Counted from the first letter of the stretch, positions 1 to 64,000 are shown. The stretch is 64,000 nucleotides of DNA from a virus (IMGVR_UViG_3300025405_000009:32001-96000), one strand, 5' to 3'. The notes: a model not told the origin generated them from the sequence alone. A program made the numbers and translations.

Positions 1-243
1 CTTTATAGCAATGATTCCGTCAGTGTGATAGCGGTGAACTTTTTTATCTATTGGACTAATATAAGGTATAATTACAGCTTCAGAAGCCCATTCGACTACA
101 TTAATATTATCATCACAGAAACGAAAAAACTTTAATTCCCAACTAGAGCGGTAAACTGGATCGCCCTTGCCGATATATTTTGTAGGGTTCTTCGGCTTAA
201 AGACACCTTGTTTAAACTTACCTTTGCCATTAAGAGGAATCAT
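1..243 (-). CDS. gp4: Head completion nuclease, T4 gp4-like (N-terminal part; runs off window start)
   Basis: Not in the ORF track. Manual translation from ATG 243: MIPLNGKGKFKQGVFKPKNPTKYIGKGDPVYRSSWELKFFRFCDDNINVVEWASEAVIIPYISPIDKKVHRYHTD, matching the gp4 pattern P-KN-KY-G...YRS-WE...W-SE...IPY...RY-D. The ATG overlaps the gp13 stop. Confidence 0.85.
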   Translation of the reverse strand, partial: MIPLNGKGKFKQGVFKPKNPTKYIGKGDPVYRSSWELKFFRFCDDNINVVEWASEAVIIPYISPIDKKVHRYHTDGIIAIK

Positions 244-1322
244 TATCCAATAAAGAACATCGGTGGGTTAGCATCACCCATACCTGCAGCAGCACCTGTA
301 TAAAGCTGTTGTTCTAATGTGTCCTTTTCTTTTAATCCTTGACTGAGTAAATCATTAAAATTAATCTGTCCACCGCCGAACATGGTTATCCCTGTATATT
401 TACCACGGACGTTACCAACACCTATCTTAGTTAAAGCCAATGCATATTGGTATACCCACTGTTCCTTAATTAAATCACGTAATGGACGTTCAACGTAACA
501 GGACATAACTCCCCAGAAACGACTTCCAGAACCTGGGGTACGTGGAGGTGGATAAAAAACTAAAAGCTGGGTACGAGGATCAAAGACATAAGCACGTCTT
601 ATAGCTAACATTTTTTCACGAACACCTAACCAATTTTTTAATGTATACCAACTAATAAGATCAAATCCGTAATTACCCATTGAGTAACTGAAGTAGGTTT
701 GTTGAGCTAATGTTTGTTCAATTGTAAAAAGAGTATTAACACCATCTGAAGAACCTTCTTCAAAATTTGAAACGTCAACAACCTTTCTATACGCCATTAC
801 ATCATAATCATAACTATTAACGTACTGAGATTGATCATTACTAGAAGGTGTAAAGAGACTGGCAACTGTACTATTAAAATTAATAACACTCAAATAGTTG
901 GTAGTAGTAAGAATTTGATTAGTAAAAATACCTGTAGCGTAAGTTGAAGATAATGTAGGTGATGTGCTAAAGAAAGAACCAGGAATTGAAGAATTACAAG
1001 CGTAAACAGTTGTAGTTGGTTTATCTATTCTACTAAACTCAGGTGTAATACTAAAGAGATCATCAAGTTTTATACCAACACCATCTTTATAAAGATCAGA
1101 ATTAAACACAAGATATTCTTCAGTAAATCCTGCATACTTAGCAAACATCTCACAAGCTATAGAAATGAATTCAAATAATTGATCTTGGTGAATTTCAATA
1201 TTAATCATCGGTGCTCCAAGAGAGCGGGTAATTCTATCACCCAATCTTGAAAAAGAATTTATCTTACTTGATAAATTAGTACTCTGAAAAGCTGAAATTG
1301 GTGTAATGGCTGAACAATCCAT
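243..1322 (-). CDS. gp13: Neck protein, T4 gp13-like
   Basis: RSLGAPMINIEIHQDQL N-terminal motif; C-terminal WVYQYALALTK...GKY..GGGQIN...GLKEK.LE typical of gp13. Confidence 0.85.
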   Translation of the reverse strand: MDCSAITPISAFQSTNLSSKINSFSRLGDRITRSLGAPMINIEIHQDQLFEFISIACEMFAKYAGFTEEYLVFNSDLYKDGVGIKLDDLFSITPEFSRIDKPTTTVYACNSSIPGSFFSTSPTLSSTYATGIFTNQILTTTNYLSVINFNSTVASLFTPSSNDQSQYVNSYDYDVMAYRKVVDVSNFEEGSSDGVNTLFTIEQTLAQQTYFSYSMGNYGFDLISWYTLKNWLGVREKMLAIRRAYVFDPRTQLLVFYPPPRTPGSGSRFWGVMSCYVERPLRDLIKEQWVYQYALALTKIGVGNVRGKYTGITMFGGGQINFNDLLSQGLKEKDTLEQQLYTGAAAGMGDANPPMFFIG

Positions 1323-1328
1323 ATAAAT

Positions 1329-1334
1329 TATTTA
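1329..1334 (-). promoter_or_regulatory. Late (gp55-type) promoter core TAAATA, 6 nt before gp13 ATG
   Basis: Minus strand TTAAATA-atttat-ATG. Confidence 0.7.
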
Positions 1335-1338
1335 AGCA

Positions 1339-3108
1339 TTAGGCAGGTGGTGCTTCACCGCCCGCTGGTGGAGCTTCAGCTCCTGGTGCACCGGCTTCAG
1401 CGCCAGGAGCGGTTTCTGTAGGAGCTGGACCAAAGGCTGGAGGTGTGCCTGTTGGAGCTGCTCCACCGCCTCCACCACCACCTAATTCACCAGGCGCACC
1501 TGCTGCACCACCTGTAAGGGATCCAACCTCACGCCAATCTGGACCATTATTTTCAATCTGAGAAAGTTCCCACATAAGTTCTTTATCCTTACGTAAGAAT
1601 TCTCTATTTGCCATAACATCGGTATCAGACCATCCAAGATATCTCTTTTGTGCGTATGTCTTAGAGACATAATCACTTTGAGTAATTTGATTAAAGTTTT
1701 CAGCCTTAAGTTGAAACTTTTGATTTTCTCTTAATTCGTAGAAATTTGTTGGAACATTAAAATGAAGATCAATATTTGAATCCTTAAGTCTCATTTCTTC
1801 AAATAAACCTTTAAGCTTAATATGAGTTAAGAATCCATTCTTTAATCCTCCTGCAAAACGTTGTTGTTGACGAATAATAAATCTAGCAAACTTTAACTCT
1901 TCACGAAGAATATCTGTACCGTCCTTAAATGTATCATCAGGATTTAATCTATTAGATGGTACTTTAAGAGACTTATAAAGCTTTTTAACGAAGTACATTA
2001 AGTCAGTCAATTCACCAAGGTTAGCTCCACCTGGGAGTTGAGTAACTGAAGTACCTTCTGATCCTTGACGCTTGGCAAACCAAAAGCTATCCAACATGGA
2101 TTGCGGATTAAACTGCTGAACGGTAGCACCTTGATTAGCATCGTAGTTACGCTTAGACCAATAGTTGGTCATTAACTTACGAAGATATGCCTCAGCTTTC
2201 GGGCCGTTCATATTACCGACATCAACGTTAAAGACAAGACGTTCAGGAGCACGTACAAGACGATAGATGACAATAGCGTCCTCGATAAGACTTAACTGAC
2301 GATAAGCTCTACGTGCATTTTCAATAAACGGAAGACGAAGGGTTTTATTTTCATTCCAGATACCAGAATTAATATAAGTTACCTGATTGATATCCATTGG
2401 AATAAGTTCTGTCTTAGCTACCTTACCTGGATTCTTTGCATCAAAAACAGGCTTACGCAAGAGATAACCCTTAGTAATCATATTCTGAACATTTTCAAAA
2501 ATAGGATCAATGACATCCGATGGAATAGTTACAACACCAAGAATACCCTCTTTTGGATATTTCTTATGTATAATGTGTTCCCAATAAATTTCAGCATCAA
2601 CAAGAATTTGACGACAATATTCCCAACCTCTATTTTCAAAGTCAAAGTATCCAATATACTTTTGAAACTCTCTTTTGAGTTTTGTTTTTTGAGAATCAGA
2701 CAAATCTACATCAACAAATCGTAATTTTACAATTTCGCCATGCTCATCCTTGTTAATAAATTCATCACAAATTTCATCCAAAGCATCAGCAACTTCTGAA
2801 AAAGCTGCCATAACTCTATAATCCATTAATCTACGACCCTTATCCGGTTGGATATTGGCGTACATAAAATCATGATAATCTTTATTCTGTAAGACATTAG
2901 CATACTGATCATCAGTTGTAGATATGGAAGACGATACAGACTGACGAACAAGAGCGCCTTGTTTATCTGAACCCTTTTGATAAAAAAGAGAATATTTTGG
3001 ATTTAACTCATTAATTTTATCAGCTGCATTATATGTCTGATAGGGAAGCTTAGATGAAACATACTTCATCAACTCTCTTCCGAATGTACTTTCTCTATTT
3101 TGATCCAT
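1339..3108 (-). CDS. gp20: Portal protein with Gly/Ala/Pro-rich C-terminal tail
   Basis: YRQLSLIEDAIVIYRLVRAPERLVFNVDVGNM, DSFWFAKRQGSEGTSVTQLPGGANLGELTDL, REELKFARFI motifs. Confidence 0.97.
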   Translation of the reverse strand: MDQNRESTFGRELMKYVSSKLPYQTYNAADKINELNPKYSLFYQKGSDKQGALVRQSVSSSISTTDDQYANVLQNKDYHDFMYANIQPDKGRRLMDYRVMAAFSEVADALDEICDEFINKDEHGEIVKLRFVDVDLSDSQKTKLKREFQKYIGYFDFENRGWEYCRQILVDAEIYWEHIIHKKYPKEGILGVVTIPSDVIDPIFENVQNMITKGYLLRKPVFDAKNPGKVAKTELIPMDINQVTYINSGIWNENKTLRLPFIENARRAYRQLSLIEDAIVIYRLVRAPERLVFNVDVGNMNGPKAEAYLRKLMTNYWSKRNYDANQGATVQQFNPQSMLDSFWFAKRQGSEGTSVTQLPGGANLGELTDLMYFVKKLYKSLKVPSNRLNPDDTFKDGTDILREELKFARFIIRQQQRFAGGLKNGFLTHIKLKGLFEEMRLKDSNIDLHFNVPTNFYELRENQKFQLKAENFNQITQSDYVSKTYAQKRYLGWSDTDVMANREFLRKDKELMWELSQIENNGPDWREVGSLTGGAAGAPGELGGGGGGGAAPTGTPPAFGPAPTETAPGAEAGAPGAEAPPAGGEAPPA

Positions 3109-3119
3109 GGCTTATAATT

Positions 3120-3127
3120 TATTTATA
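3120..3127 (-). promoter_or_regulatory. Late promoter TATAAATA, 11 nt before portal ATG
   Basis: Exact T4 late consensus on minus strand. Confidence 0.75.
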
Positions 3128-3133
3128 GATTTT

Positions 3134-5365
3134 TTAGGTTAATGCTATCTGAACTGCAGAAGTAAATAAACCTAAACCTTTTGTAAGTTCATAACTAATA
3201 ATATTTTGCATAATACCATTGTCGTTGCTCCACGCATTATATCCACTTTGACTTGATAGAAGTGTAGTTAAGGTATCAGTCCAATTTATAATATTGTTGT
3301 ATAATACACCATCTGTTGTATTTTTGAATGTATAGAATTTATAATAGTTAGATATATTAGTTCCTGTAATACTATTTGGTACAATAAGATTCCAACCCCA
3401 GTTAGGGCTATATGTAGAAAGTGGTACTGCAGAACTTGTAATATAATAACTACTAATATTATTGACTAGAGTATAGATATTTGAAAATTTTTCTAAAGCA
3501 ACAATAGGAACACCCGGGATAACTATACCCGTAGCTGGGCTAATATATGTTCCAAGATTTGATCCAATTGAACGATCAGTATATAGACTAATATTATTAT
3601 CAAAATTAGTATTATAAGAATTTAAACTGCCCCATAATTTTTGTTGTTTAATAGATAATATATCTATCATACGTCTTAATTGTGGTGGGTAGGTATAATT
3701 GTATTGTTCAAATTGAATAGATAATTCTTCACATATTGACAATAAAGAATTAACATTTGAATAATCGATATCAGAAATATTTTCTACAAAGTTAGATATC
3801 TTTTCATAAACTGTTTTGCCGAGTTCATAAGGATACGCATTAATATCACCAACAATTGTTCCGAGAAATCCAGTAAAGAAATTATCATACTCTAACAATG
3901 GTTCCTGAAAGCGTAGAGATTTATAAAAACTAGATGCATCCCAATTTTCATTTACTTTAGCGATATTATATTGACCTGCTGTTGTATAAATGCTAAACGT
4001 ATTAGATATACCGCTTAGTGTTGTTTGATAGCTAGATAATGGATCTATAACAACCAAAGAGGCTGTTAACGCGCAGCTTAATGCTGTGTTTTGTGATGTA
4101 AAATACCCTTTATAAAAACTACCAATTGATTGTACAGCACCTGGATTTACAAAATCTTCTGTGAATGTTACACCTGGTAATGGATATAGATTGCCTGCAT
4201 TATCATAATAGACAATACCAGTTTGTACATTATTAACTACTATTGAAGGTGATACATTAGGATTAGCAACAGATGAAGAAAGTACTGGATAGAATTTTGT
4301 AGTAAAATTATTAATATCTTTTAACGTTATTACGTAGGGAATTTGAGTGTTCTGCCAACTTATTGTTGGTATATTAAAAATAGATGATACAGCATTTGCT
4401 AAAGTGCCTTCACCAGTAATTCCGTTTGTTGATATACCTAAGGCTGTGGCAGGACTATAATATGTATTATTTCTTTGAATTGATAATACAGCAGGTGATA
4501 AATTTTGATATCCAATAGGAGGATAATTAACGTAGTTATATAAATCTGTTTTTAATGTAAATTTATCTTCAAAACGTGAACCATCAATAGTAGCAAAAAG
4601 ATATATAGGTGTTTTTTTAAGAATATCTTTAATAGAATCATCCGTATAGTAAATTTGACAATATCCAGTTGTACCGGCTATTGTAGCACCTATATCATTG
4701 GGACCACAACGCTGTATTTTATTATTTTGTATGTTAGCGTAGATTACAGTTTGAATTGTTGAAAGTGAATCAACTGCAACGTACTGAGTATTATTAAATA
4801 AATTCTCAATAGCAAAAAATTGATTTAATACATGTAAATGAGACCACTTATTACCGTAAAAATCAGCTGCAGTTTCGTAACTGCCACCAGCTCCAGATGC
4901 ATAAAAATTAACTGTATAACCTGTAGCGCTCAATGCAGGGTATGATTGCCAGCTGTTAAATGTATTAACAGTAAATGGTCCCATAATCTTAGCACTTAAA
5001 GCATTATTTGAATAACCCTGCCATGTTAATGTTGTTGGTACGAAATCAAAAACTTGAACTGTAGGATTGTATGAACTATCGTAAGCATTTCCGTTACCAT
5101 CATAAATTGTTAACGTAATTTTATAACTACCCGGCCATTCATAAACATGACTTGCTGTAATGCTTGTTGCAAATGTACCGTCACCAAAATTCCAATGTAT
5201 ATACTCATTAGATATTACATTATTACCTGAAAGTAAACTAGAAGTAGAAAAATCAGGTACAAAACTAAGTGGGGTATTGCTTAGTGTATAGGTACTAAGA
5301 GATTTTGTTCCAGTATAATCGTAGATACTAAACTGTATATTATTGTATTGTACACTGTATGACAT
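3134..5365 (-). CDS. PKD-domain virion protein; positional candidate for a gp7-like baseplate wedge subunit
   Basis: WNFGDGT...SHVYEWPGSYKITLTI is a PKD signature; directly follows gp25-gp6; Ser/Thr/Asn-rich. Confidence 0.5.
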   Translation of the reverse strand: MSYSVQYNNIQFSIYDYTGTKSLSTYTLSNTPLSFVPDFSTSSLLSGNNVISNEYIHWNFGDGTFATSITASHVYEWPGSYKITLTIYDGNGNAYDSSYNPTVQVFDFVPTTLTWQGYSNNALSAKIMGPFTVNTFNSWQSYPALSATGYTVNFYASGAGGSYETAADFYGNKWSHLHVLNQFFAIENLFNNTQYVAVDSLSTIQTVIYANIQNNKIQRCGPNDIGATIAGTTGYCQIYYTDDSIKDILKKTPIYLFATIDGSRFEDKFTLKTDLYNYVNYPPIGYQNLSPAVLSIQRNNTYYSPATALGISTNGITGEGTLANAVSSIFNIPTISWQNTQIPYVITLKDINNFTTKFYPVLSSSVANPNVSPSIVVNNVQTGIVYYDNAGNLYPLPGVTFTEDFVNPGAVQSIGSFYKGYFTSQNTALSCALTASLVVIDPLSSYQTTLSGISNTFSIYTTAGQYNIAKVNENWDASSFYKSLRFQEPLLEYDNFFTGFLGTIVGDINAYPYELGKTVYEKISNFVENISDIDYSNVNSLLSICEELSIQFEQYNYTYPPQLRRMIDILSIKQQKLWGSLNSYNTNFDNNISLYTDRSIGSNLGTYISPATGIVIPGVPIVALEKFSNIYTLVNNISSYYITSSAVPLSTYSPNWGWNLIVPNSITGTNISNYYKFYTFKNTTDGVLYNNIINWTDTLTTLLSSQSGYNAWSNDNGIMQNIISYELTKGLGLFTSAVQIALT

Positions 5366-5366
5366 T

Positions 5367-7277
5367 TTATGCTGTTACAAGAGATTGTATACTTGGTGTT
5401 ACTACATTAATTTTATTAATAAAATTTGCAGCATTGTTGAGATATGGATATTTAAAATATGGCAATTGAATATCCTGGCTAACAATTCCAATATCATTAT
5501 AAGGATAAACAGGGTTAAATAAAAGTAAGTTAACACCTGGTACACTGTAAGTTGTACCGTCTGTTAATTGAGCTACTGTGTGTACATTAGTAATATCACC
5601 TATCTGTAAAATTGCATTAGTGAGTTCATTTATGCTTAATAATAAACCCAAATTATCATTTGTTGTGGCAAAATAACTTGTAAAAATATTAGCAACTTGA
5701 AGTGCAATAGCATTTGTGCTTTGTTTTGCAGTGGGTGATCTTGTAATAACAAGTTGAGTATACTGAGCAATACTCGGATCAACAGCTTGATTAGGAATAT
5801 TGATTCCTAAATCAACTTGCATATAAATAGGATCATTAAGAACAGTCTCTGTAGTAACTAATTGAGTATCTTGAAGACTGTTTAAAATAAGCTGCTTTTG
5901 TGATGAATTTAAATAATTAGTACGTGCAGTTAAACTAGATGTTTTTTGAAGATTAGGTACAACGTACACATATACATTGTTAAAGTTTGTTGAATCTGCA
6001 AATTTTACCTGATTGAATAATACACGAGACTCTGTGTTAGGTGATGTAACGCCAAGATCAAAGTAATACTTTAAATGTCCCTGTACATATTTCCAATTAT
6101 TAACAACACGACATGAAGCAACAATATTCTTAAACTTATTTGTTACGAATGACTGGTAATCGGTTGCTGTTACAAGTCTGTACTGTGATTGAAAAGTATT
6201 ACTTGCATTTGTACGAATGCTATTAACACTCTCAATATCATTAAATGGTGTTGATGGGTCTGTGTTTGTAAGTGTGATATTAGCAAGTTGTGGTGCAGTT
6301 AACACATTTAAATTAACAGGGGTAGTATTGCTCTGTATCGCTGAAAATTGCGATGTATTATATAAGAAAATCTTACCACCGTTAAGAATATTAGCACCAA
6401 TTTGTCCTGCTGCACCATCTGACTTAATATAATAAATCGCTACCTGATCACCAGAGTTAAGTTGTTGACCGGTAATATTATTACCAAATTTTATTTCATA
6501 TCTACCATTTTCATTGAGACGAATTTCATACGCATTTGCATTTGATCTTTCAAGGAAAAGAGATTGAACTGGTGCCCACTTAACCCATGTTGGTGTAGTT
6601 GCAGTATTATTACGTACATATACATCAATAGTAAAATGATCAATAACTGTATTACTACCAGCTGAATCTATGTTTGTAAGAGTAATGAGTTCAAATGGAG
6701 ATCCAACTGCAGTATAAAGCGGATATTCAACATATTTACCTTGATATAAAACCGCATTATTTTGTAGATCTGTTAATTGCTCTGTTTGATTTGTATTCTT
6801 AGCAAAAGTAACATCTGTATTAAATGAAAAAACGGTTCCACCTGCAGATACATAACTATAACGAGGTAAGGTATATAAAGCTGGCGGTAGGTTAGCATTG
6901 CTTGTTGCTTGAAACGGTAAAACGCTTGTTTGAGCACCAATTGGTCTATAACCAATAAGTTTAACAATTTTATTAATATTTTCGTATAATTCAGCAGTTG
7001 AAAATGTAGCTTCAGCCCCTGTTCTGTTCAAATAGAACAAAAGAACATGATACGCATACGCAACAATATCAATAATAGAAGAAATATTACTGCCTTCATA
7101 ATTTTGATCAGTAATAATGTTATTAGCATTAAGTCTATTAATGATAAGGCTTTTAAGACTCAATGCATCAAAAGCTGCATACCCATCAACAGGTAAATTA
7201 AAATCATTAAATGTATTTTGTGGCTGCTGGGGATGTGGTAAAGCCACAATTGCAGCTGTTGTTAGTGATGTTGCCAT
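5367..7277 (-). CDS. gp6: Baseplate wedge subunit, gp6-like
   Basis: NYEGSNISSIIDIVAY, YEIKFGNNITG, YIKSDGAAG, RLVTATDY motifs of the gp6/baseplate J family. Confidence 0.85.
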   Translation of the reverse strand: MATSLTTAAIVALPHPQQPQNTFNDFNLPVDGYAAFDALSLKSLIINRLNANNIITDQNYEGSNISSIIDIVAYAYHVLLFYLNRTGAEATFSTAELYENINKIVKLIGYRPIGAQTSVLPFQATSNANLPPALYTLPRYSYVSAGGTVFSFNTDVTFAKNTNQTEQLTDLQNNAVLYQGKYVEYPLYTAVGSPFELITLTNIDSAGSNTVIDHFTIDVYVRNNTATTPTWVKWAPVQSLFLERSNANAYEIRLNENGRYEIKFGNNITGQQLNSGDQVAIYYIKSDGAAGQIGANILNGGKIFLYNTSQFSAIQSNTTPVNLNVLTAPQLANITLTNTDPSTPFNDIESVNSIRTNASNTFQSQYRLVTATDYQSFVTNKFKNIVASCRVVNNWKYVQGHLKYYFDLGVTSPNTESRVLFNQVKFADSTNFNNVYVYVVPNLQKTSSLTARTNYLNSSQKQLILNSLQDTQLVTTETVLNDPIYMQVDLGINIPNQAVDPSIAQYTQLVITRSPTAKQSTNAIALQVANIFTSYFATTNDNLGLLLSINELTNAILQIGDITNVHTVAQLTDGTTYSVPGVNLLLFNPVYPYNDIGIVSQDIQLPYFKYPYLNNAANFINKINVVTPSIQSLVTA

Positions 7278-7279
7278 AT

Positions 7280-7753
7280 TTAGTTAATGTAGAATCCAGA
7301 ATTACTTAATGTACCTACTATCTGGAAGCTTGTATTGTTTAGTGTTGGAACAGATAAACTAATTGTTATTAAGAAAGTATTTGTAGCTGGTTGAGCTATA
7401 ACTTGAATTTTATTAATGCTTACGCGTGGTTCAAAAGTTGTTATATTATACTGAATTTCTTGACCAATAAGTGCAGCTGTATCCTCATCACAAGGTTGAA
7501 AGATATATTGAGATAAATTTGATCCAAAAAACGGATTTAATATCTTTTGACCAGGAATTGTTAAAAATATATTGGTAATAGAATTTTTTATGGCTCCAAG
7601 ATCGTAATCTACAATTATATCAGTAATTTCATAATTACGCTGTGCTTCTTGATTTACAAGATATTTGTACTGTATATCTAAATGAAGATCTGAGTACGTA
7701 AACGGGTTTGTAAGCTTCGTTTGTTTCTGAAGAGTTTGTAGTTTTATCGCCAC
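7280..7753 (-). CDS. gp25: Baseplate wedge subunit, gp25-like (GTG start)
   Basis: AIKNSITNIFLTIPGQKILNPFFGSNL...FEPRV gp25/GPW motif. Confidence 0.9.
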   Translation of the reverse strand: MAIKLQTLQKQTKLTNPFTYSDLHLDIQYKYLVNQEAQRNYEITDIIVDYDLGAIKNSITNIFLTIPGQKILNPFFGSNLSQYIFQPCDEDTAALIGQEIQYNITTFEPRVSINKIQVIAQPATNTFLITISLSVPTLNNTSFQIVGTLSNSGFYIN

Positions 7754-7758
7754 ATTAT

Positions 7759-7766
7759 TATTTATA
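7759..7766 (-). promoter_or_regulatory. Late promoter TATAAATA, 5 nt before gp25 GTG
   Basis: TATAAATA-ataat-GTG; divergent partner CATAAATA at 7801..7808 (+). Confidence 0.75.
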
Positions 7767-7811
7767 GATACTCTATTCCTTTAAAAACCAAACACTGCGG
7801 CATAAATAAAT

Positions 7812-8429
7812 ATGATGAAGAAAAAGTTCTTAAAACTCTATGAAAGCAATATGTCTCGCTTAAACCGCGGTGGTTACCTAGTTGGCGATATTGTTAAGTT
7901 CAAAGATAATGCTCTTAGTCATAATTATTGTAAACAAGTCTCTGATGTAATTCGTCAAAGTATTAAGGATTATATGGAGGATGGTTGCACTTTAAGAGTT
8001 AAAAATATTACAAACGTTTATCCAGCTGTTCTTGGTGCAGGTAATTCAGATGATATTGGTGATGTAAATATTGAAGTATGTAGAGAATACGCTCCTGGTC
8101 GTTTTGATCAAGCCGGTATTTTAGTTCATCCAGACATGCTTATTGTAGTTGATGTATATCCAAATCTTACACCTGTTCCTGATAAGTTTAAATATGACAG
8201 TAAGGTAACTATTAAGCCTGTTAATGCTGAAGACAAATTAGCTTCAGAAGATGAAGAAGTACCTTTTTACTCACCAAGAGGTAAAACTCATAGATCAGAT
8301 GTACACGGTAAGTTAGAAGCAGGTGATCGTAAATTAAATAACAAAAATGTACCTATTGCTACAAATCATAATGTAGTAGCTAAAGATCCCGCCTCCTACG
8401 TATATAACTATCTTCCTAAAAATTCTTAA
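7812..8429 (+). CDS. Hypothetical late protein with capsid-targeting-like N-terminus
   Basis: 205 aa ORF, preceded by CATAAATA; begins MKKKFLKLYES. Confidence 0.7.
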   Translation: MMKKKFLKLYESNMSRLNRGGYLVGDIVKFKDNALSHNYCKQVSDVIRQSIKDYMEDGCTLRVKNITNVYPAVLGAGNSDDIGDVNIEVCREYAPGRFDQAGILVHPDMLIVVDVYPNLTPVPDKFKYDSKVTIKPVNAEDKLASEDEEVPFYSPRGKTHRSDVHGKLEAGDRKLNNKNVPIATNHNVVAKDPASYVYNYLPKNS

Positions 8430-9351
8430 TCTCTGATAGCGCTATTAAGCAGCTATAGCAGTTAATTTCTTGATCTACGCAGAACGAAGATCTATACAGA
8501 TATTCCGAAACAGTAAGGAGATAAAATTTCTTAAGTTCACTATTTTTTTCGTTAGCATCAATAAAATTAAACAACGCACGAAGTAAACTTACGTAATCAG
8601 CATTAAATGTTTGCTCTGATTCAATCAGAGCTTTACGGAGAGTTTCAACATTTCGTCCTTTTACTTCATTAAAAATTAATTGAAGTACTTCGTTATTAGT
8701 TGTATCCTTTAATACAAGCTTACCACTAGTTGTAGATTTTTGAAGCTCATTAATACATTTACGAAGATCTGGATAATTTGATTTAACAAATGCAATAAAT
8801 GTTTTCTTTTGATTATCTTCTAAAGCTATACCTTCTTGTTTAAGAATACTAGCACATCTCTTTACAACCTGTTCAATAGGAGGAGTTAAATCAATACTCT
8901 GACAACGACTTTGTAGAGCAGGAATAATACGATATTTGTAATTTGCTGTAAGGATAAATCTAGTAACGCCAGCATATTCCTCCATTGTATTTCTTAGAGC
9001 ACGCTGTCCTTCAAGGGACACCCCATCACATTCATCTAAAATAATAACTTTAATTTTACCATCAAAGCTCTTTGTCTGTGCAAAATGTGTTACTTTATTA
9101 CGAATTGTATCAATACCATTTTCATCAGAAGCATTAATATAGAGATACTGACACTGAAGAATATCATTGACAATAATCTTAGCAAGAGAAGTTTTACCAA
9201 TGCCTGGTGTACCAATAAAGAGAAGATTTGGAATCTCTTCTTTAGCTCTAAATGAATCAATAGAAGATTTAATATCTGTATCACCAATAAAGTCGGTTAA
9301 AACTTTAGGTCTATACTTTTCTACCCACAAAGATGAAAAATCGTAACTCAT
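8416..9351 (-). CDS. gp44: Clamp loader AAA+ subunit (gp44 / RFC small-like)
   Basis: LWVEKYRPK, GTPGIGKT Walker A, IILDECD Walker B, ALQSRC, YPDLRKCINELQ. Confidence 0.92.
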   Translation of the reverse strand: MSYDFSSLWVEKYRPKVLTDFIGDTDIKSSIDSFRAKEEIPNLLFIGTPGIGKTSLAKIIVNDILQCQYLYINASDENGIDTIRNKVTHFAQTKSFDGKIKVIILDECDGVSLEGQRALRNTMEEYAGVTRFILTANYKYRIIPALQSRCQSIDLTPPIEQVVKRCASILKQEGIALEDNQKKTFIAFVKSNYPDLRKCINELQKSTTSGKLVLKDTTNNEVLQLIFNEVKGRNVETLRKALIESEQTFNADYVSLLRALFNFIDANEKNSELKKFYLLTVSEYLYRSSFCVDQEINCYSCLIALSEIKNF

Positions 9352-9806
9352 TATTTACCAGATGAACCAAATCCCTTATCACCGCGATCGGATTGCTCAG
9401 CTTTACCCCACTCTACTGCCATTGGAAAGTTCATATAAACAACAAACTGAGCTATACGATCACCGGCTTTAACCGCATAGTTCACATCTGTATTGTTATA
9501 GAGCTTGATACCGGCATCACCACGGTAGCCGTTATCAATAATACCAGGGTGAGCGTGAATACCATGTTTAAATCCCATTCCACTTCTTGATTCAACCTTA
9601 ACCCAATATCCTTCTGGAATGTGAGCGAACTTTAAACCAACACCTACTACTGCGCTACCGCGTGCTGGAATCAATACATCTTCTACGCTATAAACATCGT
9701 ATCCAGTATCTGATACATTGTTCTTAGTTGGAAGCTTGGCAGACTCATGAGTCTTTTCAAACTTTAAAACTGGTAAATAAATTAGATTAGGGTCTATATC
9801 AGGCAT
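9351..9806 (-). CDS. dut: Trimeric dUTPase
   Basis: GYD, RSGMGFK, GIIDNGYRG, GDRIAQ, RGDKGFGSSG motifs. Confidence 0.97.
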   Translation of the reverse strand: MPDIDPNLIYLPVLKFEKTHESAKLPTKNNVSDTGYDVYSVEDVLIPARGSAVVGVGLKFAHIPEGYWVKVESRSGMGFKHGIHAHPGIIDNGYRGDAGIKLYNNTDVNYAVKAGDRIAQFVVYMNFPMAVEWGKAEQSDRGDKGFGSSGK

Positions 9807-9865
9807 ATATACTATAGTATATTATCTAGCAAAGAAATCAACAGGTAATAAGTAATAACACAAAT

Positions 9866-10333
9866 ATGAATGATGAAGTTCAGGATATGGTTGGTTCCTT
9901 AATCGATCAATTAAAAGAAAATAATCAAGTTGCCGATAAAGTTAAAACAGTTCGTGAGCCTTTAAAGAAGGAAGAGCTTGAAGATTTTGTTAGAGAAAAA
10001 GGGGCTAATCTTATTGAAGATGCTTTAGAGATGGTAGCTACAGTAAAGGATTTTATTATATCAGCACCAAACGCTGAAGATGTAGAAGCTTTATCTGGGC
10101 TTATTAATGCTACAGCTGCAGCCATGGATACACTTAATAAGATTAATATTCAAGATAAGAAAAGTGATACGTCTGTTAAACTTAAAGAAATGGATATTAA
10201 ATCAAAGAAAGAACTTCAACAAGCTGATGCTGGTGTTAAGCTTCTGACAACAAGAGAAGAAGTTTTAAAAATGCTTGTTAATAATGCTAAGCCATTACAG
10301 GCTGAAATTATTGAAGATAAGCGTTTAGATTAA
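9866..10333 (+). CDS. Probable terminase small subunit, gp16-like, displaced from terL
   Basis: Helical 155 aa; LIEDALEM...SAPNAEDVEALSGLINATAAAMDTL and C-terminal LLTTREEVLKML echo the gp16 pattern (PRAYEV..LI..VAD...FVGST.EL.KML); TAAGTA 11 nt upstream. Confidence 0.5.
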   Translation: MNDEVQDMVGSLIDQLKENNQVADKVKTVREPLKKEELEDFVREKGANLIEDALEMVATVKDFIISAPNAEDVEALSGLINATAAAMDTLNKINIQDKKSDTSVKLKEMDIKSKKELQQADAGVKLLTTREEVLKMLVNNAKPLQAEIIEDKRLD

Positions 10334-11458
10334 TTATTTTAATTTTCCGCTATTTAAAGCATCAATTTGTGCTTGTGATCCAGCGCTCCATGTAACACCA
10401 AGCGGACCTGGTCTGGAAGCTAAAGGAGCGGGAGGTGAAACCATATTTGGTGTAACAGCTGTAGTACCTGGTGGTGGTGTAGGGTTATTAGGTGTATTGG
10501 GGGGTATTACGTTACCCTTAGCATCGTAATTGGTTTCTGTTGCATTGGAAAAAGTTGGTCCATTAGATGTAGCTGGGGCGTTATTTAAGAAAGAATTAGC
10601 ATTTTGTGTATTTGCAGGTTGCGCACTAGCAATTTGACTAGCTGCAGCTGAATCCAAGGCAGTTTGACTAGATGTAGGTGGTTCTTGAACTGGTTTATCA
10701 GTAACTGTATCTGAGGCAGTACCTGTTGGACTTTTACCAGATAAGTCATTCTTCTTAGCACCTGGTCCATTATTACAAGTTGTAAATTGCTTAACAGTAT
10801 TATTAATTAACTCATTTACATCAGGTATAATACTTGCTAATAACTTCTTAATATGCTCTGGGTCAAAGAATGCAGTAAGTTGATCATATAGCTTTTTAAT
10901 AGGCTCAAATAATTCATCAACAAGTACTTGAGCTTCATGTAGAATAAGCTGCTTAATTTGTTTTTCAGCTGCTGTAAAGTTTGCTTTCAATAATTTACCA
11001 ATATCAGGTACTGTTATATTAGGTATTTTTAAATTACAAATAACAGTCTTTATTTGTAAGGCAAGTTCAACAGCGCCGGTTATACTTGAAGGTATACTTG
11101 AACCACCAACACTAGATGCAAGGCTAAAGGCTTCAGCAAGAGGATTAGTATTTCCGTTAATTAATCCTGGACTACCTGCACCACTTCCGTTTCCGGCTAA
11201 TGATGGTAATCCGCCCTGTAAATTTAAACCACCGAAATTTGTTAATGCTCCTAAAGGATTATTTTCAAGATTGCTTAAAGCAGGTCCAACCCCTGGTATA
11301 GTATTAATAGTATTAAGTGCACCAGCAAGACTAGCATTACCACTTAAAAGAGAATTAACATTTGGTACACGACCGGCTAAATTTTGAATTACACCAGCAT
11401 TACCAGCATTAAAAATAGATTGAGACAAATTATGTTGATTTATAAATGTATTGTCCAT
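10334..11458 (-). CDS. Hypothetical virion protein, low-complexity termini
   Basis: 374 aa; own TAAATA 6 nt upstream (11465..11470); last gene of the hub-enzyme block; stop abuts the stop of the convergent ORF. Confidence 0.65.
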   Translation of the reverse strand: MDNTFINQHNLSQSIFNAGNAGVIQNLAGRVPNVNSLLSGNASLAGALNTINTIPGVGPALSNLENNPLGALTNFGGLNLQGGLPSLAGNGSGAGSPGLINGNTNPLAEAFSLASSVGGSSIPSSITGAVELALQIKTVICNLKIPNITVPDIGKLLKANFTAAEKQIKQLILHEAQVLVDELFEPIKKLYDQLTAFFDPEHIKKLLASIIPDVNELINNTVKQFTTCNNGPGAKKNDLSGKSPTGTASDTVTDKPVQEPPTSSQTALDSAAASQIASAQPANTQNANSFLNNAPATSNGPTFSNATETNYDAKGNVIPPNTPNNPTPPPGTTAVTPNMVSPPAPLASRPGPLGVTWSAGSQAQIDALNSGKLK

Positions 11459-11459
11459 T

Positions 11460-12485
11460 TTAATTATTTATTAGTAATCCAGTTGAACCATTATTTGTTG
11501 GCTGACATCCGTTTGAAAGCTTAAGTTGTTTTGCAACAGGATCCACATTATTGTTGGTATTAGTATTTGTTGTAGAAGCTTGTGTACGCTTAAACGCTAA
11601 AACACTATTTTGCTTAGCAGGATTATGAGAATTTGTAATAAGAGATTTAGTTAAAAGATCTGCATCAATATTAGTCCCTTCAACATGATAGGTTATTGAC
11701 ATAGGTGTAATAAGTTGTTTATTACTGTAAGGATTTTGTGCTTTATTTTGTAAAGCTTCTAAAGGAGCTACAGGAGCTGATGCTCCGGGTCCAAGACTAT
11801 TAAAAAATTGACTATTAAGTGTTACAGCTTGATCAGGTGTTAATGGTTGATTAGCTGCACCTGTAGAAAATACATTACCCTCTCCATTTGGACCTGCTAA
11901 TGAAGCAACACCATTAGTAATATTTGGTACACCACCAGGCGGAGGTGTGTAAGCAGCCTGAGATCCAGTTGGTAAACTACCGCACTGTTTTGCAATAGCA
12001 GCTTGACCAGTAGCTGTTGGTGTAATAATAGATACACCTTGAAGATCACCTCTATTTAAAAATTTATCCGGTGAATCATTTACATTATCACTAGCCCATT
12101 GAGGTTGACCCGTAGTTGGGTCATTACCCATAAAAGTCATTGCATGACCGTTGGCTCCATATTGAAATGTTACAACAGTTCCAGGCGGTACATTAGCAAG
12201 GTCTGCTGAAGTAACTCCACCTGCAGGATAATCTTGATTAGCATTATATAAAGGTTTACCATCATCTGTTGTAGCGTTTTGATACTTTGATCTAGATGCC
12301 CAAGCGTTAGCAGCAACAGTATCAAATAACGCAGGGTTATTTGTCATTGAGGCCGCTACTGCACTAGCACCTCTTGCACACATATGGTTATATGTATCAG
12401 CATACGCTACTGGGCGACCAGCGGTCTGAGAGATTGAATACGCATTATTTAGAATTGCTACAGATGATGGGCTTGTTGTACTCAT
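11460..12485 (-). CDS. Tail-associated CHAP/NlpC-P60-like cysteine amidase domain protein
   Basis: HMCARG (Cys), PGTVVTF..GANGHAMTFMG (His), QWASD; papain-like peptidoglycan amidase pattern. Confidence 0.55.
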   Translation of the reverse strand: MSTTSPSSVAILNNAYSISQTAGRPVAYADTYNHMCARGASAVAASMTNNPALFDTVAANAWASRSKYQNATTDDGKPLYNANQDYPAGGVTSADLANVPPGTVVTFQYGANGHAMTFMGNDPTTGQPQWASDNVNDSPDKFLNRGDLQGVSIITPTATGQAAIAKQCGSLPTGSQAAYTPPPGGVPNITNGVASLAGPNGEGNVFSTGAANQPLTPDQAVTLNSQFFNSLGPGASAPVAPLEALQNKAQNPYSNKQLITPMSITYHVEGTNIDADLLTKSLITNSHNPAKQNSVLAFKRTQASTTNTNTNNNVDPVAKQLKLSNGCQPTNNGSTGLLINN

Positions 12486-12488
12486 ATA

Positions 12489-14189
12489 TTATCCAACTTT
12501 GCTAGTTTTATAGTTTTGATACGCCTGTGCAACAGTTGCAGGATTACCAGTCGGTAGTCTTGTACCTACTGGCTTAAATGAAGTTTGTGTATCAGATGGA
12601 ACATCTACTGCATCACGACCTGCAGGTACACTTGCTCCTGGTGTATTAGCTAAAGCACCTGTACCCATCTCACCCCATCCATTTCTTGATGGTCCCATAT
12701 CACCAACCATAGCGGTATATGTACATGTACCTTGACTATTAGTAGTTGTCACTTCAATAAGATCTCCAGGCTTAGCACCTGAACCGAGAGGTGCAACAAT
12801 TAATGGAGGGGTAGTTGAATCCATTGGTAAACCTGATGAAGTTTGCCTTTGATATGAAGTATCTCCTGCAGGGGGATTTGCTGTACCATCATTATCTCTT
12901 CTTAAAGCACCACTTACTGTAATAGAACCATCAGGATTTACAGTTTGTGTTGAACCTCTAGCACCACCAATATTTGTACTACCAGCTCCACCCGGTTGAT
13001 AGGCTGCTGCGCTACCTCCAGCACCTGCACCACCATAACTAGCACCATAATTTACACCCTGTTGCTCACCATATGATTGAACAATAGCATCATCAGAAAT
13101 TGATTTAATCTCTGCTTCAGAGGCAAGAGCTCTTTCTGCTGAAGCAACAACAATAAAGTCCTTATCTTGCGGTGTAACTGGAAAGATATCTCTTAAGTTA
13201 ACACCAACTTTATTACCAATTGTACAGAGATATTGAATCCATAAAAATACTTTAGGTACTTTAAATACATTAGAAAGAGAGCCTACCAATTGTGGTACAG
13301 CGGCATTAAGTTGAGCGAATGTTGGTAAGTCATTAATAAGATTAAGACCATGAGCAACCGTAGCATCAGATGCCATATTAGAAGCTACAGCAGGTTGTGT
13401 ATAAGCAACATTAATTAAATTACGTCTCATTAACGCTGTACAATTTAAGCTTAAATTATAGGCAATATTTCTAGTATTATTACTAATTTTATTATCTGTA
13501 GATGCAGAATATGGAATTGGTACACCGTAATAGTTTTGTGTAACATCAAAAATTGGTAATGTTGAATCCAATTGTAAGTATTTTGAATTAGCAAGTGAAC
13601 CAATACTATCACTAAAGTTATCAAAATACGATTGATTGGGTAACCCTGCTTCAGCTAAAGTACCGCCACCTAATGCACTACCTATATTTAAACCTAACTT
13701 GCTAGCGTACATTGAAAGCTGAGACTTCAATCCCCCTAAAAAGCCATTAGTAATATCTTTAGAGACAGCAGGATTTAAATGTGGTAATATTTTTTCACCG
13801 AATGTTGATCCTTGATTATTAAGAGATATAATTTCTTTATTACTATAGAGAAATTTTTGAGCCCAATAGGCAATAGTATCAAATGAACATCCAGTATTAG
13901 CAAACGTAACTGTTTGTATATTATTATAAAGAGTATTTAAAGCAGTAACAACATCACCTTGTCTAAAAGAATCTCTGTACGCCATGGCTGTACGTACTTC
14001 AATATCAGTTACATTGACTTCACCCTGTGGTTGTAATACGGTTTGAAAATAATTTGTACCGGTAGATAATAATTCGTAAGTAGTAGCAATATTAACATCC
14101 GCTAAACCAGGTGCAATCGTAATAAAGTTTTGTGCTCCTTTATTAGATCCTTGTGGTATTTTTTGTGCTAATGTACTTAAATTTGCCAT
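12489..14189 (-). CDS. Tail/baseplate protein with C-terminal GH75 (chitosanase-like) domain
   Basis: C-terminal DNDG...D..YQ.QTS...P.IV.P...GD.IEV...YTAMVGDMGP....GE...LA, the GH75 double-psi-barrel motif order; joined to the rest by a Gly/Ala linker. Confidence 0.6.
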   Translation of the reverse strand: MANLSTLAQKIPQGSNKGAQNFITIAPGLADVNIATTYELLSTGTNYFQTVLQPQGEVNVTDIEVRTAMAYRDSFRQGDVVTALNTLYNNIQTVTFANTGCSFDTIAYWAQKFLYSNKEIISLNNQGSTFGEKILPHLNPAVSKDITNGFLGGLKSQLSMYASKLGLNIGSALGGGTLAEAGLPNQSYFDNFSDSIGSLANSKYLQLDSTLPIFDVTQNYYGVPIPYSASTDNKISNNTRNIAYNLSLNCTALMRRNLINVAYTQPAVASNMASDATVAHGLNLINDLPTFAQLNAAVPQLVGSLSNVFKVPKVFLWIQYLCTIGNKVGVNLRDIFPVTPQDKDFIVVASAERALASEAEIKSISDDAIVQSYGEQQGVNYGASYGGAGAGGSAAAYQPGGAGSTNIGGARGSTQTVNPDGSITVSGALRRDNDGTANPPAGDTSYQRQTSSGLPMDSTTPPLIVAPLGSGAKPGDLIEVTTTNSQGTCTYTAMVGDMGPSRNGWGEMGTGALANTPGASVPAGRDAVDVPSDTQTSFKPVGTRLPTGNPATVAQAYQNYKTSKVG

Positions 14190-14191
14190 TG

Positions 14192-15874
14192 TTATAAAAT
14201 AGTTGAAAGTGTACCGTCTTGATTAGTATTTAACTGTTTAAGATTATTATATGTTTTAATACAATGTAAATCATTATAATAAGTACCGCCTTCAAATACA
14301 TGAGCTACACTCACAATAAGATATATACCTAATAATTTATCATCAAATCGATTTTCTTGCATAGCACCATCTCGATCAATACCTATAAAATGTCCTGATT
14401 GTCTGTGAGTTGAGCCTTTAAGTCTAAACGAAATAATATTGTTTGTAAGTGTACTTGCAAAAAGAAATTTATTGCGCCCGTAAGCTAAACGAGTATTTGC
14501 ATCATTATCATCAACACTAAATTTATTATTAATATTAATATTTGTGTTACGTATAATACCAGGAGCAAAATTTGAATATGGTTTATTAGTATCACCACCA
14601 GCAAGCATATTATTTACGTAGTTTTTTGTATATGTTTGCATTGATTGTTCTAAGGAATTTCTAAATGCATCAATATTAAATTGCTTGCCGTTATATTCAT
14701 AACTATGTACAAAATTAGAAACAAGTTCCTTTTGTGAAATTATACCTGACATATTATCAAATGAATAAGTTTTAATTGTACCTATATTTGAAAAATACGG
14801 TCCGTTAGATGGAGTAAAGATACTATGAGCAAAATCTTGAGCGTTATCCTGATCTAAGTTACCTATTCTTAATGTTTCAAGATATAAATTTCCAGATTTT
14901 GTAGTTCCTGGTATAAGAGCTTGATCAAAATATTGCTTTAAGCTTTTTAAAGAAAAAGCTCGCGGAAATCTTTCAAGTTGAAGAAAACATTGATCATAAT
15001 TACTATTTGCGTTTGATACATGACGAGTCATGAGATACATTAAACTATCCCATGCCTTATAGGATGGTGGTGCTGAAAAGAAAATATTACTACCTCCTAG
15101 ATCCCAATTTACGTTAGTATAGTTTGCTGCATCTACACTTGTTATAGTTGCAGGTGTTATGGGATCTATGGATTTATATGTATAACTCTTACCATCATTA
15201 TATGAGATGACTACAGGATAATTATCAGACTTTGGAAACGTCTCACCCAATAATGCTTGAATAGCAAACCCTGTTGGTATTGCTCTTTCTGTATCATCTA
15301 AATTTGCTATAGATTTGTTATTAACATACTTTGATGTTGAAAAAGGAACATTTTTTTCTCTTAATAATTCATCATATAAATCTTTTAAATAAAATTTCTT
15401 ATACTTGCTATTAGGTTTTGTTCCTTGTACTTCTTCAGTATTAATAATAGCAAAATCAAACGCCATACGAAAAGCGCTTTGTACTTCTTCATTACCTAAG
15501 CTTTGTGGATTGTTTGGATCAAGAATAGGCATTATATCTACATGCAAAATATCTCGTGATTCACCTTTAAGAAGAAACGATACAGGTGGTTTTGTTTGAG
15601 TTGTGTTATAATAACTAGGACTACTAGGATCATTAGTAACTGTAGCAGCACGTTCCAAAAAGTCCATTGTATTGTCAACTATAATTACACCACTATGAAA
15701 CGGATTTTCTAAATTATCCTCAATAGTAAACGATTGAATTGCTGTAGGTTTAATATATTGTACTGCCTCACCATCTAAACTAATAAGAGATAATTGAAAA
15801 TAATAATTTGTTTGATTAATACTAAAAATAAACTTATCATCAACTGCAGCTGCTTGGGTAGTACTTGCACTCAT
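14192..15874 (-). CDS. Baseplate hub protein, gp27/VgrG-like
   Basis: N-terminal IQSFTIEDNLENPFHSGVIIVDN; C-terminal ISFRLKG...SGHFI...LLGIYLIVSVAHVF; follows gp53. Confidence 0.55.
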   Translation of the reverse strand: MSASTTQAAAVDDKFIFSINQTNYYFQLSLISLDGEAVQYIKPTAIQSFTIEDNLENPFHSGVIIVDNTMDFLERAATVTNDPSSPSYYNTTQTKPPVSFLLKGESRDILHVDIMPILDPNNPQSLGNEEVQSAFRMAFDFAIINTEEVQGTKPNSKYKKFYLKDLYDELLREKNVPFSTSKYVNNKSIANLDDTERAIPTGFAIQALLGETFPKSDNYPVVISYNDGKSYTYKSIDPITPATITSVDAANYTNVNWDLGGSNIFFSAPPSYKAWDSLMYLMTRHVSNANSNYDQCFLQLERFPRAFSLKSLKQYFDQALIPGTTKSGNLYLETLRIGNLDQDNAQDFAHSIFTPSNGPYFSNIGTIKTYSFDNMSGIISQKELVSNFVHSYEYNGKQFNIDAFRNSLEQSMQTYTKNYVNNMLAGGDTNKPYSNFAPGIIRNTNININNKFSVDDNDANTRLAYGRNKFLFASTLTNNIISFRLKGSTHRQSGHFIGIDRDGAMQENRFDDKLLGIYLIVSVAHVFEGGTYYNDLHCIKTYNNLKQLNTNQDGTLSTIL

Positions 15875-15877
15875 AAA

Positions 15878-16246
15878 TTATGTATTTAACGCATTTTTTA
15901 TTTCCTGCAAAATTGATGGTATAAATTCAGGCTTTATAATTTTTAAAACCATACCACTAGTTGCACCTTTAATAGGATTATAAATTTTATTAACAAGCAT
16001 TATTAACCACCATAATTCTATATTACCGTATGCATTAAAGCTTATTGTTGTCCAAGGCAAGTTTTCTTGTATATGCATAAAGAAAACTGTACTATCATCT
16101 ATATCATCAGGAAGATAAATTGACTGTAAAATATTATAATAGTATTGATTTTGATCGGTTGTATATAACTTAAAGATATTTTCGTATCGGTAAGAATTAA
16201 GCGGGGTAAGCTGTGATATTGAATTTTGATACGAGCCAGTATCCAT
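15878..16246 (-). CDS. gp53: Baseplate wedge subunit gp53-like (LysM-like)
   Basis: PWTTISFNAYGNIELWWLIMLVNKIYNP...G.VLKI. Confidence 0.75.
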   Translation of the reverse strand: MDTGSYQNSISQLTPLNSYRYENIFKLYTTDQNQYYYNILQSIYLPDDIDDSTVFFMHIQENLPWTTISFNAYGNIELWWLIMLVNKIYNPIKGATSGMVLKIIKPEFIPSILQEIKNALNT

Positions 16247-16283
16247 ATTGTAATTATTTACGCCTGTAATAGCGTATTAACAT

Positions 16284-17531
16284 CTACTGAGCACCAGGAC
16301 CGCGACTACCAAATCCAGAGCCTGGATTAATTATAGGTGATGTAACAGTAAGTCCGGCACGAGGGCTTGGAACATTACCAGTATCGGTACCTGTTTGAAT
16401 TATATTTTGTGAAGAAATCATATGAGACATAAAATTTCTTGTATTAGCATTCATACTCTGTAGTGTAATTGATATTTTATACGCATCCGGTATAATTGTT
16501 GTAATATTAGTTGTACCTTGAGAGTTACTAACGGAAGTTTGAGCACTATTAACCGAACTATTTAAAGAAGGTATAGCCATTGTCATTTCACGTCTTGAGC
16601 CTACAAATTCCACATTAAGATTACTAATATAACAGTATGGAAAGAATTTTGTTCCAGGTATAGATACTTCATATATAACAGGTTGATCGACAGTATTAAA
16701 ACCTGTCTTGCCTGGTCTATTTTGATACACAAGTAAGTAAATAAATTGCCAATTTCTTACAACATCATCATATGTTGCAGATCCGGTATTAATGAGAGGA
16801 AATTCTACTGTAACTGATTCACCATCTGTTGGGTAATCATAGAATTTTGTTTTTTCAATAAATGTGTATTCTGTTGGTGAACCGACTTGTGAAACATCTT
16901 CTGCAATACCTTCCAATACACCTAACCCTTCTTTAGCAAAACTACCTATAAGACCCTTACCCTGGCCACCGCCTTCACTAAAAGCATTATCCTGCTTAGT
17001 ATGGTTATTGTCAAAATATGGTAATGTATAAACCCATTTTGTGTTTTCGGTTATATACAAATTTCTATATGGTTGTAAGTATGGACTTGCTTTTGTAGTA
17101 GGGTTGTCATCACTACCTAATAAGGCTCCTGCAGCTCCCGGGCTATTAGCATACTGTTGAAGTAACTTTGATAAATTAGTAGCACCAGCATCTTGTACTA
17201 ATTTAGCACCACCATTTTCAAGGGCACCTAATGTATATTGTAATTGTGCAATAAGAGAGTTTGTCTTTAATCTCTTTTCTGTTAATCTAATTCTTGGTAC
17301 TTCAGCACGACCTGCATCACCAAGTGGTGAGTATGTCCAGTAAAAATCACGTACAACATTTATTTCTGTAAATTTAGAATTACCGTTTTTACCGGTCGGT
17401 GTTAAGACCGGCATAGGAGTTATAGCATTTTGAGAAGGAGTTACTCCAGATGGGTTATTACCTTGTGGGTTAGCAGTATTAGAAGTAGTGCTAGGTGAGG
17501 TAGGTGTAAAAGCCCAAAGAAAGTTTGGCAT
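16284..17531 (-). CDS. Probable baseplate tail-tube cap, gp48-like
   Basis: Tube-fold-like C-terminal half (VTVEFPLIN...P.IYEV.IPG..F..CYISNLNVEF.G); lies between tape measure and gp53; TAAATA 5 nt upstream. Confidence 0.4.
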   Translation of the reverse strand: MPNFLWAFTPTSPSTTSNTANPQGNNPSGVTPSQNAITPMPVLTPTGKNGNSKFTEINVVRDFYWTYSPLGDAGRAEVPRIRLTEKRLKTNSLIAQLQYTLGALENGGAKLVQDAGATNLSKLLQQYANSPGAAGALLGSDDNPTTKASPYLQPYRNLYITENTKWVYTLPYFDNNHTKQDNAFSEGGGQGKGLIGSFAKEGLGVLEGIAEDVSQVGSPTEYTFIEKTKFYDYPTDGESVTVEFPLINTGSATYDDVVRNWQFIYLLVYQNRPGKTGFNTVDQPVIYEVSIPGTKFFPYCYISNLNVEFVGSRREMTMAIPSLNSSVNSAQTSVSNSQGTTNITTIIPDAYKISITLQSMNANTRNFMSHMISSQNIIQTGTDTGNVPSPRAGLTVTSPIINPGSGFGSRGPGAQ

Positions 17532-17539
17532 ACTATTAT

Positions 17540-19681
17540 TTATCTATTAATTGAATCAAAACGTCTACTAGAGTTACTCGTTGCTGGAGTCAAGAATGCT
17601 GTAGGATTATTATTAACATTCATTACATTTACGTTATTAGAACTACTCTTCATTGCAGCCATACCTTCAGCCATTTGTTTATTAATTTTAACAAGACTGG
17701 CTATCATTTTATTTTGTTCTTGGATAGAACCATGTACATCACCTAAATTTGTATCATTTTCACTTGGTGCAGCTGCTGCAGATTGAGTGCTTGGTACTTC
17801 TGGTGTTACAGGTTGAATATTATTTGTGGGTGCTTCAGGTGTGCTTGGCTGTACATTACCTGCGGAGGTATTATCCGTAGGCGTTTCAGGAGTAGCTGCA
17901 TTAGCTGTAGTATTACCAGTTGATTTAGAAGGTGCAGGTGTTGAGGACGTAGAAGGTGCAGGTTGAGTATCATCTTTTGTATCACCATAACCACTGATAC
18001 CTAACATATCAGCAACTCTTGATCTTATACTAACTCCAAGAATAGACTCTGGAAGCATATTTAAAATTGCCTTTATTAATGCACCGCCAGTTGCTTTAAG
18101 TACACTGGAGAATGTTATAGGTTTACCTGAAGCAGATAAATCACTTATTGCTGTTTTTTCTTGATTGAAGAGTTCAACTAAAAATGATACACCAGGTATT
18201 AATGTGGCAATATCCATAAAAGCTTCTCCATATTTACCCTCACCAATATGAGTTCCCATATCTGTTAAATGTTGAATAAGAGGTATCTTCATAAAAGATT
18301 CCTTTACCCATTTCCAGGCATTACTCATCCAATCTTTATTAGCAGCACCTGCTTTCTCAGATCCACCTGTTTTAGAATCTCTATAAGCACTAAAGACATC
18401 AATTGCAATTGAAAGAGCCGTACCAACAACAGGAATAGCTGTGGCAGCTGCTGACGCAAGATCTAATAGTCCGCCAATAAAATCACCCTTAGCTATACGA
18501 GAGATAGCAAAACCAATACCTATAAGTGAACCAATAATTGGTATTTTTTTAATACCTTTTAATAAAAACCCACCTGCCATTCCAGCAAGTCTTCCTAATA
18601 TTCCCTTACCACCCGCCTTAGCTGCAGTCCCTGCAGCTGCTTTAGTAACACCACCAAAAATACCTTTAAATGAATTAAAAATTTTACCAAAAAGCTTTCC
18701 AGGTAATTCAAGAAGACTCTTACCTAATGATTTTGCCTTCATGCCTAATAATTTACCGACAGCTTCAACTTTTTTTGGATCAAAAAACATTTTAGCAAAA
18801 TTCTTAACTGTAGTTACAAATTTTACAGCACCTTTTTTAATTAAAGAAAGACCAACAGCTAGACCGCCACGTCCAAGAAGTTTTTTTAATCCTTTAAAGG
18901 GACCTGAATCCATTAAGCCGTTAAACAGTAATGCTACACTTCCAATAGCTGCACCTGCTCCAAGAAACATAGTACCTAATGCACCGAGAACGGGTCCAAG
19001 AAGCTTAGCAGCCATTGGAAATATTTCTTTAAGTAGACTATCCTTATCATCTTTTTTATTCTTCTTATCTTTTTTGTCTTTAACAGATCCAGTAATTATT
19101 TCAAGATACGGTTTCCATCTATCAAAAGCTTTTATATTCTCTGTTTCTAAAATATCCTCAAGTGTTACTTTTGTCTTTGGAGGTAGATCAATATTAACTT
19201 CTTCACGAGCAAACGGTGTTTTTGTTTCAATTTTTTTATTAACAGTTTCTTCTTTTTTTGGTTTAATTTTTTCAATAACACTGGTTATTAAACTTTGCTT
19301 AGGTTTTGGTTTATCTGCTTCTTCTACTTTACGGTCACTTTTAACAGGTGTTATTTTTTTAAAAACGCTGTCACTTAAGCTACTCTTTATGGTAGCTGCA
19401 ATATTAGAAATAGGGTTCTTTGATGTCTTTTTATCATCAGTATCTTTCTTATTTTCAGTTTCCTTATTACCCTTATTATCGGCTTTTCTTTTATCTTGAT
19501 TTGACTTACTCTCAGGACCAATTTGATCTACAAGACTATTGGTCTTAGGATTTGATTGAAGAGGAACTTCACCACTAATAATTCCTAAAATTCTATCAAG
19601 AATCTTTGTTTGATTCATTGATACGGCATCAAAATTACCAAATGCTGCCTTTAGATCTGCAATAGAGATAGTACCTTCCAT
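17540..19681 (-). CDS. Probable tape-measure / gp29-like hub protein
   Basis: Lys-rich N-terminus, Gly/Ala hydrophobic helical repeats (KKIPIIGSLIGIGFAISRI..GDFIGGLLD), Pro/Thr-rich tail; tail-module context; TAAATA 6 nt upstream. Confidence 0.55.
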   Translation of the reverse strand: MEGTISIADLKAAFGNFDAVSMNQTKILDRILGIISGEVPLQSNPKTNSLVDQIGPESKSNQDKRKADNKGNKETENKKDTDDKKTSKNPISNIAATIKSSLSDSVFKKITPVKSDRKVEEADKPKPKQSLITSVIEKIKPKKEETVNKKIETKTPFAREEVNIDLPPKTKVTLEDILETENIKAFDRWKPYLEIITGSVKDKKDKKNKKDDKDSLLKEIFPMAAKLLGPVLGALGTMFLGAGAAIGSVALLFNGLMDSGPFKGLKKLLGRGGLAVGLSLIKKGAVKFVTTVKNFAKMFFDPKKVEAVGKLLGMKAKSLGKSLLELPGKLFGKIFNSFKGIFGGVTKAAAGTAAKAGGKGILGRLAGMAGGFLLKGIKKIPIIGSLIGIGFAISRIAKGDFIGGLLDLASAAATAIPVVGTALSIAIDVFSAYRDSKTGGSEKAGAANKDWMSNAWKWVKESFMKIPLIQHLTDMGTHIGEGKYGEAFMDIATLIPGVSFLVELFNQEKTAISDLSASGKPITFSSVLKATGGALIKAILNMLPESILGVSIRSRVADMLGISGYGDTKDDTQPAPSTSSTPAPSKSTGNTTANAATPETPTDNTSAGNVQPSTPEAPTNNIQPVTPEVPSTQSAAAAPSENDTNLGDVHGSIQEQNKMIASLVKINKQMAEGMAAMKSSSNNVNVMNVNNNPTAFLTPATSNSSRRFDSINR

Positions 19682-19703
19682 TGAAGATATTTAATCTCTA
19701 ATG

Positions 19704-20465
19704 TTAAATCGCGAAAAAGCTACCGTCTATTTCAATATTTGAATCGCCGACTTTAGTATACTGATTCTCAAAATCGCGGTATTTCTTAATAAATTCAAGA
19801 ATTTGATTTGTAAGTGTTGTTGGAAATTTTTCAGCTATTGATAATTTACTATCAATCTTTAATGTCGTAAAATCAACTGTACTTGTTTCCCCTTCTGTTT
19901 TAAAAGTTACAGATCTAATATACTTTAGAACTTCATGAATAAAAAGTTCACTAACAACTGTTTTTACATCTTCTGTCTTTGCAGCTTTAAACTTCGTTAA
20001 TACAGCATTACTAATTTCTTTATCTACATTTAAACGAGGAACTTCAAGCTCAACTGTTAAATTTTGAAACTCTATACTACCGTTAATTACGGTCGGATCT
20101 ATAGCTACTTTTGGAATCAAAGCTACAACATCAGTAAGGTCATATACATCGTCACCTAAGGTATACTTTGTATCTAAGCTAGCTGTCCTTAATGCCAAGG
20201 CAATTGCAATACGATCAAAAATATACAATTGATTTACATTTAATGTTTCAAGAATATTTTCCTGAATGATATTATAAAAACTTGTAATAAACGTAAGTTT
20301 TGTAAGGGTTTCTTCAATAGAGGACTTTAAGAGTTCTTTTTGTTGACGGAGATTTAATGCTTTAAATTTAACTGTACGCTGTAAGGAAGGGACAAAAATA
20401 TCAATACCAGATTGTTTGTTAAGATCATCTAATTGCTTAAGAATATCAGGAACTGTATTAGTCAT
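19704..20465 (-). CDS. Baseplate hub assembly chaperone, gp26-like
   Basis: IFVPSLQRTVKFKALNLRQQKELL, LYIFDRIAIALALRTAS; C-terminal segment ending IDGSFF. Confidence 0.55.
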   Translation of the reverse strand: MTNTVPDILKQLDDLNKQSGIDIFVPSLQRTVKFKALNLRQQKELLKSSIEETLTKLTFITSFYNIIQENILETLNVNQLYIFDRIAIALALRTASLDTKYTLGDDVYDLTDVVALIPKVAIDPTVINGSIEFQNLTVELEVPRLNVDKEISNAVLTKFKAAKTEDVKTVVSELFIHEVLKYIRSVTFKTEGETSTVDFTTLKIDSKLSIAEKFPTTLTNQILEFIKKYRDFENQYTKVGDSNIEIDGSFFAI

Positions 20466-20503
20466 ATGCTATATAAATTTATGTAGAAATTCCTGTTATG
20501 CCA

Positions 20504-21394
20504 CTATCTTTGCGCTGAATTTCCTATATTCGGCGTATTACTAGCATTGTTAGATTGTTTTTCAGCTTTTTCTTGTTCAGCCTGTTCCTCCTTAAACAGA
20601 TTAATATAAACATCAATTTCAACCGGGGTAAGTTTTGTCATATGCTCATAAGTCATACGAAATTGTTTCATCAAGAAGTACTCAATTTTATAAAAGTACA
20701 TTAAATCCCTATTAAAGCAGAGTTTTAAAAATTCAATAACTGAGTTATTAAACACATTTGCTGTTATTATTGTATCACTACCCTCATCGGATGAATACGG
20801 TGATTTTACGTTTATTAATTCAAGCTTATTCAGGTAGTCAAATATTCTATTAGCATGTGTCTGAATGTCGTTTAAAACAACGGCAGGTAGTTTGTTTATC
20901 ATTTCGGCTGTAATGCCGTAAAAAGGATCTCCATTAAGGGATATACAGTTTACAACAGTCTCTGAAGCATCTATAATATCACGATTAATATATAAGGATG
21001 TTGGTAGACCGTATGTTATATTTAATTTCTTTTCATATGAAACGGTTATATCTTCTGGATGCTCAGCTTTTAGTACAGTTAATATATCATCAATATTCAT
21101 TATACCGTTAAATTGCTGTTTTGTTATAGGACAATTTATTAGTAACTCTAAAGTAGGTGAGATACAGACTGCTCGTATAGTTAATAAGATATAAAGCTTA
21201 TCTATTATAGTAATATTACTAATATCTTCGGTACAATGTTTAGTTAGTATATCATTGAACGCTGTTAAAATAATATCGTTATTGGTATTAGCAATATTTT
21301 TTACTAATTCCTTCAGTTCAACAAAAGATAATTCTGTTAAATATACCGTTCTTTTAGAAATAGGTAAATTTACAGAATATAAAAACGTTGACAT
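20504..21394 (-). CDS. Second gp26/gp51-like baseplate assembly chaperone (start probably ATG 21394, MSTFLY)
   Basis: VNLPISKRTVYLTELS, DKLYILLTIRAVCIS, INCPITK; gp51-like tail YKIEYFLMKQFRMTYEHMTKLTPVEIDVYINL; TATAAT at 21398..21403. Confidence 0.5.
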   Translation of the reverse strand: MSTFLYSVNLPISKRTVYLTELSFVELKELVKNIANTNNDIILTAFNDILTKHCTEDISNITIIDKLYILLTIRAVCISPTLELLINCPITKQQFNGIMNIDDILTVLKAEHPEDITVSYEKKLNITYGLPTSLYINRDIIDASETVVNCISLNGDPFYGITAEMINKLPAVVLNDIQTHANRIFDYLNKLELINVKSPYSSDEGSDTIITANVFNNSVIEFLKLCFNRDLMYFYKIEYFLMKQFRMTYEHMTKLTPVEIDVYINLFKEEQAEQEKAEKQSNNASNTPNIGNSAQR

Positions 21395-21430
21395 ACTATT
21401 ATAGTACAATATAATGTACTAAATGCAAGA

Positions 21431-22291
21431 TTACAATCTGTGAGGTGTAAAGGGTCTCGCTGTACTTAAAAGATTAGCTATATCGTTTAAATTAACAGGT
21501 GTTCCAACAGTATAGTTTGAATAAGTCCAGAGGGTGCGATAGGTTTGTAATTTTTCAGTTTCGTAATCTAATGTCTGTTCAGATACATTATAAGGAACAC
21601 AGTTATGAAATACCCATGATTTTCTGGGTAACATTGAAATACCAGCGTTTGATCTAGTATATTCCAATACCCTCATTGTAACTTTTATATTTTTAGGATC
21701 AACACCACCAGGTATATCACCAGGACGTGCTACCATACCAAAATGAGCACCTAAAATTACCCATGGTCTAATAACAAAGTCAATAAATGATGTTGTTGTT
21801 TCCTTGAATGATATGTTTAATGACGGTGCTTCCGCTGTTCTATTACCTCCTAATACACCTGGTAAAAACCCACGATTATTAGCAACCGAAGCGCTCTCTA
21901 CACTAAATTGTTCAGGTGGTAAAGTAACTTCATGAGCGAACCAACATCCCACTAATTGCTGATTATCGTAATTAGTAAGTATGTTTTTAGCTGCATCAAT
22001 ATCAAAACCATTCTTATCACCATCAGTACGCTCTAAACCTTGTAAAACTTGAGTAGAAAGACTTGCTGGAAACCTATCAATAAGTACAACCCATTGAGTT
22101 GACATTGGAATAGCTGTATTCCATACCGTGGTAATTTGATTTAAAAATACATCACGCGGAAATACACCACCAGCTGATGAATAACCAGCACCAGCATTTG
22201 GTCCAATAAAACTCTGTGTCACTAAAGCGGCTGCTGGAGCAGCCGCTGCTATACCTGCTATGGCAGAATTAAGCGGATTATTAATACTCAC
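21431..22291 (-). CDS. Tail-tube-fold baseplate protein, gp54-like
   Basis: AHEVTLP, LNISFKET...FIDFVIRPW, WVFHNCVPYNVSEQTLDY; directly follows the tube gene; TAAATA 5 nt before GTG. Confidence 0.55.
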   Translation of the reverse strand: MSINNPLNSAIAGIAAAAPAAALVTQSFIGPNAGAGYSSAGGVFPRDVFLNQITTVWNTAIPMSTQWVVLIDRFPASLSTQVLQGLERTDGDKNGFDIDAAKNILTNYDNQQLVGCWFAHEVTLPPEQFSVESASVANNRGFLPGVLGGNRTAEAPSLNISFKETTTSFIDFVIRPWVILGAHFGMVARPGDIPGGVDPKNIKVTMRVLEYTRSNAGISMLPRKSWVFHNCVPYNVSEQTLDYETEKLQTYRTLWTYSNYTVGTPVNLNDIANLLSTARPFTPHRL

Positions 22292-22315
22292 CTAATTATT
22301 TAGGCTTGTAAGATA

Positions 22316-22939
22316 TTAGAGGTGACTTTGACCTGGAGCTATTGCGAGTGGTACACCGATCTGACTACCTGCTACTTGACCACCAAGAGGTGAGGTACGT
22401 ACAAAGTAGTGGTAAGCAAGAGTAACAGTAAATTCTACTGTCTGTCCTGTACCGGCTGCCATTGTATACGCAATGGGTCCAACGTTACGTGGTGTTACAC
22501 CGTAAAGAACGTATGTAGCAACAACATTATTTTGATTATCAAGCTGAGCAAGAGTAATAGTAGCGTTCTTACTAGGTGTATTATATTGACCTGTACTTGA
22601 CTGATCATCAAATACCCAGCGTGACCAATCCTCAAACAATTGACGAATGCCAGAAGCTTGATCGGCGTAGAATGTAATAGAATAACCTGTACCATCTGGG
22701 TAGATAGCATTACCAGGAAGGTTGAAATTTAATCCCATGTATGGAACTGAAACGTTAGTAATTTCACGAGCCGGTAAAGCTGCTGACTTTGCATACACTA
22801 ATAATCCACCGTCGGACATTGTATAAGCTGCGGCACCATCACTGGTTATTTCGAGAATACGGAAGTTAAAGTCACGCGAAAAATTAAAGTTTGTCGCCTG
22901 CTGGTAAAACCCTTGGATTGTTTGTGCTGTTTGTGACAT
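22316..22939 (-). CDS. gp19: Tail tube protein
   Basis: AKSAALPAREITNVSVPYMGLNFNLPG, RQLFEDW, QLDNQ..VVATYVLYG..P.NVGPIAY, EFTVTLAYHY. Confidence 0.8.
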   Translation of the reverse strand: MSQTAQTIQGFYQQATNFNFSRDFNFRILEITSDGAAAYTMSDGGLLVYAKSAALPAREITNVSVPYMGLNFNLPGNAIYPDGTGYSITFYADQASGIRQLFEDWSRWVFDDQSSTGQYNTPSKNATITLAQLDNQNNVVATYVLYGVTPRNVGPIAYTMAAGTGQTVEFTVTLAYHYFVRTSPLGGQVAGSQIGVPLAIAPGQSHL

Positions 22940-22972
22940 AAGGTGTAATTATTTATTCGTTAGTTGTTCTTT

Positions 22973-25636
22973 TTAGGCTACGATCTCATTGAAGTTAGCA
23001 CTCGTCTGAGTTGCGTAGAAGTTAACTAAGATGAACTCTGCTGTTCTGACCGGCTTGAGGTAGATATCAACAATTAACTCATTTTGATCAATAACTGATG
23101 GTGTATTATTACGCTCATCGCAAACAATCAAGTAATCATACAACCCTTGTGTATTCTTTGCATAATCAAAGATAGGAGTGATTGTATTTACAAGGCGTGT
23201 GCGTGTGAAGAGCGTATTTGGCTCAAATACGAAGAACTGAGCAACATTATTTGTCTGTACTTCAAGAGTCAAGAACAATCTACGAACGTTAATACGATCG
23301 AAAGCACTTGGTTGCTTTAATGATGTCTTTTGACCGTAGATTACATATCCTTCATTAGGGAATGAAGCTACAGGATTAAGACTGATTGTATAAAGCTGAT
23401 CGCGTTCCTTTTGCTTTGGACTATAACCGATGTCAAGAACACCTGTTAAAACACCGCGTGTAAATCCTGCTGGAGCAAACCAAGGCTGGAAGTTACTATC
23501 TGTCTTAGCCATTGCCGAAGCAGCAAAGCCTGAGAATGGAACCCAAACTGGTTGTTGTGAAGCATTGTCATAAACCTGTACAACATTTGCATAAACTGCT
23601 GTATAGCTGTTGTTGAATGAAGCAAACTGGTTGCGTAATGGCCAGTAGAGGTTAAGTGCAAAGTTATTATTAGGATTAGCTAATGTCTTGACACCAGGTG
23701 CTTGACCTGTTACGAAGATATTTGTAAGAGGATCAGCGATGAAAAGGTGATCCTTACGAACATTAGCTGCAAAGTTAATAAAGTTCTGAGCTACAGAATT
23801 GTAGTTAGTTACAATAGGTGCTGGTGTTGTTGGATTTTGTGCCGTAAGATTAGCAACATCCGATCCAAGATATGGAATTGTATCATCAAAATAACCAGAT
23901 GTTGTTGGATTGAATGAGTTAGCGAAGATTGTACCTAATCCAGCTTCAGTTACAATTGATAACGGCCAGATAGATGGATCCTCAAGATAACCTAACATGG
24001 TCTGTACCTTTGTAGGTACACTACCAATTGTCTTAACTGAAAGATCTTGAGCTGAATAATCACCTAATGGATAAAGAGCATCTGTTGATCCAAATACACT
24101 TAAAACACTTCCGTATTGAGCTGATGTAGCGCCTGTACGTGTATAGAATGTATCATTTGATGTTGTAATGAGACCTGAAAGTGCTCCAGAATATCCACCA
24201 GTACCAATTGTATCACTAGCTAAGGGGTACTGACGTGAGTTGTTTAATAAGCGAACATTCTTATTTGGGAAGCCTGAAAGATTGAGCCAACCTGATGAAT
24301 ATTGTTGTGAGATATATGGATTAATGAATACCTGAATATTCTTAGAGTTGTTTTCAACATTTCCAATAAAGAAAGATTTTGGAATACCACCTGTTGAATT
24401 ATTTACTTGACGGTAATAATCAAATGAACCTGTATATCCTTCAGATAGAATATAATCAAGGGAAATTGTATTTGGTGAAAATACTGATTGACGAAGTTTA
24501 AATAAACCAAGAGTAATAGTGTCGTTAAAGTTGGATGGTGATATATCAAAAGTTGGAATTGTTTCCATTACTTGTGAAACACTACCATTTGTACCATAAC
24601 CGACTGCGGCAGATAATGGAAAGTTAAGTCTCTGTGAAGGAACAGTTGTAAAATTACCAGGTGTTACAGCTGACGCGTATGAATTAATAGTAAGAACATT
24701 ATTGATGTCATTAAACGGTGTAGAAGGATAAAGGTTTGAATTATCCATTAAACCAATATAGTTACCTTCAAAACGTGTATTAATGGCATTTTGAGATTGA
24801 TTAAGAATAATAAGACCAGCAGTACCAAATGCTGAGAGAACAGCAGGACTAAAAGTTGTTGTTGGTGGTTGTACTAATACTGAACTTAATGAAGGATTAG
24901 CTGATAAACCAACGTTACCACTATTAGAAACAACATATGAAGTACTTGGATCACTAGCACTAGCAGACCATGTAAATGCAGTACCATTTTGAATAGCAAG
25001 GAATTGCTGTTGAGTTAAACGAACGTGTGTTGGTGCACCAAATAAATACGTACCGTTTGTAATACCGAGATTTACTGATGTAACAGGCACAGTAACTGAT
25101 GTACCTGTAAGAGCTAAGAAAAAGTTAACGGCAGCTGCTGAAAGTGCTGAGTTACTTAAATTAGTTGTTTGTGCTGAAACGGTGTTCTGTAAAACATTAG
25201 GATATGCAGCATTATATGATGCTGAAAGACCTGGAACTATATAATTTGAGGAAAGACCAGCATTATAAGCTGAAAGATTAGCTAAAACACCTGTAGTACT
25301 AGTAATAATAGATACAACAGGATAAACAAGAGCACTATATTGACTTGAGTAATCAAGACCAGCTGCACTACCGTACGGGAGACGGTAAGCGACTACATTA
25401 GCTGGTGATTGAAATACTGCAGTAGCTGTCTGATAGAAGTAACGCTCGGCAGCATTTGTCGGTAAACCAAAAATTTGCTCCCATTCACTAAGAGAACTAA
25501 CTGTAATAGGCTCTGATGAAGGGCCCTTGGCAGCGAAACCAGGGATTAAAATAGTTGTTGGAGGTATGCCAGGTGCTCTTAAAGAAAGATCTACTTCGCT
25601 AATCTGTACGCCCGGGCTTTGTAGTGTAAGTGCCAT
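22973..25636 (-). CDS. gp18: Contractile tail sheath protein with large Ser/Thr/Asn-rich insertion
   Basis: LQSPGVQISEVDLS N-terminus; PWFAPAGFTRG, RDQLY..SLNPV, GQKT..KQPSAFDRINVRRLF, IYLKPVRTAEFI; 887 aa. Confidence 0.95.
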   Translation of the reverse strand: MALTLQSPGVQISEVDLSLRAPGIPPTTILIPGFAAKGPSSEPITVSSLSEWEQIFGLPTNAAERYFYQTATAVFQSPANVVAYRLPYGSAAGLDYSSQYSALVYPVVSIITSTTGVLANLSAYNAGLSSNYIVPGLSASYNAAYPNVLQNTVSAQTTNLSNSALSAAAVNFFLALTGTSVTVPVTSVNLGITNGTYLFGAPTHVRLTQQQFLAIQNGTAFTWSASASDPSTSYVVSNSGNVGLSANPSLSSVLVQPPTTTFSPAVLSAFGTAGLIILNQSQNAINTRFEGNYIGLMDNSNLYPSTPFNDINNVLTINSYASAVTPGNFTTVPSQRLNFPLSAAVGYGTNGSVSQVMETIPTFDISPSNFNDTITLGLFKLRQSVFSPNTISLDYILSEGYTGSFDYYRQVNNSTGGIPKSFFIGNVENNSKNIQVFINPYISQQYSSGWLNLSGFPNKNVRLLNNSRQYPLASDTIGTGGYSGALSGLITTSNDTFYTRTGATSAQYGSVLSVFGSTDALYPLGDYSAQDLSVKTIGSVPTKVQTMLGYLEDPSIWPLSIVTEAGLGTIFANSFNPTTSGYFDDTIPYLGSDVANLTAQNPTTPAPIVTNYNSVAQNFINFAANVRKDHLFIADPLTNIFVTGQAPGVKTLANPNNNFALNLYWPLRNQFASFNNSYTAVYANVVQVYDNASQQPVWVPFSGFAASAMAKTDSNFQPWFAPAGFTRGVLTGVLDIGYSPKQKERDQLYTISLNPVASFPNEGYVIYGQKTSLKQPSAFDRINVRRLFLTLEVQTNNVAQFFVFEPNTLFTRTRLVNTITPIFDYAKNTQGLYDYLIVCDERNNTPSVIDQNELIVDIYLKPVRTAEFILVNFYATQTSANFNEIVA

Positions 25637-25642
25637 ATAAAG

Positions 25643-25650
25643 TATTTATA
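25643..25650 (-). promoter_or_regulatory. Late promoter TATAAATA, 6 nt before sheath ATG
   Basis: TATAAATA-ctttat-ATG. Confidence 0.8.
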
Positions 25651-25675
25651 CTTTTTGGAAATTATTTTTTAAATT

Positions 25676-26275
25676 TTAGAGACCTTCTGCCCAATTTAAT
25701 GGCGTAACAATTAGTTGTGAGTATTCAAATGTGAAACTCGATTCTAACTCCGTTGCGTCTCTATAATTGTACTCTATACCATTTAAATTTGTAGGAAAAG
25801 CATCCGTATATTTGAATTCCATAATACGTTTATTGTATTCATCTAATGCAAAAATAGATAAAATTGCTTTATATTCATTATCAGGTGCAACAGGAAAAGG
25901 TACCAAATTATCTTGATCATATATACCTGTTTTAGCATTATTAAGTAAATCTAACCATTTATAAATTACCCAGTAATTTGAAAATCTATTATCAACAGTA
26001 AAGTTAACTGTAAGTGGATCGTATGGCTCACGGCTATAACTGGTTTGTGCAAATGTTTGACCAGCGTATCTCACACTAGCACTAGGTACTTTTATACTTG
26101 GTACTACAGATCCGTGTACAGCAAACTGTAATAAATCAAGATTTATATTATCTGCCCCATCTAAAAAACGTGAATTTATACGCCTTAATGCAGTTGGTAC
26201 ATTTAAAACAAGTGTAAACTTATCTTTTCTTGATAAGTTAAACGGACTCTGAATATAATCTACATTATTTGCCAT
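25676..26275 (-). CDS. gp3: Tail tube terminator / completion protein, gp3-like
   Basis: PLTVNFTVDNRFSNYWVIYKWL, FKYTDAFPTNLNGIEY, TFEYS. Confidence 0.7.
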   Translation of the reverse strand: MANNVDYIQSPFNLSRKDKFTLVLNVPTALRRINSRFLDGADNINLDLLQFAVHGSVVPSIKVPSASVRYAGQTFAQTSYSREPYDPLTVNFTVDNRFSNYWVIYKWLDLLNNAKTGIYDQDNLVPFPVAPDNEYKAILSIFALDEYNKRIMEFKYTDAFPTNLNGIEYNYRDATELESSFTFEYSQLIVTPLNWAEGL

Positions 26276-26278
26276 ATA

Positions 26279-28033
26279 TTATTGTAAAAAGTGCCAACCG
26301 TCTTGTCTACCTTGATTAAGAAATGACCAACCTTGTGATTCAAGATCAGCAATACCATTGTCTTTATCATCTTGGTCTCCTTGCATAATAATTGGTAATG
26401 GTGATATCATATCTTGATCTTTTTCGTTATTATAAGCAGATATTGGGTTTACAAAATATTTAATCCCGTAATCAAGCGCTTTAAGTTTAAGAGGACGTTT
26501 ATTATCATCAAGTTCAAGAATTTCAAAATAACGTTCAGTTATTTCATTTTCTAAACTCATAAGAGCCCAAATTAAACTCATTACTCTATCATCCCAATTA
26601 TCAGAACCAGGTTTAGCAGCCCATGTTCCATTAGGATATCTAACAAAATCACGTAATTCACCAAGAGTTTTTAAATCTTTTATACGAATTACATTGAGTT
26701 CATTGAGCCAATAACGCATATTAGTTACGCCTTTGTACTTTGTATTAGTATGTGCTACTATACCAATTTTATTAAAAACCTTATCTCCTGCTTTAACACC
26801 ATATGATACTAAATTTTCATATCCAAGAGTATTTCTTAATTGATCTACTACTTGAGCTCCACAATTATTGCGCTCGACTAAGGCCGGAGGTTTACCCCAA
26901 TGTTCTAAAATTTCATTTAATTTAGTCACAAAATTATAAGGACTAATATTACGATTATGATAGACAGCAACCTGTTCAATATTCTGTAAATTAGTAACAT
27001 CTAATATCTGGATAACTGAAGCTGCCTCACCTAATCCCTCAGAAACGTCAACACCTGCAACATAGAGCTTATCTTTATTTGGTTCATCCCACAAAAGATA
27101 ATGTCCTTCATCAAAAACAAACTTCGGTTCCTGACATTCTAATTTTAATTTATCAAAAAACTCTTCATCAACAGCACTCTCACCAGATTGAACAAACACA
27201 TTACCATATTCTTGATCAAATGACTCTCTACTTCCTAACTGTTTAATAGTATCATTCTTCCACTTCTCATCTCTGCCGGGTACTTCCCACCAATCTACAC
27301 GTTCTGGGTGCCATCTATTATGCTTTTCAGGATCTGTTTCAGTAGCCCCTTGATAGAGGTCATAAAATAGGTTATTAGTACCATTAGGCGTACTGGCTAC
27401 AAAAATCTTTGATTTTTTAGATGATGAAATAATAGGATATACAGATTCCCAGAAAGCCTCTACCATATGATTATCAATAAACGCTAACTCATCTAAAATA
27501 AGACAATTACAACTATCACCACGACCGGCGTCTGAACTCGTTGTACTAATACCAATACTAGATCCATTGGCAAATACTACAGATGTCTTACCCCATTCCA
27601 TTACACCTGGTTTTAAGTAATTAGGTAGTTTTTCATACGCCATTCTAATACGCTTAAGAATATTAATAGCCGTTTGCTCCTTGTTAGCAACAATAAGAAG
27701 ACGTTGGTCATCTTGAAAGCATGTAACCCAGAGAGCGTAAATTGTCATCATGGTAGTTTTACCAATCTGACGAGAAGCTAGAGTTATAACAAATCGATGA
27801 TCCCTTAAGCTTCTTAGAATACGTTTTTGAAAGTTATGTAATTGAATTTTTATTTTACCTTCATCGAGATTTGTAATATAAAAAAAGTTTTCAGCAAAGT
27901 ATAGTATATTGCGCTTACATTTAACTAAATGTTCTACCCACTCTGGATTTGATTCATAATCAAACTGTGCATCCTGAGTCGGTAAATTTTCATTACCTAG
28001 GTAAAATTGTTGTTTTTGTTTTTTAGTAGCCAT
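26279..28033 (-). CDS. gp17: Terminase large subunit
   Basis: ASRQIGKTT Walker A, LILDELAF Walker B, ASTPNG, GVDVSEG and DDRVMSL nuclease motifs. Confidence 0.97.
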   Translation of the reverse strand: MATKKQKQQFYLGNENLPTQDAQFDYESNPEWVEHLVKCKRNILYFAENFFYITNLDEGKIKIQLHNFQKRILRSLRDHRFVITLASRQIGKTTMMTIYALWVTCFQDDQRLLIVANKEQTAINILKRIRMAYEKLPNYLKPGVMEWGKTSVVFANGSSIGISTTSSDAGRGDSCNCLILDELAFIDNHMVEAFWESVYPIISSSKKSKIFVASTPNGTNNLFYDLYQGATETDPEKHNRWHPERVDWWEVPGRDEKWKNDTIKQLGSRESFDQEYGNVFVQSGESAVDEEFFDKLKLECQEPKFVFDEGHYLLWDEPNKDKLYVAGVDVSEGLGEAASVIQILDVTNLQNIEQVAVYHNRNISPYNFVTKLNEILEHWGKPPALVERNNCGAQVVDQLRNTLGYENLVSYGVKAGDKVFNKIGIVAHTNTKYKGVTNMRYWLNELNVIRIKDLKTLGELRDFVRYPNGTWAAKPGSDNWDDRVMSLIWALMSLENEITERYFEILELDDNKRPLKLKALDYGIKYFVNPISAYNNEKDQDMISPLPIIMQGDQDDKDNGIADLESQGWSFLNQGRQDGWHFLQ

Positions 28034-28039
28034 GGAGCA

Positions 28040-28049
28040 TAAATACTTA
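28040..28049. promoter_or_regulatory. Overlapping divergent late promoters: TAAATA (+, 28040..28045) and TAAGTA (-, 28044..28049)
   Basis: The 10-mer TAAATACTTA lies in the 20-nt gap between terL ATG (10 nt away) and the plus-strand ATG (8 nt away). Confidence 0.6.
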
Positions 28050-28053
28050 GTAG

Positions 28054-29079
28054 ATGAATAAATCCCGTATATTTAACGAAGTCGGTGACCTTTATGAGGC
28101 ATCAATAATTAATGAAGGTAAGAGCCGTTTTCCAGTTCAAGCTCCAGGAATTGGAAAAGGTACCTTTGATTATCAAAAGAATAAAAAGGTAGTACCTGCC
28201 ATATCAAAAGGCACTAAAGCTTATGTACAACAAGATTCAGGTCCTGATCATGAAGGTGCAAAAACATTGCTTCCTGTAAAGCATGAAACTGATCCTGTCG
28301 CAGCTGTTGATGAGGATGGTAAGCTTTCTGTATACGACGGTGATAAGTTCACTACAGCAAGAAACCCTGAGTATAACTCTTACGTAAATAAAAAAGTTAA
28401 AAAGTTCAAGAAAATTCAAAAGAAGAGTATAAATAATTCTATGACAAAGTCTATTTTTGATAAACTATACGAAACTGTTATGAACGAGGAAGGAATTCCT
28501 GGTGATGACAACATTGAAGCCCATGATGCTAACGCACTCGATTTACCTGTTGATGGTGAAGGTGATGAAGTAACAATTACTCTTGATCGTGAAATGGCTA
28601 AGAAGCTCCATGAGGTTCTTATGACAGTTCTTGGTGACGAGTCAGCTAATGATGAGCATGAAGACGGCGGTGAAGATACCGAAGGTGAAGATGCCGAAGG
28701 TGAAGATAGCGAGTCCCACTACGGTGAGGCTACAGAGCTTGAAGAAGTTAAGATCCCTGGTACAGTCCATAAGGGCGGTAAGCATCCTTGGGAAGTTGGT
28801 CACAGCAACATCGTAAAAGGTGATGCTTCAAGTGACGTTGACGGTGAAGAGGGTGAAGGATCTGTTAACAACAAGGTTGACGGTAGCGGTAAGCCATTTG
28901 GTAAGCCAGAGCTTAGAAAGGGTGGTACAGCTGATACACAAAAGGTTCCAGCTAAGCCAACACCAGTTGACTCAAAGGTCTCAAAGAGCCTCGGTAAGAA
29001 TTTGTTTGCTGCAGCTAAGGGTAGCTATAAGGGATCAAATTCCGGTAACGTAGTACCTCGTGATTTCCGTAAGTCATAA
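28054..29079 (+). CDS. Hypothetical late protein with acidic centre and basic C-terminus; candidate head core protein
   Basis: 341 aa; own late promoter and strong terminator; CTS-like segments at the start and internally (MTKSIFDKLYETVMNEE). Confidence 0.7.
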   Translation: MNKSRIFNEVGDLYEASIINEGKSRFPVQAPGIGKGTFDYQKNKKVVPAISKGTKAYVQQDSGPDHEGAKTLLPVKHETDPVAAVDEDGKLSVYDGDKFTTARNPEYNSYVNKKVKKFKKIQKKSINNSMTKSIFDKLYETVMNEEGIPGDDNIEAHDANALDLPVDGEGDEVTITLDREMAKKLHEVLMTVLGDESANDEHEDGGEDTEGEDAEGEDSESHYGEATELEEVKIPGTVHKGGKHPWEVGHSNIVKGDASSDVDGEEGEGSVNNKVDGSGKPFGKPELRKGGTADTQKVPAKPTPVDSKVSKSLGKNLFAAAKGSYKGSNSGNVVPRDFRKS

Positions 29080-29114
29080 TAAGTTAACACAGTAAATCAA
29101 AAATTAAAATTAGA

Positions 29115-29146
29115 AGACCCTAGTTGAAAGACTAGGGTCTCTTTTT
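29115..29146 (+). terminator. Rho-independent terminator
   Basis: AGACCCTAGT-tgaaag-ACTAGGGTCT perfect 10-bp stem followed by CTTTTT. Confidence 0.85.
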
Positions 29147-29158
29147 GTACCTATTTTG

Positions 29159-29166
29159 TATAAATA
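29159..29166 (+). promoter_or_regulatory. Late promoter TATAAATA, 5 nt before GTG 29172
   Basis: TATAAATA-tctgt-GTG. Confidence 0.75.
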
Positions 29167-29171
29167 TCTGT

Positions 29172-29540
29172 GTGAAGAGCTTTAAGGATTTTATTAATGA
29201 ACAGCGTGGCTTATATGTTAATTATTACAAACCAAAAAACGGTGACGGTACATATGAACGCCGTGTAAGAAGAGATCAAAAGCCTGTACCAGGAATGAAC
29301 TTAGGAGGTAAGCATTCTTTTAGAATGGTTACAAAAGCTAAACAAGAGGAAAGTAAACATAAAGTTCCAAATGGTCCGGTATCTCAACAAGCTGCTGAAG
29401 AGATAGCTATGACTCATGGATTTAACTTAGCTACAATGGATGAAAATGGAAAGCGTCTTAGAGGTACAAATCCTCCAGAAATTCTTCTACCTAATCCTAA
29501 TAAACGTAGTCCATTTCCATACATTAAAAAAATAATCTAA
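29172..29540 (+). CDS. Basic hypothetical protein with CTS-like N-terminus (MKSFKDFINE); start revised to GTG 29172
   Basis: Promoter spacing, and similarity to the T4 internal protein leader MKTYQEFIAE. Confidence 0.7.
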   Translation: MKSFKDFINEQRGLYVNYYKPKNGDGTYERRVRRDQKPVPGMNLGGKHSFRMVTKAKQEESKHKVPNGPVSQQAAEEIAMTHGFNLATMDENGKRLRGTNPPEILLPNPNKRSPFPYIKKII

Positions 29541-30277
29541 TGAGTATTAATAGCTGTGATTTTTATACTGGTAATCCGACCCCTCAAATTTACCCTGGGT
29601 CCATAAACTATACAGATAATGGATGTATACGTTTTACTAATAAAACAAATAATTCTAATGAACGTATTATTCAATCAAATTATTGGCGTGAGCAAATAAA
29701 TCTCTACGGTCAACAGTGTTATTATTACGTTAATACTTTTAATCTATTATCAGCTGATAACCTATATGGTGAGCAACCAACACAACAATTTGCTCCACCC
29801 CTGCCCTTTATTATAGCATTAAACTTAAATGAAAATGCATTAATGCTTAGTAAGTATGGTCTATTATCGGAGGATGAAGTAACAGCTTTTGTTCATATTA
29901 GTTCTTTCTATGCGACGTTTAATGGTCTTGAACCCAAGTCGGGTGATGTATTTCAACTTACTGAATATGGTAACGATCGACCAGGTGGTAGAGATGGTAA
30001 GTATTTTGAAATAACAGAACGTCTCGATGAGGATGCTGCCACCATAAATCCTTTAGGTGGTCATTATGTTTGGTTATTAAAGGCTAAGAGATTTGAATGG
30101 TCATTTGAACCAGGTATTAAGGGTGATGCAGTTAATAATCAAGTATTCGATGATACACAAAGCACTACTGCATCAGGAGCTAATAAACCGTACGATTATA
30201 GTGCTGATGTAGCTTCAAAGCAAATTTTTGATTATTCACAAACTGATTACAGTAGTGTGTACGGCGGTTATTATTAA
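29540..30277 (+). CDS. gp14: Neck protein, gp14-like
   Basis: EQINLYGQQCYY...DNLYGE....F, LSKYGL..EDEVT..V, PKSGDVF, FEI, YVWLLKAKRFEWS. Confidence 0.8.
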   Translation: MSINSCDFYTGNPTPQIYPGSINYTDNGCIRFTNKTNNSNERIIQSNYWREQINLYGQQCYYYVNTFNLLSADNLYGEQPTQQFAPPLPFIIALNLNENALMLSKYGLLSEDEVTAFVHISSFYATFNGLEPKSGDVFQLTEYGNDRPGGRDGKYFEITERLDEDAATINPLGGHYVWLLKAKRFEWSFEPGIKGDAVNNQVFDDTQSTTASGANKPYDYSADVASKQIFDYSQTDYSSVYGGYY

Positions 30278-30534
30278 AGAGAAGTATTCTTTTGATAGAT
30301 GGTGTCGTAATCCGGTACAACTTCTTTTTTATGTGAAGCTATAAAACCATCTGCTTGACGGCCGGATTCAAATATCATTTCAACCCGACCACTACGACTT
30401 CCAAATATATATTTTAAACCGTTTTCAATAGCCGTAATACTTAAAATATTATATTGCTCCTTTATTTTGAATTTACTATCCCAATTATTTGTATGCTTTA
30501 ATACAACAAAACTGGTACCAATAATATAATGCAT
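30274..30534 (-). CDS. Hypothetical protein
   Basis: 86 aa ORF in a tightly packed minus-strand run. Confidence 0.55.
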   Translation of the reverse strand: MHYIIGTSFVVLKHTNNWDSKFKIKEQYNILSITAIENGLKYIFGSRSGRVEMIFESGRQADGFIASHKKEVVPDYDTIYQKNTSL

Positions 30535-30535
30535 A

Positions 30536-30823
30536 TTAGATAGTTACTTCAGCTTCCTGTTTTTCTAGTTCATTAAGATCACTTTTCATTGATCCAAAAC
30601 GCTCCTCAATGTATTTTTGAAAAGCAAGTGGCTTAACCCAATCTACTTCTGCAGCTCCAACTACTGTTGAACGCTTTTTTAATTGCTCAACGCGCTTACT
30701 TACAAATTCAATTCCTTCTAAAAGACACAACCAACGAGAATATTCATCCTCTGTCATAGTGTGTGATTTTGCTTCTGTGTTAATTGTTATATATTTTTTT
30801 GATGATGGCGATTGCATACCCAA
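30536..30823 (-). CDS. Hypothetical protein
   Basis: 95 aa ORF, tight packing. Confidence 0.6.
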   Translation of the reverse strand: MGMQSPSSKKYITINTEAKSHTMTEDEYSRWLCLLEGIEFVSKRVEQLKKRSTVVGAAEVDWVKPLAFQKYIEERFGSMKSDLNELEKQEAEVTI

Positions 30824-31235
30824 GCATTATGAATGAAACGCGCTTAACGTCAAGAATATTTTTTTGTTTATTTAAAATATCTGTGATACTACCAATTGCA
30901 TCCAAGCTAGTCTGCATACTTTTAATATTATCTAATATTGCTCTTTGAACCACTGGCTTTACATCATCAGAAATTGTACTTGTAATAACTGACTTAGATA
31001 ATGTATCACCATACAGTGATAAAAAATTTTTAATAATACTTCTTTCAGATTGTATATCTTTTTTAAAATATGCTCTGCCTTCTTCAACTGCAGAATAATC
31101 AGCTATAGGAACATTATGTCTAATAGTATCAACAATACTATCTACCTTAACTGTTGCTTCTTCTGATTTTGTATTAAAAGGATCTGATGACCCTGTTATA
31201 GAAGTTAGAGTATTGATACTATCAGGAATTTCCAT
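30780..31235 (-). CDS. Hypothetical helical protein
   Basis: 151 aa ORF, tight packing. Confidence 0.6.
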   Translation of the reverse strand: MEIPDSINTLTSITGSSDPFNTKSEEATVKVDSIVDTIRHNVPIADYSAVEEGRAYFKKDIQSERSIIKNFLSLYGDTLSKSVITSTISDDVKPVVQRAILDNIKSMQTSLDAIGSITDILNKQKNILDVKRVSFIMLGYAIAIIKKIYNN

Positions 31236-31659
31236 TGGATATGCTTGTAAGAAGAGGTGCTAGAGCTGTCGTAGTATCTGTACTAATAATGGGTTCTGTT
31301 TGTAACGCTGTTTCGGCATTTATAAAAACTGAAATTGACTTCTCACAGTCACCACATTTATACATATTAACATCATTAAGACGAATAGGAACAAAATCTT
31401 TACGTTTCTTACTACAGGGGCACAATACTTCAAGTCCTTGATAACTGAATTCCTTTATACGTTCGTTTTCAAGTTGTTTATTTCTTAAAGTTATATACGC
31501 ATCTAAGGCTGAGACATAGCCATTATAAATTACAAATTGAAGTACAACAGCTATTAAAAATCCAATCCAAAACTTTACACCTAAAAGTGTTAAAATAAAC
31601 GCAAGTAACAAAGATACAGTTATTAGTGTAATTAAAGATGTAACAAGCCGTATATTCAT
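31222..31659 (-). CDS. Two-TM membrane protein with C-terminal CxC...CxxC zinc ribbon (start probably ATG 31659)
   Basis: Two hydrophobic segments, then LCPCSK...KCGDCEK; TTGATT(31690..31695)-N17-TATTAT(31667..31672) 7 nt upstream. Confidence 0.65.
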   Translation of the reverse strand: MNIRLVTSLITLITVSLLLAFILTLLGVKFWIGFLIAVVLQFVIYNGYVSALDAYITLRNKQLENERIKEFSYQGLEVLCPCSKKRKDFVPIRLNDVNMYKCGDCEKSISVFINAETALQTEPIISTDTTTALAPLLTSISNGNS

Positions 31660-31691
31660 TATTAATATAATAATACCAACAACTTGTAAAA

Positions 31692-32099
31692 TCAACGATC
31701 GTCGTTAGGATCAGCAATTTCTGTACTATCCTCACCAACTGTACGAATTACATTTTTTAGACAGCTCATTGAATCCTCTAGATGACTAATAATAGTAGAA
31801 ACTTCCTCTTCTAATTTTTTATCCTTTTTAACAATAGGTGCTTCTAATGCATTCTTAAAAGCATTTATGGAACCAACTGTGTTACTAATTAATTCACTTA
31901 ATATATTGGCAGCGTTTATTAATTGATAGGGTAAAACATTATCAGCTTTTGCAGTATTAGGGCTCTGATCAGTATCATAATCTTGACTTACAAGATCTTT
32001 AAATTTCATTCTCTGGGAGGCAAACTCACGTGAAGCTTGTCCGCTTACCCATTTATTATAGCCCATTGTAGCATCTTCGAATAAAACTTTCTTTTTCAC
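31692..32099 (-). CDS. Hypothetical late protein
   Basis: TATAAATA at 32106..32113, 6 nt before GTG. Confidence 0.7.
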   Translation of the reverse strand: MKKKVLFEDATMGYNKWVSGQASREFASQRMKFKDLVSQDYDTDQSPNTAKADNVLPYQLINAANILSELISNTVGSINAFKNALEAPIVKKDKKLEEEVSTIISHLEDSMSCLKNVIRTVGEDSTEIADPNDDR

Positions 32100-32137
32100 T
32101 ACGATTATTTATAGCGTCGGAGTATAAATAATAGTAT

Positions 32138-32545
32138 ATGTTGTTTAAATCTAGATTTGATTTTGTATTAGAAGCTGATGATCAAACACCAGATGAGGCT
32201 CCTGTAACTCCTGTTAATGATAAGGAAGCAATGGCACAGACTCTTGATACAGCTAAGCCTGATGATTTTAATGTTCAGGCTGCTGAGCGTCAAAAGAGAG
32301 TAGATCACGTAAAGATTGCTCAAATTAATACTCTTAATGAATGGATAGCAAAGATTGATGATTTTATTGTATTTTTAAATGATACAAAATCTGATTCAAT
32401 GCAGATTCAACTTCATTCAGCTCCTTGTGATACAATGTTTGAAAAGATTGCTACAAGTGAAAAGAAAAAGATTTCACGTCTTGCAGCTGATTTAGGTAAT
32501 CTCGGTCAATCACTTAAGGGATATCTTGCCTCTGCTAATGACTAA
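32138..32545 (+). CDS. Hypothetical late protein, CTS-like N-terminus (MLFKSRFDFVLE)
   Basis: TATAAATA at 32123..32130, 7 nt before ATG. Confidence 0.7.
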   Translation: MLFKSRFDFVLEADDQTPDEAPVTPVNDKEAMAQTLDTAKPDDFNVQAAERQKRVDHVKIAQINTLNEWIAKIDDFIVFLNDTKSDSMQIQLHSAPCDTMFEKIATSEKKKISRLAADLGNLGQSLKGYLASAND

Positions 32546-33566
32546 TATTCGACATTAAGAGCTTTGCTTTTAATCCTTCGTGTGAGTTTTTAATAATAAA
32601 TTGCGGAGAAACTTCATCAATTTTTGCTGCAATACAGACGTCATTTAAGTCTTTAAACTGTTTGCCAATTTTTTCAGGCCATATAAAAACAGTTTCTCCG
32701 TTATCTAAGAGACGTTTTGTTTTATTATAGCTAGCCGAATCCAGCCACTGGCTGTCTAAAACCCAAATTTTCTTATATAATTTATAGCTGTTTAGTTGTT
32801 CTCTTTGAATGTGAGAAAGTGTCTTGTCACTCTTTTCTTGAATACCGGCGACAGCTGTTCCGTTCTTTACAAAAAAAGCATCAATAGGCCCTTCAAATAT
32901 GAATATGTATTCAAGATCATCATTAATCTTGTTTAGGTTAAAGAGTGTCTTATCACCATTAAACTTACCAAGGTATTTTGGAATACCTTTATCATTATCA
33001 TATATAGCTCTTGTCTGATAAAACAAAATTTCACCTGCTTCATTATAAAATGGTATTACAATTCTATTTTTTTGAAATTTATCAGTTAAGGATACCCAGA
33101 GAGAGTCTGGTTTGTTAACAGCAGAATTGAGTCTCCTGTTGGTAATTATAGTTAATGCATCATTGACGACTTTATTGTCTTTAAAATAGGACAATTGATC
33201 TTTATCAAAGAGATTAATACAATCTAAAGGTAACGTTTCTGACTCAAATGTCTTTTTGGAGGTATATTCTTCCTTATTAATATCTACAGGTAAAATATCG
33301 TATGCACCAACTTCATTAATTATTTCTTTAAACGAAAGACCAGATACTTCCTGTATCCATCTTAAGGGCTTGCTTGCCCAACCGCAGTTATGACAACATA
33401 TGTAATCATCATCTACGATATAGTAACACCTACTTTTTCGCATCCACGACTTACCCTCCCTACAAATAGGACACCCAGCCTCATATGTATTAGTGTACTT
33501 TTTGTACTTAGGATAGCCTGCGTACTGATAAAATTTTTGTACAGTATATGCTTGAGGTAATATCAC
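32535..33566 (-). CDS. gp61: DNA primase
   Basis: CPICREG...CHNCG zinc finger; RIVIPFY, YQTRAI, KY, TOPRIM FIFEGPIDAFF, VLD, KDLND. Confidence 0.93.
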   Translation of the reverse strand: MILPQAYTVQKFYQYAGYPKYKKYTNTYEAGCPICREGKSWMRKSRCYYIVDDDYICCHNCGWASKPLRWIQEVSGLSFKEIINEVGAYDILPVDINKEEYTSKKTFESETLPLDCINLFDKDQLSYFKDNKVVNDALTIITNRRLNSAVNKPDSLWVSLTDKFQKNRIVIPFYNEAGEILFYQTRAIYDNDKGIPKYLGKFNGDKTLFNLNKINDDLEYIFIFEGPIDAFFVKNGTAVAGIQEKSDKTLSHIQREQLNSYKLYKKIWVLDSQWLDSASYNKTKRLLDNGETVFIWPEKIGKQFKDLNDVCIAAKIDEVSPQFIIKNSHEGLKAKLLMSNISH

Positions 33567-33602
33567 ACTATGATTATAGTGCCCTCTATTATAAAAACAA
33601 GC

Positions 33603-33785
33603 TTACTCAGCTTTTTTTAAATTTTTTACTGAAACAACACCTTTGTATACAAATGTACCAGATGAAGGGTCTGTATAAATTGCTTCAGTAATTTCTTGAT
33701 TACCCTTAATGTATGTTCTCATTGTAGGGCGAATCGGTTCACCACTGATCGGTGATTGAATAATCTTTGGTTGGATCATGTCCAT
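33603..33785 (-). CDS. Small hypothetical late protein
   Basis: 60 aa; TAAATA at 33791..33796, 5 nt before ATG. Confidence 0.65.
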   Translation of the reverse strand: MDMIQPKIIQSPISGEPIRPTMRTYIKGNQEITEAIYTDPSSGTFVYKGVVSVKNLKKAE

Positions 33786-33800
33786 AATAATATTTAATAC

Positions 33801-34079
33801 TTATGCTGTAATTTGCTCTGTATTTTTATCATACTGTAGTTTACAAACATTGAAAACATTTTTTGGCATTTTTTCAACAACATCAATTATTTTTTCCTCT
33901 ATACCAAAATTAAACTTATCGCAAGGTATCTCCCGTACAACCATAGTAGGTAAAGAAAGAAATTTAAATACATTATCCATTGTTTCAATATAAACTAAAA
34001 GTTCACCAAGATAATATCCAGCAGTTACAGCATATATATGGCGTTGTATAGGATGTTGTTGTTTTTTCTTAAAGAACAT
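33801..34079 (-). CDS. Hypothetical protein
   Basis: 92 aa, start coupled to upstream stop. Confidence 0.6.
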   Translation of the reverse strand: MFFKKKQQHPIQRHIYAVTAGYYLGELLVYIETMDNVFKFLSLPTMVVREIPCDKFNFGIEEKIIDVVEKMPKNVFNVCKLQYDKNTEQITA

Positions 34080-34420
34080 TATTCGCTATCATTAAAGGGT
34101 CCGTGATTAATAAACTTATTAATAAGAGTTGTGAGAGAATCAGCTTCCTGTTGATTGTGTGCAGATATAATATTAATAGGAGTACCATCTAAAGCATATC
34201 CCATGATAATATATGATGATAAAAATTCTTCAATTATTGAAGATAATATCTCAACGTTTCTTGTATTACCATCCTTTGTATTAAGTTGTTCGCGAAGTTT
34301 AGCTGTTAAAGCTTTTTGAGTAAGATTTCGAATATCCTTTATATTTTTAGGATCATACTTATTCACCTCTTTTGAGGCTTTAGTTTTACGCTGTCTCTTT
34401 CTCGATGGATCGTCCTTCAT
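34079..34420 (-). CDS. Hypothetical protein
   Basis: 113 aa ORF in packed run. Confidence 0.6.
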   Translation of the reverse strand: MKDDPSRKRQRKTKASKEVNKYDPKNIKDIRNLTQKALTAKLREQLNTKDGNTRNVEILSSIIEEFLSSYIIMGYALDGTPINIISAHNQQEADSLTTLINKFINHGPFNDSE

Positions 34421-34769
34421 CGTTAGTATTTAATTTGGCAATATAACGATTGCGACCACGATAATCGTTGTTATTTGATACACCGTGTGTAATAAGATAA
34501 TCAATTATAACTTCAATACTATCTGTTTTTATATTATAATTCTTAGGTATACGATGGCCGCCATCATTTAATTCAAATAATGTTTCGTCCATTTCTGTCT
34601 TATTACTATAGCATGTAATCATTACTGAACTTTCGCTTGGATTAACCATGACAGTCCAGCGACGCGGATCGCTCTTTGCATATACTGAAAATAAACGTAG
34701 AACAACGAAACCGTTATCCTTAAGACGCTTTACAAAGTAACTTGGTGTTTTAATTTTATTTCTGCTCAT
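34386..34769 (-). CDS. Hypothetical protein
   Basis: 127 aa ORF directly downstream of the clamp gene. Confidence 0.65.
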   Translation of the reverse strand: MSRNKIKTPSYFVKRLKDNGFVVLRLFSVYAKSDPRRWTVMVNPSESSVMITCYSNKTEMDETLFELNDGGHRIPKNYNIKTDSIEVIIDYLITHGVSNNNDYRGRNRYIAKLNTNDEGRSIEKETA

Positions 34770-34774
34770 ATATT

Positions 34775-35506
34775 TTAATTTTCTAAGGCTGATATAACGA
34801 ATTTAAGATTCGTAGATTCAAGTGTTGTATCAAACATCAGTACTCCCATTTTAGTAATGAGCTGTGCGTCTATAGTTTTAAACTTCATACAAGAAATTAT
34901 ACGAAAAATTTCAAAATTCAAGGGTATTGGTTTTATAAATGGTTGACCTTGGTAATCTTCAGTAAGCTTCATTCCATATGAATCAGTATTGGCTCTTGTA
35001 AGATCAGTTAAATCACCGTATACAATACCATCTCTAAACGTAAGGTAAAGTTTATTTGTATCCGTAGCAATTACACTGCCCTTAATCAAGGAAGTAATAG
35101 CAGATTGAGTAAGACTAAATTTACCATCAAAGTTTAAAGCTTTTAATTTTTCTATATTAATTTTAGGTAACGAAATAATGTTATCCTCATAAAGATGATA
35201 TTTAAACCGAATAGCAGATGACGAGTATCCGATATTATTAGATTCAAGATTAAACTCTATTTCTTGTTCCTCAATACAAGCAAGAATTCTACAAAACTTT
35301 TTAATGTCTGGTACATTAAGCGTTTTTGTAATATTAATCTTATCATCGTTATACTGCGCACTAACAATAATAGTATTATCACTTGTTGCAATTAAGGAGG
35401 TAATCTGACCAGGTTTTACAATTAAAACAGCAGACTCTGCCACCTTACTAATTGGCAACAAAAAATTATTAAGAAATTTTTCCCTATCAGTAATATTAAG
35501 AATCAT
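34775..35506 (-). CDS. gp45: Probable DNA sliding clamp, gp45-like
   Basis: 243 aa two-domain beta-rich pattern (LNVPDIKKF..IL, FKYHL...IISLP); replication context; TTGATT-N16-TAATCT 7 nt upstream. Confidence 0.6.
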   Translation of the reverse strand: MILNITDREKFLNNFLLPISKVAESAVLIVKPGQITSLIATSDNTIIVSAQYNDDKINITKTLNVPDIKKFCRILACIEEQEIEFNLESNNIGYSSSAIRFKYHLYEDNIISLPKINIEKLKALNFDGKFSLTQSAITSLIKGSVIATDTNKLYLTFRDGIVYGDLTDLTRANTDSYGMKLTEDYQGQPFIKPIPLNFEIFRIISCMKFKTIDAQLITKMGVLMFDTTLESTNLKFVISALEN

Positions 35507-35546
35507 CTTTTTAAGATTAGATTAAATTTACTCTTAATCAACTGCA

Positions 35547-36059
35547 TTAAAGAGATATTGTTGCGGAAGCACGATTCTTTTTTTTAAGGGTCTCAATACT
35601 TGCAACAATATTTTCCTGACTTTCGATAATTAATTTTAATTTCTTTTCAATAGATTCAAGTTTATTAAAAATACTTTCAGTATAAGGACTAGTATTAAAA
35701 TTAAGTTCTAATTGATTAGGATCTGTAGGAGGAACAGTTGTTACTACTTGTGATGCAGTAACAACTGTATTACCTTGAAGTGATGCAAGAGACGGTATAA
35801 CTACCGGTCCTGCCTGTACTGAAGTGGGGGCTATAACAGAAACTGGAGCTAAAGCTGGAGCCGGCGCTGGTGCGGGCTGAGGTGCCGATCCTTGAGGAAT
35901 AGAGTTAAGCATTGCATTAGGGTCTAAGGACCCAGCAATTGGCTTAAGACTACTTACAATATTCTTATCAAGCTCTTTCATTTCCCCAAGATTCTGTCCG
36001 AGGAACTGTAAGGCAAGCAGCTTAGCCTCATCACCACTTACATCTCTAATAACATCCAT
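35547..36059 (-). CDS. Hypothetical protein with Pro/Ala linker and C-terminal coiled coil
   Basis: 170 aa, coupled to the gp32 stop. Confidence 0.65.
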   Translation of the reverse strand: MDVIRDVSGDEAKLLALQFLGQNLGEMKELDKNIVSSLKPIAGSLDPNAMLNSIPQGSAPQPAPAPAPALAPVSVIAPTSVQAGPVVIPSLASLQGNTVVTASQVVTTVPPTDPNQLELNFNTSPYTESIFNKLESIEKKLKLIIESQENIVASIETLKKKNRASATISL

Positions 36060-36925
36060 TAGTCTTCAAGTCCCTTAAGGAGCTCATTAATTGAATCATC
36101 GTCAATACTAGTCGACGCTGATACAGTTGGCTTAGCTGGAGCAGGTACTGGTTTAGCTGCAACGGGTGCTGGCTTTGAAACAACTTCTGTTGCTTCAGCT
36201 ACATCGGCTGTACAATGATAGTGCTCATTAAGCATCTCAACAAGCTCATCATAACTCTTAGCTGTGACATATGTCTCAAGATCATTAATGCCGTTATATA
36301 TCTCTTCATATGAGTCAGGGCTCAAGCCATTAATTGCGCTAGGTAGAGCAAACTTAGATGAAACAAACGTTGGATACTCACCTTGCTTTTCAACCTTAAT
36401 ACGAAGGTTGCAACCATTTGGAGAAAGATCAAAGATACGCGGACCAAAGTCAACGGAATCATCACCTTCAATAGCATCCATAATAATCTTATTAAGCTGT
36501 CGTCCAAAACGAAGAACCTTAATAGTACCGTTATTTTCAGGTGTTACAGGATCATTAACAACATAAACATTAACAAACCAATTCTCTTTACGGTTAAGAG
36601 CCTTTGACTTCTCCTTCTCTTCCTCAGAGCCATTACGACGAATACTAAAAAACGTCTCAGAAATTGGATCGCGCTGACCCCAAGTTGCTGGGCTCGTACA
36701 AGTTACAAAACGACCAGTAGAAAAACTATTCCAACCGTATGAAAAATAATTAAAGAATGTCTTACTTGTTTCTTTAATATTTGGAAGAAGACGTACAACG
36801 TACGTGTTTCCTGGTGTAGTTTTAAGAATATCCTTATACTTTACATTAGTAGCGGTATTCTCGTTAGTTTTTGTAAGAGCAGACTTAATGCTGTCAAACA
36901 TGGATGATGTGAATGCGGTATTCAT
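36059..36925 (-). CDS. gp32: Single-stranded DNA-binding protein
   Basis: VRLLP, RKENWFVNVYVVNDP..PENNG..K..RFG..L.KI, IFD, acidic tail DDDSINELLKGLED. Confidence 0.85.
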   Translation of the reverse strand: MNTAFTSSMFDSIKSALTKTNENTATNVKYKDILKTTPGNTYVVRLLPNIKETSKTFFNYFSYGWNSFSTGRFVTCTSPATWGQRDPISETFFSIRRNGSEEEKEKSKALNRKENWFVNVYVVNDPVTPENNGTIKVLRFGRQLNKIIMDAIEGDDSVDFGPRIFDLSPNGCNLRIKVEKQGEYPTFVSSKFALPSAINGLSPDSYEEIYNGINDLETYVTAKSYDELVEMLNEHYHCTADVAEATEVVSKPAPVAAKPVPAPAKPTVSASTSIDDDSINELLKGLED

Positions 36926-36935
36926 AATTTAGTTT

Positions 36936-36964
36936 AATATAGTTTGTATTTTTTGTTTAGTCAA
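36936..36964 (-). promoter_or_regulatory. Sigma70-like promoter TTGACT-N17-TATATT, 10 nt before gp32 ATG
   Basis: -35 at 36959..36964, -10 at 36936..36941. Confidence 0.7.
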
Positions 36965-36967
36965 GTT

Positions 36968-36991
36968 TTATTTTGTTATTTTGTTATTTTG
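36968..36991. repeat. Tandem repeat (TTATTTTG)x3 spanning the gp59 stop, just upstream of the gp32 -35
   Basis: Three exact 8-nt copies read directly. Confidence 0.85.
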
Positions 36992-37629
36992 TTTATACCA
37001 AGTTCTATAAACTTTCGTGCTTTAATTGAATTAAAGTATTTGGTTCTTAGTGTCGGTATATTATTTACTAGGTCTTCTCCCAATATAAATGCAAGAATTT
37101 CAGAATCAACTGACTTAAATGCTTTTTCAAAAAGAATAAAACCAAATAGACAATAAACATTTATTCTATGTTCCTTTAAGTGCAATAAGAATGAAAACAT
37201 GTTATTTGTTTTATGATTAATATATTCATCTACAGAGATATTATTATCTTTACAGAAGTTTGAAATAAATCTCAATGACTGTTGTATATTTTCAAGCTGT
37301 TCCTGGCTATCAGGGCTCATCATTAAAAGTTTTTGTTGATACAGCATATAAGCTTTAGTTGCTTTAAGTGTAGTATAATAATCTAAATCAAAATACTTTT
37401 CATCTGAATACACTTTATACGGTGCATTAAAAAACTCTTCAATTTTAATATGTTTAAATTTATTAAAAAATATAGAAAGTTTTTTAAGATTATTGATATC
37501 TATATCTTTCATCTTACTAAAGTCCTTTCTAAGTTTATACGGCAAGTTATTTGCCGTTCTAGCTGACTTTAAAAAATTATTATAGATATATTGTTCAAAT
37601 TTTGAAACATCAATATCTAAATCAGGCAT
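36976..37629 (-). CDS. Probable helicase loader, gp59-like
   Basis: 217 aa, basic and aromatic-rich, directly upstream of gp32 as in T4; similarity weak by eye. Confidence 0.5.
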   Translation of the reverse strand: MPDLDIDVSKFEQYIYNNFLKSARTANNLPYKLRKDFSKMKDIDINNLKKLSIFFNKFKHIKIEEFFNAPYKVYSDEKYFDLDYYTTLKATKAYMLYQQKLLMMSPDSQEQLENIQQSLRFISNFCKDNNISVDEYINHKTNNMFSFLLHLKEHRINVYCLFGFILFEKAFKSVDSEILAFILGEDLVNNIPTLRTKYFNSIKARKFIELGINKITK

Positions 37630-37631
37630 TA

Positions 37632-37940
37632 CTAAATTGTAACATATCCCTTATCATTATTCAATGGTGAACCTTTTGAATTAAGATATTTCATAATGTA
37701 TTTACTTTTATGTAGGCTTGGATCGAATTTTAAAAAGATTTGAACAGCTGCGTAATCAGTTTCAGCATCACAGTAAACTTTGAATAAATCTCTAAGCGTT
37801 TTGTTTTGCAGAAAAACTAAAAACACATTTGCAAGATTCATTTTCTTTGTATACATCAAAGCTACTAAAGAACAAAATGACAGAAATAAATGCTCTGCCT
37901 CATATTCTGTTATTGTACAATCGTCTGGTAAATCTTTCAT
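37632..37940 (-). CDS. Hypothetical protein (occupies the position of gp33 in T4)
   Basis: 102 aa ORF between helicase and gp59-like gene. Confidence 0.55.
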   Translation of the reverse strand: MKDLPDDCTITEYEAEHLFLSFCSLVALMYTKKMNLANVFLVFLQNKTLRDLFKVYCDAETDYAAVQIFLKFDPSLHKSKYIMKYLNSKGSPLNNDKGYVTI

Positions 37941-37989
37941 TGATGTGGATAATAACTAATTATCCATACAGTACTTCAAAATCAATGTT

Positions 37990-39312
37990 TTATAGTGAAA
38001 GACTTGCGAGTGTACTTGTTGTAGAGCTCAAAGCCTGTGTATCATTAACGTGTTCATCTTCTGTTAATGTTAAGGTTGAGTAGTCAATACGTAATACACA
38101 ACTACCAAAATTAGGTCCAAAACGATTTTTCATAAAACCCATTTTGATGACTCCTAGCTCACGATCAGTTACTTCCTGCCATATACTTAAAATTACGTCT
38201 GCCGTCATAGCAAGACCCATACTCTCAGAGATTGTATTCATTCCAGGATCTGAAGTAGAGAATCCTGAGCGATTTAACTGAGTAGCTGAGATAATTGGAC
38301 AATTAAAGACATAAGATAGAGCACGAAGTTGCTCTGTAATCTTTTTAATCTTTTCATAGCTATTATTGCCATCTTGAATAGTAAACAAATTTACATAGTC
38401 AACAACAATAGCATCAAATTTATACCCTTGAGTTAACAACTTTTTAATGTAAGCCTGAAGATAACTAATAGTAATAGTCGATGGTGGGAATTCCTTAATA
38501 AGAATCTTTGCATTAGGATTTGATGATGCGTGATTCTCAAGACTATGTTTTAACGTTGTAGTATCTGACTTAATTCTACTAAGAGGAATTTTAGTAATGT
38601 TTGAAGACAGACGTTGAGCGTAAATTAACTCTGGCATTTCAAGAGTTACTAATAGAACACTCTTTCCCTGATTAGCTATATTAATTGCAACATTACCTAA
38701 GAAGATACTCTTACCAATATTTGTCTCACCGGTAAACAAATATAATGATCTACCCGACTCTAAAAAACCTCCGTTTATTCTCTCATCTAGCCAATCCCAA
38801 CCAGTAGGAATATAACTTACTTCTGAATTTAAATTATCAACAAGTACATCTACATCCTTTAGCAAATCATGACCTACATTTGTAGTAAGTGAAACATTAC
38901 ATGCTTTTTCAAACTTTTCTAAAATAGTAGATGTATTAACCTGATTTTTATTCAAGTCATCAACAACATCCATCATTGTATGAAAAACGGCTTTTTCTTT
39001 TAAGAACGTTTCTGTATTTTGAGATAGCTCATCAGCATTTAAATTCTTATCAATATCTGTAAATGTACCAACAACTTTCTTAAAAGAATTTTTAAGTTCT
39101 GAAGTAGTAAGATATGTCTTAATCTCTGTTAGTGTTGGACATGTTCCGCGATTAGAAAAAAAATCTCTAATAATACTAAAGATACTTTTTATATCATCAT
39201 TCTTAAAATATTTTGGATCTACATAATCAACAATTGATGAAAGGTATGTTTCATCAGTTAGAGATTTATAAACAATTACTGTTTCAAAGTAATCTAGATC
39301 CAGTTTCGACAT
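37990..39312 (-). CDS. gp41: Replicative DnaB-family helicase
   Basis: GETNIGKS Walker A, VTLEM, IKEFPP, IVVDY, SATQLNRSG, SESMGL..TAD, KNRFG. Confidence 0.95.
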   Translation of the reverse strand: MSKLDLDYFETVIVYKSLTDETYLSSIVDYVDPKYFKNDDIKSIFSIIRDFFSNRGTCPTLTEIKTYLTTSELKNSFKKVVGTFTDIDKNLNADELSQNTETFLKEKAVFHTMMDVVDDLNKNQVNTSTILEKFEKACNVSLTTNVGHDLLKDVDVLVDNLNSEVSYIPTGWDWLDERINGGFLESGRSLYLFTGETNIGKSIFLGNVAINIANQGKSVLLVTLEMPELIYAQRLSSNITKIPLSRIKSDTTTLKHSLENHASSNPNAKILIKEFPPSTITISYLQAYIKKLLTQGYKFDAIVVDYVNLFTIQDGNNSYEKIKKITEQLRALSYVFNCPIISATQLNRSGFSTSDPGMNTISESMGLAMTADVILSIWQEVTDRELGVIKMGFMKNRFGPNFGSCVLRIDYSTLTLTEDEHVNDTQALSSTTSTLASLSL

Positions 39313-39337
39313 GCAATAATAATACTATCTTATGCTA

Positions 39338-40012
39338 TTAATAGCTAGCATATTCTTTTAGAAATTGTGTTTGATTCTTTACGAATGTTTTATCTTCAAA
39401 AGATCGTAATCCAGGAGATGCATGAATGAGATGAATAGGAGCTACACCAATTTTAAGTTTCTTCTTATTAGCATCCAAACAACTTGAAATATCGTAATGA
39501 TGAAACGTATAATTTTCATTAAACTTCCATCCTGCTTCTTTAACTTTCTTAACATTAACTGACATAAAGACACCGTCAATAATAGCTACTCTTGCCGGTG
39601 TAGGTCCAAAAGGAGTTACCATCGACATTCCATCGTGAAGATGTGCTACAGCTCCGTGAAGAGTACCACCTCCAAAACCACCACACATTATATGCCAGAG
39701 AACCGGAGTTTGAATTTTACAATTATTACCACCTGCAACTCCTACTATATCATATTTTTCATGATACTTTTCAAGTTTTGCTTCCAGCATTGCATCATCA
39801 AAATAAACATCATCATGACAGAAAGCAATATAATCATAATTGTGATTTGAATATAAAAATTCATTATACCTTTTGCTAAGACCTTCTTTATTATTTTTAT
39901 AAAGATGTACAGTAATTGGATTCTTAATATATTCGTTAATTACATCAACACTATGTTTAAGTATAGGTGTTAAATTGTCTTTTACACAGGAGAATATGGC
40001 AATGTTACTCAT
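39338..40012 (-). CDS. GT-A fold glycosyltransferase (GT2-like)
   Basis: GLSKRYN, AFCHDDVYF (DxD-type), VGVAG, VAIIDGVFM, FHHYDISSCL, H.SPG. Confidence 0.7.
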   Translation of the reverse strand: MSNIAIFSCVKDNLTPILKHSVDVINEYIKNPITVHLYKNNKEGLSKRYNEFLYSNHNYDYIAFCHDDVYFDDAMLEAKLEKYHEKYDIVGVAGGNNCKIQTPVLWHIMCGGFGGGTLHGAVAHLHDGMSMVTPFGPTPARVAIIDGVFMSVNVKKVKEAGWKFNENYTFHHYDISSCLDANKKKLKIGVAPIHLIHASPGLRSFEDKTFVKNQTQFLKEYASY

Positions 40013-40692
40013 AAAACAAAAAACGGTGAATTATTCTGAAATCCGCCAATAGAAGTAAGTCCTTCCTTAGTCATCAAATATAAAACACCTTCATCTAGGG
40101 ATTTAAACTTTTTATAAGGCAGGGAGGAAAAAGAATTACTAAGAAAATCTGCATATATTGTACTACCAGAACGTGCAAGATATACATTATTTGAAAGCTT
40201 ATTATAAATCCAAAGACCAAATATGCCTTCAAGTTTAGAGAGTACAGTACATAATGCTGATACTTCATCCTGATTAGTATCAGTTTCTTGACTTAAGAGA
40301 GCAGGTATTACAGAAGAATCTACTTCATTATAGGGTACACCCTTTTTAAGGGTTTTCTTTAGAGCTTTATCATTAGTTAAAACTCCGTTATGAGCTACTA
40401 CCCATGTACCACATACAAAGGGATGAGATGTTTCAGGTTCAAATGTACGAACTGAACTTGTAGGAGCTTGTGTATGTCCGAGATAGTAATAAAAATCTTT
40501 TGGTTTAAGACCAATCTTGTTATCTGTTACTTTCATCTCATCATGCAAGTCTGCTATTCCTTCAATATACATTCGAGCATCATAATCTGAGCTTAAAAAT
40601 AACCCACCGTAAGCAAAACTACCTCGGTCTTTACATTGATCGTAAATATCTGTAAATTCCTTAAAATTATTAGATCCAAAAATAGCACACAT
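40009..40692 (-). CDS. Class II (Ntn) glutamine amidotransferase, stand-alone
   Basis: N-terminal M-C-A-I-F-G nucleophile Cys; RG, LGHTQAPT, HPF, VAHNGVLTN, VDS. Confidence 0.85.
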   Translation of the reverse strand: MCAIFGSNNFKEFTDIYDQCKDRGSFAYGGLFLSSDYDARMYIEGIADLHDEMKVTDNKIGLKPKDFYYYLGHTQAPTSSVRTFEPETSHPFVCGTWVVAHNGVLTNDKALKKTLKKGVPYNEVDSSVIPALLSQETDTNQDEVSALCTVLSKLEGIFGLWIYNKLSNNVYLARSGSTIYADFLSNSFSSLPYKKFKSLDEGVLYLMTKEGLTSIGGFQNNSPFFVL

Positions 40693-40733
40693 TTCATTAA
40701 TATTATACTATAGAGAATAAATAATTCAAGCAT

Positions 40734-41666
40734 ATGAATCGTGATACTCAACTTATTTTTGAAGCTTATAGAAAGAGACAATTAGAACTTTTAACAGAGA
40801 GGGATATTGGTGCAGAGTTTGGACCATCATTAGGTGCAGTTTCCTCAGGTATTTCAGAGCGTGAGAAAAGTGCTGATACATATATTTTTAAACTTCTTAA
40901 ATCTAAGAATCCTGATAAATCACATGATGAAATTGTTAAAATGGTTGTTGAGCCATTATATAATGCAATTTTCATTGATAATAAATTTTCAGCTGAAGGA
41001 TCACATAAAGATCAATTAGCTAAATTACAAACAGCTTTGGAGAATGAATTAGCTAAATCTTATCCAAAAGCTCAATCAAGTTATACTGCTAGAATTATTA
41101 AAAACTTTTTGACCCCTGTTGTTAAGATTTTAGACGCTGAAGCAGGTGATATTGAAGGTGGTAAAGAAGCAGTAAATGCGGTTAAGCAAGCTGTTACAAA
41201 AGCAGCAGCTAAGAATGAAGTAAAAGCACCAGAAGGAGAAGTTGCTGCTGCTGTTAAGGCACCAGCTTTAACTACATTTACAACAAGCGGTATATATGAA
41301 GTAAAAACTTCAGATGAAGTTCAAAAAGAAGGTATTAAATTACCTGAAGATTTGGATAGAATTTTTACACGCTTGCAAGGATTAGAAGGACGCGACGATG
41401 TTACAGGTTCTGAACTAATTGAAGAATTAAAAAATCGTGGAACAGAACCGACAAAAATTACACGATTCCTTAGTGATCTTGTTCGTGCTGGTGTAATTAT
41501 TAAGCCTGTAAATGTAGCAGGTCCATCTTCAGATGAGGGTGTAGCAGGTAGTGATAAGTATCAAGACCGAGAGGAAATGGAAAAGCATAGAGGTGCCGGA
41601 GATTCAACATTACGTGTTAAGCAGTCACCATTTAAGGGAACTGCTGGTGACAGTATGTTTGGTTAA
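40734..41666 (+). CDS. Hypothetical late protein inserted in opposite orientation between the GATase and queC
   Basis: TAAATA at 40718..40723, 10 nt before ATG; MNRDTQLIFEAY...LLTE leader. Confidence 0.7.
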   Translation: MNRDTQLIFEAYRKRQLELLTERDIGAEFGPSLGAVSSGISEREKSADTYIFKLLKSKNPDKSHDEIVKMVVEPLYNAIFIDNKFSAEGSHKDQLAKLQTALENELAKSYPKAQSSYTARIIKNFLTPVVKILDAEAGDIEGGKEAVNAVKQAVTKAAAKNEVKAPEGEVAAAVKAPALTTFTTSGIYEVKTSDEVQKEGIKLPEDLDRIFTRLQGLEGRDDVTGSELIEELKNRGTEPTKITRFLSDLVRAGVIIKPVNVAGPSSDEGVAGSDKYQDREEMEKHRGAGDSTLRVKQSPFKGTAGDSMFG

Positions 41667-42418
41667 ACTTTACCTAGTAAATGATCCCAGGGAATAAGCC
41701 TGGAATACTTAACAGGATCTTCAATACCTGCATCGATAAATCCCTTAAGACGGAGAGCACATGCTGTACATTCTCCGCATGCTTCCTCTAAACCTTCATA
41801 ACAGGTCCAAGTATTAGCAAAATCAACACCGAGAGAAATACCAAGTTCAATAATTTCTTTCTTTGACTTATCAATAAGAGGTGCTTCAATAGTAATTTTA
41901 TTTCTGCGATTGAGAGCATTTACATTATTAATGGCTGTAAGAAATTCTGGTGAACCATCCCAATAACCAGCTACTGAGTCAGCTTGAGCAGCTCCATGAT
42001 AAACTGTATCAGCGCCTACTCCTTCAGCAAATGATGATGCAATACTCAATAACATCATATTTCTAAACGGTACATAATTTACCGTTTGTGGGTCACCCAT
42101 TACATCCTTAGCTTTAGCTACATCAATATTACGATCAAGAAGAGATGATGTTTTAATCAAATTAAAGAACGGAAGTTCAACTACAGTATTAAAATGTATA
42201 TTCTCATCTGTATCTTTATCTCTAATTGCCTCAATCTGCTTTTCAGCACACTCTAGTTCTTTAATATGCCTTTGACCGTAATCAAAGGAAATAGCATATA
42301 CGTTCTTAAAATTAGCAGCAGCATAGTGAAGAAGGACAGTTGAATCCATCCCTCCACTAATTGGAACTACTACCTTATTCTTCTTCTGTTGTGATGGCTT
42401 CTTCGACATGATCTTCAT
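41663..42418 (-). CDS. queC: 7-cyano-7-deazaguanine synthase
   Basis: SGGMDST PP-loop, FDYGQRH..EL, YVPFRN, TWTCY, CGECTAC.LR..GF. Confidence 0.95.
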   Translation of the reverse strand: MKIMSKKPSQQKKNKVVVPISGGMDSTVLLHYAAANFKNVYAISFDYGQRHIKELECAEKQIEAIRDKDTDENIHFNTVVELPFFNLIKTSSLLDRNIDVAKAKDVMGDPQTVNYVPFRNMMLLSIASSFAEGVGADTVYHGAAQADSVAGYWDGSPEFLTAINNVNALNRRNKITIEAPLIDKSKKEIIELGISLGVDFANTWTCYEGLEEACGECTACALRLKGFIDAGIEDPVKYSRLIPWDHLLGKV

Positions 42419-43505
42419 TCATATTATTATACTTGTAATCGTCTGCAAGCTTTTTATCGAGCTCAGGGATAATAAAGTCCTCAAAGAATGAGATATCTTT
42501 TACAAAATTCTTAGCATAACCAAGCTTGTCACCCTTCTTATACTTACCGCAGTCCATACCAACAACATAGGTAGAACCCGTTTGTTCGATAATCCCGCGT
42601 GCTGTAGCCATCTGAAGAAGACCACTGTATTTGTTAAGTCCTGACTTAAACGAAAGGTACATTTCAGCCTCAAGGAATGGAGGTACAAAGCGGTTCTTAA
42701 CCGTAAGAGCTCTAATTGTTGTACCAGAATACTTGTTAGCTTCTGCAAGCTTATCTGTATTAATAGCACCCGAATCACCTTCACCTTCTTTTTCATTTCT
42801 CTTAGCAAGCTGAACCAAAATACTAGCCATATAGACTGGACCTGAACCACCAGATTGAGTCTTAACAAGGGTCGGAAACATCGAACCAGGATCAGAATAC
42901 GTATGATTGGTAAACATAATCGTTACACCAGCTTTACCTGCCTTATAGGTAAGAGTTCTAAGCATTGACTTAAGAGACTTAGCTCTTGTACCCATATCAG
43001 CTGCTGACTTATCCTTTGTAATATCATCAATTTCTTTCTGTGAAGAAAGATTACCAAGACTATCAATACTAATAATAAACTTACCTTGTTGACCAGCTTC
43101 AATTACACTATCAAGGAAAGCTGAAATTTGATTACGGCATTGATCGACTGTATAAACTGGAACATATTTTGTCTTACTAGCATCTAAACCAACACCTCTT
43201 GTTGAGCTTTCATCAATAGCAAACTCAGTATCAAAAATAACAGGAATGACACCTCGCTTCTGAGCATTAGCAAGAATCTTATTAACAACAAATGTCTTAC
43301 CAGTCATTGACTCTCCAGAGAAACCAACAATACGACCTTTAGGAATACCACCTTTACGACAACTACCCCCAAGAATAGCATTAAGAGCATAACACCCAGT
43401 ATCATACCATACATCAACATTAGATAATGCATTTTCATCAAGCATTGTTGCTTCACTATTCATTGCATCTAGTTTCTTAAAAATATTGTCAATCTCTTTA
43501 CTCAT
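42375..43505 (-). CDS. uvsX: RecA-like recombinase UvsX (start probably ATG 43505)
   Basis: DTGCYALNAILGG, GESMTGKT, DTE, IDSLGNL, NHTY, SGG.G..Y, KNRF. Confidence 0.9.
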   Translation of the reverse strand: MSKEIDNIFKKLDAMNSEATMLDENALSNVDVWYDTGCYALNAILGGSCRKGGIPKGRIVGFSGESMTGKTFVVNKILANAQKRGVIPVIFDTEFAIDESSTRGVGLDASKTKYVPVYTVDQCRNQISAFLDSVIEAGQQGKFIISIDSLGNLSSQKEIDDITKDKSAADMGTRAKSLKSMLRTLTYKAGKAGVTIMFTNHTYSDPGSMFPTLVKTQSGGSGPVYMASILVQLAKRNEKEGEGDSGAINTDKLAEANKYSGTTIRALTVKNRFVPPFLEAEMYLSFKSGLNKYSGLLQMATARGIIEQTGSTYVVGMDCGKYKKGDKLGYAKNFVKDISFFEDFIIPELDKKLADDYKYNNMNEDHVEEAITTEEE

Positions 43506-43513
43506 ATTCAAAT

Positions 43514-43541
43514 ATTATAGAACCATAATTAGTATAATCAA
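43514..43541 (-). promoter_or_regulatory. Sigma70-like promoter TTGATT-N16-TATAAT, 8 nt before uvsX ATG
   Basis: -35 at 43536..43541, -10 at 43514..43519. Confidence 0.65.
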
Positions 43542-43544
43542 CAA

Positions 43545-43576
43545 AAAAAATACCCGGCTTTCACCGGGTATTTTTT
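43545..43576 (-). terminator. Rho-independent terminator (possibly bidirectional)
   Basis: AAAAAATACCCGG-ctttca-CCGGGTATTTTTT. The minus-strand loop UGAAAG is identical to that of the 29115 terminator. Confidence 0.85.
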
Positions 43577-43603
43577 ACTGGTTTCTTGAGAGCAGATTAC
43601 GAT

Positions 43604-43960
43604 TTACTCATCAAAAAGCTTTACAACACTAGGGCTTGCTGGTGCAATAAGTGGTGCATCAACAAACAACTTGCTGTACTGGTCGAGAAGACGTGCATCG
43701 TTCTCGACGTTAAGACCGTGAACAGTATTAGCATAGCTATACTTCCACTGTGTGCCCTCTTCCTTATTCTTATCGGAGACGAACTCACGGAAATAAAGAG
43801 GAATTGTTTGTACATTAAGCTGACCCTGTGGGGTTGGCTGAACGTGAATGATTGCTGGGTTCTTGACCACGAACGTAGTTTCGTCTGAAGAGACGAGCTC
43901 GCCGATCGTTGTACGACCGATGTGATCAATGAATGTGATAAGATTTAGTGTATCGCTCAT
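43604..43960 (-). CDS. Small protein, Sm/LSm-like beta-barrel pattern
   Basis: LITF..GRTTIGEL......FVVKNPAII...; own promoter TTGATT-N17-TAATAT and own terminator. Confidence 0.45.
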   Translation of the reverse strand: MSDTLNLITFIDHIGRTTIGELVSSDETTFVVKNPAIIHVQPTPQGQLNVQTIPLYFREFVSDKNKEEGTQWKYSYANTVHGLNVENDARLLDQYSKLFVDAPLIAPASPSVVKLFDE

Positions 43961-43997
43961 AGATGTATATATTAAATACGCGGTATAAAAAAATCAA

Positions 43998-46589
43998 CTA
44001 TTCAAGTCCTAAAAGATCAAATAAATCTGTCTGTGCAGACATAGCAGGATCTTTTAACTTCCAGTTAACAGCATTATAAAAACGCTCAATTACCTGAAAG
44101 ATAATTTTCTTAAAGATAAATTCATAATCAGGCTCAAAGATATCAGCAAACTCCTTAGGGTAATAGTATTTGTATCCAATTACAGAAATACCATATTTGT
44201 TTGGCTTACGAAGATAAAAATACTTAATTTTATCTCCAGAGGAAATTGCTTCATACTTTCGTTCAATATTAAACTTACTAAGTAAAAGATTGTGATAGTA
44301 TGCTGCTTTAACATGAATAGGCATTCTCTTTACAGTTTTAAAGTCCTTACTATTTGAAGCATATTTCTCGTACCCCTTAACGCCCATTACAGAAGCAATA
44401 TCTTCAACGGGTAACGTTTTAAACGTTTCATAAGTTTCTGTAAAAACTTTATTAGCATCAGTAAGAGATTTCGTAGTAAGCATGGTTTCGATAATACGCT
44501 TTACGTAAGGTTTAATCTGCTTGGGCATTGTTGTTCTTACAACTTCAACACCTGTATATTTAAATTTGTTACATGGAATACCTTCTACGTCAAGAAGATG
44601 AAGGACATAACGTTTCTTTTGTAAGAAGATACCGCTATCGGCAATTGCTTCACGCTTGAACACTAATCGACAGTCAGTTGAATTTAAATCAGCTTTACCC
44701 CATTTTACAATTTCAGTATTGAGATGATCTTCAATATCCTGAACCGCCTTATAGTACTCTGTTGTTACATTGCCGTCCTTATCGTATGTTTCAATACCTT
44801 TAGCTTTAATAAGATGCTTGATAGAAATATAACTACTATCAGTATCATTGTAAATAATTGGTGAATTTTCTTTTAGATATTCTTCTGTTAATCCGGTGTT
44901 ATCTTTAATATAATTTGTTAAAATTTGATTAGATTGTTTAATTACAGCCTGACCAGTAAGAGTAATAGATTCAGCAAGCTCATCATCACCAAGGGGACTA
45001 TGCTTATTGCCAAAGTAACCATAGATAGTATTAATAAGAATCTTAATAGTATGCTGACGTATGTTAAGATTATCAATTTCATTTTGAACTTTCTTATAAT
45101 TAGGATCTGTTTCTTTTATATTAATTGCAGCTTTTTTAGCTTTAGTTAATAGCTTTTTAATCTCTACACGCTTTTTATAATAATAATCAACAGTAATTGG
45201 AATAACCCCTTTCTCTTTTTGTGAGAATAATACATTAGCTTTTGAAATAGCAAGTTGTTCAATTTCAATAAAAGTAGCAAATTTTTTATGAGATAGATTG
45301 TATTCCTTTCCATTTACATGTTTAAATACAACTCCGGTTTCAGTCTTTTCAGTAATCTTGCCTACCTTTGTTTCAGGTGATAGGTTGAGAGTAATCATCA
45401 TGTTAGGATATAGACTGTTTGCATCAAACGAAACAATATGTTCTTGAAAGTCTCTCTGTGGTTCACCTACGTACGCACCTGCATTCTTCTGACCGCCTTC
45501 TTTAATCTCTTTAACAAATGTAGGAATTCGTTGATCCTTAGTGCGTGCACGAATAGAGCAAAGACCTGTAATTACTGAAAGTGATCCTAACGCTCCCTCG
45601 AATGTTGTAAGACCGGCATATGCAATCATTCTTAATAGTTGAATGTATTGTAGTTTCTTTTCTAAGTTAATAAGAAGAGTAACGTCCTGAATATTATACT
45701 CAACAAATAACTCCCAGTTTTCTTCTGATAAGCTTGCAAGATCCGTATCACCATAATCAATCTTGCGCTGATCTAATTCAATTTCACCAATTGCATCGAG
45801 TTTATATGACTCACGCAGTACAGGACAAAAGCGCTGATAAATCTGTAAATAGTCAACACAAGATATACCTTCAATATGCCAACGTGTTTGTTCCCTACCA
45901 AACTTACCCATAAATGTACGTGCACGCATTGATCCAATAGGTGAGAGTCTACGAACCTCATCTTCACCTACGATCTTTGTCATACGATTAATAATGTAAG
46001 GTATATCAAAAAACTCTGAGTTCCATCCCGATAAAATATCAGGATAATCTTTAGAAAAGAAATCTAAAAATTTTATATACAACTCACGCTCAGTCTTACA
46101 ATAGATATATGTTGTTTTATCGTTAGCCTTGGTAAATGGTTTTGTACCCCAGACAGTGTATCTTTCAGTAATAGTATCATAGATAGTAATTACATTAATT
46201 GGATCTTGAGGATTATTAATATCTGGAAATGCATCTGGACTATATGTTTCGATATCAATAAAGTGTACCTTCAGTGGATATTGATTAAATTCATCTTTTT
46301 CATTATCCTGCCAAAATGTATCAATAAGAAATTGTTGTTGTACATTAAAATTATCAAAAACACGAACAATACCATTATCTTTAATATACCGAGAGCGTTC
46401 GGATTGATTTTTAAATCTCTTCTTCTTTAACTTAGTATTAAAGATACTCATTGCATCCGGAGCATTATTTGTCTCAAGATAAATGTATGGCTCGTATGTA
46501 GAGGGTAAGGTAATACGATTACCTTGATCATCCCATGTATAAAGATTCATGGTCTGAGTACGAGGTGAGTACGCTACATTTCTAAACAT
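43998..46589 (-). CDS. gp43: Family B DNA polymerase
   Basis: DIET, SGWNSEFFDIPY, YNIQDV exonuclease motifs; SFDANSLYP, KILINTIYG, YNDTDS, KKRY. Confidence 0.97.
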   Translation of the reverse strand: MFRNVAYSPRTQTMNLYTWDDQGNRITLPSTYEPYIYLETNNAPDAMSIFNTKLKKKRFKNQSERSRYIKDNGIVRVFDNFNVQQQFLIDTFWQDNEKDEFNQYPLKVHFIDIETYSPDAFPDINNPQDPINVITIYDTITERYTVWGTKPFTKANDKTTYIYCKTERELYIKFLDFFSKDYPDILSGWNSEFFDIPYIINRMTKIVGEDEVRRLSPIGSMRARTFMGKFGREQTRWHIEGISCVDYLQIYQRFCPVLRESYKLDAIGEIELDQRKIDYGDTDLASLSEENWELFVEYNIQDVTLLINLEKKLQYIQLLRMIAYAGLTTFEGALGSLSVITGLCSIRARTKDQRIPTFVKEIKEGGQKNAGAYVGEPQRDFQEHIVSFDANSLYPNMMITLNLSPETKVGKITEKTETGVVFKHVNGKEYNLSHKKFATFIEIEQLAISKANVLFSQKEKGVIPITVDYYYKKRVEIKKLLTKAKKAAINIKETDPNYKKVQNEIDNLNIRQHTIKILINTIYGYFGNKHSPLGDDELAESITLTGQAVIKQSNQILTNYIKDNTGLTEEYLKENSPIIYNDTDSSYISIKHLIKAKGIETYDKDGNVTTEYYKAVQDIEDHLNTEIVKWGKADLNSTDCRLVFKREAIADSGIFLQKKRYVLHLLDVEGIPCNKFKYTGVEVVRTTMPKQIKPYVKRIIETMLTTKSLTDANKVFTETYETFKTLPVEDIASVMGVKGYEKYASNSKDFKTVKRMPIHVKAAYYHNLLLSKFNIERKYEAISSGDKIKYFYLRKPNKYGISVIGYKYYYPKEFADIFEPDYEFIFKKIIFQVIERFYNAVNWKLKDPAMSAQTDLFDLLGLE

Positions 46590-46595
46590 GCTTTT

Positions 46596-46624
46596 ATTAT
46601 ACAGGCATCTACCTGACAGGTCAA
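46596..46624 (-). promoter_or_regulatory. Sigma70-like promoter TTGACC-N17-TATAAT, 6 nt before DNA polymerase ATG
   Basis: -35 at 46619..46624, -10 at 46596..46601; spacing predicts +1 at or next to the A of ATG. Confidence 0.8.
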
Positions 46625-47848
46625 CTAGCTTATGCCGTTAATTGCGTTTAACAATTTACGCTCTGGATGTCCGTATGGGTAATTAAACAATTCAACGTAT
46701 TTGTTAATATTATCTTCATTTTCTAACCAGCGTTCTTCGGCTGACTTACGGGCCTTAGCACATATATTCATATAACGCCCTTTCTTAGAAAGAACATCAT
46801 CAATAATAGCAATCATCTCTTCACCTGTATTAAACTTAAACGGTGCATCTTTATATGTTACCAGATTTTGACAAGCAATAGGTAAACCATAGCAGTTTGC
46901 CTCTACAAGCTTAAGATCTGATTTTGACTTATTAAAATTATTATCCTGTAAAGGTGCAACTAACATATTAACATTAAGCTTACTAACTTTCTCTGGATAG
47001 GTATAAAGCTGCTCCCATGGATGAAATTCCATCTCACCGTTCTGTACAAATGGATGCAATGGTAATGGATATGCACCTAAAAATACCCATTGATACTTGT
47101 GTCTTGAATCAACGATTGCTCTATTGACATGCTCAAAATCATCTTTTTGTCCAACGCGATTATCTACATCAAAATGGGCACCAGATCCTGCATATAGGAT
47201 TCTTGGTTTATTCTTATAACGATCATAGTTATCAGATACTTTCTTTTCATTATAAAAATGACCCATCCACCACTTTGGTGGATAATTTGGTATTACTGTA
47301 ATATTTTTATTAGAAGTTTTACCCATGTAATACTCCTTCATGAAATCGCAAGTTACAGTTATTTCATCACATAATTCCATAATTTCTTGAGCAGTAGCTC
47401 GAATTTTTGGATCTGTAAAGGCGGGTTTAAATTTATTGTACTCCGGAATATCTTCAGAAAATACAAGATCATCAATTTCGTAAATAAGACGAAACCCCAT
47501 TTGTCTACTAAGATCTTTAAGAAATTTAACAAACTGCAATTGATGTTCAGTGGCTTGACGTTGAATACGTACAACCTGAGCACCTCTAAAATAATTAGGA
47601 TCGAGATTCATAACTGTACTTCCATGTACAGTCATCTTCTGATGAGCGTTGAGTAAATGTTCAGGCCAAATCATTCTCCAAAAACCACAACCACTATAAT
47701 CAGCATAATACTGAAGCACACGTTTTAAATTCATCTCAGGCGGTTGAGGTACTTCCTGTTGTACAGGCTGTGGTGGTAGCATACCTCCACCGAAAGGTGA
47801 TGCACCAAAAGGAGAAACAAAAGGAGAAGTAGGGAATGGATTAAACAT
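46625..47848 (-). CDS. GT-B fold glycosyltransferase-like protein with Pro-rich N-terminus (start probably ATG 47848)
   Basis: ADYSGCGFWRMIWP, RIQRQ, YEIDDL, ITVT, VIPNY, ILYAGSGAH, APLQDNNFNKSKSDLKLVEA..GLP. Confidence 0.7.
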   Translation of the reverse strand: MFNPFPTSPFVSPFGASPFGGGMLPPQPVQQEVPQPPEMNLKRVLQYYADYSGCGFWRMIWPEHLLNAHQKMTVHGSTVMNLDPNYFRGAQVVRIQRQATEHQLQFVKFLKDLSRQMGFRLIYEIDDLVFSEDIPEYNKFKPAFTDPKIRATAQEIMELCDEITVTCDFMKEYYMGKTSNKNITVIPNYPPKWWMGHFYNEKKVSDNYDRYKNKPRILYAGSGAHFDVDNRVGQKDDFEHVNRAIVDSRHKYQWVFLGAYPLPLHPFVQNGEMEFHPWEQLYTYPEKVSKLNVNMLVAPLQDNNFNKSKSDLKLVEANCYGLPIACQNLVTYKDAPFKFNTGEEMIAIIDDVLSKKGRYMNICAKARKSAEERWLENEDNINKYVELFNYPYGHPERKLLNAINGIS

Positions 47849-47861
47849 GAGCTGGTATATT

Positions 47862-49673
47862 TTAAGCAGTATATTCCTTAAAATCAACACGACGGGTAAT
47901 GCCATTTGTCTTTTCTAAGAAAATAATATTACCTGTTGCAGCTTTAATACTTTCTTTACGATGACTAATAACCATAATGGATTCGTTAAATTTTTCAATT
48001 CGTTCCTTGAGAATATTAATAACAAGCTCTACACCTCTTTCATCAAGACTTGAATCAAAAAGCTCGTCGTAAATACTAAAATTAAAACATACATCTCCCT
48101 GTAGCCTTCTAATATCCATAAAAGCAAAAAGACAAGCTAAGTCAACACTCTTTCTTTCAGCTCCACTAAAGTTAAAATAAGAACATTCCTTACCTTTGTT
48201 ATCAACAATCTTTTCTTCAAAGTATTCATTAAATTCACACTTACAGTTTGCATCCATTTTACCTAAGTAGTATGCAAGTTTTGTATTAAAGATTTGAAGA
48301 ATCTTAGTTACGATATATGATTTAACACCTTCTTCAGATACAACAAATTTAGCTACATCATAATTACTAAGAACAGTTTTTAATTGCTCAAGATCATGTT
48401 GAAGTTGAGTACATTTATTTTTTTGTTCATTAATAACATCATCAAATGAAGTAGAGGTTGTCTCGAGTTCGGTTAAATCTTGCTCTAGCATCTTTTGCCA
48501 TTCCTCTAATTGAACTAATCTGTCATTAAGACCTGTAATATCTTTTTCTTCTAAAGCAATATTATGAATGTCTGTTTCAATTGATCTAACTTTTTGTTTT
48601 ACCTCAGACTGCTTAGTTATAATTTGACTTTCTTTTATACTTTGTTCATCAATAAATGCTTCATGATTTTGAATTAAATTATTAATTTTTTTCTTCTCAT
48701 CCTCAATATGACTCTTATCATTGTCTTCTATAATACGTAGACAGGATGGACATTTATCTTTACCTGAAATAACATTCTTAATTTGTTTTTCAAGTTGAGT
48801 AATAAGAGTTTGCTTTTCACTCTTTTGATGTCTAATAGTCTGTAATGTTGTGTCTAATTTTTTTAACCCATCATTAAGTTTAATTATTTTATCTTGTAAA
48901 TCAGTTGTACTTTTTTTAGTAAATGACGCTAGTTTATTACTAATAGTTTGAATTTCATTAGCATTATTTGTTTGACGGTTTTTATATTTTTCAACTTTTT
49001 CATCGCGCTTTCGTATAGCATCTTCTTGTTGAGTTTCTAATACATTTAACGCTCTGGTAGCCTCATCATATCGCGTTGATTCAATATCGAAATCTTTTTT
49101 CTTCTCAAGTATATCACTTTTAAGAAGAGATAACATTTCACTAAACACACCGAGATTAAAAATATCTTCAATAAATCGTCTTTTTTCTTGCTTCTTTTTT
49201 GCCATAAACGGAGTTGTATTGTTTATGGTCATAATTACACAGTTCTGAAATATTTCAGGTGTGCAGTTAAATTTATGCATTATAAATGCATTTGTATTGG
49301 ATATACTGTCTCTAGTCTTATCCTCTCCGTTAATAGTAATAAAACATTTAGAAGGTTCTAACGTTCGTCGTATAACGATCTCTTCTGTTTTGTCGAAGTA
49401 TTTAATGGTGGCTCCCAAAACCACCTCGCAATTCTTCTTATTAATATTATTAATAATATGTTCTTTCTTGAGTTCACGTAATGTTTCACCAAAAACTGCA
49501 AAGTAAATAGCATCAGCAACTGTTGATTTACCAACACCGTTACGTCTATCTTCCTTATCTTTATTTATTCCAGTTATGATATGTAATCCCCGTTGAAAGT
49601 CAACTTCAACTGGTACATTACCTACAGAAAGAAAGTTCTGTATTTTAACATTATTAAAATTTATATACTTCAT
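47862..49673 (-). CDS. gp46: Recombination ATPase, gp46/SbcC/Rad50-like
   Basis: NGVGKS Walker A, CPSC zinc hook, FSGAERKS signature, YDELFDSSLD, VISH. Confidence 0.93.
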   Translation of the reverse strand: MKYINFNNVKIQNFLSVGNVPVEVDFQRGLHIITGINKDKEDRRNGVGKSTVADAIYFAVFGETLRELKKEHIINNINKKNCEVVLGATIKYFDKTEEIVIRRTLEPSKCFITINGEDKTRDSISNTNAFIMHKFNCTPEIFQNCVIMTINNTTPFMAKKKQEKRRFIEDIFNLGVFSEMLSLLKSDILEKKKDFDIESTRYDEATRALNVLETQQEDAIRKRDEKVEKYKNRQTNNANEIQTISNKLASFTKKSTTDLQDKIIKLNDGLKKLDTTLQTIRHQKSEKQTLITQLEKQIKNVISGKDKCPSCLRIIEDNDKSHIEDEKKKINNLIQNHEAFIDEQSIKESQIITKQSEVKQKVRSIETDIHNIALEEKDITGLNDRLVQLEEWQKMLEQDLTELETTSTSFDDVINEQKNKCTQLQHDLEQLKTVLSNYDVAKFVVSEEGVKSYIVTKILQIFNTKLAYYLGKMDANCKCEFNEYFEEKIVDNKGKECSYFNFSGAERKSVDLACLFAFMDIRRLQGDVCFNFSIYDELFDSSLDERGVELVINILKERIEKFNESIMVISHRKESIKAATGNIIFLEKTNGITRRVDFKEYTA

Positions 49674-50734
49674 ACGTTACAAGCTCGCTTATATAGATCG
49701 AGACAGTACGTTATTATCTGATTTTTATTTTCAATATCAAGCACGTTTACAAATTCTTCTATTGTTTTTTGCATATCTACACCTGCAGCTTCATAGTTAT
49801 GATCGTCAACGGTAATAGAGTTATTAAAGAGAGAGTAGTCAACAGAAAATGAAAATGGTTTAAATTCATTCATTTTTTTAATTAATGCCTCAATTCCATC
49901 TTCTTTTGCTTTTTTATCAATAACAAGTTTAATGATACTATTATTAACAAGTTTTTTTACATCCTCACCACTCAGACTTTTATGTGATGTAAGCTCAGTA
50001 AGAGTAATTTTTTTATGCTTTGGTGATAATTTATTTTCGTAAAAAGTATATGTACTGGATGGTATATCTAAGATATAATATCCTTTTGTACTACCTGCGT
50101 CACCAAAATCCATTTCAAAAGGATTACCGACATAAACAATAGTACCATCATTATATTTTCTTTCATCACGTAGATGAAAGTGACCTGTCATAACTAGATC
50201 TGCTTTTTCTAAAAGGTTAGCAGACTTAGCTCCGTGGTCACATGACTTAAAACTATTCATTTTAAAACTTTCTATTTCTAAGTGACCAAACATAATATCT
50301 ACCTCATTAACACTATCAATATTAGCACCCCATGGTAAAAATAATACTTTTTTACCAAACAGAGTAGTTTCAGTAGCGGCATCAATAACGGTAATATTTT
50401 TTCTTCCATTAAGAATTGATAATGAATTTACATCTGATCTATCTTTATAAAAAGCATCATGATTACCAACAATAAAAACCATATTAAAGTTTTTTAATTT
50501 TTGTAAGATCTGTGCAGCAATATGTAACGTAGAAACAGATATATCACTACGGTAATGAAAAAAATCTCCTAAAAAGAAAATATCCGTAATGCCTCTTTTA
50601 GTTAAATCCTCTACAAACCAATCACACCAGGCAAGTGCAGTTTCATGCCATACAATTGAATCTTGATGTACACCAAGATGAAGGTCTGAAAAAATTGCTA
50701 CTTTTGATTGTTTAATGTTTATCTCACTCGTCAT
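49670..50734 (-). CDS. gp47: Recombination nuclease, gp47/SbcD/Mre11-like (start probably ATG 50734)
   Basis: SDLHLG, LGDFF, VGNHD, GHLE, GHFH, YVGNP. Confidence 0.92.
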   Translation of the reverse strand: MTSEINIKQSKVAIFSDLHLGVHQDSIVWHETALAWCDWFVEDLTKRGITDIFFLGDFFHYRSDISVSTLHIAAQILQKLKNFNMVFIVGNHDAFYKDRSDVNSLSILNGRKNITVIDAATETTLFGKKVLFLPWGANIDSVNEVDIMFGHLEIESFKMNSFKSCDHGAKSANLLEKADLVMTGHFHLRDERKYNDGTIVYVGNPFEMDFGDAGSTKGYYILDIPSSTYTFYENKLSPKHKKITLTELTSHKSLSGEDVKKLVNNSIIKLVIDKKAKEDGIEALIKKMNEFKPFSFSVDYSLFNNSITVDDHNYEAAGVDMQKTIEEFVNVLDIENKNQIITYCLDLYKRACNV

Positions 50735-51362
50735 CACTTTCGTCATCTCCTGTTGGTTCAACATAGATGCTACCTGCACATGCATCACTTGCTTCAATCA
50801 TTAATTCTGTATAAACTTTTTCTCTATACTCGTTAATAGCTTCGTGATGCTTCTTTTCTTTTTTAATTCTATTAATAAATGCATGGAAGGCGATAGTTGT
50901 AAAATAAGAGAATGGACTAAATCCTGAATCAATCTTAAATTTTTTATTCTTTAAAGCAGAAAACATTTTAACTATTGCATCACCTACCATGTCTTCTTTA
51001 TAACTATAATTTAAAAAATTAGGTGCATAAGAAAGGCCGTTAGCAATTTTATTTAAACTTTCACCGAGCTTAATTGTAATATTACCTGTATTATAATAGT
51101 TACGAATTTCATCTTCAAATTCTTTACTGTTTACATAATGAACTTTATCTTTTGGTTTAATCTTTTTAGGTGCAGCTTCAGGTACAATTTCTTCTATTAA
51201 TTTAACCGGATCAATTTTAAGTAAACTATCAATTCCAGCATCACCAAAAATTTCTTCTTGTGGTACATCGGATACAACTTCACTAAGCAAAGATATTATC
51301 TTAGGCTTTGCCTTAGTTTTCTTGTATGGTTTTTTCGGTGTAGATAATGGTTTCTTTTTCAT
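50724..51362 (-). CDS. gp55: Late transcription sigma factor
   Basis: HYVNSKEF, IANGLSYAPNF.NYSYKEDMVGDAI, PFSYFTTIAFHAFINRIKKEKK. Confidence 0.92.
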   Translation of the reverse strand: MKKKPLSTPKKPYKKTKAKPKIISLLSEVVSDVPQEEIFGDAGIDSLLKIDPVKLIEEIVPEAAPKKIKPKDKVHYVNSKEFEDEIRNYYNTGNITIKLGESLNKIANGLSYAPNFLNYSYKEDMVGDAIVKMFSALKNKKFKIDSGFSPFSYFTTIAFHAFINRIKKEKKHHEAINEYREKVYTELMIEASDACAGSIYVEPTGDDESDDE

Positions 51363-52761
51363 ATAAAGCTTTTCTTTTTTCAGAGTGTAATAGACTATAA
51401 TGTAAGTTATCAGCTATATCAAATATTATAAGCTGGTCCTTATCCTTATGCAACCTAAGACCTCGACCAATTGACTGGACTATTTTAATCTTAGCTTTAC
51501 CTCCGCATGCAAAAATTATATAATGCAAATTTTTAATATTAATTCCTGTAGAAAAAATTTTAGAAATAGCTACAACAATGACATCATTGTTTGTTTCCAT
51601 AAGCTTACGAATACGATCACGTTCCTCAATTTCTACTTCTCCTCGTACAAAAAAGACTTGTTTATTAGGTGCTTCTTGTTTAATGTGATTATACAACAGC
51701 TCACCGTGTTCAATATAATCAACCATAACAAGAGCATTATTAGGAAGTTTAGTGCTTAACTTAGTTATTATTTTATTTCTAAAATTACTTACAATAAGTC
51801 GTTGAAGTTCTTTACGGTAAGTAATTTTTTTATTATCTTTGTGTAATAAATTAAGAATTGTTATCTGTACATTACTAACATAGCTATCCTGTCTTAAATC
51901 ATGACTATTCTTTTCATATATAACAGGGCCTATCTTACCAATAATATTCCATTGATCAAGTACATCCTCAGGCATTGTACCAGTAAATCCAAAACGGTAA
52001 GGTGTTGTAACAATTTTAAAAATATCATTAACTTTATTGCCTTTTCTTACTTTATGTACTTCATCCACAATTAGCACATCAATGTCAGCAAGCCAAGATA
52101 TATCACTATTTTTACTTTGTAAAATACCAAGATTAGCTACAATTACTTCCGAGTTTAAATTTATATCATCGTCACCTGTCCACTTTGAAACACTAAATGG
52201 AACACCATAATCTTTAAAATCTTGTGTAGTCTGCTCCACTAGTCCTCTATCTGGAACAACAAAGAGAGCCCTAAAGCTCCCTTTGTTAAACTGTGATTTA
52301 TACAGGTTATATGCTTTAGTTAAAAGTGTTGCCGAGGTAAGAGTTTTACCACCGGCTGTAGCTAAAATAATAGTACCTCTACCTAGGCCTAGACACTTTT
52401 TAACAATATCCTCCTGATAATCTCTTAGAGGTAAATTTAATTTTGGTAACTCGTAATCAAAGTCTAATTGCTGTTGCCAGGTATGACGAGCAGGGTAAAC
52501 AATATCTTGAAGTTCCTTACTACTAGTTACTTCTCCAACGTATTGACAGCTACGAATGTAGTCTTTTATAGCAAAATATAGACATGGCTCAAAACGACCA
52601 GTAGGAGTAATTGCATATGTTCTAGGTGGCATGAACCTACCATACCTACGCATAAACACAGCTGCTTCATTTTTAACAGAAAAGTGCTCACGTATGTCAG
52701 AAAGCATGTCTCCTGACAAAATACCAACTTTCTTCTTACTGTCATACGTAAACTCAATCAT
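51313..52761 (-). CDS. uvsW: SF2 DNA helicase UvsW
   Basis: LRDYQ, ATAGGKT, DEVH, GFTGT, FSTGINIKNLH, QSIGRGLR. Confidence 0.93.
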   Translation of the reverse strand: MIEFTYDSKKKVGILSGDMLSDIREHFSVKNEAAVFMRRYGRFMPPRTYAITPTGRFEPCLYFAIKDYIRSCQYVGEVTSSKELQDIVYPARHTWQQQLDFDYELPKLNLPLRDYQEDIVKKCLGLGRGTIILATAGGKTLTSATLLTKAYNLYKSQFNKGSFRALFVVPDRGLVEQTTQDFKDYGVPFSVSKWTGDDDINLNSEVIVANLGILQSKNSDISWLADIDVLIVDEVHKVRKGNKVNDIFKIVTTPYRFGFTGTMPEDVLDQWNIIGKIGPVIYEKNSHDLRQDSYVSNVQITILNLLHKDNKKITYRKELQRLIVSNFRNKIITKLSTKLPNNALVMVDYIEHGELLYNHIKQEAPNKQVFFVRGEVEIEERDRIRKLMETNNDVIVVAISKIFSTGINIKNLHYIIFACGGKAKIKIVQSIGRGLRLHKDKDQLIIFDIADNLHYSLLHSEKRKALYEKETIIYTEKTIQEN

Positions 52762-52762
52762 C

Positions 52763-53152
52763 TTAGGTCATTTCGAGTTTCATAATCTCGATAAGGTTTT
52801 TAATATCGAAGGTAGTACTACTAAGAGTTTTTTCAGATTTTTCAAGTAACTCAATAATTAACTCTGTTTCTTGTATCTTTGTAGTAAATTCCTGAATTCT
52901 ACTATGTCTATCAGCTGTTGAAGAAATAACAGGCTGGGTAAGCTTAACAGGGCTTGTATTATTAATTTCTGACATAATGTCATTTTTAACTGTTTCCCTT
53001 TGCTTCTTAAGAGAATTAACGTTCATACGCATTCTTATCAATCTACCAGCCCATTTATGTTTAATTGCAGGTAAGCGTAACTGATAGTCCTTAAGATTCA
53101 ATTCATTAATCTTTAAGTCCTCTTCAAGCTCTTTAATGATTTCTTCTAACAT
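52763..53152 (-). CDS. uvsY: Recombination mediator UvsY-like (start probably ATG 53152)
   Basis: DLKINE..L......P..KHKW, C-terminal FDIKNLIE..KL; adjacent to uvsW. Confidence 0.7.
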   Translation of the reverse strand: MLEEIIKELEEDLKINELNLKDYQLRLPAIKHKWAGRLIRMRMNVNSLKKQRETVKNDIMSEINNTSPVKLTQPVISSTADRHSRIQEFTTKIQETELIIELLEKSEKTLSSTTFDIKNLIEIMKLEMT

Positions 53153-53187
53153 TAAGCTTAAGTATATATTACAGTAACTAAAAATCA

Positions 53188-53472
53188 ATGAGTAATTTTA
53201 ACAAACTATTTGATGTAATTATGGAGGATTTAACGAATTCTGCAGCAACAGCATTTACCTCACCTAGTATACCACCAGCAGGCAGTACAGGTGGTCACTT
53301 TCCAGGGAGTGGTGATCCGGCTGTAGGTGGTTATAATGGCGGTGATGCACGCTGGGCCTTTGGAAAAGAGAACTTTAAAATAGCTAAACCATCAAAACCA
53401 GGTAAGAAAGATAAGAAGCCAAAGGTACCTAAAATTAAAATGCAACGTAGAAATTTGGCTCCATCAATGTAA
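53188..53472 (+). CDS. Small hypothetical protein, CTS-like leader, Lys/Pro-rich tail
   Basis: MSNFNKLFDVIMED; 94 aa. Confidence 0.6.
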   Translation: MSNFNKLFDVIMEDLTNSAATAFTSPSIPPAGSTGGHFPGSGDPAVGGYNGGDARWAFGKENFKIAKPSKPGKKDKKPKVPKIKMQRRNLAPSM

Positions 53473-53480
53473 GTTACTAG

Positions 53481-53912
53481 ATGGAATTAGGTCACTGGCA
53501 GTTAAATGAAGGTATCACCGTTTCCGGTGAGTTTTTTGGTTTTATCTATGAAATAACCAATTCTATTAATAATAAGAAGTACATTGGTAAGAAACAATGT
53601 CAAAGTAGACTCAAGCGCAAACCACTTAAAGGTAAGAGGCGAAACAGAATTGATTACGTTGATTCAGATTGGCGTGAGTATACCAGTTCATCCAATGAAC
53701 TTAATGAGGATATTATAAAATACGGTAAAGATAAGTTTATTTTTAAAATTATAAAAATTTGTAATTCAAAATGGGCCCTAGCGTATTATGAAATAAAGGA
53801 ACAAATTCAACAGGATGTCTTAATGCGCGAGGATTATTATAATGGCATTATAAATGTACGAATTGGCCGAATTCCAAAGGGAGAGTTGCAGTCTTTTAAA
53901 AATCAAGTATAA
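53481..53912 (+). CDS. Small GIY-YIG family endonuclease
   Basis: GFIYEITN..NNKKYIGKK, SDWREY.SSS.EL..DI..YGKDKF, YYN..I. Confidence 0.8.
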   Translation: MELGHWQLNEGITVSGEFFGFIYEITNSINNKKYIGKKQCQSRLKRKPLKGKRRNRIDYVDSDWREYTSSSNELNEDIIKYGKDKFIFKIIKICNSKWALAYYEIKEQIQQDVLMREDYYNGIINVRIGRIPKGELQSFKNQV

Positions 53913-53919
53913 TCTGGAT

Positions 53920-54480
53920 ATGATCCAGGAGATAGCACCAATTCAGTATAATTTTAAAATTATTGACTTTTCTTCTGTAAGTAAAGAAATTTCAAGATTA
54001 ATGTTAGCTGACATGGAAAAATACGGTTTTTTAGAGAATCCAAAATTTTCTAAGGATATTAAACGCCTGCTATTACATCATACAATTCATAGTATTTGTA
54101 ATTTTTTTCTTAAAAATAAAAAAGGTACACCTGTTATTCTATATTTTGAGATTCTTGGATATTTTACTAAATTTCATGCTTTTTACGGTGAAAGTGAAGT
54201 TAATAGGTATTTGCATAACATTATGTTGAAACTTAAAAAAATATTACCGGTACGCATTTATATTGGAAGTATACCATTTGAAGAGTTAAAACAAGCAGTT
54301 GATAAAAACACAGGAGAAGGTATAGATTTTCTTAAAACTATAGAAATTCACCTTACACGATATGACTTTAGTAAATATACATTTAGTCGTATCAAACAAT
54401 ATGTAGCACGTTATAAATTAACTTTTTTAAGTAAAGATTACTTTAACCAATTAAAAACAAAAAACCTTCTATTTACATAA
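53920..54480 (+). CDS. Hypothetical protein; weak resemblance to the N-terminus of T4 RNase H
   Basis: IIDFSS...RLLLHHTIHSI...VILYFE; start uncertain (53854 or 53920). Confidence 0.5.
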   Translation: MIQEIAPIQYNFKIIDFSSVSKEISRLMLADMEKYGFLENPKFSKDIKRLLLHHTIHSICNFFLKNKKGTPVILYFEILGYFTKFHAFYGESEVNRYLHNIMLKLKKILPVRIYIGSIPFEELKQAVDKNTGEGIDFLKTIEIHLTRYDFSKYTFSRIKQYVARYKLTFLSKDYFNQLKTKNLLFT

Positions 54481-54488
54481 ATAATTGT

Positions 54489-54914
54489 GTGAAATTCACT
54501 GATCGTATTGATAATTACCTTACCCTTTTAAGCGAGCAAGACCCGGGAACTCCTGAAGCACCTGCTGCAGACGCTACAACACCTGATCCAAATGCAGCTC
54601 CTGCTGCAACCGGAGAACAACAACCAGCAGATATAGCTCCTGCGGGTTACGTAGATCTTGTAAAATTACTTGTAAAAGCAACTGCAATGAATTTTCCAGA
54701 AGGTGACCTTGATCAATTGTATCAAACAGTCGTTACTAAAGAAAACGCTTTTACCGTTCGTGATGCTGTAAAAGATGCATTAACAATGTATGAAGGTGAT
54801 AATATGATGAGATTAGATAATCCTAATTATAAATCATTTTTAGATTCAATTAATACAAATAACCTTTATCTTAAACTTAATAAGATTAAATCAATTATTA
54901 ACAGTAGAGCTTAA
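54489..54914 (+). CDS. Hypothetical late protein, CTS-like leader
   Basis: CATAAATA 54476..54483, 5 nt before GTG; MKFTDRIDNYLTLLSE. Confidence 0.7.
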   Translation: MKFTDRIDNYLTLLSEQDPGTPEAPAADATTPDPNAAPAATGEQQPADIAPAGYVDLVKLLVKATAMNFPEGDLDQLYQTVVTKENAFTVRDAVKDALTMYEGDNMMRLDNPNYKSFLDSINTNNLYLKLNKIKSIINSRA

Positions 54915-54918
54915 AAAT

Positions 54919-55692
54919 ATGTACAAAAGCTTAAAAGACGTTTACGTAAAAGAATCATTTGCACGCCCGGTGCCGCCACCTTATATGCGTTATATAATTA
55001 ACGAAAGCGGTGAGGGTATAATTTATCCTTTTGAAGTAACAAGTGTTAGAACAGGTAAGGATTTAATTGAGCTTTTTGATGATGCTGCTAAAACATTAGG
55101 AATTAAACATATTGATTTTAATAATGCTTTGCAAAAAGAAGTTACTGTTTTATATACACATGATCATGCAGTAACAAAACGACTTAGTGCTTGGTTACAT
55201 GAACTCGATAATCCTAATAGTGAAATGATTTCTTTAGCTAATGGCAGAAAAATACGTGCTATTGGGTTTGAAAATTATAATAATATTTTTGACAAATTAC
55301 CGCTTAGTACGACTGTAAAAGATGGTAATGACGTACAGGTGAGACGTGCAATAGCTGGTGCTGTATTTTTACACGCTGCAATTTTAATGGGTAAAATTCT
55401 TAAAGAAAGAATGCACGAAGAGATTGGTCATACAGGTGGTCATGCAGGTGTTGTAATTAAAGATTTAAAATTTAAAGATAGAAAAGTTAAATTACCTGTT
55501 AAATTTGATATTGAATTCAACAAAACAAAAGAACAAGATAATAATGATCTAAACGGTGCCAGTGCATTTAGTTCACAAGATAATAATTATAGTAATCCAA
55601 ATGATAGCAAAACAAATTTTGCTATTGCACCTTATGGTTCTAATGGTGGTATAGCGAGTCCAGATAGCGCTGCTTTTGACAGAACAATTTAA
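54919..55692 (+). CDS. Hypothetical protein, CTS-like leader
   Basis: 257 aa; MYKSLKDVYVKE...IINE. Confidence 0.65.
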   Translation: MYKSLKDVYVKESFARPVPPPYMRYIINESGEGIIYPFEVTSVRTGKDLIELFDDAAKTLGIKHIDFNNALQKEVTVLYTHDHAVTKRLSAWLHELDNPNSEMISLANGRKIRAIGFENYNNIFDKLPLSTTVKDGNDVQVRRAIAGAVFLHAAILMGKILKERMHEEIGHTGGHAGVVIKDLKFKDRKVKLPVKFDIEFNKTKEQDNNDLNGASAFSSQDNNYSNPNDSKTNFAIAPYGSNGGIASPDSAAFDRTI

Positions 55693-55694
55693 TA

Positions 55695-58271
55695 ATGAAA
55701 TTCAACAGCTACGCTCAATTAATTCTTGATGCTATTGAATTAAATAGACTTAAGAGTTCTTTGTTTGAAAGTGTAGTTAGAGATTCAAATAAAGGTTATT
55801 TTCTTTTAGAAGGCGGTCAAGCTGCTGAAAATCTTACCGGTGATTTAATTGCCGCAACAGGTAATGATAAACTTCATTATACAAGAGCAACACCTACTCC
55901 AGAAGTTGTAAAAGAAGTTCAAGAGTTATTATCTTTATTACGTAAAAAAAATTATGTTGATTCAAGAGAGTCTTCTTTTTATCTTGGATCAAGTCGTCTG
56001 TTTGCAATTAAAGCCGGTATCAAACCGCCTACACCAAATGAAATAGAAACTAAAGAAATAATTCAAAAAGCTCTTCAAGCAAAAACAGATTTTGGTGATA
56101 TTGATTTAGATGTTTATTTAAATGACGGTGTAACAATGCATGACGTCGCAAACTTTTTAACACAAACATTTCCTCAAAAATATGCTGCAGAGGTAGTTGG
56201 TGAAGAAATTAACACAGCTGTTGTTTTAGGTAACACAAATAACATAATTCAAATTGATATTGTTAATATTAAAGGCAAAGAAAAATATTTTGGTGTATCT
56301 CAATTTGCTAGTATGGCAGATATAGCTGAAGGTATTAAGGGTGCAGTAAGAGATTTAATGATTAGAGCAATTGCTGCATCAACACCTATTACTCCCGTTA
56401 AGACTCAAGCATTAGATAATGCTGTTAAAAATACAGAAGAGTATAAAAATTTTGTAGCTAAAAATAATAAACTCGGTCCTGTTACTTACAATATAAGATA
56501 TACTCTTGGTGGTGAAGGTCTTGCGTATAAAATTACTTGGAAGGCTGGAGATAAAGAAAAAACATATAGTAAGAATGGTGTTAAGTTTGATCAACTTCAA
56601 CGATTTGTTAGCGGTAAAGAAGTAACGCCCGTAGCGTATGAAGATATTGATACATTAGCTGCTATCTTAGGATTTAAAAATGCTGAAGATATGAAGCATG
56701 TTGTTAAAATGTCTGAACTTATTTCAACATTTGATCAAGAGCGTAGACAAAAAATTTGGGATGTACTTGTAAAAAATATAAAAACAAAGCTTCCAAATCC
56801 TGCTACAGGTAGAAATCAAGGTCAAATGACAGTACAGGAAGCTAAAAATGCTTTGTCTTATCTTAGGCCATTTTTTGGTAATATCAATACTTCAGAAGAA
56901 GAACAGGCCTTTAATGAAAGTGTATTTATTGAAGAAAAAGCCGTTAAGATGGTTTCAATTCCACATATTGATCAAATGACTCCAAAAGATTTTTGCAGTC
57001 TTTTTAGTGGTGGTGCTTGGGAGGTATCTGAAAAGTATGACGGTTCGAATGTTTCGTTTGGTCTAACGGATGAAGGGCAAATATTTGTAAAATCTAAAAA
57101 AGGCAACCCGGTTACATCTTCAGCTGAGTTTTATCAATTTGCTAAATCATATGATAATGATATTTTTGATGGATTTGGTAGACTATTAGAAACTCTTCAA
57201 AAAAGTAATGTAGCTAATTTGTTTAAAACATTTGAACAAAAAGTTGGCGCACCAATACAAATTTTTGGTGAAATGTTTAGCAAAGCACATATGAATGTCA
57301 TACCATACGCTGCTGATTTAATTGGTAAAGGAGCTGTTGTTGTATTTGGTGTTGTTAAACTAGATACACCAAAAGGTACTGACATTTCAACTACACCAGA
57401 AGGATTAGAAATTAAGAAACAAATTATTACTGCTTTAAATGGTAAGGAGGGTTGGAATTTTTATGATAAAGAGCCTCTACAGTTAAAAATTAGTGATGAA
57501 GTAAAACAGCAAATTACTAAGACCTGTAGTGCTGAAAATATGGCTGTAATGGCTTCAAGAAAGAGAACGGGTAATGAAGCTGAAGCAAAGTCCAAAGCAG
57601 TAGCTGAATTTAAAATTTTACAAACTATGATAAAGAAGTCTCTTCTTGGATCCGTAGGTACTGAGCCTTCTTCATTAGGTGCTGCTGAGATTGAAGGTGC
57701 TATTATTCGTAATATACAAACAGGTGCAATTGCTAAGCTAGTTGACTTAGAAGGTTTTGGAAGACGTAGAGCTGAACAATGGGCAGGTGTTGATGCGTTG
57801 AAAGATTATCGTAAGTCACTCTTTAATCAGCTTAAAGATGATGTATTAAAGAATGCTGATATATTTGTATTAGATGATAAGCAGGTACAAAAACTTACTG
57901 ATGCAATGGAAATAAAAGGTGCTAGATTTAGTACTTTAGATGAAATGCTTAATGTACTTTACGGTGATGCTGCTGAAGAGATTGAGTTTAAAGATGCTAA
58001 TCAAATGGTACATGATCTTACAGCATCGTTACAAAAATATAAAAAAGATATTGAACAAGCTTTATTTAAAATTAATAAGAATGATCAAAAAGCTGTTCAA
58101 GATACAACTGCTGCCATTAAAGCTGAAAGATCAAGAATAGATCAATTTATTACTGAACTTAATACAAGATTACAAGGTAATCAAAATCCTTATCTATCCG
58201 TTATTAAATTCGTTCTAGGTCCTAAGACAATAGAAGAGTTAACAAATAAGTTTTTAGCCACAATAAAGTAA
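55695..58271 (+). CDS. Two-domain protein: Pol-beta-type nucleotidyltransferase plus ATP-dependent ligase-fold domain
   Basis: N-half LGSS...FGDIDLDV...IQIDI. C-half EKYDG (motif I), IFGE (III), VVFGV (IIIa), IEGAII (IV), AKLV (V). Helical C-terminus. Confidence 0.7.
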   Translation: MKFNSYAQLILDAIELNRLKSSLFESVVRDSNKGYFLLEGGQAAENLTGDLIAATGNDKLHYTRATPTPEVVKEVQELLSLLRKKNYVDSRESSFYLGSSRLFAIKAGIKPPTPNEIETKEIIQKALQAKTDFGDIDLDVYLNDGVTMHDVANFLTQTFPQKYAAEVVGEEINTAVVLGNTNNIIQIDIVNIKGKEKYFGVSQFASMADIAEGIKGAVRDLMIRAIAASTPITPVKTQALDNAVKNTEEYKNFVAKNNKLGPVTYNIRYTLGGEGLAYKITWKAGDKEKTYSKNGVKFDQLQRFVSGKEVTPVAYEDIDTLAAILGFKNAEDMKHVVKMSELISTFDQERRQKIWDVLVKNIKTKLPNPATGRNQGQMTVQEAKNALSYLRPFFGNINTSEEEQAFNESVFIEEKAVKMVSIPHIDQMTPKDFCSLFSGGAWEVSEKYDGSNVSFGLTDEGQIFVKSKKGNPVTSSAEFYQFAKSYDNDIFDGFGRLLETLQKSNVANLFKTFEQKVGAPIQIFGEMFSKAHMNVIPYAADLIGKGAVVVFGVVKLDTPKGTDISTTPEGLEIKKQIITALNGKEGWNFYDKEPLQLKISDEVKQQITKTCSAENMAVMASRKRTGNEAEAKSKAVAEFKILQTMIKKSLLGSVGTEPSSLGAAEIEGAIIRNIQTGAIAKLVDLEGFGRRRAEQWAGVDALKDYRKSLFNQLKDDVLKNADIFVLDDKQVQKLTDAMEIKGARFSTLDEMLNVLYGDAAEEIEFKDANQMVHDLTASLQKYKKDIEQALFKINKNDQKAVQDTTAAIKAERSRIDQFITELNTRLQGNQNPYLSVIKFVLGPKTIEELTNKFLATIK

Positions 58272-58272
58272 A

Positions 58273-58911
58273 TTAACGTCTCTTTTTACTTTCAAGAACT
58301 CTAACACATTCCAAAAGAACTTTTTCAATATTTTCTTTTGACTCATTACGTACTGTGCGCTTAATTTGATTAACAATACTACTACCGCCATTGTTAATAC
58401 TATCAATAAAATCTTGAGCTGAACCTTCTTCAATTTCTTCAGCATGTCCTTCAACTTCATCTCTATATTGCTCATAATCTTTATAAGCAAATACAGCGTT
58501 TAAATCATCAAATGATTGTGTAATTTTAGCTGCAATCCATGGTGATAATTCTTCTTCATCCTTAACAAGCTCGTGTAACATGGCAGCCATTTTAGCAATT
58601 CTAAAACATTGCTGTTTAGCCATATAACCATTTGTTTCATGTGAGTTACGATGATCTTCAATACCTTCATTATCATACCCGCTATGTACTGGTTTATCAG
58701 CAAATACCATATCATCTTCTTCACTTGCTTCACATGGACATTTTGGCTTTGTTTGCTTACACTTTAAGCATACTCTCATAGGAGCTTGATTAATAGCACC
58801 ATTAGATGAAGCGGCCGTTGTATGATCGAGAACTGATCCCGTTTCATCAGATTCTCTATAGACGCGTTGATTATAAATTTCATTGAGGAGGTTAAAGTCC
58901 TTGGCAAACAT
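58273..58911 (-). CDS. Hypothetical late protein with CxxC...CPC and an MAK.Q...WIAAKIT helical segment (start ATG 58911)
   Basis: TAAATA 58919..58924, 7 nt upstream; MFAKDFNLLNEIY leader. Confidence 0.7.
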   Translation of the reverse strand: MFAKDFNLLNEIYNQRVYRESDETGSVLDHTTAASSNGAINQAPMRVCLKCKQTKPKCPCEASEEDDMVFADKPVHSGYDNEGIEDHRNSHETNGYMAKQQCFRIAKMAAMLHELVKDEEELSPWIAAKITQSFDDLNAVFAYKDYEQYRDEVEGHAEEIEEGSAQDFIDSINNGGSSIVNQIKRTVRNESKENIEKVLLECVRVLESKKRR

Positions 58912-58950
58912 ATACAATTATTTAGTCTATATGTGCATAAATAATTGTAT
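58912..58950. repeat. 13-bp perfect inverted repeat formed by two divergent late promoters plus leaders
   Basis: ATACAATTATTTA (58912..58924) / TAAATAATTGTAT (58938..58950). Confidence 0.8.
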
Positions 58951-59260
58951 GTCATGTCTATTTGAATCACGTTTCATAGAGATCTTAAATGAAAAGAAAG
59001 CTCCAAGTTTATCTATTAAGCGTGGAGAAAAATTACCTGTTAATCGTGGAGGTGGCTTAACAGCCAAGGGTAGAGCAAAATATAACCGCGCTACCGGATC
59101 ACACCTTAAAGCTCCAGTAACTGGTAAGGCTAAAAAAGGATCTAAAGCTTCAAAACGTAGAAAGAGTTTTTGTGCAAGAAGTAGCGCTTGGATTCCAGCT
59201 GGAGGTTGTGCTGGTAAGAAGACTCGTGGATGCGCAGCAAGAAGGAGATGGAAATGTTAA
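58949..59260 (+). CDS. Small very basic Cys-containing protein (GGLTAKGRAKYN...RRKSFCAR type); start revised to 58949
   Basis: TAAATA 5 nt upstream; Lys/Arg-rich; ends RRRWKC. Confidence 0.7.
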   Translation: MSCLFESRFIEILNEKKAPSLSIKRGEKLPVNRGGGLTAKGRAKYNRATGSHLKAPVTGKAKKGSKASKRRKSFCARSSAWIPAGGCAGKKTRGCAARRRWKC

Positions 59261-59406
59261 CGTTTAAACAATTTTTTGTAGAAAAAAAAGTTAAAAGAGA
59301 TCGCTGTTTAAGTAGAGCTGACTCTGTTTACGGCAAAAAAACATCTGCCTATAAGTCTGGAGCAGTTGTTAAATGCCGTCAGGGTAAAATTTGGAAAAAG
59401 AAATGA
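59254..59406 (+). CDS. 50-aa basic protein missing from the ORF track
   Basis: Manual translation MLTFKQFFVEKKVKRDRCLSRADSVYGKKTSAYKSGAVVKCRQGKIWKKK; overlaps both neighbours; CTS-like leader. Confidence 0.7.
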   Translation: MLTFKQFFVEKKVKRDRCLSRADSVYGKKTSAYKSGAVVKCRQGKIWKKK

Positions 59407-59651
59407 AATTTAACGACCTCGTACAGATACTTATTGAAGATTTTTCAAAAGAAAAAAAACAAGGTCTTCATGGTTGGTTTTCACGTAATCACGGACACGG
59501 TTGGATAGATTGTAAGACTGGTAAACCATGCGGCAGACAGAAAGGTGAAAAGCGTAGAAGCTATCCAGCATGTCGTCCGACTAAGGCAATGTGTAATAGT
59601 AGAAAAAATATTAAAAAAAGTTCAAAACGAATTTCTTGGAAGAAAAAATAA
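59403..59651 (+). CDS. Small basic Cys-rich protein (GLHGWF...GWIDC..GKPCGR...YPACRP); start revised to 59403
   Basis: ATGA-type overlap with upstream stop; MKFNDLVQILIE leader. Confidence 0.7.
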   Translation: MKFNDLVQILIEDFSKEKKQGLHGWFSRNHGHGWIDCKTGKPCGRQKGEKRRSYPACRPTKAMCNSRKNIKKSSKRISWKKK

Positions 59652-59655
59652 TATT

Positions 59656-60084
59656 ATGAAAACATTTAAAGAATATGTAAACGGTAGATCAGCTGGTTCA
59701 CCGAATAGACCTATACTAGGTGTCACAGAGATAATTGACATTGAGGGTATTGGTGAAGTAGAAGCAAAGATTGATAGTGGTAATGAAGCTTATAATGTTC
59801 TTCTTGGTTTAGATATAGAACATCACGGTCATGAATGTACATTTACAACTGTAAATGATAAACGTATGACTTTACCCTGTACAGGTAAAGTAGATATTAA
59901 TATTGGAAGTGGTAATATTGAATCTCGTCCAACAGTAGAGCTTAATTTTACTTTACAAGGTAAACATTATACCGGTATCACATTTAGTCTCGCAGATCGA
60001 GCTCAGAATGATCAACCGGTATTAATTGGTGAGCCGTTTGTTAAAAAGATAAACGCTCTTATTGATGTAAAGCAAGGAGACTAA
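59656..60084 (+). CDS. Retropepsin-like aspartic protease (RimK-associated 'ATP-dependent zinc protease' family); start revised to 59656
   Basis: EAKIDSGN catalytic D-S/T-G; ESRPTVEL, FSLADR, PVLIG; leader MKTFKEY. Confidence 0.75.
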   Translation: MKTFKEYVNGRSAGSPNRPILGVTEIIDIEGIGEVEAKIDSGNEAYNVLLGLDIEHHGHECTFTTVNDKRMTLPCTGKVDINIGSGNIESRPTVELNFTLQGKHYTGITFSLADRAQNDQPVLIGEPFVKKINALIDVKQGD

Positions 60085-60731
60085 CTTTTCATATTACTAA
60101 TGAAGTTATAAAATTCAGCTCTTGTAGCTCCATCTTTCATAAAGTCACCACTAAGCTTTGAGGTCTTCATCTCACAACCATCATGCTTAATACCTCTTAG
60201 ACAAGCACATGTATGAGAGGCACTTAACATTACAGCAACACCCTCATTTAATTCACATACTTCATTGATTGCATCATGAATCTGTACAGTTAATCCTTCC
60301 TGAATCTGAGGACGACGTGCATAAAACTCTACAATACGGTTAAGTTTTGATAATCCAATAACTCTACCCTCAGCAGACGGTATATATGCTACGTGGGCAA
60401 CACCTGTAAAGGCAAGATGATGATGGCTACACATTGACTTAACAGGAATACCGCCTTGAAACACCATTCCGTTATATCCATTACTTGGAAATGATGTAAC
60501 CTTAGGAGGTTCATCATAACAACCAGCAGCAAGGTCATTAACAAATGCCTTAGCTACTCTTAACGGTGTTCCAGTACTATTAGGGTCATTACGCCAGTCA
60601 AAACCAAGTGCATCAAGATATGCTTCATAAGCTTTAGCTGCATTTTCAATAATAACTTTCCTCTCTTCAGCAGAATGAGGATGATTTCCGTTAGCAAACT
60701 TTAATTTATACTCTTTTGTATATTCAGACAT
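60081..60731 (-). CDS. folE: GTP cyclohydrolase I (start probably ATG 60731)
   Basis: TPLRVAKA, SMCSHH, GVAHVAYIP, GLSKLNRIVEFYARRPQIQE, HTCACLRG. Confidence 0.96.
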   Translation of the reverse strand: MSEYTKEYKLKFANGNHPHSAEERKVIIENAAKAYEAYLDALGFDWRNDPNSTGTPLRVAKAFVNDLAAGCYDEPPKVTSFPSNGYNGMVFQGGIPVKSMCSHHHLAFTGVAHVAYIPSAEGRVIGLSKLNRIVEFYARRPQIQEGLTVQIHDAINEVCELNEGVAVMLSASHTCACLRGIKHDGCEMKTSKLSGDFMKDGATRAEFYNFISNMKS

Positions 60732-60737
60732 ATACAT

Positions 60738-60765
60738 ATTATACTATCTATTTTCTTACTATCAA
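60738..60765 (-). promoter_or_regulatory. Sigma70-like promoter TTGATA-N16-TATAAT, 6 nt before folE ATG
   Basis: -35 at 60760..60765, -10 at 60738..60743; back-to-back with the late TAAATA at 60769..60774 (+). Confidence 0.7.
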
Positions 60766-60780
60766 CAATAAATATTAATA

Positions 60781-62034
60781 GTGAAATACGAATTAATCAT
60801 TGAAAATAATTTAAAGAAAACAGATCTCAAGCGTGTTCGTATTAAGGTAGATCCAAGTCTTGTACATCAGGCTGAAGATTTATCACAATGCAATGGCTAT
60901 GAAGGATATATCTTAGCAGAAACAGGTGATGTACCCAAAGTTCTTGTTATGAACCCTGATGGTGTATCGTCAGTTATGGATATACCGCAGCAATTCTTAC
61001 AGATGTTGATGTCTGATGAAGAGTCTGAGACTTTACGTGCGTTTAAAGAGTATATTTGTAATATATGTAGTATTGATACTTCCACTCCAGAAGCTGAATT
61101 ACTCTTAAATGCACCTGCTATTGAAGATGTCGAGTCTATTTTAAAAACTGTAGGTTTAACTGATGATGAGTTAAAAATTCTTTATAGAAATTTTATTTCT
61201 GACAATGATGGTACTGTAAATGAAGGTGTATTTACAAATTTACTTAATAAAGCTAAACAAGCAACTGCTGTAAAAATGATTGGTAAGCGTGTTGATGCAG
61301 CAAAAGCTAGCATAAAAGATCCAGGTGCTTGGTTAAGAGGTGCTGGTAAAATTGCTTCAGCTTATGGTGGTGCAAGAATTGGTGGAGCTTTACAGGGCCT
61401 AGGTCAAGAATATACAAATACCAAAAATAAAACAATACAGCAAGCATTTGACAATGCTAATCTCGATGTTAATAAATTTAGAAATTGGTTAATTAATCAA
61501 CCTACTGATCTACCTAAGAAAATATCACCAACCACCGTAACAGATACTGCGACAAAGCGTGAATTACTAAACTTTGGTCGAGGAGGTTATAAGAATTATG
61601 GTATTTCTGATCTTACAAGCTCATTACAAGGTCATAAAGTAGATATGAACAAATTTAATAGTGATTTAAACAATTATATTAAATCATACGCTGAAGAGCC
61701 GAAAGCAAAAACAGTAATTAAGCCTGATGTACCTGAAACACCTACATCAGCTCCAACTCCCACAATAACAACTGGGCCTACTGCAAGAACTCCTGAGGGA
61801 AGCCCCGTACCTGGTCAATCTCGTTTCACAACAGCCGACGGTAAACGTTCTTACCTATTTACTAAAAGCGGTTGGAGTGTATTGGATCCAGCAAATAAAG
61901 GTAAATTACTTACCGATCCTGCTATTCAAAAGAATGCAAACGCACAAAGTAAAAATATTACTGCGCAATGGCAAAAAACATTAAAGATTGTACCAAAACC
62001 TGCGTCAGTACCGACTCCAACACCAGTTAAGTAA
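60781..62034 (+). CDS. Hypothetical late multi-domain protein with Pro/Thr linker
   Basis: 417 aa; TAAATA 6 nt before GTG. Confidence 0.7.
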   Translation: MKYELIIENNLKKTDLKRVRIKVDPSLVHQAEDLSQCNGYEGYILAETGDVPKVLVMNPDGVSSVMDIPQQFLQMLMSDEESETLRAFKEYICNICSIDTSTPEAELLLNAPAIEDVESILKTVGLTDDELKILYRNFISDNDGTVNEGVFTNLLNKAKQATAVKMIGKRVDAAKASIKDPGAWLRGAGKIASAYGGARIGGALQGLGQEYTNTKNKTIQQAFDNANLDVNKFRNWLINQPTDLPKKISPTTVTDTATKRELLNFGRGGYKNYGISDLTSSLQGHKVDMNKFNSDLNNYIKSYAEEPKAKTVIKPDVPETPTSAPTPTITTGPTARTPEGSPVPGQSRFTTADGKRSYLFTKSGWSVLDPANKGKLLTDPAIQKNANAQSKNITAQWQKTLKIVPKPASVPTPTPVK

Positions 62035-62041
62035 CTTTATT

Positions 62042-62221
62042 ATGCCATACAATATACGTAAAGTCAAGGGTGGATATAAAGTTTGTAAAAAAATCGGAAA
62101 TAAGAAGTGTATGCCTGGAAAATCAGTAACAAGAGCTAAAGCTAAGGCTCGCATTTATGCTGCTCATATGAATGAAAATTTTAATGATACTGTAAATCGT
62201 ATTTTAAAGACTTTAATTTAG
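62042..62221 (+). CDS. Small basic protein (MPYNIRKVKGGYKV...KAKARIYAAHMNE)
   Basis: 59 aa from ATG 62042, 7 nt after the upstream stop. Confidence 0.6.
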   Translation: MPYNIRKVKGGYKVCKKIGNKKCMPGKSVTRAKAKARIYAAHMNENFNDTVNRILKTLI

Positions 62222-62330
62222 AGAGTTGCTTTTTTTGTCTAGTGATTAAGTAATATAGAATATATAGAAAATACTGAGCATATCGAAGAAGAGGAGCCAA
62301 AGACAACTTCTATATTTTTTTCAATTTAAG

Positions 62331-62359
62331 TTGATTTACTAAAATATATCAGTTATAAT
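62331..62359 (+). promoter_or_regulatory. Sigma70-like promoter TTGATT-N17-TATAAT, 8 nt before queD ATG
   Basis: -35 at 62331..62336, -10 at 62354..62359. Confidence 0.8.
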
Positions 62360-62367
62360 AAAAATAT

Positions 62368-63102
62368 ATGAGTAATTATCAGTCAACTAAGCTTTTAGAG
62401 TTAGGTTCTTGTGCATTTAGACAATGGAGAGCTACATCACATTGTTCTAAGATTCACGGTTATCAATTACTTGCTAAATTTTATTTTGCTGCTTCATCAT
62501 TAGATGAAAAAAACTGGGTAGTAGATTTTGCTAGTCTTAAAACATTAAAATCTATTCTTCAACATCAATTTGATCATACATTATGTGTAGCTCAAGATGA
62601 TCCTTTATTAGAAACATTTCAATTGCTACATTCTCAAGGAGGTTGTGATCTTCGTATTATGGATTCTGTAGGTATTGAAAAAACTGCTGAGTTTTGTTTT
62701 AATGCTGCAACAAATTGGTTAAAAGAGAATTATGGTGAACGTTGTTGGGTAGAGAAAGTAGAAGTATTTGAGCATGAAGCTAATTCTGCCATTTATGTAA
62801 AACCAAATGTAATTACTCATTCATTTCAAATGCCAACATCATACGGTGGTGTAACACTTTTAAATGAAACAAAGGCAGTTAGTACAGTATCAACACCTGA
62901 TGTCTCAATTCCTGCAACAACTGTAACAGCTGAGATTCCTTCTACAACAGAAACAAATGTTCAGCCAACAGAAACACCAACTTCTATTGAAATTGCTCTA
63001 CTTCCTGATTTGCCTGCAGGACCAACAGGCGTAACTGTTGGTAGAGGTCAGGTAACCCAGGGATGGTCAAATCCATTTGGCGGTACAAGTTGGGGTGTCT
63101 AA
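62368..63102 (+). CDS. queD: 6-carboxytetrahydropterin synthase (QueD/PTPS-like) with ~100-aa Thr/Pro-rich C-terminal extension
   Basis: CAFRQW...HCSKIHGY, WVVDFASLK.LK..L...FDH, GIEKTAE, VEVFEHEANSAIY. Confidence 0.9.
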   Translation: MSNYQSTKLLELGSCAFRQWRATSHCSKIHGYQLLAKFYFAASSLDEKNWVVDFASLKTLKSILQHQFDHTLCVAQDDPLLETFQLLHSQGGCDLRIMDSVGIEKTAEFCFNAATNWLKENYGERCWVEKVEVFEHEANSAIYVKPNVITHSFQMPTSYGGVTLLNETKAVSTVSTPDVSIPATTVTAEIPSTTETNVQPTETPTSIEIALLPDLPAGPTGVTVGRGQVTQGWSNPFGGTSWGV

Positions 63103-63518
63103 TGAACGCCGAGCATATGCAACAAATTTACGGCGGTGAGATAGGTGATTATCTTATACCTGTAAAAATTTTAAATAAAGAAAATACTTCAAGTTTAAAC
63201 CCAGCTGGAGACATAACCAACATTTATACCTCTCAAGTTCAAAATAAAGGTTCTATTGATACGAGTAATCTATTAGTACCTAATATAAATCTTTCATCTC
63301 TAATTGATCAAAGACCACCCGATCCAATGCAGCAAATGCTTAATCAAACATTAACTAAAATTGCTCAAGAGGTAGGTTTAGAAGGTGAACTGAGCGTAAA
63401 TTTTAAAAAGACACCTGAGCTTGTATTACCAAAAGATCAAACACCTGATGATATTAAACAAGCTCAGGATAGTATTGCTGCTGCTTTAGCTGAGCTAAAG
63501 GCTATGGGTGCTGTTTAA
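63102..63518 (+). CDS. Hypothetical protein (start probably ATG 63102, overlapping queD stop)
   Basis: TAATG stop/start overlap. Confidence 0.6.
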   Translation: MNAEHMQQIYGGEIGDYLIPVKILNKENTSSLNPAGDITNIYTSQVQNKGSIDTSNLLVPNINLSSLIDQRPPDPMQQMLNQTLTKIAQEVGLEGELSVNFKKTPELVLPKDQTPDDIKQAQDSIAAALAELKAMGAV

Positions 63519-63999
63519 CAGACATTGTTGTATACATAATGTCTTTAAAGACATGTGTAACATATCTACACAATGCAGAACGTACAATATGATCTTCCGT
63601 TAATTCCACACAATGTACACCATGTGTTTTAGCTTCTTCGGTATCAAAAGCTTTATATACAGCATTGAAACCTGATTTACCATACGGAAGATCCGATTGA
63701 TCAGGATCACCACATATAATCATTTTACTAAACTCACCCATACGAGTTAAAAGTGTTTGAAGTTCACGGGTTGTTAAATTTTGACTTTCATCACAACAAA
63801 TAAATTTTACAGCAAAGTGTAAACCACGTGCAAAGTTAATAGGACAGATTGTTATTCTATTATCTTTATGTAAACGATGAATTTGAGGTTGAATTATAAG
63901 CTCAGAAAATTTTTCATTAAAAGGTGTCATATAAACATTAACTTTTTCATTAATATCACCTGGAAGGTAACCAAGCTTTGAATCTGAACTTTCAACAGC
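63502..63999 (-). CDS. phoH: PhoH-like ATPase (C-terminal part; runs off window end)
   Basis: Frame open to the window edge: AVESSDSKLGYLPGDINEKV; CDESQNLT..EL..LLTRMG..SK..ICGD..QSDL, DIVRS-type motif. Confidence 0.93.
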   Translation of the reverse strand, partial: AVESSDSKLGYLPGDINEKVNVYMTPFNEKFSELIIQPQIHRLHKDNRITICPINFARGLHFAVKFICCDESQNLTTRELQTLLTRMGEFSKMIICGDPDQSDLPYGKSGFNAVYKAFDTEEAKTHGVHCVELTEDHIVRSALCRYVTHVFKDIMYTTMSVKQHP

Positions 64000-64000
64000 T

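Follow-up and report, generated by a model that had tools for sequence, protein, structure and literature searches.

Where do the messages of this phage begin? In a 64,000-nt stretch (the window) of the 199-kb genome of an uncultured T4-like phage, promoter-like elements lie so close to start codons that an earlier note took much of both the early and the late program to be expressed from leaderless or near-leaderless mRNAs. All the gaps listed in that note checked out, and promoter-adjacent starts turned out to be more numerous than its list, the window harboring 26 late boxes and 17 sigma70-type promoters 5 to 12 nt from a start for 72 ORFs (Table 1). Late boxes are found upstream of the adaptor, wedge, tube, sheath, and portal genes, and sigma70-type promoters upstream of the dUTPase, primase, gp32, UvsX, UvsY, DNA polymerase, and QueD genes.

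TABLE 1 Promoters, genes, and spacers in the window (gap, nucleotides between the promoter and the start codon)
Feature	Coordinates	Strand	Motif	Gap and start	Remarks
Promoter, DNA polymerase	46596..46624	-	TTGACC-N17-TATAAT	6, ATG at 46589
DNA polymerase gene (gp43-like)	43998..46589	-			phrog_262, E 2e-187
Promoter, gene 36976-37629	37636..37664	-	TTGAAT-N17-TACAAT	6, ATG	"folE" of the earlier note; function not confirmed by Pfam search
Promoter, primase	33573..33600	-	TTGTTT-N16-TATAAT	6, GTG
Primase gene	32535-33566	-			phrog_47
Promoter, gp32	36936..36964	-	TTGACT-N17-TATATT	10, ATG
gp32 single-strand-binding protein gene	36059-36925	-			phrog_224
Promoter, UvsX	43512..43541	-	TTGATT with TATAAT/TAATAT	8/6, ATG at 43505	UvsX, phrog_97
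Promoter, UvsY	53161..53188	-	TTGATT-N16-TATACT	8, ATG at 53152	UvsY, PF11056
Promoter, QueD-like	62331..62359	+	TTGATT-N17-TATAAT	8, ATG at 62368	phrog_2389
Promoter, clamp candidate			sigma70-type	7
Promoters, starts 31659 and 43960			sigma70-type	7 and 8
Late box, tail sheath	25643..25650	-	TATAAATA	6, ATG at 25636
Tail sheath gene (gp18-like)	22973..25636	-			phrog_23, E 3e-67, aligned from residue 1
Late box, 415-aa gene 16284-17531	17537..17544	-	GATAAATA	5, ATG	8-nt spacer to upstream gene 17540-19681, whose end the box overlaps
Late box, 713-aa gene				6
Late box, gp25-like	7759..7766	-	TATAAATA	5, GTG
gp25-like baseplate wedge gene	7280-7753	-			phrog_261, E 7e-27
Late box, start 7815	7801..7808	+	CATAAATA	6, ATG at 7815	divergent from box 7759..7766 in one 61-nt spacer
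Late box, gene 21431-22291	22297..22304	-	CCTAAATA	5, GTG	weak tail-tube-like match, phrog_45
Late box, tail tube	22950..22957	-	AATAAATA	10, ATG
Tail tube gene	22316-22939	-			phrog_45, E 1.5e-26
Late box, portal	3120..3127	-	TATAAATA	11, ATG
Portal gene	1339-3108	-			phrog_213, E 2e-106
Late box, head-tail adaptor	1329..1336	-	CTTAAATA	6, ATG
Head-tail adaptor gene (gp13-like)	243-1322	-			phrog_211
Late box, start 54489	54476..54483	+	CATAAATA	5, GTG at 54489
Late box, start 58949	58936..58943	+	CATAAATA	5, ATG at 58949
Late boxes, starts 29172 and 33785				5 each
Terminase/28054 spacer, 20 nt	28034..28053	both	CATAAATA and ACTAAGTA, overlapping, divergent	8 and 10	terminase start 28033 (-), other start 28054 (+)
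38-nt spacer	32100..32137	both	two back-to-back TATAAATA	6, GTG at 32099; 7, ATG at 32138
Late box, start 60781	60767..60774	+	AATAAATA	6, GTG at 60781	divergent from sigma70-type promoter 60738-60765, which ends 6 nt before ATG at 60731
Two large virion genes, 743 and 636 aa	3134..7277	-			neither promoter box nor Shine-Dalgarno
gp55-like late sigma factor gene	50724..51362	-			phrog_234 "late sigma transcription factor", E 1e-24
Candidate gp45-like sliding clamp gene, 243 aa	34775..35506	-			language-model lead

We then counted late boxes as nnTAA(A/G)TA and sigma70-type promoters as TTGnnn-N16-18-TAnnnT upstream of the 268 ORFs obtained by our own ORF calls on the whole genome. The late box TAAATA ends 5 to 12 nt before 70 to 87 starts, and the sigma70-type promoter ends 6 to 11 nt, mostly exactly 6 nt, before 39 to 60 starts, although the ORF caller is crude and chance may account for about 6 of the 21 sigma70-type calls that fall at internal starts. 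Composition-matched shuffles gave 3 to 8 late and about 1.5 sigma70-type cases, and more than half of the genes begin a few bases downstream of a promoter. Enrichment statistics were restricted to longest-ORF starts and to shuffles of the same 45-nt upstream stretches. On this basis, the genome harbors 73 late boxes versus 7.6 in shuffles and 32 sigma70-type promoters versus 1.5; in the window, 21 late boxes were found at 5 to 12 nt versus 2.0 (maximum of 6 in 500 shuffles), and 8 sigma70-type promoters at 6 to 8 nt versus 0.5. The spacing is thus enriched far beyond that in AT-matched sequence, and the result that the earlier note named as refuting its view was not obtained. Its lower limit is sharp in the genome, with 0, 16, 18, and 9 late boxes at gaps 4, 5, 6, and 7, respectively, and with no sigma70-type promoter at gap 5 and 22 at gap 6. 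Per offset, non-start ATGs had about 0.1 late boxes (scaled to 268 ATGs) and about 0.6 sigma70-type promoters; shuffles gave 3.1 and 1.5.

These gaps can be translated into predicted transcription starts. In the open complex of the T4 P23 promoter, adenines at -12, -9, and -8 place TATAAATA at -13 to -6 (PMC7892883), so that the start codon would begin at +1 with a late gap of 5 nt as well as with a sigma70-type gap of 6 nt. The modes found here, gap 5 for the gp55 box and gap 6 for sigma70 with none closer, fit this geometry, and the one-base difference between the two floors is what one would expect if the conserved T of both elements is at -7. Both classes would hence place +1 at the start codon or no farther than about 6 nt from it, as the earlier note had proposed; the geometry used is that of E. 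coli sigma70 and of T4 gp55 on E. coli RNA polymerase and may not fit this host's. About 45% of the late boxes lie at gaps of 7 to 12 nt, which predicts leaders of 2 to 7 nt; the corresponding mRNAs would be near leaderless rather than leaderless. For 37 of 45 late boxes with longer gaps, the predicted +1 is a purine. Late-class starts (n = 87) comprise 71 ATG, 16 GTG, and no TTG, and GTG starts are concentrated at the exact spacing (16/83 versus 5/185 elsewhere, p = 1e-5). The predicted transcripts fold weakly at their 5' end, with -2.1 kcal/mol for the first 40 nt, compared with -4.0 kcal/mol for 40-mers from within coding sequences (p = 3e-15).

The same start regions lack Shine-Dalgarno (SD) sequences, in line with the earlier note. 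In the genome, GGAG, GAGG, and AGGA occur upstream of starts at or below background, and the mean anti-SD duplex energy was weaker at gene starts (-0.61 kcal/mol) than at random sites (-1.26 kcal/mol). T4 and Pelagibacter phage HTVC008M, treated in the same way, gave -4.07 versus about -1.3 kcal/mol. No SD enrichment was detected anywhere, promoter-less genes included. It had also been suggested that leaderless messages could allow phage translation to continue during a suppression of SD-led initiation in the host. This idea found no support, because the promoter-less, tightly coupled phage genes have no SD either, and phage translation would thus rely on SD nowhere; moreover, the hints available for the host all favor SD-scarce lineages, which runs counter to an escape from SD-initiation shutoff.

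T4 late transcription depends on the gp55 sigma factor, the gp33 co-activator, and the gp45 clamp (PMC2988020, PMC7892883). The late boxes described here share with those of T4 the -10 sequence (TATAAATA-like), the lack of a -35 element, and the position ahead of virion genes, and the phage encodes a gp55 homolog. This gp55-like protein, which also gave a weak Sigma70_r2 match (E 1e-4), is presumed to be the reader of the TAAATA boxes. A 243-aa protein is a candidate clamp; its sole, weak lead came from a protein language model (gp45-slide_C clusters, 0.95 to 0.96), and it had no Pfam or PHROG match, PF09116 being absent genome-wide. A phmmer search with T4 gp33 against all ORFs of at least 40 aa gave a best E of 0.33; gp33 is small and fast-evolving and may have escaped this search. 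Unlike here, T4 boxes end 12 to 29 nt before starts (none at 5 to 8) and deliver SD-bearing leaders, a difference that the earlier note had anticipated and that we found with the same ORF caller, which gave leaders of 12 to 40 nt for T4 and cyanophage S-PM2.

The layout is also seen in related uncultured phages, whose proteins are 39 to 93% identical. Among 69 sheath orthologs (39 to 76% identity), about 67 have a box 5 to 7 nt upstream of the ATG, while the flanks vary. Of 66 distinct upstream sequences of DNA polymerase orthologs (start codon ATG in 25 cases and GTG in 41), 52 have a -10 hexamer at a gap of exactly 6 nt. In 1.3 Mb of related loci, gaps of 4, 5, and 6 nt were seen for 0, 128, and 58 late boxes, respectively, and a gap of 6 nt for 107 sigma70-type promoters.

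The spacer of 20 nt at 28034..28053, which contains two overlapping boxes, offers no space for a longer leader, and, more generally, leaders do not fit where divergent start codons are 20 to 38 nt apart with two promoters between them.

Taken together, we consider it likely that expression from both promoter classes is leaderless or near leaderless, which best explains the data, and most messages probably begin at or beside the start codon. In both temporal classes, RNA polymerase would begin transcription at the start codon itself or no more than about 6 nt upstream of it. Early and replication genes would be read from host-sigma70-type TTGAnn-N16/17-TATAAT promoters ending mostly 6 nt before ATG or GTG, and virion genes from nnTAAATA boxes, with the phage gp55-like sigma as reader, ending 5 to 12 nt before the start. 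The resulting mRNAs would start with AUG or GUG, or carry a leader too short for any ribosome-binding site, and ribosomes would initiate on them in a leaderless or SD-independent manner. Promoter-less genes overlap or abut the preceding gene, and their translation may depend on coupling or on internal initiation without SD. The two large virion genes at 3134..7277 belong to this tightly coupled class: the start of the 636-aa gene lies 2 nt past the stop of gene 7280-7753, and that of the 743-aa gene lies 1 nt past the 636-aa stop.

The mRNAs had further been described as often monocistronic, a view that our data do not support. Late genes form same-strand arrays with spacers of 8 to 40 nt, and terminator-like sites were not enriched (12 versus 9.3 expected). 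Because the spacers are tiny and terminators are lacking, we favor nested polycistronic transcripts with common 3' ends, the first cistron of each being leaderless. For most genes, promoters farther upstream could also supply the message, with the gene as an internal cistron, so that the bulk of translation need not come from leaderless forms.

Read-through also underlies the most serious alternative, in which the close spacing is a by-product of compaction. The promoters would be real, but protein would mostly be made from read-through transcripts, on which ribosomes would locate these then internal starts without SD, through A/U-rich unstructured sites, as is typical of SD-scarce bacteria. 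With no leader needed, promoters would have collapsed onto starts, and leaderless translation would contribute little. The short spacers and unenriched terminators do predict read-through, and since promoter-less genes lack SD, internal initiation or coupling must operate anyway; their start regions are weakly folded too, and the 12 nt upstream of the start are A/T-rich and G-poor in all genes. Nevertheless, we regard this explanation as unlikely. The exact modes at 5 and 6 nt persist over 39 to 93% protein identity and GTG is enriched at the exact spacing, which argues for selection on the 5'-terminal start codon itself and not only on shortness, and no upstream promoter is available from which the leading gene of a divergent unit could be transcribed.

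Far less probable is that TAAATA and TATAAT act in the RNA, as a non-SD, A/U-rich element bound by the ribosome or S1, with transcription starting further upstream. SD-scarce bacteria do use A-rich upstream signals (PMC10783764), and the motif sits where ribosome and mRNA make contact. However, the two motifs divide cleanly by temporal gene class, the late one is the T4 gp55 box in a phage with a gp55 homolog, and the TTGAnn located 16 to 17 nt upstream of the sigma70-type motif would be meaningless in RNA. In addition, coupled promoter-less genes have neither motif, and the upstream space of divergent pairs is the neighbor's own promoter. Chance, composition, or miscalled starts can be dismissed as next to impossible: the genome is AT-rich (34% GC) and matches to a generic sigma70-like pattern show no overall excess (88 versus 95 in shuffles), but the enrichment is position specific, 10- to 20-fold over shuffles, none of which reached the observed count, T4 and S-PM2 of similar GC lack the pattern, orthologs keep it, and N termini align with homologs from residue 1, so the start codons are not miscalled.

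We found no description of this layout for T4-like phages in a literature search. HTVC008M, a cultured T4-like myophage of SAR11, shows it in part, with ten genes harboring TAAATA exactly 5 nt before the ATG, but its other genes use strong SDs (mean -4.07 versus -1.19 kcal/mol) and it has no clear sigma70-type gap-6 class, whereas here the layout is genome-wide. Thermus bacteria reportedly produce many leaderless mRNAs. For two phages that infect Thermus, YS40 and Lalka27a, primer extension showed that most transcripts lack a leader (bioRxiv 10.64898/2026.04.20.719267). There, as predicted for the present phage, a lytic myophage has most transcripts of more than one temporal class beginning at the A or G of the initiator codon; these phages are not T4-type, however, with TAGGGT as the late -10 and no gp55 reported. 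They are experimentally proven analogues of what we infer for the present phage from its sequence. In Actinobacteria and Deinococcus, the -10 hexamer of leaderless mRNAs likewise lies about 6 nt upstream of +1, which is the first base of an AUG or GUG (PMC3898074, PMC4007540), with the same -10-to-start geometry and no SD. These are high-GC cellular genomes whose leadered genes are still SD-led; in the phage, the remaining genes also lack SD, and a phage sigma would drive half of the cases.

Which host would read such messages? The phage encodes bS21, whose nearest match in the scan that we ran was that of Verrucomicrobiota (Opitutales), and an SD-poor member of the Verrucomicrobiota is weakly hinted at as the host. 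Few if any cultured phages are known for Opitutales. Large freshwater myophages that also encode bS21 have been assigned to Bacteroidetes (Chen et al. 2022, PMC9723584), and the abstract of that study does not mention promoter-to-start spacing. The early promoters of the present phage are canonical -35/-10 promoters, unlike the Bacteroidota -7 box TAnnTTTG (with TTTG at -33), which was found 4 times within 60 nt upstream of the 268 genes, whereas its density in the whole genome predicts 11.5. SD sequences were not enriched in two Coraliomargaritaceae (Verrucomicrobiota) genomes, so that their lack in the phage does not separate Bacteroidota from Verrucomicrobiota, and two genomes of the candidate host family had no excess of TATAAT-N6-ATG and thus no sign of frequent leaderless genes.

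A clade-wide loss of 5' untranslated regions and ribosome-binding sites in these T4-like phages, combined with an SD-scarce host and tuning by bS21, is a tentative proposal that we think could be true but would not favor. If it holds, more than half of the clade's genes, early and late, would be expressed from AUG- or even GUG-initial mRNAs, with the rest tightly coupled. Their bacterial host would combine canonical promoters with scarce SDs and might belong to the order Opitutales of the Verrucomicrobiota, and the phage bS21 may tune its ribosomes toward leaderless messages.

ORFs were called mechanically, by taking the longest ORF and removing overlaps greedily, which yielded 268 ORFs covering 95% of the phage genome, and for each promoter motif we measured the distance to the start codon (the gap, counted from the end of the motif). 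The T4-type late box TAAATA was never found at gap 4 before longest-ORF starts and occurred 16, 18, 9, 5, 11, 5, 2, and 4 times at gaps 5 to 12, amounting to 70 genes, compared to ~0.1 per offset per 268 at 6,508 non-start ATGs. Sigma70-type promoters (TTGnnn-N16-18-TAnnnT) were absent at gap 5, present 22 times at gap 6, and present 5, 5, and 4 times at gaps 7 to 9 (control, 0.5 to 1.1 per offset), the gap 6 count being inflated by non-independent copies in the first 10 kb of the genome, which holds 17 of the 60 promoter-proximal starts of this type. When the 45-nt upstream stretch of each gene was shuffled 500 times, the 44 late boxes found at gaps 5 to 7 in the genome compared with a shuffle mean of 3.1 (maximum, 9), the 73 at gaps 5 to 12 with 7.6, and the 32 sigma70-type promoters at gaps 6 to 8 with 1.5. 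The corresponding values for the window only were 13 versus 0.8, 21 versus 2.0, and 8 versus 0.5. Allowing in-frame alternative starts, 26 late and 17 sigma70-type promoter-proximal starts were counted among the 72 ORFs of the window. Every promoter-start pair listed in the earlier note was confirmed, and the spacing enrichment that it had proposed to check against shuffled controls was borne out for both promoter types, in the genome as well as in the window.

The two motifs serve different gene classes: virion genes are preceded by late boxes, and the genes for dUTPase, primase, gp32, UvsX, UvsY, DNA polymerase, and QueD by sigma70-type promoters. The sigma70-type consensus combines a clear -35 element (cTTGA) with a spacer of 16 to 17 nt and a TAtaaT -10 element. 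Cryo-EM of the P23 open complex of T4 shows adenines at positions -12, -9, and -8, which means that TATAAATA spans -13 to -6 (PMC7892883). The late box takes the place of the -10 element of bacterial promoters. The last base of the sigma70 hexamer is at -7 and that of the late box at -6, and the conserved T falls at -7 in both elements. The gap floors, 6 for sigma70-type promoters and 5 for late boxes, differ by one base, as do the promoter ends, and under both floors the predicted +1 is the first nucleotide of the start codon. GTG starts were concentrated at the exact spacing (16/83 versus 5/185 elsewhere, p = 1e-5), and late boxes with longer gaps had a purine at the predicted +1 in 37 of 45 cases. 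Folding of the predicted transcripts is weak over their first 40 nt (-2.1 kcal/mol, compared to -4.0 kcal/mol for internal coding 40-mers, p = 3e-15). In several divergent gene pairs, the start codons lie only 20 to 38 nt apart with two promoters in between. In 8 of 60 same-strand cases the late box shares its TAA with the stop codon of the upstream gene, so that a single triplet acts in termination of one gene and in the promoter of the next. We consider a layout in which the promoter sits on the start codon to be well supported by the sequence. A search for RNA-derived contigs ending at the predicted +1 returned, for contigs encoding the tube protein, long DNA contigs only.

Coordinates of the features discussed (window positions unless prefixed with G000, the whole phage genome)
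Coordinates	Strand	Feature	Observation
25636	-	Sheath gene start	
46589	-	DNA polymerase gene start	
50724-51362	-	gp55-like late sigma gene	Presumed reader of late boxes
7753, 22291, 29172, 32099, 33566, 54489, 60781		GTG starts	G would be the predicted +1
17537-17544		Shared stop/late-box TAA	7 further sites in the genome
28034-28053		20 nt between terminase start and divergent 341-aa gene	Filled by two near-palindromic late boxes that overlap, TAAATA on one strand and TAAGTA on the other
58883-58894		Longest-ORF start of 58883-59260	TTG followed by AGGAGG; the AGGAGG lies ~58 nt upstream of the ATG at 58949 and is not a Shine-Dalgarno site
58949		Likely real start of 58883-59260	ATG, 5 nt past a late box
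16284-17531		415-aa ORF	
40009-40692		227-aa ORF	Weak PHROG matches of glutamine-amidotransferase type
G000:1-9000		Region with non-independent sigma70-type copies	Outside the window
G000:167046-167228		bS21 gene, 60 aa	Outside the window; ATG 2 nt past the stop of the upstream gene; next gene begins TAAATA-N5-ATG

The earlier note had also claimed that Shine-Dalgarno (SD) sites are missing. In agreement with this, the mean anti-SD duplex energy was weaker at starts (-0.61 kcal/mol) than at random sites (-1.26 kcal/mol), and positions -12 to -6 were depleted in G. With alternative starts allowed, 87 late-proximal and 60 sigma70-proximal genes together make up 55% of the 268 genes of the genome. 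Among the other 121 genes, 65 overlap the preceding same-strand gene or start within 5 nt of it, and many of the remaining promoter-less genes harbor a -10-like hexamer 6 to 9 nt upstream but no good -35 element. SD sites were absent from each of these classes. In summary, the architecture places either a promoter directly at the start codon or the gene in tight coupling to the preceding one.

The same layout was found in related uncultured phages. Among sheath orthologs from IMG/VR relatives (39 to 76% identity), TAA(A/G)TA lies 5 to 7 nt before the ATG in ~67 of 69, counting rows tallied at gaps 8 to 10 at their true gaps of 5 to 7, as these were shifted by one codon; the flanks vary. For the DNA polymerase (45 to 93% identity), the -10 hexamer ends exactly 6 nt before the start in 52 of 66 distinct upstream sequences, most of which have TTGAnn 16 to 17 nt further upstream. 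Of the 66 sequences, 41 have GTG and 25 have ATG as the start codon, and the N terminus (M/V)(F/Y)RN is conserved. Over 1.3 Mb of related loci with 949 distinct starts, 128 late boxes stood at gap 5 and 58 at gap 6, with none at gap 4, 107 sigma70-type promoters stood at gap 6, and SD sites were again absent. This conservation indicates that the layout is a clade-wide trait maintained by selection.

Two further proposals of the earlier note fared less well. Often monocistronic mRNAs had been suggested; late-gene spacers measure only 8 to 40 nt, and terminator-like sites at window positions 1 to 20000 were not enriched (12 versus 9.3 ± 3.1), none of them separating late genes. Nested polycistronic transcripts are more likely. 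The idea that the layout lets the phage escape a shutoff of SD-led initiation finds no support, as the phage itself never uses SD sites. A link between the layout and the shuffled gene order, also raised in that note, is speculative.

T4-type late promoters are textbook knowledge, and T4, the textbook model of timed phage gene expression, makes late mRNAs with leaders and SD sites. The contrast with T4 drawn in the earlier note holds when gaps and anti-SD energies are compared using one and the same ORF caller: late-box gaps are 5 to 12 nt in this phage and 12 to 29 nt in T4, with none at 5 to 8, and the T4 anti-SD energy is -4.07 kcal/mol at starts versus -1.33 kcal/mol at random sites. In cyanophage S-PM2, gaps are mostly 19 to 40 nt (-2.59 versus -1.57 kcal/mol). 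Pelagibacter phage HTVC008M has ten genes at exactly 5 nt (-4.07 versus -1.19 kcal/mol) and is the single cultured phage with a partial version of the layout; the phage described here is more extreme. In the Thermus phages YS40 and Lalka27a, most transcripts have their 5' end at the A or G of the initiation codon (bioRxiv 10.64898/2026.04.20.719267); their leaderless programs are proven, whereas that of the present phage is predicted from sequence. Full-text searches of the literature turned up no description of leaderless late mRNAs for T4-like phages, nor did we find a paper joining T4-type late promoters to a leaderless program such as the one predicted here.

If a large and environmentally common T4-like clade does join its start codons directly to promoters of both the host type and the gp55 type, a leaderless program could be driven by the T4 late machinery, massive synthesis of virion proteins could rest on leaderless or SD-free initiation, and GUG would be usable as a 5'-terminal start codon beyond Actinobacteria, Deinococcus-Thermus, and their phages. 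There are also practical uses: the spacing supplies a rule by which starts and temporal class can be assigned to genes of uncultured T4-like phages, missing SD sites are a clue to host range, and promoter-plus-start units are compact expression cassettes for hosts that ignore SD sites.

Regarding the host, the phage lacks a Bacteroidota-type TAnnTTTG box, with 4 occurrences within 60 nt upstream of genes versus 11.5 expected. The phage encodes bS21 (PF01165, 50.7 bits), and when this protein was scanned against GTDB, with each species represented by one genome, the 80 best matches all came from Verrucomicrobiota, mostly Opitutales, at 45 to 57% identity, which is only a hint because the scan seeds on shared 8-residue words. 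Two Coraliomargaritaceae genomes (53% and 39% GC) showed no SD enrichment at longest-ORF starts in a crude test on 200 kb of each, suggesting that Opitutales are SD scarce like Akkermansia; this is in line with the listing of some Verrucomicrobia among "SD-scarce" organisms (PMC10783764). As for a leaderless signature, TATAAT-N6-ATG did not exceed its reversed-pattern control in five Verrucomicrobiota genomes, and two of the five, the Coraliomargaritaceae, had no clear TAnnnT peak at gap 6. A search for CRISPR spacers that compared 20 kb of the window with 301 Opitutales genomes gave only 23- to 30-nt matches and no host link; some matches fell in a low-complexity Gly/Pro-coding stretch, and the two inspected loci had no arrays. 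The best fit is a bacterial host that is SD scarce and uses canonical promoters.

The window, bases 32001 to 96000 of a 198,847-bp IMG/VR record (~91% complete, 34% GC), belongs to a T4-like myophage, with recognized genes for portal, baseplate wedge, sheath, tube, large terminase, DNA polymerase, gp32, UvsX, UvsY, primase, and a gp55-type late sigma factor. Records of this phage come from 63 sample blocks, among them JGI 3300006125, ENA ERZ27272013, and Logan SRR5260655, and it occurs in lakes. No match was obtained for gp33 by phmmer or for gp45 by Pfam or PHROGs. Close cultured relatives were not found: megablast with 20 kb of sequence and tblastn of the 415-aa and 227-aa ORFs against the phage collection gave no match. 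Divergence is deep, the DNA polymerase and portal being only ~30% identical to those of any cultured phage in the collection.
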